A DNA stretch of 32,000 bases, taken from contig CAYHAA010000014.1 of the NCBI GenBank assembly GCA_964354495.1, forward strand, positions 47,392-79,391. The letters are read 5' to 3'. Positions 1 through 32,000 of this stretch are shown in pieces. The notes beneath the pieces were generated by a model. That model did no database searches and was not told the origin of the DNA. It saw only the letters and a program-made list of their open reading frames with translations. Origin of the DNA: an uncultured archaeon. Lineage in GTDB: Archaea; Asgardarchaeota; Thorarchaeia; Thorarchaeales; Thorarchaeaceae. The stretch's first letter is position 1. Each line of letters starts with the position of its first letter. The translations under genes and the position numbers were made by a program.

Positions 1-871
1 TTCCGCCCGCTGCGAAGACACCGTATGCATGAGCTATTGCACGAGCTGTTCCTACTCCTCCGCCAGAAGGAACTTCATAATTCCGTGCATAAATGCGACT
101 CTCGTCCAGACAAAACTCGGTTCCCGCTAACGCACGATGAGCCGCAGACCGCGGATTCATTGCCGCGAGAATGAATCCGATTGGAGCAGAGCGCATTGCT
201 GAAATGCCAAATTTAGGTGATCTGAGAGTAGCAAGTCTAGTATTCGGAATACCTTCAGGAAGTCGAATATAGAAGTCAAGACCCAGTGGAGTTGCAATTT
301 CATCTTGGAAATATCGTCCTAGGCTGCGGCCTTTGGGGTCAACGCGGCGCAGAAGTTCGCTCTGGTAGAAGCCCAAGGTCAGGCCGTGGTATCCATGTCG
401 TGTTCCTGGTTCCCATGCTGGCTTCTGTCTGGCCAAAACCACTGCCAAGCGGTCGAGATCTGCCACGATTTCCTTGTTTCCTAGTTCATCAAATGCAAAG
501 AGCCCAGCTTGATGCGCAAACAGCTGCCGGATAGTAATCCTTTCCTTGCCTTGTTGCGCAAACTCCGGCCAATACTTGGAAACAGGGTCGTCGTAGTCGA
601 ATAGTCCCCGCGAATGAGCAAGCGCCATGGCAAGAGCTGACAACCCCTTCGTAGTCGACCACACGAGCACCATAGTGTCCTCCTCCCATGGTTCTCCTGT
701 TGCCTCATCTCTGATTCCGCCCCACAGGTCGACTACTTTTTCGCCCTTGTAGTAAATGCAGCATGCGGCACCAAGTTCATTACGAAGCTGGAAGTTCTTG
801 ACGAAGGCTTCTCGAACAGCTTCAAATCCAGTCTTGACGAAACCTGATATTATACTACTTTCTGTGGTCAT
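1..871 (-). CDS. Serine hydrolase, beta-lactamase class C / EstB-like family (3' part runs off the window)
   Basis: Not in the ORF track because it has no stop in the window. Translated by hand from ATG at 871: MTTESSIISGFVKTGFEAVREAF...LGAACCIYYKGEKVVDLWGG...VWSTTKG (SxxK motif)...PSGGGVGTARAIAHAYG near base 1. Confidence 0.9.
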   Translation of the reverse strand, partial: MTTESSIISGFVKTGFEAVREAFVKNFQLRNELGAACCIYYKGEKVVDLWGGIRDEATGEPWEEDTMVLVWSTTKGLSALAMALAHSRGLFDYDDPVSKYWPEFAQQGKERITIRQLFAHQAGLFAFDELGNKEIVADLDRLAVVLARQKPAWEPGTRHGYHGLTLGFYQSELLRRVDPKGRSLGRYFQDEIATPLGLDFYIRLPEGIPNTRLATLRSPKFGISAMRSAPIGFILAAMNPRSAAHRALAGTEFCLDESRIYARNYEVPSGGGVGTARAIAHAYGVFAAGG

Positions 872-883
872 TTGAGATACACC

Positions 884-1591
884 TTACATACTGTCCTGAC
901 TTAGAGTTACTGCCAGCGTCGCTTCACTCAGTTGAATACTGCCTTTTTCCAAACGCCAGACGACAACGGCCACCATAGCTACCCATAGCATATAGCTATA
1001 GACCATAGTGCGCTCGACAAGTCCGATCCATGGAATGGGCTGTCCTGCCTCAGCCTGAACTGCGCCTAAGAAGGGCAGAGCACCCAGCACAAGGTATACC
1101 ATGATTGTGGCGAAAGAGTAGAAACGGAACTTCTTTCCGAATGCGATTGCTCCGACTCCTATTGATAGCAGAATGAAGAGCACCGTCGAGCCTGTTGTTA
1201 TTTGGTGCATAACATTGGAAAAAGCTATCGCGCTTTCACCCGGGCTCATCGGGAAGAATAACCCCACAAAGCCGACAATCGCATACCCGACAAGGAAGCC
1301 TCCCGCGAAATGCAGAGCACGCTTCTGACCAGCAAGTGCCCAGGCGCCTAATCCGAATGCTGTTACAGGAATATCATGCACGATATAGAGCAACACGACG
1401 GGCGGTCCCGAGGGAGCCCCGATGGCGCTCAGTTCACTGATAAACTGAGTGATGGAGTCATAGTCCCCCAGTAGCATACCCCCGAGTATGTCGGTGGCGA
1501 CATAAAGCATCGAAGAGAAGATACCGCAGATAAGTAAGCTCCTCAGCAACCTTGCATTCCTTGTTTGACTACGGATGATGTCGAGGTTCAT
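884..1591 (-). CDS. DUF998-like integral membrane protein
   Basis: ORF 884..1708 trimmed to ATG 1591 (MNLDIIRS...). Has about 5-6 hydrophobic segments, an FISELSAIGAP motif and GLVER, typical of DUF998. Confidence 0.75.
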   Translation of the reverse strand: MNLDIIRSQTRNARLLRSLLICGIFSSMLYVATDILGGMLLGDYDSITQFISELSAIGAPSGPPVVLLYIVHDIPVTAFGLGAWALAGQKRALHFAGGFLVGYAIVGFVGLFFPMSPGESAIAFSNVMHQITTGSTVLFILLSIGVGAIAFGKKFRFYSFATIMVYLVLGALPFLGAVQAEAGQPIPWIGLVERTMVYSYMLWVAMVAVVVWRLEKGSIQLSEATLAVTLSQDSM

Positions 1592-1705
1592 AGTTGTCCC
1601 TTTTGACGTCCTTTTCATGCAGTGTGCGTTAGCTTCGCAAATAGTGCTCCAAGTCTGAATCCAATTCGTGTGGATGTTGTCGTTTAGAATCAAGTGGACC
1701 CACCG

Positions 1706-1717
1706 CATTTATAAATG
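1706..1717. promoter_or_regulatory. Palindromic TATA-box-like element in a divergent intergenic region
   Basis: CATTTATAAATG is a perfect 12-bp palindrome containing TTTATAAA, near the centre of the 1592-1822 spacer. Confidence 0.4.
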
Positions 1718-1822
1718 ATACGGAACCGTGGCTCCCAGCCTAGGAACTTCTGGTATACGGAGAACGAACGATGTGCTGGACGCTTGAGGCGTTCTCATGT
1801 CTGGAAAGAAGGTTATTCTACT

Positions 1823-2662
1823 ATGACCTCGCAAAGGCATGACTCGGACGCAAAGTCCGAACAGATGGTAGGCGTTGCTCCCTTCAGCGAAATAACACGC
1901 AGATCCACCAGGCCGATTGAACTTCTCAACAACCTCGCGCCGAAACACCGTATCTACGGGCTAGTTGAGATAGATGTCACAGAGGCCCGAAAGTTCATCT
2001 CAGAGAACGAAGCAAAGACAGGTGTGAAGCTGTCTTTCACTGGCTGGGTGATAAAGTGTGTTGCCCAAGCTGTCGGCGAGCACAGAGAAGTCCAAGCCAT
2101 GAAGAAAGGGAAGAATAAGCTAATTGTATTCGATGATGTTGATGTTGGGATGATTATCGAACGGCAGGTGAAATCTGAGAGATTCGCGACCTCATACTGT
2201 GTAAGGAAGGCAAATGAGAAGAGCTTTAGGCAGATTCACGATGAGATTCGCCATGCTCAGAATGGCGAAGCGAGTGAAGGCGGCGAGTCGGACGAGAGGC
2301 CTCCTGCATCAGTCAAAGTCTTCTCCCGCCTGCCAGAACTGCTGAGAAAGTTGTACTGGAGAAAGATAAGGTCAGATCCCTTTCTGAGGAAACGCCTGAT
2401 GGGGACAGTAGCCGTCACAGCAGTAGGAATGTTTGGGAAAGGCGGTGGATGGGCCATCCCAATCGGACTGCACTCTGTTGTGTTCGCTTTGGGGGGCATC
2501 TCCACGAAGCCAAGAAACTTCGCCAATCCAATTGACATGGGCGAGTTTCTTAACATGACAGTAATGTTCGATGAGGAAGTATCACTAGGAGCTCCTGCGA
2601 CTCGATTCCTCGCCAGGCTTTCAGAGCTCATGCAATCGGGTTTTGGACTCAAAGAAGAATGA
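1823..2662 (+). CDS. Stand-alone 2-oxoacid dehydrogenase E2 (acyltransferase) core domain with a degenerate active site
   Basis: Motifs EIDVTEARK, SFTGWVIKCVAQA and TVAVTAVGMFG are present; no lipoyl domain. The catalytic DHxxxDG motif reads DEEVSLG. Start trimmed to ATG 1823. Confidence 0.85.
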   Translation: MTSQRHDSDAKSEQMVGVAPFSEITRRSTRPIELLNNLAPKHRIYGLVEIDVTEARKFISENEAKTGVKLSFTGWVIKCVAQAVGEHREVQAMKKGKNKLIVFDDVDVGMIIERQVKSERFATSYCVRKANEKSFRQIHDEIRHAQNGEASEGGESDERPPASVKVFSRLPELLRKLYWRKIRSDPFLRKRLMGTVAVTAVGMFGKGGGWAIPIGLHSVVFALGGISTKPRNFANPIDMGEFLNMTVMFDEEVSLGAPATRFLARLSELMQSGFGLKEE

Positions 2663-2689
2663 ATTGAATGCGGATGTGAAAATTGAGTA

Positions 2690-3166
2690 ATGATAATGGA
2701 GTACTATCACGCTTCGAAATATGGGAATGGTGTTAAGGTCGCTGAAGAATTCAAGAGAATCATGACTGCCAAGGGCGTAACAGTGAACGTCCATCACGTC
2801 AAGAAGGTCAAGCCGAAAGAGGTCCCACCTGCTGATCTGTATGTGTTCAGCTGCTCCGGCCGCTTCGGCAAGCCAATCGGAGATGTACGCAGCTTCTTGG
2901 AGAAGACTCAATTTCCCCCGGGGACGAGATGTGCTGTCCTGACCACAGAAATGGCTCCCCAGCCAGACAAGAAGACAGGCAAGGTATCCACTGAGGATGG
3001 GGCTTGTCAGAAGGTCCTACCGATCATGAGGGAGATCTTGCAGGCCAAGGGGCTCAAGAAGATAGTAGAGGGGAGAGTCTACGTGCAAGGGATAAAGGGG
3101 CCTCTTGAAGATGGCTGGCAGAATAAAGTGCAAGCCTTTGCTGAGCTCATACCTGTGGATGGCTGA
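2690..3166 (+). CDS. Flavodoxin-like protein
   Basis: N-terminal YHASKYGNG phosphate loop, ADLYVFSCSGRFG and C-terminal GPLEDGW. Confidence 0.8.
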   Translation: MIMEYYHASKYGNGVKVAEEFKRIMTAKGVTVNVHHVKKVKPKEVPPADLYVFSCSGRFGKPIGDVRSFLEKTQFPPGTRCAVLTTEMAPQPDKKTGKVSTEDGACQKVLPIMREILQAKGLKKIVEGRVYVQGIKGPLEDGWQNKVQAFAELIPVDG

Positions 3167-3298
3167 CGGGAGCTTTTCAGAACTAATGTTACTAGATCAA
3201 GCATTCAGTCCAGTTTCAACTATGATCGTTTCTGATGTAGGAAGGTAGTGTGAGTATTCAAAGTAGTATGAGGTTATGACTTGAAATTCCTTGAAGAT

Positions 3299-3760
3299 AT
3301 GATTATCGAAGACTCAGTGGAAATTGAAGCAGATGTTGAGAAAGTGTGGGACTTCTTTGATAATCTTGAGGAGAATTATCTATCATGGCACCCCAAGGAT
3401 CATGTCACTTGCAGATGGATTAGAGGGCGTCCTCATGAAGTTTGATCAGTCGCGTACTTCGAGGAAATTCTTGATGGAAAACTGGTCAAGATTAAGGCGA
3501 AGACAACCAAAGTTGAGAGATTCAAATATTCTGAGAATAGACCGTACTTTCCTCTTTCGATATTTCATCCCAAAGGAGCTTACATATTTGAAGCAAAAGG
3601 GGACAATTGCGTTTTTACTGCAATCAACCACTTTAGAATTCCGAGATTGTTCAGAGAATCGTTCCTGGCATATACTAGAATTGAAGCGCTAAGAGTGCAC
3701 ATCAGAGAGGAATGCCTCATTTTGAAGAATCTAATGGAAAAGAAGAGATGCCGCCAATAG
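3299..3760 (+). pseudogene. SRPBCC/START-fold (polyketide cyclase-like) gene interrupted by an in-frame TGA at 3443-3445
   Basis: Manual translation: MIIEDSVEIEADVEKVWDFFDNLEENYLSWHPKDHVTCRWIRGRPHEV*SVAYFEEILDGKLVKIK...HIREECLILKNLMEKKRCRQ*. It has the SRPBCC N-terminal signature (SVEIxAxxEKVW...WHP) and a C-terminal helix. Missed by the ORF track. Confidence 0.8.
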
Positions 3761-3841
3761 GAATATCTCGTTAATGCTACTCACGCTATATTTGAAAGAA
3801 GCAAGATTGACGACATATCAGCCGAGGAGGATCTATTCTGA

Positions 3842-4450
3842 TTGAGAATCAGTCACGATGGCATTCGACTATCCAGTGCTAGTGGCATTCTGCTTATCCT
3901 GCTGTACTGCGCCTTCACGTTCGTATCTTGGTTCTTCTATCCGCTTCCTTATTCGCCATGGACCAATTACCTCAGCAGGCTTGGCAACTTCGAATATAGC
4001 CCATTTGGTGCCTGTTTCTACAATCTCGGATGTATTCTTACAGGCATCGTCCTCATTCCATTCTTTGTTGGACTGGGACAATGGTCTACCAGCAGCAGAC
4101 TCGGAAATGCCTTGCTTCTAGTAGGCCGGCTCATTGGCCTGTTCTCTGCAACTGCTCTGATCCTCATTGGAGTCTTCTCTGAAAACCAAGGCACTTCTCA
4201 TATGACCGCATCGTCAGCTTTCTTTTTGTTGAACTTCTTTGTACTAATCTTGCTCAACATGGCGCTCCTATTCCATCGACGATTCATAAGAGCGGTTGGG
4301 CTCTACGGTTTGACAATGACTTCCTTGAGCCTGCCACTAGAGGTTCTCTTGGGTGGCCCATTGGTCGAGTGGTACATCGTCTTTGGATCATTGGTCTTTG
4401 TTGGGCTAGTTTCGTACAACACAATGATCCTAGAAAAAGAGCCGCACTGA
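3842..4450 (+). CDS. DUF998-like membrane protein
   Basis: About 5 TM segments and an NYLSRLGN motif with H-x-x-A-S (HMTASS). TTG start after a GAGGAGG element. Confidence 0.7.
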   Translation: MRISHDGIRLSSASGILLILLYCAFTFVSWFFYPLPYSPWTNYLSRLGNFEYSPFGACFYNLGCILTGIVLIPFFVGLGQWSTSSRLGNALLLVGRLIGLFSATALILIGVFSENQGTSHMTASSAFFLLNFFVLILLNMALLFHRRFIRAVGLYGLTMTSLSLPLEVLLGGPLVEWYIVFGSLVFVGLVSYNTMILEKEPH

Positions 4451-4491
4451 CATGCTAGAAAGCCACCTTGAGTTGCCTTGCCTAAGGTATT

Positions 4492-5283
4492 CTATTCGCC
4501 TGCGAGTCTGAATTGCATGCCATACAGGCTCTTTCGATAGCATGCCTGGATGCATTTCCCACACACCTCATCAGTCAGCCCTTGTTTCTGGAGGCTGATC
4601 ATGTATCTCCTGCAATTCTCTCGATAGTCTTTCAGTGTTGCTCGGTTTCTGATAAATGAGCATGCATCCTCGCATGCTGTGCAGTCGCCACATTTGGATC
4701 GGAGTTGCTTCCCTGCAGAGAGGGGGACCGCGGTCACAATCGATGCAAAACGCAGGGCACAGCTGAATGTCTTGTTGATAATGAGTCCATTCTTGCCTCT
4801 CCACCCGAGACCTGCAATCTCAGCTATAGTCCGGTGCGATACGGTATGTCCGAAATAGTCCGACACGTGTCCTACCTCTGTCATGATACCCGAGAGTGTA
4901 GCCGGAATGGCAATTCCTTCGAACTCCAGTGCGAGGATATGAGCCAGATGATCCAGAGCTCCGTTGATTCTAGCATATTCTGAAGCGTAGTTGTTCCATC
5001 TCTCGATATCAACGCTATTTTCTTTTATCACGTTGATGTCATCGATTGCTCTCTCTCCATATGCGATTCCTATCGAAATGAACGAACCTGACTCAATGAA
5101 GTCCGGAAAGCGACTCCCCGCAATCAGTCTGAGTCTCTCCTGCTGGATAAGGGCAAGCTCCTCATAGACGGAACGGAAGTTCGCTACACCTATGACTCCT
5201 TTGGCTGCAGTATCAGCCAGTAGTCTCTTGAAACGGAGCTTCACCGACCGAGTGTTCCTCTCTTCTTGCTGTCTAATATCCAT
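4492..5283 (-). CDS. Epoxyqueuosine reductase (QueG)-like iron-sulfur protein
   Basis: SHRTIAEIAGLGWRGKNGLII and LRFASIVT motifs, plus Cys clusters CGDCTACEDAC and CGKCIQAC. Start trimmed to ATG 5283. Confidence 0.8.
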   Translation of the reverse strand: MDIRQQEERNTRSVKLRFKRLLADTAAKGVIGVANFRSVYEELALIQQERLRLIAGSRFPDFIESGSFISIGIAYGERAIDDINVIKENSVDIERWNNYASEYARINGALDHLAHILALEFEGIAIPATLSGIMTEVGHVSDYFGHTVSHRTIAEIAGLGWRGKNGLIINKTFSCALRFASIVTAVPLSAGKQLRSKCGDCTACEDACSFIRNRATLKDYRENCRRYMISLQKQGLTDEVCGKCIQACYRKSLYGMQFRLAGE

Positions 5284-5512
5284 ACGCAACAACCACGTCT
5301 GTCCGAATGAAATACACTCCGGTTCGACGATAAAAGGCCACTGTGAACAAGTTCTTAAGCACACGTTATTCACAAAAACCTGCAGGTACTGCCAAGCGAG
5401 GAGCGCTTTCTTACATAGGAATTGTCGACGTCTTTTTTCACGCATCGTACATGCCCAGAAGAACACGCCAGTTTTGAACTACTTGCATAATCGCATTTGC
5501 GAGAGATACAAA

Positions 5513-6118
5513 ATGACATACGAAGAAAGAGAGCCTATTGAGGCTACAGTGGCTGAATTGAAGCCACGAATGAAGAATGTTACCATCACTTTCAAGGTGG
5601 TAGAAGCAGGTGAGGTTAGAGAGGTTGCCTCCAGAAATGACGGAGAGAACCACAGAGTTGCTGATGTTACAGTAGCTGATTCGACAGGATCTGTCCAAGT
5701 TCCACTCTGGGACGATGCAATTGAAAACGTTACACCTGGAAACACATACACACTCAAGAACGGTTACACTGGTCTATTCAGAGGTAACCTACGACTCAAT
5801 GTTGGAAAGTACGGTGAGCTCACAGGAGCTGAGACCCCAATCGAAGAAGTCAACCTTGAGAACGATATGAGTGCCGAAGAGCACGAAGACGATCGCCCAC
5901 GCAGAAGCTATGGTGGTGGTGGTGGTCGTGGCGGCAGCGGTGGCGGCGGCTATGGCGGAGATCGACGTGGCGGCAGCGGCGGCGGCTATGAAGGTGGCGG
6001 CGGTGGCGGCGGCGGTGGTTACGGTGGAGACCGACGAGGCGGCGGTGGCGGTGGCGGCTATGGTGGTCGTGACCGACGAGGCGGTAGTGGCGGATACGGC
6101 GGGAGCCGAAGACGCTAA
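5513..6118 (+). CDS. ssb: Single-OB-fold single-stranded DNA-binding protein with a Gly/Arg/Tyr-rich C-terminal tail
   Basis: VADVTVADSTGSVQVPLWDD and GLFRGNLRLNVGKYG match the archaeal SSB/RPA OB fold. True start is ATG 5513; the upstream part of ORF 5192 overlaps the QueG-like gene. Confidence 0.9.
   Translation: MTYEEREPIEATVAELKPRMKNVTITFKVVEAGEVREVASRNDGENHRVADVTVADSTGSVQVPLWDDAIENVTPGNTYTLKNGYTGLFRGNLRLNVGKYGELTGAETPIEEVNLENDMSAEEHEDDRPRRSYGGGGGRGGSGGGGYGGDRRGGSGGGYEGGGGGGGGGYGGDRRGGGGGGGYGGRDRRGGSGGYGGSRRR
5909..6115 (+). repeat. Low-complexity GGN-rich coding repeat: YGG(R)DRRGG x3 separated by poly-Gly
   Basis: 69 codons, of which 44 are Gly and 6 are Tyr by my count, with 4 RGG motifs. 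Confidence 0.95.
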
Positions 6119-6155
6119 TCCATCTTGTACGCAGATTAACACTCTTTACCAACAA

Positions 6156-6203
6156 ATGCACGAGTAGTCCCTTGGACTGCTCGTTGCATCTTCCCTTTTT
6201 TTT
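6156..6203 (+). terminator. Hairpin plus T-tract after ssb
   Basis: ATGCA-CGAG-TAGTCC/CTT/GGACTG-CTCG-T-TGCAT stem (6156-6189), followed by T8 at 6196-6203. Confidence 0.65.
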
Positions 6204-6300
6204 CTATCAGCCAACATCTTTTCGAGAGTTGTGTTTTGGTTCACATCGGTACGAACTTAAGATGGTCCATCATGGCTTCTGCCAAGGCTGAGAGAAACAG

Positions 6301-7602
6301 ATGGCAATCGACGAAGAATCACCTGAGGGTGACGAAATAGCTCCAGAGCTTGCTACCAAGAAACTTGGATTCCTTGGCTTGAGCAACAACCTCTGGAGAC
6401 TGGCTCTAGTCATTGGAATTGCTCAGCTCTCTCTGGCTCTCTGGAAGTGGGAGTTCAGTATCTTCCTGGAAGAAGAGATCTTTCTGCAACCTTGGCAGAT
6501 GGGCATTGTCTTCTCGGCCTCTACATTCGCAGGTCTCATTGCGAGTGTGTTCGCAGGCTACATTGCCGATTTCATTGGTCGACGGTGGACTATTGCTCTT
6601 GGCTTCTTGCCCATGACCATTGGACTTGTCACAATGTCGTACCTTCCGATATGGCCGTATGTGGCAGTCCAATTCAGCTTGGTATGGTTCGGAATGAGCA
6701 CTGCACGACTCATGGCCCGTGCAATCCCAGCTGACGAGATTGCCTCTGATGATGGGCATAATCCAGCGCGCAGGCTCATGATGGTCACGATGCCTCTCTG
6801 GTTCTTTGATGCACTTGGTCCATTTGTTGGATCTATCCTGTTGAATGCTGGATATCAATCCGGCGACTTACATCGCCTTGCCGCAGTAGTGTCAATAATC
6901 ACTTTCCTCTCAGCAGTTCTATTAGTTAAAGAGTCTCTTGGCTCAGATATACGCAAGAAGGCACGCTCGGGACCCAAGGTACCTGTTCGTAGTCTCGGTC
7001 GTGACTACTGGCTTCTTACGTTAGGAATGATTGGATTTGCTTTCTTCTGGGCTGTGTCTATTCAGTATCTTGGAAATCTCTGCGTCGGGCCTTGGAATGT
7101 CGACGCGATAACATACGGCCTGACTTGGAGCTTCTTTTCAGTGACCGCAGCCATCATAATGTATCCCGCAAGTATCATCGCAGATCGCAACCTCAAGGGT
7201 GCACTCCTTTTGGGAGTCTTCGGAAATGCGGCTGTGTACATATGGTGGAGCGTTGGTAGTGGTGCTTTGATGATGTATCTCATCAACTTCGCGTGGACAT
7301 TCCCTCTTGTCCTATGGGTCGGGGCAGAGAGAAGCATCATAGTCCTTGTGGTTTCTGAGGAGACGAAAGGTCGAGCGCTAGGAACCTATGACCTCCTGAT
7401 GGGTGTTGTGGGTATGGGAGGACAGTTTTTGGGTGCAATGATTTGGCAAACCACAGATAGCTTGCGGGTCGTCTGGGGAGTGGCAGGTGCTGGAATGATG
7501 GTCAGCTCTCTTGTCTTATTCGCTGTGTTACGGAGCATCAGCAACACCAAACTGGCTGGTTCCCCAAAGCAGAGAGAACTCATCTTCAAAGCGAAAAGAT
7601 GA
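6301..7602 (+). CDS. Major facilitator superfamily transporter
   Basis: About 12 TM segments, MFS motif A (GYIADFIGRR) and VSEETKGRALG in the C-terminal half. Confidence 0.9.
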   Translation: MAIDEESPEGDEIAPELATKKLGFLGLSNNLWRLALVIGIAQLSLALWKWEFSIFLEEEIFLQPWQMGIVFSASTFAGLIASVFAGYIADFIGRRWTIALGFLPMTIGLVTMSYLPIWPYVAVQFSLVWFGMSTARLMARAIPADEIASDDGHNPARRLMMVTMPLWFFDALGPFVGSILLNAGYQSGDLHRLAAVVSIITFLSAVLLVKESLGSDIRKKARSGPKVPVRSLGRDYWLLTLGMIGFAFFWAVSIQYLGNLCVGPWNVDAITYGLTWSFFSVTAAIIMYPASIIADRNLKGALLLGVFGNAAVYIWWSVGSGALMMYLINFAWTFPLVLWVGAERSIIVLVVSEETKGRALGTYDLLMGVVGMGGQFLGAMIWQTTDSLRVVWGVAGAGMMVSSLVLFAVLRSISNTKLAGSPKQRELIFKAKR

Positions 7603-7704
7603 GCGACTTCAAGATGCCTGATAGTGACTCTACTGAGGATTCCTCGAGTCGCATTACTCCGTCTACTGGCACGAATATAATAAAAGTGGCATCTCCTATA
7701 GCGA

Positions 7705-9510
7705 ATGAACCTCGAAGAAGACTCGCAACATTTCTTTATCAATAGCCATGCGCATCCATCAGAGCGCGAGGTGTTGAGGTTGTCCGCCACACTGCAAGAC
7801 ACTGAATGGATACAGAGAGTACTAGACGTTGTCAATGAAGGCATGATAGTCATTCAAGACGAGGACATTGTGATGGCAAACTCTGCTTTCGCTGATATGC
7901 TGGAATATGACAGCAATGAGATCATAGACATCGCCTTCGAGGACCTCGTGGACAAGCTCTCTCGACGACATGACCGTGAGCTTATTGAATCTCTGATTAG
8001 TGGTGAGGATTTGTCGAAGTTCTCTACCCGCCTCGCGTCAAAGAACGGTCGCACTCTCCATGTTGAGATTACTCCCACACAAGTCACCCTGAAAGGAAAT
8101 CTGGCGATTCTAGCGAGCATTAGAAACATCTCGAAACAAATAGCATTGGAAGCAGCTGTGACTGAATTGGAGAACAGATTCGCGTCGCTCTATGATATGT
8201 CTCCCGTAGCATATTTCACCTTGAATCGAAATAGCGTGATAGAGCAGGTCAATGCTGCAGCTGAGGAGTTGCTCAGAACAAATGCTGAAGAGATAATAGG
8301 AAAACCTCTTTCTGTCTTCCTCCCAGAGCCAAAGCCTGGTTACAATCCTGGTGCCGACATCACAAGAGAAGTTCTGCTCGGCAAGAGCGTTAAAGACCTT
8401 GAGATGGAGTTTCGTAATAAGGAAGGAAGGAGTCTCTGGGCGAGTGTATCAGCTCGTTCCTTATCGTCCGACCCAGAGAAGCCAATTGAGATTGCGTTGA
8501 CTGCTGCAGACATCACCCGTCGGCGAGTCATGGAACAGAATCTTCGCGAGGAGAGAGAAAGGGCGAGTCTCTACCTGGATGTAATGACAAGCGACCTGAA
8601 TATGACAAATCAGAACGTTCTCTTCGCCTTGGAGGATCTCAGCATTTCCTTGGACCTTCCTGAGCGACTGAAGTCGCTCTTGAGCGAGACCGCATGGAGC
8701 CTTAGAAATGCTGCACGGATGATAGCCAATATCGGCGTTTTGATATCTCTCGACAAGTCGCCTCCTGAGAAGACTCAGACACGACTTCTTCCTCATTTCA
8801 AGAAGGCTGTAAGTGAGGCGTTAAGAGACTTCGAATGGAAATCTCTTCAGATATCCTCGAACATCGCAGACATCGATTTTGATGTAATAGGACATGCATT
8901 CATGTGGTACATATTTTTCAACATCATTCACTACTGTGCAAGTTCTGATACAAGTGAAGAAGTCGTTCTCAACATTCATGCTGAAATGACGGAAGCAGAC
9001 GACATGGTTAGAATCGAATTTGAAGATAGAGGGCCGGGTACACCGGATGGCGAGAAGGCACACATATTCAGAAGAGGGGAAGAGTCTAGGGACCAGCTGG
9101 CAGGAAAGGGTCTCAGTCTCACGGTTGTTGAACGATATATCTCACAGCTGGGTGGGAGGATCTGGGTTGAAGACAGAGTACGAGGCGATTATACTCAGGG
9201 ATCAAGGTTCATCGTTCTAATCCCTGCTTGGAAGGAAGTACTAGCAGTTCCACAGATCATCTTCTATAAATCAGACCACTGCGTCTTCTGCGGGCCAGTT
9301 CTTGCCAGCTTGACTGCTGTTCTGACCGAAATGGGTATTGCAACTTATGCAATAAAGACCATCAACGTTGATGATCCCGCCAGTGAGGTTTCTGAGGGTG
9401 ACCTGCCTGCTCTGCCAACCATCTATATGGGCCCAGAGCTGCTGTCTGGCTATCTCTCAGAAGATGATCTTCGAGCTGCTGTCACAAAGATGCTATTCAC
9501 ATCAGGTTGA
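7705..9510 (+). CDS. PAS-PAS-DHp-HATPase-like pseudo-histidine kinase with a C-terminal thioredoxin-fold (CVFC) domain
   Basis: Two PAS-like repeats. The H-box reads MTSDLN (His replaced by Ser), the N-box reads NIIHYC, G1 is DRGPG and G2 is GKGLSL. The C-terminus reads FYKSDHCVFC...INVDDP...LPALPT. Confidence 0.88.
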   Translation: MNLEEDSQHFFINSHAHPSEREVLRLSATLQDTEWIQRVLDVVNEGMIVIQDEDIVMANSAFADMLEYDSNEIIDIAFEDLVDKLSRRHDRELIESLISGEDLSKFSTRLASKNGRTLHVEITPTQVTLKGNLAILASIRNISKQIALEAAVTELENRFASLYDMSPVAYFTLNRNSVIEQVNAAAEELLRTNAEEIIGKPLSVFLPEPKPGYNPGADITREVLLGKSVKDLEMEFRNKEGRSLWASVSARSLSSDPEKPIEIALTAADITRRRVMEQNLREERERASLYLDVMTSDLNMTNQNVLFALEDLSISLDLPERLKSLLSETAWSLRNAARMIANIGVLISLDKSPPEKTQTRLLPHFKKAVSEALRDFEWKSLQISSNIADIDFDVIGHAFMWYIFFNIIHYCASSDTSEEVVLNIHAEMTEADDMVRIEFEDRGPGTPDGEKAHIFRRGEESRDQLAGKGLSLTVVERYISQLGGRIWVEDRVRGDYTQGSRFIVLIPAWKEVLAVPQIIFYKSDHCVFCGPVLASLTAVLTEMGIATYAIKTINVDDPASEVSEGDLPALPTIYMGPELLSGYLSEDDLRAAVTKMLFTSG

Positions 9511-9515
9511 TTGGA

Positions 9516-10631
9516 TTAGACTTTCGAGGGCATTGGAGCAAGGATGTCATCCTCGTCCTTGATTCCCATCTCAGAAATACCCATGTTCGGGTAAACGGTT
9601 ATTTCATCCCGAAGAGCAATCATATAGCCATCGTGTTCAGTCCTGATGATACCGTCACCAACAGGTCTTCCATGAATATCCGTAATCTTTGCGATTACCT
9701 GACCCTTGGTGACCCTCTCACCTGGACCTACAAGCATTCTCACAATTCCTGAATGCATTGCTCGAGGATGTTCAATCCTTCTGATTCTGTATTCAGGTAC
9801 CGGCACTTTGTACTCAGTTATTGCTTCTTTGGGAGAATCCAGCATTCCCGCCCACCTCAGCAGGTTCCTTGTTGCCTTTACGGCACCTGCAACAATTTCG
9901 GGAATGAGGACGCTATTACTCCCCAGCTCGACAGTGAACGCTGGGATTCTCAAAGTATTGAGGACAGCGCCGGAGAGCGAGCGGTGATATTTCAGGTTCA
10001 TATACTTCTTCGGTGGAAAGTCCGCAGTCATCATGGCTCCAGCACCGAACGCCTTGACCATACCAAGTTGTCTTCTTGCCAGTTCTTCGGCTTGTTTCTT
10101 CTCGTTCTCACCGTCATAGAAGACTCGGTCTAGGATGGAATAGGGAACGGAACGAAGTGAATGATTGTGGATATCAAGGTGATAGTCGGCATACCTCTCG
10201 AAGTACGAGAAGAGTAGTGTGGCCACTTGTTCGTAGGGTTTTGGATACTTCTTATCCTCGTCATCCTCATCCGGTTTGGCGAATCTACCTTCTGGAAACT
10301 GGCGGTTTGGGTCCTCATCTTGGTACTCCGGATGGCGACGATTTAATCGTAACGCTGTCGGATTCAGGGTTGGTATTGAAACGATGGTTCCTTTGAGCTC
10401 CGTTACTAAGTCCTCAGTCACTAATTCATGAAGAACAGCAACACCCGTTAGTTCATTTCCATGGATGTTTGCAGTCAGGAAGAATGTCGGTCCATCTATC
10501 TTCCCCTGAGCTATCACGACTGGTATTCTGTCAACGGTGCCCGTAGGCAGAGGCATTACGTCGATGAATCCATACTTGATGGTTCCGGGTTCACTTCTGA
10601 TATTGCCAATTTTGATTTTCTTCATCGGCAT
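9516..10631 (-). CDS. Succinylglutamate desuccinylase/aspartoacylase family (M14 metallopeptidase-like)
   Basis: Zn-binding HGNE, LDIHNH and catalytic VELG motifs, with a C-terminal biotinyl/lipoyl-like barrel. Start trimmed to ATG 10631. Confidence 0.88.
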   Translation of the reverse strand: MPMKKIKIGNIRSEPGTIKYGFIDVMPLPTGTVDRIPVVIAQGKIDGPTFFLTANIHGNELTGVAVLHELVTEDLVTELKGTIVSIPTLNPTALRLNRRHPEYQDEDPNRQFPEGRFAKPDEDDEDKKYPKPYEQVATLLFSYFERYADYHLDIHNHSLRSVPYSILDRVFYDGENEKKQAEELARRQLGMVKAFGAGAMMTADFPPKKYMNLKYHRSLSGAVLNTLRIPAFTVELGSNSVLIPEIVAGAVKATRNLLRWAGMLDSPKEAITEYKVPVPEYRIRRIEHPRAMHSGIVRMLVGPGERVTKGQVIAKITDIHGRPVGDGIIRTEHDGYMIALRDEITVYPNMGISEMGIKDEDDILAPMPSKV

Positions 10632-10814
10632 CAGCCTTCCACCAATGCTGGAGCAATTCGGTCCTTTTAATGCATCGGGAGATGGATTCGGTTGCCCCGG
10701 CGGTCTATTCGATGGTCTAGGAAGAAACGCACTTTGTGCCATACATGCGCGCACTGATTTCTTGGTTGGTCACTCTTATTAGGCAAGACACGGATAGTTC
10801 AGTGGGCAAGCATA

Positions 10815-12029
10815 GTGCGGGTATTGATGCGACTTCCATTATGGTCTAGGCTTCTAATGAAGGCACTACTGGTCATGCTTTTCCCACTTCAGTTCGGAAT
10901 CAGGAGCCCACTAGATGTTCTCAGTCTCCCATTCCAAGGACTGCTCTTCACGTCATGGTATCCAACGTACATATTCATTCTAGAGCGAGTACCAGATATC
11001 TCAGTCATCACTCACATCGGCCTGAACTTGTTTATTGGTGTAATGCTCGCCCTACCAGCTATCCTCTTCAACTATCGCCTGGCCAGGAGTCCTGCGAATA
11101 GGCGCATGAGAAGACTTGCAGCTGCTGCATTAGTGTTATCCGGATTGATGGTTTTCATGGTTCTGTTGTTCATTTCAGCGGCCATAATCGGTTCGGCTGG
11201 TTACTACAGCCACATGATCTTTCAGAATATTCTGACCTTTCCGACAATTGCAGTCGGTACCTTCATTGTCCTTCCAATAATACAGCGGCAAGCTATCTTG
11301 ATTGCATCTCCCAAGGAGGTGCATAGTTGTTCGCCAGATGAACTGCAGAAGCATCCACAGTCCGGCGTTGGCAGAGAGGTAACTCTGTCTACAATACTTT
11401 GGGCAAGCTTGTATTTTCTTCCCTTTCTCTTGTCCCCGGAGTACTCGTTCTACTATGGCCAAGAATTCTATGTGTCCTCACTTGCCTGTGGAGTGACCAT
11501 TTACTTTGGCGGTGGCATTTATCCTCAGGTTGGGCCGGCACTGATCTACGGTTCAATTGTTCCTCTTTTCACTTTGCCATCATTGTGCATTCTCAGTTCT
11601 CTAAGATTCGTCTTTGTTCGGGATATCTATAGGCATCTGAAACACGAAATGACCTATCGAAGGTTGCTGTACTTGGGGTTTCTTGCAGATTTCTTTCCTG
11701 TGATTGCCTACGTAGTGATACCGCGCATTTTGTTTGGTGGGTATATCTTATCGTCGATTGTTTTCCCGCTACCCTTTCTGGCAGTTGTTGGGCTGCTAGT
11801 CACAAGACTCCATAGGTCGGTCCTGCGTCTTCCGAACCGGATATGGGATGATGTTGAAGCGAGGATGTGGTTTGAGGAAGAAGAGAAACGACAAGACGTA
11901 GCACCTGTCCTTGAGAAAGCAGGTCGACCCGAAGATGAGACAATCACAGTGCCCTTGACCTACATAATGGTCTCTCACATTCGAAGGAGACGGCACAACG
12001 AGAATTCGAGAAGGCCCGATAGGGAGTGA
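10815..12029 (+). CDS. Uncharacterised polytopic membrane protein with a charged C-terminal tail
   Basis: 404-aa ORF with about 8-9 hydrophobic segments and no family motif I recognise. Start uncertain. Confidence 0.75.
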   Translation: MRVLMRLPLWSRLLMKALLVMLFPLQFGIRSPLDVLSLPFQGLLFTSWYPTYIFILERVPDISVITHIGLNLFIGVMLALPAILFNYRLARSPANRRMRRLAAAALVLSGLMVFMVLLFISAAIIGSAGYYSHMIFQNILTFPTIAVGTFIVLPIIQRQAILIASPKEVHSCSPDELQKHPQSGVGREVTLSTILWASLYFLPFLLSPEYSFYYGQEFYVSSLACGVTIYFGGGIYPQVGPALIYGSIVPLFTLPSLCILSSLRFVFVRDIYRHLKHEMTYRRLLYLGFLADFFPVIAYVVIPRILFGGYILSSIVFPLPFLAVVGLLVTRLHRSVLRLPNRIWDDVEARMWFEEEEKRQDVAPVLEKAGRPEDETITVPLTYIMVSHIRRRRHNENSRRPDRE

Positions 12030-12095
12030 CCTAGGTCACTGCTGAGGTCTCTCAGGCTTCAGGGAGTCGTCGATATGGGTATCCAAGTTCTGTAG

Positions 12096-13532
12096 TTACT
12101 CAGCATTGAATACCAGAGTCTTGACAACAACCGGAACCACAACATCTTCGATTATGGGAGCGCCAATATCAATGAAGTCTCCTTCTCTCAAGGCTATCTC
12201 ATCAATAGATAGTATTTCGTTCGTTATGCCTGTTTCCCGACGCATGATATTGCCAACACTGTTTCCGATATCGGTGTCAAAGCACATCAGTATTGGTAGA
12301 TTCTTCGATATTGTCGTTGGAAGTGCCGCGACTACGCCCCTTGCGAACTCTGCCAGATTCTCATAAGAGGGTCTCACAGCGTCATTGAACGATAGGATCA
12401 TCCTGTCTTCACCCTCACAGAGATCAAATCTTCGAAGGGCACTTGAAACAGCGCCTTTGATATCCGCAGCAGATGCCTTTCTCTTGGACGTATACGGTAC
12501 CAACACGGGGACATTTCTGATAGGGTAGTCGAGTCCCGAAGATAGAAATGTCGTGGACCCGCTGACCTGGAGGCTGAAACTTCCTGCCCCAATGACAGTT
12601 GCTCGAATTCTTTGGTCCGGGTTCTCCACGGGCAATCCGAGTGGACGCGCCTTCTTCGCTATTGACTTGGCGAGGTCAGTGCCCAGGTCGTTAAAGTACT
12701 CCTTTTCTGATTTATAGATATATTCAGCAACTCCACCAGAGAACGTAATGGAATCGACGTGTTCATTCACTTGCAGTTGAGGCGTCATCATCAAGAGCTG
12801 CGTGCTCTTCAGCATGCTCTTTCCCTGCAGTGCTTCAATAAGGGCATCCGCTAATTCGTCCGCAATCTTGCGTCTATCTGCCGCAGCGAATGCCTGCCCG
12901 ATTTCGAGATTGATGCCTATTAGCGACGCGAGCTTCCTTCCCATCTCCTCCAGCCGAACAATGATGCCAGACCCATCAGTGGCAACAAGCCGCCCTCCCA
13001 CATTTATTGCTGCAGTTGCCAGTACTCTCCCATCTTTGCAGACCGCAATTTTGGAGGAGCCACCTCCTACATCAACATTCATGATTGTCTTTCCAGTCGA
13101 CATCGACCTTGCAACCGCTCCGGATCCATGTGCCGCCAAGACCGCTTCAAAATTGGGACCAGCAGTAGCAGCAACGAATTTGCCGGACTCTCCTGCCAAC
13201 GCATTCACGATCCACTCTGCATTGTTCTTCTTTGCAGTTTCGCCGGTAACGATGACTGCTCCAGTGTCAATATCAGAGATGGCAATCTTGGCTGCGCGAT
13301 AATCGTCGAGTAAGAGGTCTCTGAGTTTGGAGTAGTCAACGTTCTGTGCATCCTTGAACGGAGTCAGGTGGATTGGACCCGAGTGAATTATTTCACGGTC
13401 GACAATTTCGAATTTCTCGGTAGTTGATTTCGTATTCTTCTCTAATACAATTCTGCTGAACACGATGTGTGATGTTGAGGATCCTATGTCAATACCAACA
13501 CTGGTCAGTTCTTTTCGTTGGGTCCTTAGAAT
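12096..13532 (-). CDS. eutA: Ethanolamine ammonia-lyase reactivating factor EutA (actin-like ATPase fold)
   Basis: SVGIDIGSSTSH lies in frame upstream of the ORF-track start. Also DTGAVIVTGETA, ATAGPNFE, NVDVGGGSSK, FSGGVAEY and IRATVIGAG. The start is placed at ATT 13532-13530 by inference. Confidence 0.88.
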   Translation of the reverse strand: MLRTQRKELTSVGIDIGSSTSHIVFSRIVLEKNTKSTTEKFEIVDREIIHSGPIHLTPFKDAQNVDYSKLRDLLLDDYRAAKIAISDIDTGAVIVTGETAKKNNAEWIVNALAGESGKFVAATAGPNFEAVLAAHGSGAVARSMSTGKTIMNVDVGGGSSKIAVCKDGRVLATAAINVGGRLVATDGSGIIVRLEEMGRKLASLIGINLEIGQAFAAADRRKIADELADALIEALQGKSMLKSTQLLMMTPQLQVNEHVDSITFSGGVAEYIYKSEKEYFNDLGTDLAKSIAKKARPLGLPVENPDQRIRATVIGAGSFSLQVSGSTTFLSSGLDYPIRNVPVLVPYTSKRKASAADIKGAVSSALRRFDLCEGEDRMILSFNDAVRPSYENLAEFARGVVAALPTTISKNLPILMCFDTDIGNSVGNIMRRETGITNEILSIDEIALREGDFIDIGAPIIEDVVVPVVVKTLVFNAE

Positions 13533-13668
13533 TTCTGTCCACTCCGCAAAAGGTTAGATGGCGCCCGCTGCTTCGCTGCGCCTTTTAGGTTTGCTATTCG
13601 GGCCTTCCGATGGTTTGAAGTACTGCTTTTCTTATCAGTGTTTTACTGCACGAAATTGGTGAACAGCA

Positions 13669-14184
13669 ATGGATGTCATAAAAGCAATCAGAGAACGAAG
13701 GAGTATTCGAAAATACAAGTCGAAAGAGGTTAGCGAAGAGAGTATAGATATCATTCTTCAAGCTGGTAGATGGGCACCATCCGCGTCGAACAAGCAGCCT
13801 TGGCATTTCATTGTTGTCCGAGATCCCAACCTCCGAAAAAGACTAGCTGATGCTCATGCCTATGGGAGATACATGAAGGAATCACCAGTCGTGATTGTCG
13901 TGCTTGGAGATCCACAGAAGCACCCGAGGTACTATCTTGCAGACCCTCACCAAGCCGTTCAAAATATGTTGCTTGCGGCATACAATCTGGGAATCAGTAC
14001 GTGCTGGATGGGCGTTCGTGATACAGACATAGAGCCTGCATTCAGAGAGATACTCAACATTCCAGATGATCTAAGGGTCATCTGCTCAGTTTCCGTAGGG
14101 TATGGTGACGAGGAACGCACTAGTTCACGATACCCCCTTGATGAGATTGTTTCGTGGGAGACCTTCGGGAATAAATCCAAGTGA
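13669..14184 (+). CDS. Nitroreductase family flavoprotein
   Basis: RRSIRKY, APSASNKQPWHF, QNMLLAAYNLGISTCWMG. Confidence 0.93.
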   Translation: MDVIKAIRERRSIRKYKSKEVSEESIDIILQAGRWAPSASNKQPWHFIVVRDPNLRKRLADAHAYGRYMKESPVVIVVLGDPQKHPRYYLADPHQAVQNMLLAAYNLGISTCWMGVRDTDIEPAFREILNIPDDLRVICSVSVGYGDEERTSSRYPLDEIVSWETFGNKSK

Positions 14185-14190
14185 CCTACT

Positions 14191-14598
14191 ATGCCCGCAT
14201 CTAAGGATCTGGATTTCCTGCTTGCAAATATGACTCCCGAGATTATTCTAGGAGAGTATGTCTTCACAACTGTTGATGAACACACTCTTCAAGAGCTCAG
14301 TGACAGCCCAGTACTTGTATTCCGTGAGAGCGAGGGTGTCACCGTGATTCTAAGAAAGGAGGTGGCTGATGCCAAGGCTCTCCTCTACGAAGAGGTGTGG
14401 GGTCTCATAACTCTCTCTGTTCATTCGTCGCTGTCCGCAATAGGATTTCTCGCCGCTGTGACGAGGGAGCTAGCAAAGGCATCAATCAGTGTGAATGCTG
14501 TGTCTGCAGTCTATCATGATCATCTATTCGTTCCCCTGGATCGAGTCCGCGAAGCAATGACCGTACTGCGCGACTTGTCAAGTACTAGACGGAAATGA
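14191..14598 (+). CDS. ACT-domain protein (DUF2241/ACT_7 type)
   Basis: GEYVF, FRESEGVTVIL, ITLSVHSSLSAIGFLA...HDHLFVP. Confidence 0.85.
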   Translation: MPASKDLDFLLANMTPEIILGEYVFTTVDEHTLQELSDSPVLVFRESEGVTVILRKEVADAKALLYEEVWGLITLSVHSSLSAIGFLAAVTRELAKASISVNAVSAVYHDHLFVPLDRVREAMTVLRDLSSTRRK

Positions 14599-15076
14599 TG
14601 ACCTCTTTTGATCTCTTGCCACTCATGTAGTCAATGTCGATTCGTCCAATGTTGATGCGTTTCAGCGACTTTGCTGTAATCTGAGTTTCGATTACCTTCT
14701 CGGGGTTCGGTTCAAGCTGATGAATCATGACCTGGAGCGCGTGTTTCTTTTCTGCCGCATTCTTGATGAAGCTTACCGTGCCCCTAAACTGCGTTGTAGC
14801 CCAGAGGTGATCACAGGCACCTTCAACGTAGCCCTTGTCATCGATAGCCTGCCCCCATACCGTATTATTTTGGTTGAGAATGTCAATCTTCTTTCCTTCG
14901 TGAGCGCAGTGGAAATAGATGCAATGTTTTTCTCGGTCGAATCCGTGGCTCAGCGTCACTAGATACGGTTCATTATTTTGGCACATTGCAATAGTCACAT
15001 ATTTTGCTCTTTCAAGAATCGTCATCATTTCCTCGTCGCTTTCAATCGCCTTCTCTTTTCTTCGAATTCCTCTCAT
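14585..15076 (-). CDS. Pyridoxamine 5'-phosphate oxidase-like / NimA-like flavin-binding protein
   Basis: RRKEK...EPYLVTLSHG...IYFHCAHEGKKID. Start could be 15076, 15091 or 15094. Confidence 0.85.
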   Translation of the reverse strand: MRGIRRKEKAIESDEEMMTILERAKYVTIAMCQNNEPYLVTLSHGFDREKHCIYFHCAHEGKKIDILNQNNTVWGQAIDDKGYVEGACDHLWATTQFRGTVSFIKNAAEKKHALQVMIHQLEPNPEKVIETQITAKSLKRINIGRIDIDYMSGKRSKEVIISV

Positions 15077-15111
15077 TGTACCACTCTCCATCAACTCGAC
15101 AGCATCCTCTG

Positions 15112-15861
15112 TTACGAACTTCTTGAACCCAGGAATGGTGTCAGCTGTATCAATAGTTGACCTAGAGCATACGTGATTCCGACATAGGATCCTGCTAGAA
15201 ATGTATCATCCGTGAAATCGTGATATGCAATTAGCCAATCAGAGAATAGGAATAGGAAGAATCCAAGTATCAGAGCTACTCTGAACAGCAGGGGGAAATT
15301 GCCGGTCCATTTCGTAATTGCGAATGCAAGCACAGTCACCAATAGAATGCCATAGGCTAACGCTCCAACACTAAGTACGAGCATCGCGGGATTGAAGACT
15401 GTGAAGTAGAAGATGACCAGAACTACCGCTACGCAAACGATCCATACTATGAGATTGCGTGCAATTAGCTTCCTTCCGCCGCTGTCTTTTTTCTGAAGTA
15501 GAAGTGGTGATCTGTTTCTTAGACCCATCAGGTAAAACACATGTCCAATGCCAAAGAGCAGGATGCCATTGACTAGAGGCTCAGGGGTGATATAGATAAT
15601 CCCGGCCATCAGGAAATCGCCAATTGCCCCACACACCATGGCAAAGAAAAGCAACAGCGCATAGGTCTTCCATTCGCTGTTGGCCCCTCTATGAAGAGCC
15701 ACGTAGTTCAGAAGGGCCAATAGGACGATGGCAATCGATGATGAGAGAAACAAGGGTTGCGAATTATCCATCACTACAAATGCAACAATAAGTACCAATA
15801 TACCAATAACTATGAGGAGTCGCAGAATGTCAATACTTGATCTCAGATACTTCCCGGACAT
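15112..15861 (-). CDS. YhhN / lysoplasmalogenase (TMEM86)-family membrane hydrolase
   Basis: GAIGDFLM, FGIGHVFY, LFSDWLIA and TYALGQLLI match YhhN motifs. A GGTGA RBS precedes ATG 15861. Confidence 0.8.
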   Translation of the reverse strand: MSGKYLRSSIDILRLLIVIGILVLIVAFVVMDNSQPLFLSSSIAIVLLALLNYVALHRGANSEWKTYALLLFFAMVCGAIGDFLMAGIIYITPEPLVNGILLFGIGHVFYLMGLRNRSPLLLQKKDSGGRKLIARNLIVWIVCVAVVLVIFYFTVFNPAMLVLSVGALAYGILLVTVLAFAITKWTGNFPLLFRVALILGFFLFLFSDWLIAYHDFTDDTFLAGSYVGITYALGQLLIQLTPFLGSRSS

Positions 15862-15977
15862 TGCTTCACCAGCACGTATTCTTTCATCTTGCATGTCCAA
15901 ACCAAGCGTTAAGCATTTCTGATAGGAGAAACACGTCTGGGATAACCCTTTTCTGTCTCCTTACCCGTGACTGAGTC

Positions 15978-16925
15978 ATGGTCACTCTCGCTGATGTCCG
16001 TGCAGCAAGTAATAGAATCCAAGGTGCTGTGCTGAAGACCCCTGTTATGACATCAACGACAATTGATAAGTTGTCAGGAGGCAGCGTCTTCTTCAAGTGC
16101 GAAAATTTCCAGCGCGCCGGAGCTTTCAAGTTCAGGGGCGCGTTTAATGCAATCAGCCAGCTGACCCCCGAGGAACGCCAGAGGGGTGTTATTGCTCATT
16201 CCTCCGGCAATCACGCTCAGGCTCTTGCACTGGCAGCATCGATGCTCGGTGTGAAAGCAACGGCCGTCATGCCAAAGAACTCCTCGCAGGTGAAAGTCAA
16301 TGCAACGCGAGGTTATGGTGCCGAGGTTGTCTTTTGCGAGAACACCGTAGAGAGCAGAGCATCTGTGTGTGATTCTCTCGCCAAACAGCATGGCTACACC
16401 CTTATTCATCCCTACAATGACCCTCGAGTTATTGCAGGAGCCGGCACAGCAGCGCTCGAACTCATCGAAGAGGTTGGCTGCTTGGACTATGTCTTTGCCC
16501 CTGTCGGAGGCGGCGGATTCCTGAGTGGCACTTCGATCGCAGCCAAGGGCCTCTCTCCTACCATAGAGGTGATTGCAGTCGAACCTGCAAATGCAGATGA
16601 TGCCTATCGTTCCTTCAGGGCAGGGAAGATACTTCCTAGCGTGAATCCTCACACAATAGCTGATGGTCTGAGGACCCAACTGGGAGATCTCACATTCGCG
16701 GTGATTCAGAAGAACGTGAATGATATCATCACCGTGACAGAGGAGGAAATCGTTAGTGCAATGAGATTTCTCTGGGAACGCATGAAGCTCGTAGTTGAAC
16801 CATCTGGTGCAGTCTCTCTGGCTGGACTACTAAAGCAGAAGAGCAGAATGAAACACAGACGTGCTGGCGTGATGATAAGTGGGGGTAATATCGACCTCAC
16901 AAGTTACTTCGATACGCTTCTATGA
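15978..16925 (+). CDS. PLP-dependent threonine/serine dehydratase or serine racemase-like enzyme (no regulatory ACT domain)
   Basis: KCENFQRAGAFKFRGA (PLP lysine), SSGNHAQ, PVGGGG, EPSGA, SGGN. Confidence 0.92.
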   Translation: MVTLADVRAASNRIQGAVLKTPVMTSTTIDKLSGGSVFFKCENFQRAGAFKFRGAFNAISQLTPEERQRGVIAHSSGNHAQALALAASMLGVKATAVMPKNSSQVKVNATRGYGAEVVFCENTVESRASVCDSLAKQHGYTLIHPYNDPRVIAGAGTAALELIEEVGCLDYVFAPVGGGGFLSGTSIAAKGLSPTIEVIAVEPANADDAYRSFRAGKILPSVNPHTIADGLRTQLGDLTFAVIQKNVNDIITVTEEEIVSAMRFLWERMKLVVEPSGAVSLAGLLKQKSRMKHRRAGVMISGGNIDLTSYFDTLL

Positions 16926-19208
16926 CACGATTTCTGGCTTCTTTGTTCTTGGCAGCCATACAGAGAACTCTGCCCCTTCATAGGGGTGTCCTTGCACTCG
17001 GTCTCGAACCTCAATTCGGCCTCCGTACTTGTCACAAATCTGTTTCGATTGCAGGAGACCCACGCCCCCATATCGCCTGGATACATCAAAGATAGCGCTC
17101 TTCAGTGATTCTGAGATTCCATCGCCATTGTCAGAGATACAGACCTCATAGCCATCCCCATTCCTAAACAGCTTGACCCATACCTTTCTCTCTGCTTTTG
17201 GATTGTGCTCAATTGCATTCTCGATGAGGTTGGTCAGCAATTGCTCCAGGAATTCGTCTGCGTCGACAATGGCATTCTTGTTTCGTATTGAAACCTCGAT
17301 CTCAGCATCCTTGTTCTGGGTCCGAAGCGATTCGACGATCTCTTCAACTGTGGAATCCAGTCTTCTTGAATAGAGCGGCACTGACATGAGAGGTTCAGTT
17401 ATCTTCACTTTTGATATCATGCTTTGGCAACGCTCCACTGCCGATACTATCTGCCCCAATAGCCTTCGGTCGTTGGAGTCCTCTAGTCTCGCTTCCATGA
17501 CCATGGAACTGCCAAGGATTATCTGTAGTTGGTTTCTGAAATCGTGAGACATTAGATCAAGATACATGCTGGCTCGCTCTTTCTGGCTTTGTATGTGTTT
17601 CTCGGCAATGTTGCGCGTAGTAACATTCATCGCAACTAGCTGCAAGGCTGGAGCTCCCTCAAACTCCACGCGTCTCCCGAACATCTCAAGGAATTGTGTA
17701 CTTCCGTCCTTATGGAAGGCCCGCATCACTATCGGGATGCTCGCTGGTGGCTCTCCTGCCATCAGCTTTTGGAGCCTGTCCATAAGAATGCTCCAGTCCT
17801 CAGGATGGATCTTCTTCTGAATCTCTCCTGCTGTCAGAGCAAGTACTTCCTCAACGGTCAAGCCTAGGAAACCTGCAAAAGCCGGATTGGCAAACTTCAC
17901 CGCTAGTGGCAATGCTTGAATGATTGCGATTCCCTGAAATGATTGTTCGACCAGTGTTCTGTATTTGAGCTCTGAGGCAATCAAGGCCTGCTCTGCCCGC
18001 TTTCTTTCCTCAATGTTGCGGACCACCCCGAGCACACCTGTCGGTTTGCCGTTTTCATCACGTAAGAACGTGCGTGTGGTTTCTACCTGAATCGTTGAGC
18101 CATTCATGTGCCTGAGTCTGAGTTCAATAGGCGGTGAGTCACCTCTGGTCAGTGTTTGGTCCGACATCTTTTCCGCTTCAAGTGCCTCACTCATGGCTTG
18201 GATTGCTGTCCATACAGAATCAGGTGTCATAAGTTCAATCATGGATTTGCCAATCAGTTCATCTGCGGTGTGCCCAGTTAGTAGCTTCACGGATGTGCTA
18301 ACGTATGTGAGATTCAGTTCCAAGTCTGTAGTGAAAATCACGTCGGTTACATTCTCGGCCAGCAGTTGGTATCGTTTCTCACTATCCTGAAGAGCTGCTT
18401 CTGTGGCTCTGTGCCCTGTCTTCTCTGTGATTTGACTCAAGTATCCCTTGAGTTCGCCATTGTTCTTGGATCTTAACGGAATCACCGATGCATCGAGAAT
18501 CATAGTGCCTGACCGAGAAGTCCTGTAGAGTCCCTTCTCTTTCACCTTGTCAAAATCGAAGACAACTTCGTACTTCACAGGTTCTCCACGAATCAGTTTT
18601 GCCCTGATTTCCGCTGGGATATTCGGGTCGTCAAAAAGACTGAATCCGACAAGCTCCTGTAGGCTTGTTATGCCTGCCATTTCTAAAGAGGCGAGGTTAG
18701 CTTTGGTAAGTATTCCCTCACTATCGAAGAGCTCAATTGCAACTTGTGACTCTTCGAAGATTCTCCTCATTATTTCTGCGTTTTCTTCTAGGGCTTCACG
18801 AGATCTCTTTAATTCTGTGATGTCGGTTATGACAGCAAAGGAACCCTTGTGCTGCCCGTTTTCGTCAACCAGAGGCGCGCCAGATACGATTGTTGAAATG
18901 GTTTCTCCGGAGTTCTTTGTCCAATCGAGTTCATATTGAGTTGCTTTTCCCTTCGCACGTTGACGAATGACTTCTCGGAGGATTTTCCTATTTTTCTCAT
19001 CGAGGAAGTCAGTAATCGCCTTGCCAATCATTTGACTTGCGTTGCATGCAAGCATCTCTGCAAAACGAGGATTGACATAGGTGAAGATACCCTCATCATT
19101 GATGATTCCAAAACCATCATTCATGGACTCGACTAAGACTCTATACTGATAGGCTTCTTCTTGATGTGTGAGTCCATTTTCGGGACTGCTTCCTGTCTTA
19201 TCGTCCAT
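16920..19208 (-). CDS. Cytoplasmic multi-PAS (4 PAS-like repeats) sensor histidine kinase
   Basis: Intact H-box MSHDFRNQL, N-box NLIENAIEHN, G1 DNGDGI and G2 GGVGL. No thioredoxin domain. Start at ATG 19208 or 19229. Confidence 0.92.
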   Translation of the reverse strand: MDDKTGSSPENGLTHQEEAYQYRVLVESMNDGFGIINDEGIFTYVNPRFAEMLACNASQMIGKAITDFLDEKNRKILREVIRQRAKGKATQYELDWTKNSGETISTIVSGAPLVDENGQHKGSFAVITDITELKRSREALEENAEIMRRIFEESQVAIELFDSEGILTKANLASLEMAGITSLQELVGFSLFDDPNIPAEIRAKLIRGEPVKYEVVFDFDKVKEKGLYRTSRSGTMILDASVIPLRSKNNGELKGYLSQITEKTGHRATEAALQDSEKRYQLLAENVTDVIFTTDLELNLTYVSTSVKLLTGHTADELIGKSMIELMTPDSVWTAIQAMSEALEAEKMSDQTLTRGDSPPIELRLRHMNGSTIQVETTRTFLRDENGKPTGVLGVVRNIEERKRAEQALIASELKYRTLVEQSFQGIAIIQALPLAVKFANPAFAGFLGLTVEEVLALTAGEIQKKIHPEDWSILMDRLQKLMAGEPPASIPIVMRAFHKDGSTQFLEMFGRRVEFEGAPALQLVAMNVTTRNIAEKHIQSQKERASMYLDLMSHDFRNQLQIILGSSMVMEARLEDSNDRRLLGQIVSAVERCQSMISKVKITEPLMSVPLYSRRLDSTVEEIVESLRTQNKDAEIEVSIRNKNAIVDADEFLEQLLTNLIENAIEHNPKAERKVWVKLFRNGDGYEVCISDNGDGISESLKSAIFDVSRRYGGVGLLQSKQICDKYGGRIEVRDRVQGHPYEGAEFSVWLPRTKKPEIVS

Positions 19209-19409
19209 TCTTCTTCGCTCTGAATGCATCGAAAGCCATTCTTTTCTGACGAAAGCAAACCATATAGAATTCTCTAGGATGTAGTGGTCTTCCTCAGTAG
19301 AACCTGCAATATGTTCGGTTACCTCTCCAAGAGCGAATCATTCAGTTTAGCGAACTGGATGCCTTAGGAACTGCTATTGACATGTCTGTCATTGGCGGTG
19401 GAGATCCAT

Positions 19410-20510
19410 ATGATTCGCTGGATAATGCACATAGATATGGATGCGTTCTTTGCGAGTGTAGAGCAATACAGAAATCATCCAGAGCTCATCGGTCGTCCAG
19501 TATGCGTCGGTCACGATCCAAAGGGGGGCTTCGGGCGTGGAGTTGTCCGAACCGCGTCGTACGAAGCCCGAGCCAAGGGTATCCATGCAGGGATGCCAGT
19601 TTCGGAAGCTTATAGGCTATGTCCGGAAGCAGTGTTTGTCGACGGTTCGTTTGAAAGTTATAGCGAAGCTTCTGATGAGTTCATGGAGATTCTTAGGGAG
19701 TTTGCTGACGACGGACGCGTACGAAGAGCGAGTATTGATGAGGCATACATAGAAGTGACTCAAGCATGTCAGAACTATGGCAGCCCTCGCGAACTAGCTG
19801 GAGAAATACAGGATGCAGTTCGAGTGCGTACCTCGCTTCCTTGTTCGATAGGCATTGCACCCAATATGTCCGTGGCCAAAATAGCTACAGGAATAAACAA
19901 ACCCCGAGGAATAACCCTCGTCGGCCCTGAGGCAGCTTCTGTCGAGGAGTTCCTGGCGCAGCTTCCAGTAGAAGCTCTTAATGGAGTTGGCAAGAAGACA
20001 GCAGAGTGGTTGCACAAATTCGGAATCGACAACCTCGGTCAAGTCCAGAAGATGACACTTCCCGAACTCTGGCCCGCTATGGGTCGAGGCTCCATCTGGC
20101 TTCATGATAGGGCGATCGGGATTGACGATCTGCCACTAATAGATAATGGCATTCGAATTCGGAAGTCAATAAGCAAAGACCACACCTTCATGGAAGATGT
20201 CGAACCCGATGCTTCAGAGTATCTGCATGAAGTTCTCAGGAAGATGTGCTTGCGAATAGGGGATAAGATAGCAACCAAGAAACTAAGGTTTCGTACTGTC
20301 ACAGTGAAGATACGTTATGGTGATTATTCGACCATACAAAGAAGTCGAAGTATACCCGTGGAGACTGATGATACCAGAATGCTTGAAAGATTGGTCTTGG
20401 ACATTTTCGACCACAAGAGGAACCCCGTAAGACCAATTAGGCTAGTCGGCGTCAAGGTTTCAGGATTGAGCGATGTGACCGAGCAGTCCTGCTTGACTGA
20501 GTACTTATGA
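19410..20510 (+). CDS. dinB: DNA polymerase IV (Y-family, DinB/Dbh)
   Basis: HIDMDAFFASVE, SYEAR, SIDEAYIE, SIGIAPN, RLVGVKVSGL. GGTGGAG RBS before ATG 19410. Confidence 0.96.
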   Translation: MIRWIMHIDMDAFFASVEQYRNHPELIGRPVCVGHDPKGGFGRGVVRTASYEARAKGIHAGMPVSEAYRLCPEAVFVDGSFESYSEASDEFMEILREFADDGRVRRASIDEAYIEVTQACQNYGSPRELAGEIQDAVRVRTSLPCSIGIAPNMSVAKIATGINKPRGITLVGPEAASVEEFLAQLPVEALNGVGKKTAEWLHKFGIDNLGQVQKMTLPELWPAMGRGSIWLHDRAIGIDDLPLIDNGIRIRKSISKDHTFMEDVEPDASEYLHEVLRKMCLRIGDKIATKKLRFRTVTVKIRYGDYSTIQRSRSIPVETDDTRMLERLVLDIFDHKRNPVRPIRLVGVKVSGLSDVTEQSCLTEYL

Positions 20511-20515
20511 TTCTC

Positions 20516-21139
20516 TCATTTCTGAATCAGGATTCCGCTGTCAACATCTGATACTGCTTGCTTCATGCGTTCGGCAAGCTTTGCTGCGAGTCGCGTAATG
20601 CCCTCGATGTAGGCTTTGTCGAATTCGTCCTCTAGAAGTGTGGCATAGCCCATGATGTTATGCAATACTCCAGTGACATCATGGGACAGTCCATGGATGA
20701 ACTCGCTGGCGACTTCGACCGGTATCCCTTTTGGAGAGCCTTCGGTTGATACTTGATGTCTGGAGTCAATCACCTTTCGTATGATATCGCGAATAGATAT
20801 CAGCTGTTCTTTGACGTCTGTTCCTTTAAGCACATAGAAGTCAGCGCCTAGATTCAGGGCTCTAATCACAACATCCTCTCTAGAATGCGCTGTCCACATA
20901 ACGAAGCCAATAGTATCGCTGTCACAACGAAGCGCCTCCAAGAGGTCCAAGCCTGTGGCATTTGGCATCAGATAATCCGCTACTACAACATCGATCTCTT
21001 CACTGTCCAAGATCGCAAGGGCCTCTTTCACAGATTTCGCAACCACAAGTTCGATACCCGGATCTGTCTGTTTGAAGAGTATACTGGCGATGTCAAGCAG
21101 TTCCGCATCATCATCGACAAGTAACAATCGAGTATTCAC
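20516..21139 (-). CDS. Receiver domain fused to a HisKA/DHp-like helical domain, with no ATPase domain
   Basis: REC motifs LLVDDD, ADYLMP, WTAH and VLKG are intact. The C-terminal LSHDVTGVLHNIMGYATLL resembles an H-box. GGAGTGA RBS before the GTG start. Confidence 0.88.
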   Translation of the reverse strand: MNTRLLLVDDDAELLDIASILFKQTDPGIELVVAKSVKEALAILDSEEIDVVVADYLMPNATGLDLLEALRCDSDTIGFVMWTAHSREDVVIRALNLGADFYVLKGTDVKEQLISIRDIIRKVIDSRHQVSTEGSPKGIPVEVASEFIHGLSHDVTGVLHNIMGYATLLEDEFDKAYIEGITRLAAKLAERMKQAVSDVDSGILIQK

Positions 21140-21268
21140 TTGGCTTTCACTCCATTGGAGTTTGTGTCAATTATTCAGCAAGACACATAGGCTTTCGCTT
21201 TGCGAGAGTCGCGAGAAAACGGCGGATAATATTTGCCAAGCGAAGGCACACAGTTGAGTGGAAGCAAG
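21139..21268 (+). other. Candidate structured RNA or inverted-repeat element
   Basis: Nested stems: 21143-21152/21256-21265, 21191-21200/21238-21247, 21202-05/21209-12 and 21221-27/21231-37. Confidence 0.35.
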
Positions 21269-21406
21269 ATTCCCATGTCCTAAGTTCTTGTTCTATTAGA
21301 ATTCAGCAATGACCAACATATGTGTACGTTAACCACTGACTTATTATTGTTTGAAATACACCTCACAATTAGGCTGTTAGATTGAACGGCGGGAGCGGAC
21401 CACTAC

Positions 21407-22318
21407 TTGATTGAACGTGCAGACGTGGATCGATTGAAGGGTGATGAGCTACTCCGTCTAGCAAGGGCGCTAGCGATACCCCTTGCCAAGAGAGTCGTCA
21501 AGCGAAGTTGGCTCTTGGACGAGATAATGGATGAGTTCGACCGTCGTGAAACAGGAAAGGAACCAGTCGCGAAGCTTCAATCGCCTGCAATTCAAATCCA
21601 AGGACTTGAGAAACGATTTGGCTCAAAAGTCGCAGTGAAGAATCTTGATCTAGACGTTGATCCTGGTGAAATCGTTGGTCTTGTCGGTCCAAACGGAGCA
21701 GGCAAGACTACAACTCTCAGAATTCTCACGGGTATAATCAAGCCCTCAAAGGGCATTGTCAAAGTCAATGGTTACGACATGTCCTCAGAGGCCATTAGGG
21801 CAAAGAGATGTGTAGGCTATATTCCTGAGAAGCCCACGTGTTATCCGAGTCTTACTGCTCGAGAGTATATCATGTTCATGGCACGAATCTACCATGTGCC
21901 TGCCGAGATTGCGCTGATTCGAATGCGAGAATTCGTTGATATGTTTCAACTAGATGAGTTACTGGATACATATGTCGGAACGCTTTCTAAGGGGAATCTT
22001 CAGCGCGTCTTACTTGTGGGCATCTTTGTGAGACCTCCCCCGTATGTTCTTGCTTTTGATGAACCCATCTATGGTCTGGATCCTAGAGGCGCATGGAATC
22101 TCAAGGCCCTCATGAAGAAGCTACGAAATGAAGGCTCCGCAATACTCATGTCCACACACATCCTGGAAGTGGCATCGGAACTATGTAGTCGATTTGTCAT
22201 CATGAACGAGGGTGAAGTCGTCGGACGTGGAACCCTCGAGACTCTATTGGAATACCACAAGGATGCACGCAACCTTGAGGAAGTGTTTCTTGGTCTGACA
22301 GGCGGAATACCCCAGTAG
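21407..22318 (+). CDS. ABC transporter ATP-binding protein (exporter type) with an N-terminal helical extension
   Basis: Walker A GPNGAGKT, signature LSKGN, Walker B AFDEP, H-loop STH. Confidence 0.95.
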   Translation: MIERADVDRLKGDELLRLARALAIPLAKRVVKRSWLLDEIMDEFDRRETGKEPVAKLQSPAIQIQGLEKRFGSKVAVKNLDLDVDPGEIVGLVGPNGAGKTTTLRILTGIIKPSKGIVKVNGYDMSSEAIRAKRCVGYIPEKPTCYPSLTAREYIMFMARIYHVPAEIALIRMREFVDMFQLDELLDTYVGTLSKGNLQRVLLVGIFVRPPPYVLAFDEPIYGLDPRGAWNLKALMKKLRNEGSAILMSTHILEVASELCSRFVIMNEGEVVGRGTLETLLEYHKDARNLEEVFLGLTGGIPQ

Positions 22319-23911
22319 GTGAATCCCTTGAAGTCAAGCATGTACGTGCTGTCCAAGAATGAAGTTCGAATGCTCTACAACCAGTTCAAGCAGACAATCC
22401 GAACTCCTTCCATGCTACTCTTCTACTGCATCACATTGTTTGGTGTCTTCTTCGTGAGCTTGGTCGTTTCATCAATGCTGGCGCTCTCGCCGCTGATTAT
22501 GGAGATGGGTTCGCTTCTGGAGAGTACTATTGATAGAAACACGCTCTTTGCTGCATTTGCTTTCCTTAGTGCTACCTCTGTCGTCGGCGGCTACTTTGGT
22601 ATAGGCATCGCATCCGGCCTCACCGCCGTCCAAGAAGTTGTGTTACTTCCCGCACCGGTATTGCCATACAAAGTATTCCTGAGTAACTATCTCCGACGTA
22701 TCTTCAGGAAGACTGCATTCACGTTGATAGGTCTCATGGCTATCCTTCCCCTGCTCACAAACGCTAGTCTCCTATTCTACTCAACCTCACTTATGATAGT
22801 GTGTCTGATCATTTTTCTGGAAACCAATTACTTCCTCGGAGCCATTAGCTCCTACATTCGGTTTGTAGTCGAGCAAAAAACTAGGAGTCGGTTTCGCCAT
22901 CTTGCTGCAGTTCTCCTAGGTATTCTTCTACTTCTTCCAGCACTACCGGAATTCACATCGACTTTCACACTTGCCTATCTCGTTCCTTCAAATGCCTTTG
23001 TATTTGCATTCACTGAGATGACAGGACTCTTTTCGCTGGACGTCAGTTACTTGATTGGATTTGGACTGCAAATCATCGTTTTTGCCATAGCTCTCCTGCT
23101 CACTGCAAATCTATGCTCCTATGAGTATTACGAGCTCCTCTCAATCGTCAAGGGTCGGGAGACAACAGAGGGCAATTTCAGTAGATTCATTCGAGGCGAG
23201 GTTGACTTCTCGAAAACCAGATTTCAGGATCCAATGGTATGGATGATGCTCAAAGACTTCTATAGCAAGCTGCGCACGCCGATGCAGATATGGAAGTATG
23301 TCTATGCAGTAGTTGGAACAATTACGGTGCTATACCTAAATCTGTTTCACCCGGCATGGTTCAGACCAATTCAAGTGCCAGGAGGTCTTGCATTCGCGAT
23401 TGTTCCTGCATTCCTGCTCATGATGATACTTCTCGTTCAGATATCAAGCGTTACCTCGATGCTGAGCTTTGTTGACGAGAAAGAGAATGTCTATCTTCTC
23501 AAGGCAAGCCCTTTCAGTTCCGGAGATATTGTTCTCGCCAAGTTCTTGCTGAGTCTATTCGAAGTAAGTATTGCTGTTATCCCTGCATGTGGATTCTTAA
23601 TCTATATTCTGAGAATCGAAGGATATCTCGCTCTGGTCGCGTTGGCAGCTCCCATGACTATACTGTTCACTGCTGTTGGTGTAGCAATCGGAGCATACGT
23701 ACCTGTATTGACAAACGACCCTCGAACTCTGCCAGTGCCACTTGCATTTTCATACCCTATCATTGATCTGTCTCTCGGTGCGCTAATGGTCTTCATTGTG
23801 GCAATCCTTGCAGGCAGTCAAGTTGTTCTTTTTGCATTGCCGCTCTACTGCGTTGGATTTACTCTTCTTTTCCTCTGGATTGGGGCGACGGCACTGAATA
23901 CATACAGATAG
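22319..23911 (+). CDS. Putative ABC exporter permease
   Basis: About 12 TM segments in two halves, directly abutting the ATPase stop. EKENVYLLKASP...IVLAK is typical of ABC-2-like permeases. Confidence 0.8.
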   Translation: MNPLKSSMYVLSKNEVRMLYNQFKQTIRTPSMLLFYCITLFGVFFVSLVVSSMLALSPLIMEMGSLLESTIDRNTLFAAFAFLSATSVVGGYFGIGIASGLTAVQEVVLLPAPVLPYKVFLSNYLRRIFRKTAFTLIGLMAILPLLTNASLLFYSTSLMIVCLIIFLETNYFLGAISSYIRFVVEQKTRSRFRHLAAVLLGILLLLPALPEFTSTFTLAYLVPSNAFVFAFTEMTGLFSLDVSYLIGFGLQIIVFAIALLLTANLCSYEYYELLSIVKGRETTEGNFSRFIRGEVDFSKTRFQDPMVWMMLKDFYSKLRTPMQIWKYVYAVVGTITVLYLNLFHPAWFRPIQVPGGLAFAIVPAFLLMMILLVQISSVTSMLSFVDEKENVYLLKASPFSSGDIVLAKFLLSLFEVSIAVIPACGFLIYILRIEGYLALVALAAPMTILFTAVGVAIGAYVPVLTNDPRTLPVPLAFSYPIIDLSLGALMVFIVAILAGSQVVLFALPLYCVGFTLLFLWIGATALNTYR

Positions 23912-23913
23912 GT

Positions 23914-25824
23914 TCAACCTCTTCCTGCCAGTCTGAGTGCGTTTGCGATGACCAAGAAGGTAAGACCCATATCGCCCACTCCGATTGCAATCCATAATGT
24001 CATGAGGCCAACACTTGCTAGGACTCCGGTCACAGCTTTCACCGAGAGCGAAGTGGCCACATTCTGACGAACGATTTGCATAGTCTTCTTTGCTTTCATA
24101 ATCAGTCCTGGAATTCTTGTCAGATCCTCTTTCATTAGGGCAACATCTGCAGTCTCTAGGGCTGCATCTGAGCCGGCAACCCCCATGGCTATTCCAACAT
24201 CTGCAGCCGCCAGGGCAGGCGTATCGTTTATTCCATCACCAATCATCAGGGTGACTCCGGATTTTTTCAATTCCTCAATAACGGCTACCTTCTGATTCGG
24301 CAAAAGCTCCGCTCGATATTCAGAGATACCAATCTCCTCTGCAATATCCTTTGCGACGTTCTCGCTATCACCAGTCAACATGACTGTTCGGATACCCATC
24401 TCATTAAGTCTGGCTATAGCCTCCTTTGCACCTGATCTGATTGTGTCTGAGAGTATGATGGTGCCAGAGTGCTCTGAGTCTTGAGCTACATAGACCATCG
24501 TGCCAGCTCCGCAGTCATGCTGTTCAACTGGCTCTAGAGGAACGCTGCTGTCAAGCAGGAGCCTCCGATTGCCGACAAGGTACTCTGTTTCACCAATACG
24601 CCCTCTGACTCCTCTTCCGGGTCTTGATAGGAAGTCTGACACTTGGACTCTGCCCAAATTCTCCCGAGATGTAGCCTCGATAAGAGCTCTCCCAATTGGA
24701 TGTTCTGACATCGTCTCTACCGAAGCCGCTGCAGACAGAACTTCATCGCGCGTGTGATTATTATGCAAGCAGACATCCTTGACAGATAGCACACCTTCGG
24801 TCAAGGTTCCGGTTTTGTCGAATGCTACGACTTTAGTCTTACTCATTTGCTCAATGTGAATTGCTCCTTTCACGAGGACGCCATTGCGAGCGGATCCTGC
24901 AATCGCGGACACCATGCTTACTGGAATTGAGACCGCAAAAGCACAGGGGCAGCTGACGACCAAGAGGGTAAGGGCTCTGTATGTTGAGTCTATCAGCGAA
25001 AGGCCTAGTGTGAATGAGATGAGTGCCACAAGCACCGCTATTCCTACCACAGCGGGAGTGTAGACCCTCGAGAAGCGTGTGATTGCCTTTTCTGTGGGTG
25101 CTCGGTTCTTGCGAGATTCATCCACTAGTTGGATGATCTTGGAGAGAAGTGTGGTCTTCGACTCTTCGGTTGCCTCAACTTCAATATATCCCTCTTGGTT
25201 AATTGTTCCCGCGTACACCTGGTCTCCTAGGGATTTTGGTACTGGAAGAGATTCTCCCGTGATTGTTGATTGGTCTACCGATGTTGAGCCCAGCGTTATG
25301 GCCCCGTCCAGCCCAATTCTCCTGCCAGGTCTCACAATCAGAGTGTCTCCCTTTCTGACTTCCTCGGGTGCCACACACACTTCTTCCCCATCTACCTTAA
25401 TGGTCACTGTTGGCGGTTCTAGCTCCACTAGTTTCTGTATCTCGTTTCGGACTCTGTCTTCTGCTGTCTCCTCCAAAAGAGTTGAGATATAGAAGAGGAA
25501 CATGACTGCAGCTCCCTCAGCTGGGGCTCCAATTAAGACTGCTCCTAAGGATCCTGTGGTCATCAAGAAGTGCTCGTCAAGTCTGAGTTTCGCCAGCCCT
25601 CTGACTCCTTTCGGGATGATAGATCGCCCTGCTGTGAATATTGCTATCAGAAATGCAGAATAGACCCAAATCATGTCAACAAGAAGGAACTCAAGTAACA
25701 GTCCTGCAGTGAGCATGCTAGCAGAGAAAACTGCAGTCCCATACTTGTATATTCTTGGCTTCTTGGCTTCTGTTGACTGTGGGCTGCCACACGTCAGACA
25801 ATCGTCCTCATTTGCCTCTAACAT
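23914..25824 (-). CDS. cadA: P1B-2 heavy-metal (Zn/Cd/Pb) P-type ATPase
   Basis: TGES, CPC, DKTGTLT, SEHP and GDGINDTP motifs; TM7 Lys and TM8 DMG; short N-terminal CLTC. Confidence 0.93.
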   Translation of the reverse strand: MLEANEDDCLTCGSPQSTEAKKPRIYKYGTAVFSASMLTAGLLLEFLLVDMIWVYSAFLIAIFTAGRSIIPKGVRGLAKLRLDEHFLMTTGSLGAVLIGAPAEGAAVMFLFYISTLLEETAEDRVRNEIQKLVELEPPTVTIKVDGEEVCVAPEEVRKGDTLIVRPGRRIGLDGAITLGSTSVDQSTITGESLPVPKSLGDQVYAGTINQEGYIEVEATEESKTTLLSKIIQLVDESRKNRAPTEKAITRFSRVYTPAVVGIAVLVALISFTLGLSLIDSTYRALTLLVVSCPCAFAVSIPVSMVSAIAGSARNGVLVKGAIHIEQMSKTKVVAFDKTGTLTEGVLSVKDVCLHNNHTRDEVLSAAASVETMSEHPIGRALIEATSRENLGRVQVSDFLSRPGRGVRGRIGETEYLVGNRRLLLDSSVPLEPVEQHDCGAGTMVYVAQDSEHSGTIILSDTIRSGAKEAIARLNEMGIRTVMLTGDSENVAKDIAEEIGISEYRAELLPNQKVAVIEELKKSGVTLMIGDGINDTPALAAADVGIAMGVAGSDAALETADVALMKEDLTRIPGLIMKAKKTMQIVRQNVATSLSVKAVTGVLASVGLMTLWIAIGVGDMGLTFLVIANALRLAGRG

Positions 25825-26170
25825 GTTCGTGCGCCCTCGTTAATATGTCGATAATACAGTCATCGCTAATCGTGTAGAATACTTGCTTCCCATCTTGCTT
25901 GTGCCTAGTGAATCCTAATTTGTCAAGAATACTGAGATGATGGCTCACCCTGCTAATCGACATACCGAGGAGTTCAGCAATGTCCGATACGCAGATGCTT
26001 TTCCCCTCTATCAAGGCTGATACTACCCTCAGTCTCGTTGGATCAGCCAAAGCCTTGAAGATTCTCACGACGTTTCGTATCTCGTCTTCTTCGTAGTTGA
26101 TAGGAATCTGCACTCCTTGATTCACCGCAATCCCCATCTGAGTTCGCTGTTCAGGAATCTCTAACAACAT
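25808..26170 (-). CDS. ArsR/SmtB-family metal-responsive repressor
   Basis: FKALADPTRLR, CVSDIAELL, SRVSHHLSIL, GKQVFY. Overlaps the start of the ATPase gene. Confidence 0.93.
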   Translation of the reverse strand: MLLEIPEQRTQMGIAVNQGVQIPINYEEDEIRNVVRIFKALADPTRLRVVSALIEGKSICVSDIAELLGMSISRVSHHLSILDKLGFTRHKQDGKQVFYTISDDCIIDILTRAHEHVRGK

Positions 26171-26335
26171 TCAAACAATTGTACTAACGTTATAATGTTA
26201 TCTGTGTGTTGCAAGACCGATATCCTCTGTCAATAGATCAAATGCAGGTGGCATTGATTTCGAACACAGAAGTATTATCTAGGTCCGCCGGCATCTGTAG
26301 TGGCTGACCGGGATCGAACAATGCGCAGTAGATGG

Positions 26336-26351
26336 TGATTCCATGGAATCA
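26336..26351. promoter_or_regulatory. Perfect 16-bp palindrome, candidate operator
   Basis: TGATTCCATGGAATCA, 65 nt upstream of the kinase TTG start. Confidence 0.35.
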
Positions 26352-26416
26352 TTTGATACGCTACATTTGTTTAGTTCCACCTTGGGATAGATAACCACAG
26401 TCCAGGTGTTGAAAAG

Positions 26417-28192
26417 TTGCAGGAGCACAAAAGGACAAATCGCGAAGCGGATCAATCCAAGCAGTTCGAAGATATGGTCATGATGGCAAACGAAGGCATC
26501 ATGGTAATCCAAGAAAACCATCTAGTTCTGGCGAATCCTGCTCTGCATAGAATGCTCGGTTTCGACGATGGAGAGCTCGTTGGGAAGCCTGTGAGTAGCA
26601 TACTCGATTCGGCAACAGCCCACTATTACAAGGAAGGACAAGAGGCACTGAAATGGAGCGAGCTAGACCATCCCAGTTTTCGTGCATGCCTCATGATGAA
26701 GAAAGGTAGCTTACTCGATGTGGAGATAAGCATATCCAACTTCATCTTATCCTATTATCCAGCGATACTGGGATTTGTGAGGGACATCACTGGCCAAATT
26801 GAGCTAGAGGCAGCCATTGATGCATCAGAAACCCGGTATAGAGCCCTCTTTGATTCCTCGCCTATTGCGTACATCACACTGAGCCTGAGAGGGAATATTC
26901 TCCAAGTTAACAAAGCAGCGTGTCGTCTTCTGGGCTATGGCGAGGATGAACTTCTACGGAGAAATCTTGCATCGTTTATCCCTGACAAAGAGAGAAATGG
27001 CATTGTGGGTGAATTCACCTCTGAGGTGGCTCAGGGTAAGAACCTTGAGAACTTTGAGATGCAACTACAGCGTTCAGATGGTCGACCGACTTGGGTAAGT
27101 GTTACAGCGAACCTCCTAGAATACCCTGACAAGTCCTCTAGCATAGGTTTGATGGCACTCGATATTGACAGAAGAAAATCAGCTGAAGCTCGAGAGTATG
27201 CTGAAAGGGAGCGTGCCAATCTCTACCTTGAGGTGATGACGCATGACCTCAACAACATCAACCAAAGCCTCCTATTCTCACTTGGCCTTGTAGAGTCAGC
27301 GCCAACGACTCCGGCAGACATACAGTCCATGATGCAACAATCGAGCTGGCACATCAGACGATCTGCGCGGATGATAGCTAATATGCGTGCCATCATGCGC
27401 CTTCGAGAATCGCCTCCAACTGCTGAAGAGGTGGATTTGTTCGATTATGTCCAAATGGCCAAGTATGCCATTGAGGAGGACTTTCCCTGGAAGAAGCTCT
27501 CCTTGAAGACGAACATTAGTAAGAGCGAGTTCAGAGTAGCAGGACACGAATATCTTCATCAGGTTTTCTTCAATATCATTCACAACTCAATGTCATTTGA
27601 TACGCGAGATGTAGTAGATGTAGAAGTGAATGCGAAGCACGTTGATAATCTGAAAATGGTACGAGTAGAGATACTTGACAATGGTCCGGGCATACCAAAT
27701 CATGCCAAAGAATTCATTTTTCGAAGAACAGGTAGTCCCGATGAACAGATTGTAGGAAGAGGTCTCGGACTCACGCTAGTGGACCAGATTATCCGGAGCC
27801 TCGGAGGCATGATTCGTGCTGAGGACAGAGTCGAGGGCGACTACACAAAAGGTGCCAAGTTCGTAATGATGCTACCAATGTGGATAGAGGCACAGAAATT
27901 GCCATGTGGACGTAATACTTGCATCACTTTCTACAAGTCTAACCACTGCGTATTCTGTGAACCTGTAATGCAGACCCTCCTGGTTGTCCTTGAGGAACTT
28001 AGCGTTTCTAGGTCTATTGTAGAGGAGCTCAATGTGGATGATCCCGCGCTTGGCTTAGACCGCAACCGGCTTCCGATGCTGCCCTACATGAAAATATGCG
28101 ACGAAGAATTCACTGGCTTCATCTCGGACGAAACGATCAAGAATGCAGTGCAGAATCTTGCAATCAAGAGCTGCTATCCTGAAGTCCGTTAG
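26417..28192 (+). CDS. PAS-PAS histidine kinase with a C-terminal thioredoxin-fold (CVFC) domain
   Basis: Intact H-box MTHDLNN, N-box NIIHNS, DNGPG and GRGLGL. The C-terminus reads FYKSNHCVFC...LNVDDP...LPMLP. TTG start with an AGGTG RBS. Confidence 0.92.
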   Translation: MQEHKRTNREADQSKQFEDMVMMANEGIMVIQENHLVLANPALHRMLGFDDGELVGKPVSSILDSATAHYYKEGQEALKWSELDHPSFRACLMMKKGSLLDVEISISNFILSYYPAILGFVRDITGQIELEAAIDASETRYRALFDSSPIAYITLSLRGNILQVNKAACRLLGYGEDELLRRNLASFIPDKERNGIVGEFTSEVAQGKNLENFEMQLQRSDGRPTWVSVTANLLEYPDKSSSIGLMALDIDRRKSAEAREYAERERANLYLEVMTHDLNNINQSLLFSLGLVESAPTTPADIQSMMQQSSWHIRRSARMIANMRAIMRLRESPPTAEEVDLFDYVQMAKYAIEEDFPWKKLSLKTNISKSEFRVAGHEYLHQVFFNIIHNSMSFDTRDVVDVEVNAKHVDNLKMVRVEILDNGPGIPNHAKEFIFRRTGSPDEQIVGRGLGLTLVDQIIRSLGGMIRAEDRVEGDYTKGAKFVMMLPMWIEAQKLPCGRNTCITFYKSNHCVFCEPVMQTLLVVLEELSVSRSIVEELNVDDPALGLDRNRLPMLPYMKICDEEFTGFISDETIKNAVQNLAIKSCYPEVR

Positions 28193-28250
28193 GAAGACAG
28201 ACTTGGAAAAAGAAGTGATATGAGAGGAGTAGCCTCTCATATAGTTATAA

Positions 28251-28613
28251 CTAGAAGACCATTGTACGATCGTGCTTTAGCACATCGTCCACCATGGTAG
28301 CTGCGCCCGCAATCTCGATTCTGGAATCTCTCAGTTCTTCCTGTTTGATTCCACGGAATTGCACAGAATTTGAGCAGACCTGTATCTTTCCGCCAGCCTC
28401 GAGGAAGGAGTTGATGAGTTCAGGCAGCGGTGGAAATCCTGGAGCCTTGACCCTCTCAGCTGCTCCCTTCTTCATCAGCATGACACCATCCATCATGAGG
28501 AAGATTGTCACATTGACATCAAGTGTCTGCGCAGTGGTACCAGTTACAAAAGGACCGTAGCATCGTTCTGCTGCTTCAGGACCCCATTGTGCAATAATGT
28601 ATAGACTAGGCAT
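28251..28613 (-). CDS. DsrE/DsrF-like sulfurtransferase family protein
   Basis: VTIFLMMDGV, GGKIQVCSNS and IAGAAT motifs; two Cys (ERCYGPF, VCSNS). Confidence 0.88.
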   Translation of the reverse strand: MPSLYIIAQWGPEAAERCYGPFVTGTTAQTLDVNVTIFLMMDGVMLMKKGAAERVKAPGFPPLPELINSFLEAGGKIQVCSNSVQFRGIKQEELRDSRIEIAGAATMVDDVLKHDRTMVF

Positions 28614-28627
28614 CTTGTATTCATCTC

Positions 28628-29020
28628 CTACATGACAGCTATTTCAGCGTAGTAAATGACGAGTCCAAGCAGTGTGAGCAGCGTGACCAAGAGATTGGTC
28701 ATGTGCGAGCTGTGGAATGGACCGCCTTGCATTGTCTTCAGCAGTACGGGCAGAATCTGACCGAATTGCATGAGTGTTGCTATTAGTACTAGAACAAAGT
28801 CAAGCAAGATGATGATGTGAAGATAATCGAACATTGCAGGTACAGGTGGGAAGAAAAGCCCAACAAGCAGAGCAGCAATGCCAATCATCATCGCAAACAT
28901 CAATGCCATGACTTGATTCATTAAGCAAAAGCCCATTCTTCTAGCGAGCATAAAGCCGGAGAACATCGCACTTATGTTCAAGGCCAGAAGAACGAACAGA
29001 ATCAGTTGAAAAAGTGCCAT
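28628..29020 (-). CDS. Small (130 aa) 4-TM membrane protein of unknown function
   Basis: Hydrophobic, Met-rich ORF. AGGTG RBS before ATG 29020; ends 14 nt before the DsrE start. Confidence 0.75.
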   Translation of the reverse strand: MALFQLILFVLLALNISAMFSGFMLARRMGFCLMNQVMALMFAMMIGIAALLVGLFFPPVPAMFDYLHIIILLDFVLVLIATLMQFGQILPVLLKTMQGGPFHSSHMTNLLVTLLTLLGLVIYYAEIAVM

Positions 29021-29231
29021 ATTGATACACCTATTATTCCAAGAGCTAAAATGACAATAGATAAACATGTCGGAAAAGGAACACAGTATCGAAGCATCGG
29101 TTTTATTAGGTAACCAAAGGCCTGTTTCGATGTTCGTTTCCGCGCAGAAACAAGTCCGAGATTGAATATGTATTTGGGTGCTAGAGAAACGCATAAAAAC
29201 TGTTCATAAAAGGAGCAGAAGGCGATTGGCT

Positions 29232-29471
29232 ATGACAGATCATCAAGTTGCGGCAGTGTTCGATGCAAGTGGGCTTAGATGTCCAATGCCGATATTGAAG
29301 ACGAAGAAAGAAGTGCAAGGAATCAAAGTCGGAGAAATACTGAAAGTGATAGCCACTGATATTGGCACAAAGAAGGACTTTCCAGCTTGGGCTGAGAGAA
29401 GTGGCAATGAGATACTTGAGCTAGTCGAAGAAGGAGACAAGCTCCTCTGGTTCATCAAACGCTTGAAGTAG
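29232..29471 (+). CDS. tusA: TusA/SirA-family sulfur carrier protein
   Basis: DASGLRCPMPIL motif, then GEILKVIATDIG...W...GN. Start trimmed to ATG 29232. Confidence 0.92.
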   Translation: MTDHQVAAVFDASGLRCPMPILKTKKEVQGIKVGEILKVIATDIGTKKDFPAWAERSGNEILELVEEGDKLLWFIKRLK

Positions 29472-29552
29472 ATGCAAAAGGATGGAAGAAAGGGATAGTG
29501 CCCCTGACTAGGCCTTCTAGCAAGTCCAGGAACTATCTATCCCATCTTGCTA
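29470..29552. terminator. Imperfect long hairpin between convergent tusA and flotillin genes (probable bidirectional terminator)
   Basis: GGGATAG 29492-98 pairs with CTATCCC 29537-43; CCTG-ACT pairs with AGT-C-CAGG inside it. Confidence 0.45.
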
Positions 29553-29555
29553 CTA

Positions 29556-30887
29556 TTACTGCTTCTTCTTTTTCTCTTCAGACGCCATGTCGCCCAGAGC
29601 TTCCTTCATGAGTCCCTTGAAATCAAACCCCATCATCCTAGACATGAGCATCATCGGTAGGAGTACATTTCCGAAGACTTGGAAAGCACCAGCTCCTGCT
29701 CCGCCCTCTTCAGCTCCTTCACCCCCCGTGGCTCCGCCTCCTCCGAAGAGAGTGACATCGCCAATGTCTATTTGCTTGTAGATCTCGGGCAGTATCTGGA
29801 GAAAGTCTCTAGCAAATGCTTGGGGTGAGTAGTCCTTTGCAGCGGCGAGTGTCTTCTTTATACCCTCTGCCTGCGCCGATGTGAGCTTCAGGATTTGACC
29901 AGCCTCAGCTTCTGCAGTGAGGCTGATTTTCTGAGCCTCTGCTTGGGCCTCTTGGAGAATACGTTGAGCCTGGACCTCAACCTCCTCCTTTATCTTGCGC
30001 TGCTTTTCGGCTTCAGCATTCAACTTCGCAACCTCTAGGTCCTTTGCGGCCTCGACCTCTGCCTGTTGCTTCTCATACTTCTTCTGCATCAAAGCCTTCT
30101 GCAATTCAATCTCAAGGACACTCTGCTCACGTTGTTTTTCAGTCTCTTGGATATCTCTAAGCTGCTCTTGTTCTTTGACACCAACATGCCTGTCACGTTC
30201 AATTTCCTGAGCCCTAAGGACCTTGGTCCTCTCGATATCGCGCGTGCCAGTTGCTTGGTCCGCCTCAATCAGAGCAATCTGTGCAAGGCGATGCATCTCC
30301 GCTTCTCTAGGTTTGGACATATCTCTGAGGAATGACTCATTGACGACCACGACATCGACTAGCTCAACAGTGACGATTTTGAGACCCCATTCGCTAACAA
30401 TGTCGATGAGTTCCTTCTTTATAGCTTCAATAATCAGCTGTCGCTCCATAAGTATCGATTCAACTGAGAGCTGGGCACATGCCGTTCGTATGACAGACTC
30501 AATAATTGCGGTAAGTCTTGTCGGTATCTCCTTCCAAGTCACATTGTTTATGGTTGCAATGGCATTATCAGCCTGCCATTGAAGTACTGTGCTGAGCCTG
30601 ATCTTCTGCTTCTCTCTTGACAGAACAGATTCCGCTGAGATGTTCAATTGCTGAACAGTTCTATCGACGGCAAGAATCCTGTCCAAGAAGGGTATTCTGA
30701 CAACCATACCTCCTTCCCCTTGCTTGATGGCCTTACCTTTCCGTAGATGAACGTAGAAGATGTTTGGATCGAAGATGCGCACGTATTTCTTCACGTAGAA
30801 ACCAATCAGCAGAACAAACAGAATTATGAAGAGCGCAATTGCCAGTCCCGGGTTACTGGATAACCAGTTGAATATGTCGGCTTGCAT
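29556..30887 (-). CDS. Flotillin-like SPFH/band-7 protein
   Basis: N-terminal TM segment, SPFH core (RTACAQLSVE, EWGLKIVTVELVDV) and an AEA/EAE-rich coiled coil. Confidence 0.92.
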   Translation of the reverse strand: MQADIFNWLSSNPGLAIALFIILFVLLIGFYVKKYVRIFDPNIFYVHLRKGKAIKQGEGGMVVRIPFLDRILAVDRTVQQLNISAESVLSREKQKIRLSTVLQWQADNAIATINNVTWKEIPTRLTAIIESVIRTACAQLSVESILMERQLIIEAIKKELIDIVSEWGLKIVTVELVDVVVVNESFLRDMSKPREAEMHRLAQIALIEADQATGTRDIERTKVLRAQEIERDRHVGVKEQEQLRDIQETEKQREQSVLEIELQKALMQKKYEKQQAEVEAAKDLEVAKLNAEAEKQRKIKEEVEVQAQRILQEAQAEAQKISLTAEAEAGQILKLTSAQAEGIKKTLAAAKDYSPQAFARDFLQILPEIYKQIDIGDVTLFGGGGATGGEGAEEGGAGAGAFQVFGNVLLPMMLMSRMMGFDFKGLMKEALGDMASEEKKKKQ

Positions 30888-31108
30888 TTCTGTCCAACCT
30901 ACAAGACTCTGTGCTTGACAGCATCCTCAAGCACGTCCTTCTTCACTCCCCGAGATTTGCATTATGAATCAGTCAACTCCACCCTGAGCCCCCAGTCATG
31001 CAATCGACGCCTGACGTAGCCCTGATTTTGACCTTCCATTGCTTGCATCTCTCAGAGCAGTTTGATGGCAGCTTTCAGACGCACTTGGTTATGACTTGTT
31101 CTGAGGCA

Positions 31109-31115
31109 TTATAAA
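31109..31115 (-). promoter_or_regulatory. TATA-like box upstream of the flotillin leader
   Basis: TTTATAA on the minus strand, just after the T-rich tract that follows the upstream gene. Confidence 0.4.
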
Positions 31116-31142
31116 CCCTCGCAGAAAAGAAAAGGCGGAGAA

Positions 31143-32000
31143 CTACTCACTTGACTTCGTTGGCTCGTCCTTTCTTCGACTCTGCTTCTGGACCCACTTC
31201 GCAACTTCCTTTCTTGGATCCACGTAGATGAACTTGTCATCTGCAGAAACAGCGTAAAGCGAAGTTCCTTTCTGGAAAACAACTCCCTTCTGGAATGGTC
31301 GAGCGTAAAACCTTCTCAGACCCATATCGGTTTGGACCCGTATCTCACCGAAGTCATCACGGATTGTGCTGACTGCCTCTACCTCAAGACCCACAATATG
31401 CTGGGGCTTGATATTGAAACCGGTCTCGACAAAAAACTTGCCTAGGATTGTTCGCATTGTCCAAACTAGGAGCGCTGTTCCACCTACATGAAGTATTATC
31501 TTTCCAATGAAAGGAAACGCAATACCTTCGTAGTACATGATGATACCTAAGAAACCGAAAGTGACCAGAGTGGTGCCAATCGTGACTCCAAGAGGCGCAC
31601 CTCTCTCAGCTTCGAAGAACCCAGAATGGTCATGTTCTATGTCGTGGTCTATGTCGACATCATTGTCCGTGGCCTGTTCGGTTTCTTGACTGATGTCATG
31701 ATGGTCCAATTCATGGTCGGCATGATCAACGTCATGCTCCGCTTCATGTGCTACATCCTGGTCGATGTCATGTTCAACCTCATGCGTAACATCGTGATCC
31801 AGTTCGTGCTCGCCGCCGTGGTCGATATCATGCTCAACTTCGTGAGAAACATCGTGGTCTAGCTCTTGCTCAGCACCATGCTCAAAGTCATGTTCCACTT
31901 CGTGTTCCACTGAGTGGTCTAGTTCATGCTCAACTTCACCATGTTCAACAGAATGGTCAATATCGTGGTCTACATCATGTTCAACCTCATGAGCGTGCTC
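31143..32000 (-). CDS. NfeD/YqiJ-like flotillin-partner membrane protein with a His/Asp/Glu repeat region (5' end outside the window)
   Basis: The frame is open to base 32000. Two TM segments are followed by an OB-like C-terminus (GEIRVQTDMG...YAVSAD). Directly upstream of the flotillin gene. Confidence 0.85.
   Translation of the reverse strand, partial: EHAHEVEHDVDHDIDHSVEHGEVEHELDHSVEHEVEHDFEHGAEQELDHDVSHEVEHDIDHGGEHELDHDVTHEVEHDIDQDVAHEAEHDVDHADHELDHHDISQETEQATDNDVDIDHDIEHDHSGFFEAERGAPLGVTIGTTLVTFGFLGIIMYYEGIAFPFIGKIILHVGGTALLVWTMRTILGKFFVETGFNIKPQHIVGLEVEAVSTIRDDFGEIRVQTDMGLRRFYARPFQKGVVFQKGTSLYAVSADDKFIYVDPRKEVAKWVQKQSRRKDEPTKSSE
31626..32000 (-). repeat. Coding tandem repeat of H-[DES]-[VIL]-[DE] tetrapeptides with a 20-aa higher-order duplication
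   Basis: EHAHEVEHDVDHDIDHSVEH...; HGAEQELDHDVSHEVEHDID and HGGEHELDHDVTHEVEHDID are adjacent copies. About 28 His in about 125 aa. Confidence 0.93.

Follow-up and report, generated by a model that had tools for sequence, protein, structure and literature searches.

The main finding of this analysis is that an Asgard (Thorarchaeota) archaeon encodes two collinear histidine kinase paralogues, A and B, which share a C-terminal thioredoxin-fold tail, and that A has kept the phospho-acceptor histidine that B has lost. In the reading that explains the data best, to which we assign a probability of about 0.5, A is a thiol- or metal-tuned kinase and B is its non-phosphorylatable modulator twin. The genes lie in a window of 32,000 nucleotides, which is the whole stretch of DNA that was analyzed, and every gene named in the first-pass annotation was found in its place there. 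What is new here is a six-Cys tail with its set of four Cys residues, the tiny domain family to which it belongs, and a single old and conserved clade of B proteins.

An active kinase and its histidine-less twin

The features of the two proteins that carry this finding are as follows.

26417-28192, + strand: active kinase A (P0002), PAS-PAS-DHp-HATPase_c followed by a thioredoxin-fold tail
27242-27244, in A: phospho-acceptor His276
27584-27586, in A: N-box Asn390
7705-9510, + strand: His-less paralogue B (P0001), PAS-PAS-DHp-HATPase_c plus the tail
8590-8592, in B: Ser296 in place of the His
8932-8934, in B: Tyr410 in place of the N-box Asn
9280-9291, in B: CVFC of the tail, in which the four extra Cys are lost
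9415-9417, in B: Pro of the tail

A and B share 38% identity across 565 residues (E 9e-135), and both extend for about 100 residues beyond HATPase_c. The earlier description of one paralogue as active and the other as dead is borne out by the catalytic residues. A possesses all the ATP-binding boxes, Asn390, G1 (DNGPG) and G2 (GRGLGL), and its HATPase_c domain is recognized by Pfam with an E value of 2e-15. All 42 A-type sequences, which come from 15 genera, have the His and the N, G1 and G2 boxes intact, and in the preferred reading A is a true histidine kinase, soluble and with a PAS-PAS sensor. Its true start is probably later than that of the listed open reading frame, perhaps at Met22 (approximately 26480); the database form of A has 570 amino acids. 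The genome encodes about nine histidine kinases, two of them from the thioredoxin-tailed family, and seven receiver domains, mostly stand-alone. A comparison of neighborhoods across genera revealed no receiver gene that is conserved beside A.

In the window, B has kept G1 and its G2 box is degraded to GKGLSL. All 29 B-type sequences have Ser, Thr, Gln, Asn or Arg at the position of the His. The N-box residue is Tyr or Phe in the genus of the window and Asn in nearly all B proteins elsewhere, one of which has Ser. Outside the window's genus most of the ATP-binding motifs are retained by B, with partial degradation of G2. B also retains the D-x-x-N (D-L-N) past the lost His, the G1 box, and R-M-I-A-N in helix 2, a signature that is common to A and B and absent from the other kinases read in the genome.

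The kinase-tail form was found in only one family of Thorarchaeota, where it is kept in 15 of 16 genera. The fused sequences examined number 71, comprising 42 of A type and 29 of B type. The His-less proteins are monophyletic and form one clade (SH-aLRT 100) that is present in 10 of the 16 genera, with a mean pairwise identity of 0.45-0.55 versus 0.35-0.55 within A. B is as conserved as A in these sequences, and is read as an old duplicate that can no longer be phosphorylated. The two genes often share a contig, 17-34 kb apart; the distance is 17-20 kb in the window's genus and about 80-110 kb in three genomes. The active and dead pair is thus supported as a conserved feature and not an accident of one genome.

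Kinase-like proteins that have lost their His have been described before. DivL of Caulobacter is a pseudo-histidine kinase with Tyr in place of His (PMC4211667), and the archaeal proteins RdmS and MsmS lack an H-box but still bind and hydrolyze ATP (PMC11784639). B resembles these proteins in that it is conserved and has kept the kinase fold without His autophosphorylation. Unlike them, B has an active sister kinase in its own genome, and both carry the thioredoxin tail. No description of a kinase and a His-less sister that share such a tail was found in the literature, and a literature search for a characterized kinase with a C-terminal thioredoxin architecture likewise returned none, in line with the first-pass annotation.

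The thioredoxin-fold tail and its cysteines

The tail of A contains the following sites.

27905-28180, + strand: thioredoxin-fold domain (AlphaFold2 model, Foldseek and alignment)
27947-27958, + strand: CxxC motif (CVFC), Cys511/Cys514
28082-28084, + strand: invariant Pro556, ahead of strand 3
27905, 27920, 28097 and 28172, + strand: four extra invariant Cys (497, 502, 561 and 586)

The AlphaFold2 model of the tail (pLDDT 81) has the order strand-helix-strand-strand-strand-helix, and CVFC opens helix 1. When the PDB was searched with Foldseek, all of the top matches were thioredoxin, glutaredoxin or NrdH (probability 1.00, TM 0.5-0.65). Sequence profiles do not recognize the tail. Pfam does not identify it as a thioredoxin (the best match is Glrx-like, E 0.099), the fused tails have no match in NCBIfam, a sequence search of the PDB gave no match, and the curated threshold of a thioredoxin or glutaredoxin family is reached in neither Pfam nor NCBIfam. 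The assignment of the tail as a minimal thioredoxin/glutaredoxin domain therefore stands as a prediction that covers fold and motif. The only hints at the sequence level for the tail family are to TIGR00411 (E 0.006 for one stand-alone copy; family cut-off 92.8 bits) and PF05768 (E 0.002-0.1), and they fall far under the cut-offs. Members of these families, the small archaeal thioredoxins MJ0307/MTH895 and DUF836 respectively, likewise have a minimal four-strand fold of about 80 residues with a CxxC motif. The tail family adds to this an N-terminal C-x4-C and two C-terminal Cys that are not known in either. It is represented by 99 cluster representatives among 1.84 billion proteins, and stand-alone copies of the domain occur in every genome of the class that was sampled. 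One stand-alone relative adjoins a PLP enzyme of Cys/Met metabolism, with NifU, NifS and a DsrE paralogue nearby.

The CxxC motif and the Pro (Cys27/Cys30 and Pro72 in domain numbering) occur throughout the 71 fused sequences, the 29 of B type included, and each of the 42 A-type sequences has all six Cys. Across the 71 sequences the four extra Cys, in the pattern C-x4-C ... C ... C, are either all kept or all absent, and the B clade lost the set at least twice, on separate branches; the four thus behave as one unit. Since no conserved Cys lies outside the tail, thiol chemistry appears to be restricted to the tail. The linker between the ATPase and thioredoxin domains has a pLDDT below 50 and the model has a pTM of 0.64, which fits a tethered module; the model contains no confident docking of the tail onto the kinase core. 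By topology, the four-Cys site would lie at the opposite pole from the CxxC, although Cys497 is in a loop of low confidence. P0166, a stand-alone relative, keeps just two of the four extra Cys, and so paired disulfides are an alternative to a single metal site.

Two genes that are divergent from A bear on the question of metal binding.

25808-26170, - strand: ArsR-family regulator, adjoining A in 10 of 15 genera
23914-25824, - strand: CPC-motif P1B heavy-metal ATPase, adjoining A in 12 of 15 genera

It could be proposed that the kinase is a metal or Fe-S sensor, in which the six-Cys tail binds Zn, Cd, Cu or an Fe-S cluster, possibly bridging the tails of a dimer, and the kinase reports metal, iron or oxygen. 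The all-or-none inheritance of the four extra Cys is consistent with this role, as is the proximity of the ArsR regulator and the P1B ATPase. Among thioredoxin-fold proteins, E. coli Trx2 has an additional Zn-Cys4 site, and certain glutaredoxins with a CxxC motif bridge 2Fe-2S clusters. However, in most genera B lacks the four Cys and retains the CxxC, and thus the dithiol and not the Cys4 site is the constant feature. The ArsR regulator and the ATPase, moreover, form a self-sufficient regulatory unit, and the pair is not beside A in three genera. We regard a dedicated metal sensor as unlikely.

Sensor domains are usually N-terminal to the DHp domain, and the C-terminal tail of A and B could equally be an output or docking module. 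In one version of this idea the tail would be the working end of a new archaeal transducer. It would carry a dithiol and a four-Cys metal or Fe-S center, and the PAS domains together with the nucleotide state of the kinase core would govern how these react with sulfur carriers or other targets. On that view B would be a case of output without phosphotransfer, and A and B together would form a Thorarchaeota-specific push-pull redox switch. This version is a tentative one and is probably incorrect. It is more doubtful that the tail is a docking or output module of the KaiB/SasA-like kind, or an oxidoreductase gated by the PAS domains and nucleotide state, of which B is the phosphotransfer-free version. 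The tail does occupy the usual place of receiver or transfer modules in kinases, the unphosphorylatable B retains it along with its PAS domains and the greater part of HATPase_c, and the tail domain also exists as stand-alone copies throughout the class. In SasA, a histidine kinase of Synechococcus, a KaiB-like thioredoxin-fold domain at the N-terminus serves purely for binding (PMC3161067). SasA and A are alike in that a histidine kinase is fused to a thioredoxin-like fold and not to a canonical sensor domain. The domain of SasA is N-terminal and binds KaiC, whereas the tail of A and B is C-terminal with an invariant CxxC and Pro, to which A adds four more Cys. Pfam gave no KaiB match for the tails of A and B; weak KaiB matches are confined to more distant Asgard proteins. 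KaiB and SasA are not known to have a CxxC motif, and the invariance of the CxxC and Pro in the fused sequences argues for chemistry rather than mere binding.

Genes surrounding the kinase

The remaining features of the neighborhood are listed here.

16920-19229, - strand: four-PAS histidine kinase (P0004), 769 aa, H-box intact, with two strong and two weak PAS domains
20516-21139, - strand: REC-DHp protein (P0003), with an intact receiver (Asp55, Thr83, Lys105), a helix pair with His153 and no ATPase domain
21407-23911, + strand: ABC ATPase and a 530-aa polytopic membrane protein, neighbors of A in 13 of 15 genera
28251-28613, - strand: DsrE-family sulfur carrier (Pfam DsrE, E 6e-16), Cys80 at 28374-28376
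28628-29194, - strand: DUF5400 small membrane protein, co-oriented with DsrE
29178-29471, + strand: TusA-type sulfur carrier (Pfam TusA, E 7e-21), Cys35 in CPMP at 29280-29282

The first-pass annotation had put forward, as a hypothesis, that some 22 kb of this DNA make up one sulfur-gated phosphorelay. The CxxC tail would read thiol or persulfide status, possibly through DsrE/TusA, A would be tuned by B, and phosphate would pass through the REC-DHp protein. Its description of the individual proteins was accurate, including the four PAS domains of the kinase and the receiver-DHp protein without an ATPase. The relay itself is not supported by the comparison across genomes. Within the window's genus, 8 of the 16 genomes sampled encode the full REC-DHp protein, which was absent from all other genomes and genera sampled; elsewhere in the genus, as read in two genomes, there is a DHp-only open reading frame of 85-116 aa. 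The H-box of the REC-DHp protein is of another type than that of A and B and resembles that of REC-PAS hybrid kinases, and the next gene downstream is DinB. Only in the window's genus did the four-PAS kinase lie less than 10 kb from A. In the preferred reading these two proteins are lineage-specific neighbors and not parts of the A/B system. In a phosphorelay, a receiver and a His transfer protein should co-occur with the kinase, but REC-DHp is limited to one genus and A is found in 15. The suggested co-occurrence search on the PAS-HisKA-HATPase_c-thioredoxin architecture had a divided outcome, with the active and dead pair conserved and REC-DHp restricted.

Archaeal proteins that have a HisKA domain and no HATPase have been reported from Archaeoglobi and Methanomicrobia, where they carry PAS or GAF sensors and have been proposed to act in phosphotransfer or as phosphatases (Galperin et al. 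2018, PMC5847659). A His-bearing helix pair without an ATPase is likewise seen in REC-DHp and its DHp-only relatives. Unlike the proteins described, these consist of REC plus DHp or of DHp alone and are restricted to one Thorarchaeota genus.

The DsrE, DUF5400 and TusA genes are located directly 3' of A. DsrE-DUF5400 is convergent with A and so is not co-transcribed with it, in line with the remark in the first-pass annotation that the genes are not one operon. The carrier Cys is present in both TusA and DsrE, and the Pfam scores of both exceed the cut-offs; TusA falls under the cut-off of NCBIfam TusA (E 8e-13). DUF5400 probably starts at Met59 (29020) and TusA at Met19 (29232). DsrE orthologues with at least 67% identity occur in nearly all genomes of the family, and DUF5400 invariably travels with DsrE and TusA. 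The three genes adjoin A in 9 of 15 genera, separated from it by 58 bp to 5 kb, and in the six others, which keep both module and kinase, all three genes have relocated together. As a neighbor of A the module is less constant than the ABC exporter, which is the most constant, the P1B-ATPase/ArsR pair or DinB. Being convergent and less constant than these genes, the module has an adjacency to A that is no better than the background synteny of the block. A comparable arrangement is the dsrE3A-dsrE2B-tusA sulfur-carrier cluster of Metallosphaera cuprina (PMC4175335), which is similar in its order of DsrE, a middle gene and TusA and in its Cys-bearing carriers. In the window, however, the middle gene encodes a DUF5400 membrane protein, and no Hdr-like genes were found within the window. 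In the preferred reading DsrE-DUF5400-TusA is a self-contained and mobile three-gene unit, with a putative link to the kinase.

Thioredoxins are able to reduce protein persulfides, and the conserved carrier Cys, the frequent adjacency and the sulfur-flavored company of the stand-alone tail relative all favor a sulfur-gated relay, but the narrow distribution and different H-box of REC-DHp, the confinement of the four-PAS kinase to one genus, and the convergent, mobile and inconstant position of the sulfur genes make it very unlikely. Annotations should not carry this specific sulfur-relay account forward as if it were established.

Proposed mechanism and significance

In the preferred reading of a tuned kinase with a modulator twin, we infer redox activity, metal content, regulation of the kinase and contact between A and B. 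In A, a flexible linker would join the ATPase domain to the thioredoxin-fold domain, which would offer two distinct sites, the CxxC dithiol and the four-Cys site. Depending on whether the CxxC is in the thiol or the disulfide state, the tail may act differently on the DHp/ATPase core and in this way tune autophosphorylation. Occupancy of the four-Cys site, for example by Zn-thiolate or another metal, may add to the tuning. B would be a redox-gated modulator of the pathway of A, and it may act as a phosphatase or a sequestering partner for the response regulator of A, or as a heterodimer partner of A itself. The idea of a phosphatase activity that is independent of the His draws on His243 mutants of EnvZ. 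The output of ArcB, RegB/PrrB and SrrB is set by cysteine oxidation, as that of A would be, at single Cys residues in the PAS, DHp or ATPase domains. Unlike these kinases, A and B have their conserved Cys confined to a dedicated thioredoxin-fold module.

Asgard archaea are the closest known relatives of eukaryotes, and their signal transduction is almost unstudied. The tails belong to a small six-Cys thioredoxin-fold family that has no annotation and escapes the current profile libraries. The kinase family would provide a naturally modular redox or metal input, in which the kinase is served by a dedicated thioredoxin-fold domain and not by scattered cysteines. As a natural pair of kinase and pseudokinase, A and B would also let one ask what a histidine kinase scaffold does without phosphotransfer.

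Kinase A and its His-less paralogue

The window belongs to a 3.3 Mb genome that is 97.7% complete, and the closest relatives of its proteins, where they are named in public sources, are from Candidatus Thorarchaeota (Asgard archaeon). The first-pass annotation had proposed a 22-kb redox- and sulfur-gated phosphorelay, and every gene that it named was found in place:

7705-9510, B (P0001): two PAS domains, a DHp helix pair, HATPase_c and ~100 further residues, collinear with A
16920-19229, four-PAS kinase: between B and A
20516-21139, REC-DHp: an intact receiver joined to a helix pair with an H-box, no ATPase domain, between B and A
26417-28192, A (P0002): two PAS domains, a DHp helix pair, HATPase_c and ~100 further residues
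directly 3' of A: DsrE, a DUF5400 membrane protein and TusA, with the carrier cysteines of DsrE and TusA present

DsrE and DUF5400 are transcribed convergently with A. Between an AstE/AspA-like gene and EutA lies the gene for a 404-aa polytopic membrane protein without a family match (10815-12029, +).

A and B share 38% identity across 565 residues. The proposal that one paralogue is active and the other dead agrees with their catalytic residues, as A has the acceptor His276, the N-box Asn390 and intact G1 and G2 boxes, while B has Ser296 at the position of the acceptor His and Tyr410 at that of the N-box Asn. Judged from these residues, A has all that an autokinase needs, and B cannot be phosphorylated on the canonical site.

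The key residues of 71 fused genes from 61 genomes were surveyed. A-type genes are found in 15 of the 16 genera of the family, all with the His, the Asn, G1, G2 and six Cys, and His-less genes are found in 10 genera. A quick LG+G4 tree with the four-PAS kinase as root groups the His-less genes in one clade (SH-aLRT 100), subject to long-branch caveats. Conservation within the B-type genes equals that within A. B-type genes retain the D-x-x-N motif after the lost His and the G1 box, and they have the CxxC and Pro of the tail without exception. An R-M-I-A-N signature in DHp helix 2 is kept in B-type genes and is common to A, but the remaining kinases examined in this genome lack it. Wherever the pair was seen in the window's own genus, 17-20 kb of one contig separate A from B; elsewhere the spacing is 17-34 kb (one genome each of three other genera) or ~80-110 kb (three other genomes). 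Because of the single clade, its spread over genera, the conservation, the kept motifs and the A-B spacing, the pairing of an active with a dead kinase is taken as an old, selected arrangement, and it is the best-supported part of the earlier idea. The loss of the N-box Asn in B is confined to the window's genus. The His position of B-type genes is variously occupied by Ser, Thr, Gln, Asn or Arg and so is not a new phospho-site. Selenocysteine was considered at TGA codons in some B-type matches; in the single case placed by ORF coordinates (genome G060), the TGA proved to be the gene's own stop.

The thioredoxin-fold tail and its spread

Searches of Pfam, NCBIfam and PDB sequences with the tail returned nothing significant, and in the ESM Atlas the thioredoxin/glutaredoxin leads all stayed below threshold (0.84). 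AlphaFold2, run on an alignment, gives a model (pLDDT 81) that has the order strand-helix-strand-strand-strand-helix with CVFC opening helix 1, and its leading Foldseek matches are all thioredoxin, glutaredoxin or NrdH. On this basis the earlier call of a thioredoxin is correct as far as fold and motif go. In a model of the DHp, ATPase and tail regions (pTM 0.64) the linker is disordered, with pLDDT below 50, and for this reason the tail looks tethered to the kinase core and not docked on it. A and B are both predicted from these models to bear a thioredoxin fold with an invariant CxxC on a flexible tether.

A-type tails have four further invariant Cys, which the first-pass annotation had not noted: a C-x4-C pair immediately preceding strand 1, and single Cys immediately following strand 3 and the last helix. 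From the topology of the thioredoxin fold, rather than from model coordinates, the four are expected to come together at the pole across from the CxxC. They are all present or all absent in each of the 71 fused sequences and have been lost on more than one branch. Since they are kept or lost only together, they seem to behave as one unit, which would be either a metal site or paired disulfides. Among the fused sequences compared, A and B have no conserved Cys besides those of the tail.

The tail family is small. A profile search of 1.84 billion proteins found only 99 cluster representatives, ~20 of them fused to kinases of ~580 aa and most of the others stand-alone proteins of 100-130 aa with the identical six-Cys pattern; the named members are all from Thorarchaeota or the 'Asgard group'. 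In a sample of 151 genomes from across the phylum, only the window's family has strong matches and the kinase-tail form, and other families have weak matches to the core fold. The domain is present in 2-8 copies in all 61 genomes of the class that were sampled, and the window's genome has two fused and two clear stand-alone copies, the latter at L003:1471-1806 (+) and L004:1498-1863 (-). The stand-alone proteins (loci L003, L004, L096, L093-L095 and L097-L099) occupy at least three conserved contexts. In one, the gene directly follows that for a Cys/Met-metabolism PLP enzyme and adjoins MarR, and genes for NifU, a cysteine desulfurase and a DsrE paralogue are all within 5 kb; in another it is flanked by M14 peptidase and ATC hydrolase genes; in the third it is just downstream of a glutathione-synthetase-like ATP-grasp gene and beside a proteasome alpha subunit.

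Another Asgard lineage has a PAS-Trx(CVYC)-PAS-kinase (P0176, 660 aa; P0185; P0217; G165:C123:51676-51924), in which the thioredoxin domain is Pfam-detectable, has no extra Cys and is inserted between two PAS domains. With the fusion in A and B, this makes at least two recruitments of thioredoxin folds into PAS kinases of Asgard archaea. Weak matches to the tail core within open frames of 487-511 aa in f7, another family of the phylum (G065:C1:77713-77967, G110:C68:2770-3021, G127:C63:1234-1482), may mark one more case of a small thioredoxin fold fused into a larger protein.

Gene neighbourhood and the proposed phosphorelay

Window genes within ~10 kb of A, counted over 31 loci from 15 genera
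ABC ATPase and 530-aa membrane protein: 13/15 genera
P1B heavy-metal ATPase: 12/15
ArsR: 10/15
DinB: 10/15
DsrE, DUF5400 and TusA: 9/15 each, always together
SPFH: 5/15
REC-DHp: 1/15
Four-PAS kinase: 1/15

The most constant neighbours of A are the ABC ATPase and the 530-aa polytopic membrane protein, which has no Pfam family (21407-23911, +). Divergent from A are genes for an ArsR-family regulator and a P1B heavy-metal ATPase that has a CPC motif but no HMA domain (23914-26170, -), and this arrangement is kept in 10-12 of the 15 genera. DsrE/TusA are near A in nine genera, but the ABC (13), P1B (12), ArsR (10) and DinB (10) genes are commoner. All six genera without the sulfur module beside A have a DsrE orthologue (67-79% identity) elsewhere in the genome, and A is the direct neighbour of SPFH in g5 and g12, two of the six, wherever its flank was recovered. 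For these reasons the module has moved as a unit, with both A and the module staying in the genome. The neighbourhood looks like a conserved block with occasional rearrangement in which the sulfur carriers are not singled out. An apparent co-loss of A and the module in two g5 genomes was rejected, as both contigs break off right at the syntenic block, and SPFH, an unrelated neighbour, is absent as well.

Full REC-DHp is found in only eight of 16 genomes of one genus. Two other genomes of that genus have in its syntenic slot a DHp-only ORF of ~90 aa (L030:16648-16929, +; L033:2130-2399, -), which has no receiver part and only the His-bearing helix pair, with 60-66% identity to that of the window's REC-DHp. 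Its role may be that of a miniature phosphotransfer protein or a decoy. The REC-DHp helix pair resembles those of REC-PAS hybrid kinases and not those of A or B. The genes and the active/dead pair of the proposed 22-kb sulfur phosphorelay stand, but REC-DHp and the four-PAS kinase, each near A in one genus only, count against one relay over the whole stretch.

Possible working and known systems

We infer that the dithiol state of the tail, and possibly the four-Cys site too, would modulate the kinase core. B may modulate the pathway of A, either by binding the receiver or acting on it as a phosphatase, or by forming a heterodimer with A. A phosphatase role is suggested by EnvZ, whose His243 mutants reportedly retain phosphatase activity, and by the D-x-x-N motif retained in B. 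The tail could instead sense a metal or Fe-S cluster, which its four extra Cys and the ArsR/P1B-ATPase neighbour of A favor, or it could be a docking or enzymatic output module. A persulfide relay is the third rival, and both the 22-kb phosphorelay and the coupling of DsrE/TusA to A are unproven.

The thiol-switch kinases ArcB, RegB and SrrB rely on scattered cysteines, whereas A has its thiols in a dedicated thioredoxin-fold tail. SasA has a thioredoxin-like fold that serves as a binding module, but it is N-terminal (PMC3161067) and the tail of A and B is C-terminal. B has precedents in DivL (PMC4211667) and the H-box-less RdmS/MsmS (PMC11784639), and REC-DHp has them in the 'HisKA, no HATPase' proteins (PMC5847659). 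A search of the open-access literature found no description of a kinase with a C-terminal thioredoxin tail. Its observation of thioredoxin-tailed kinases is confirmed and its interpretation partly supported; the four-Cys unit and the synteny test are added here. A is predicted to be a histidine kinase that responds to redox state or to metals and has a pseudokinase twin conserved alongside it.
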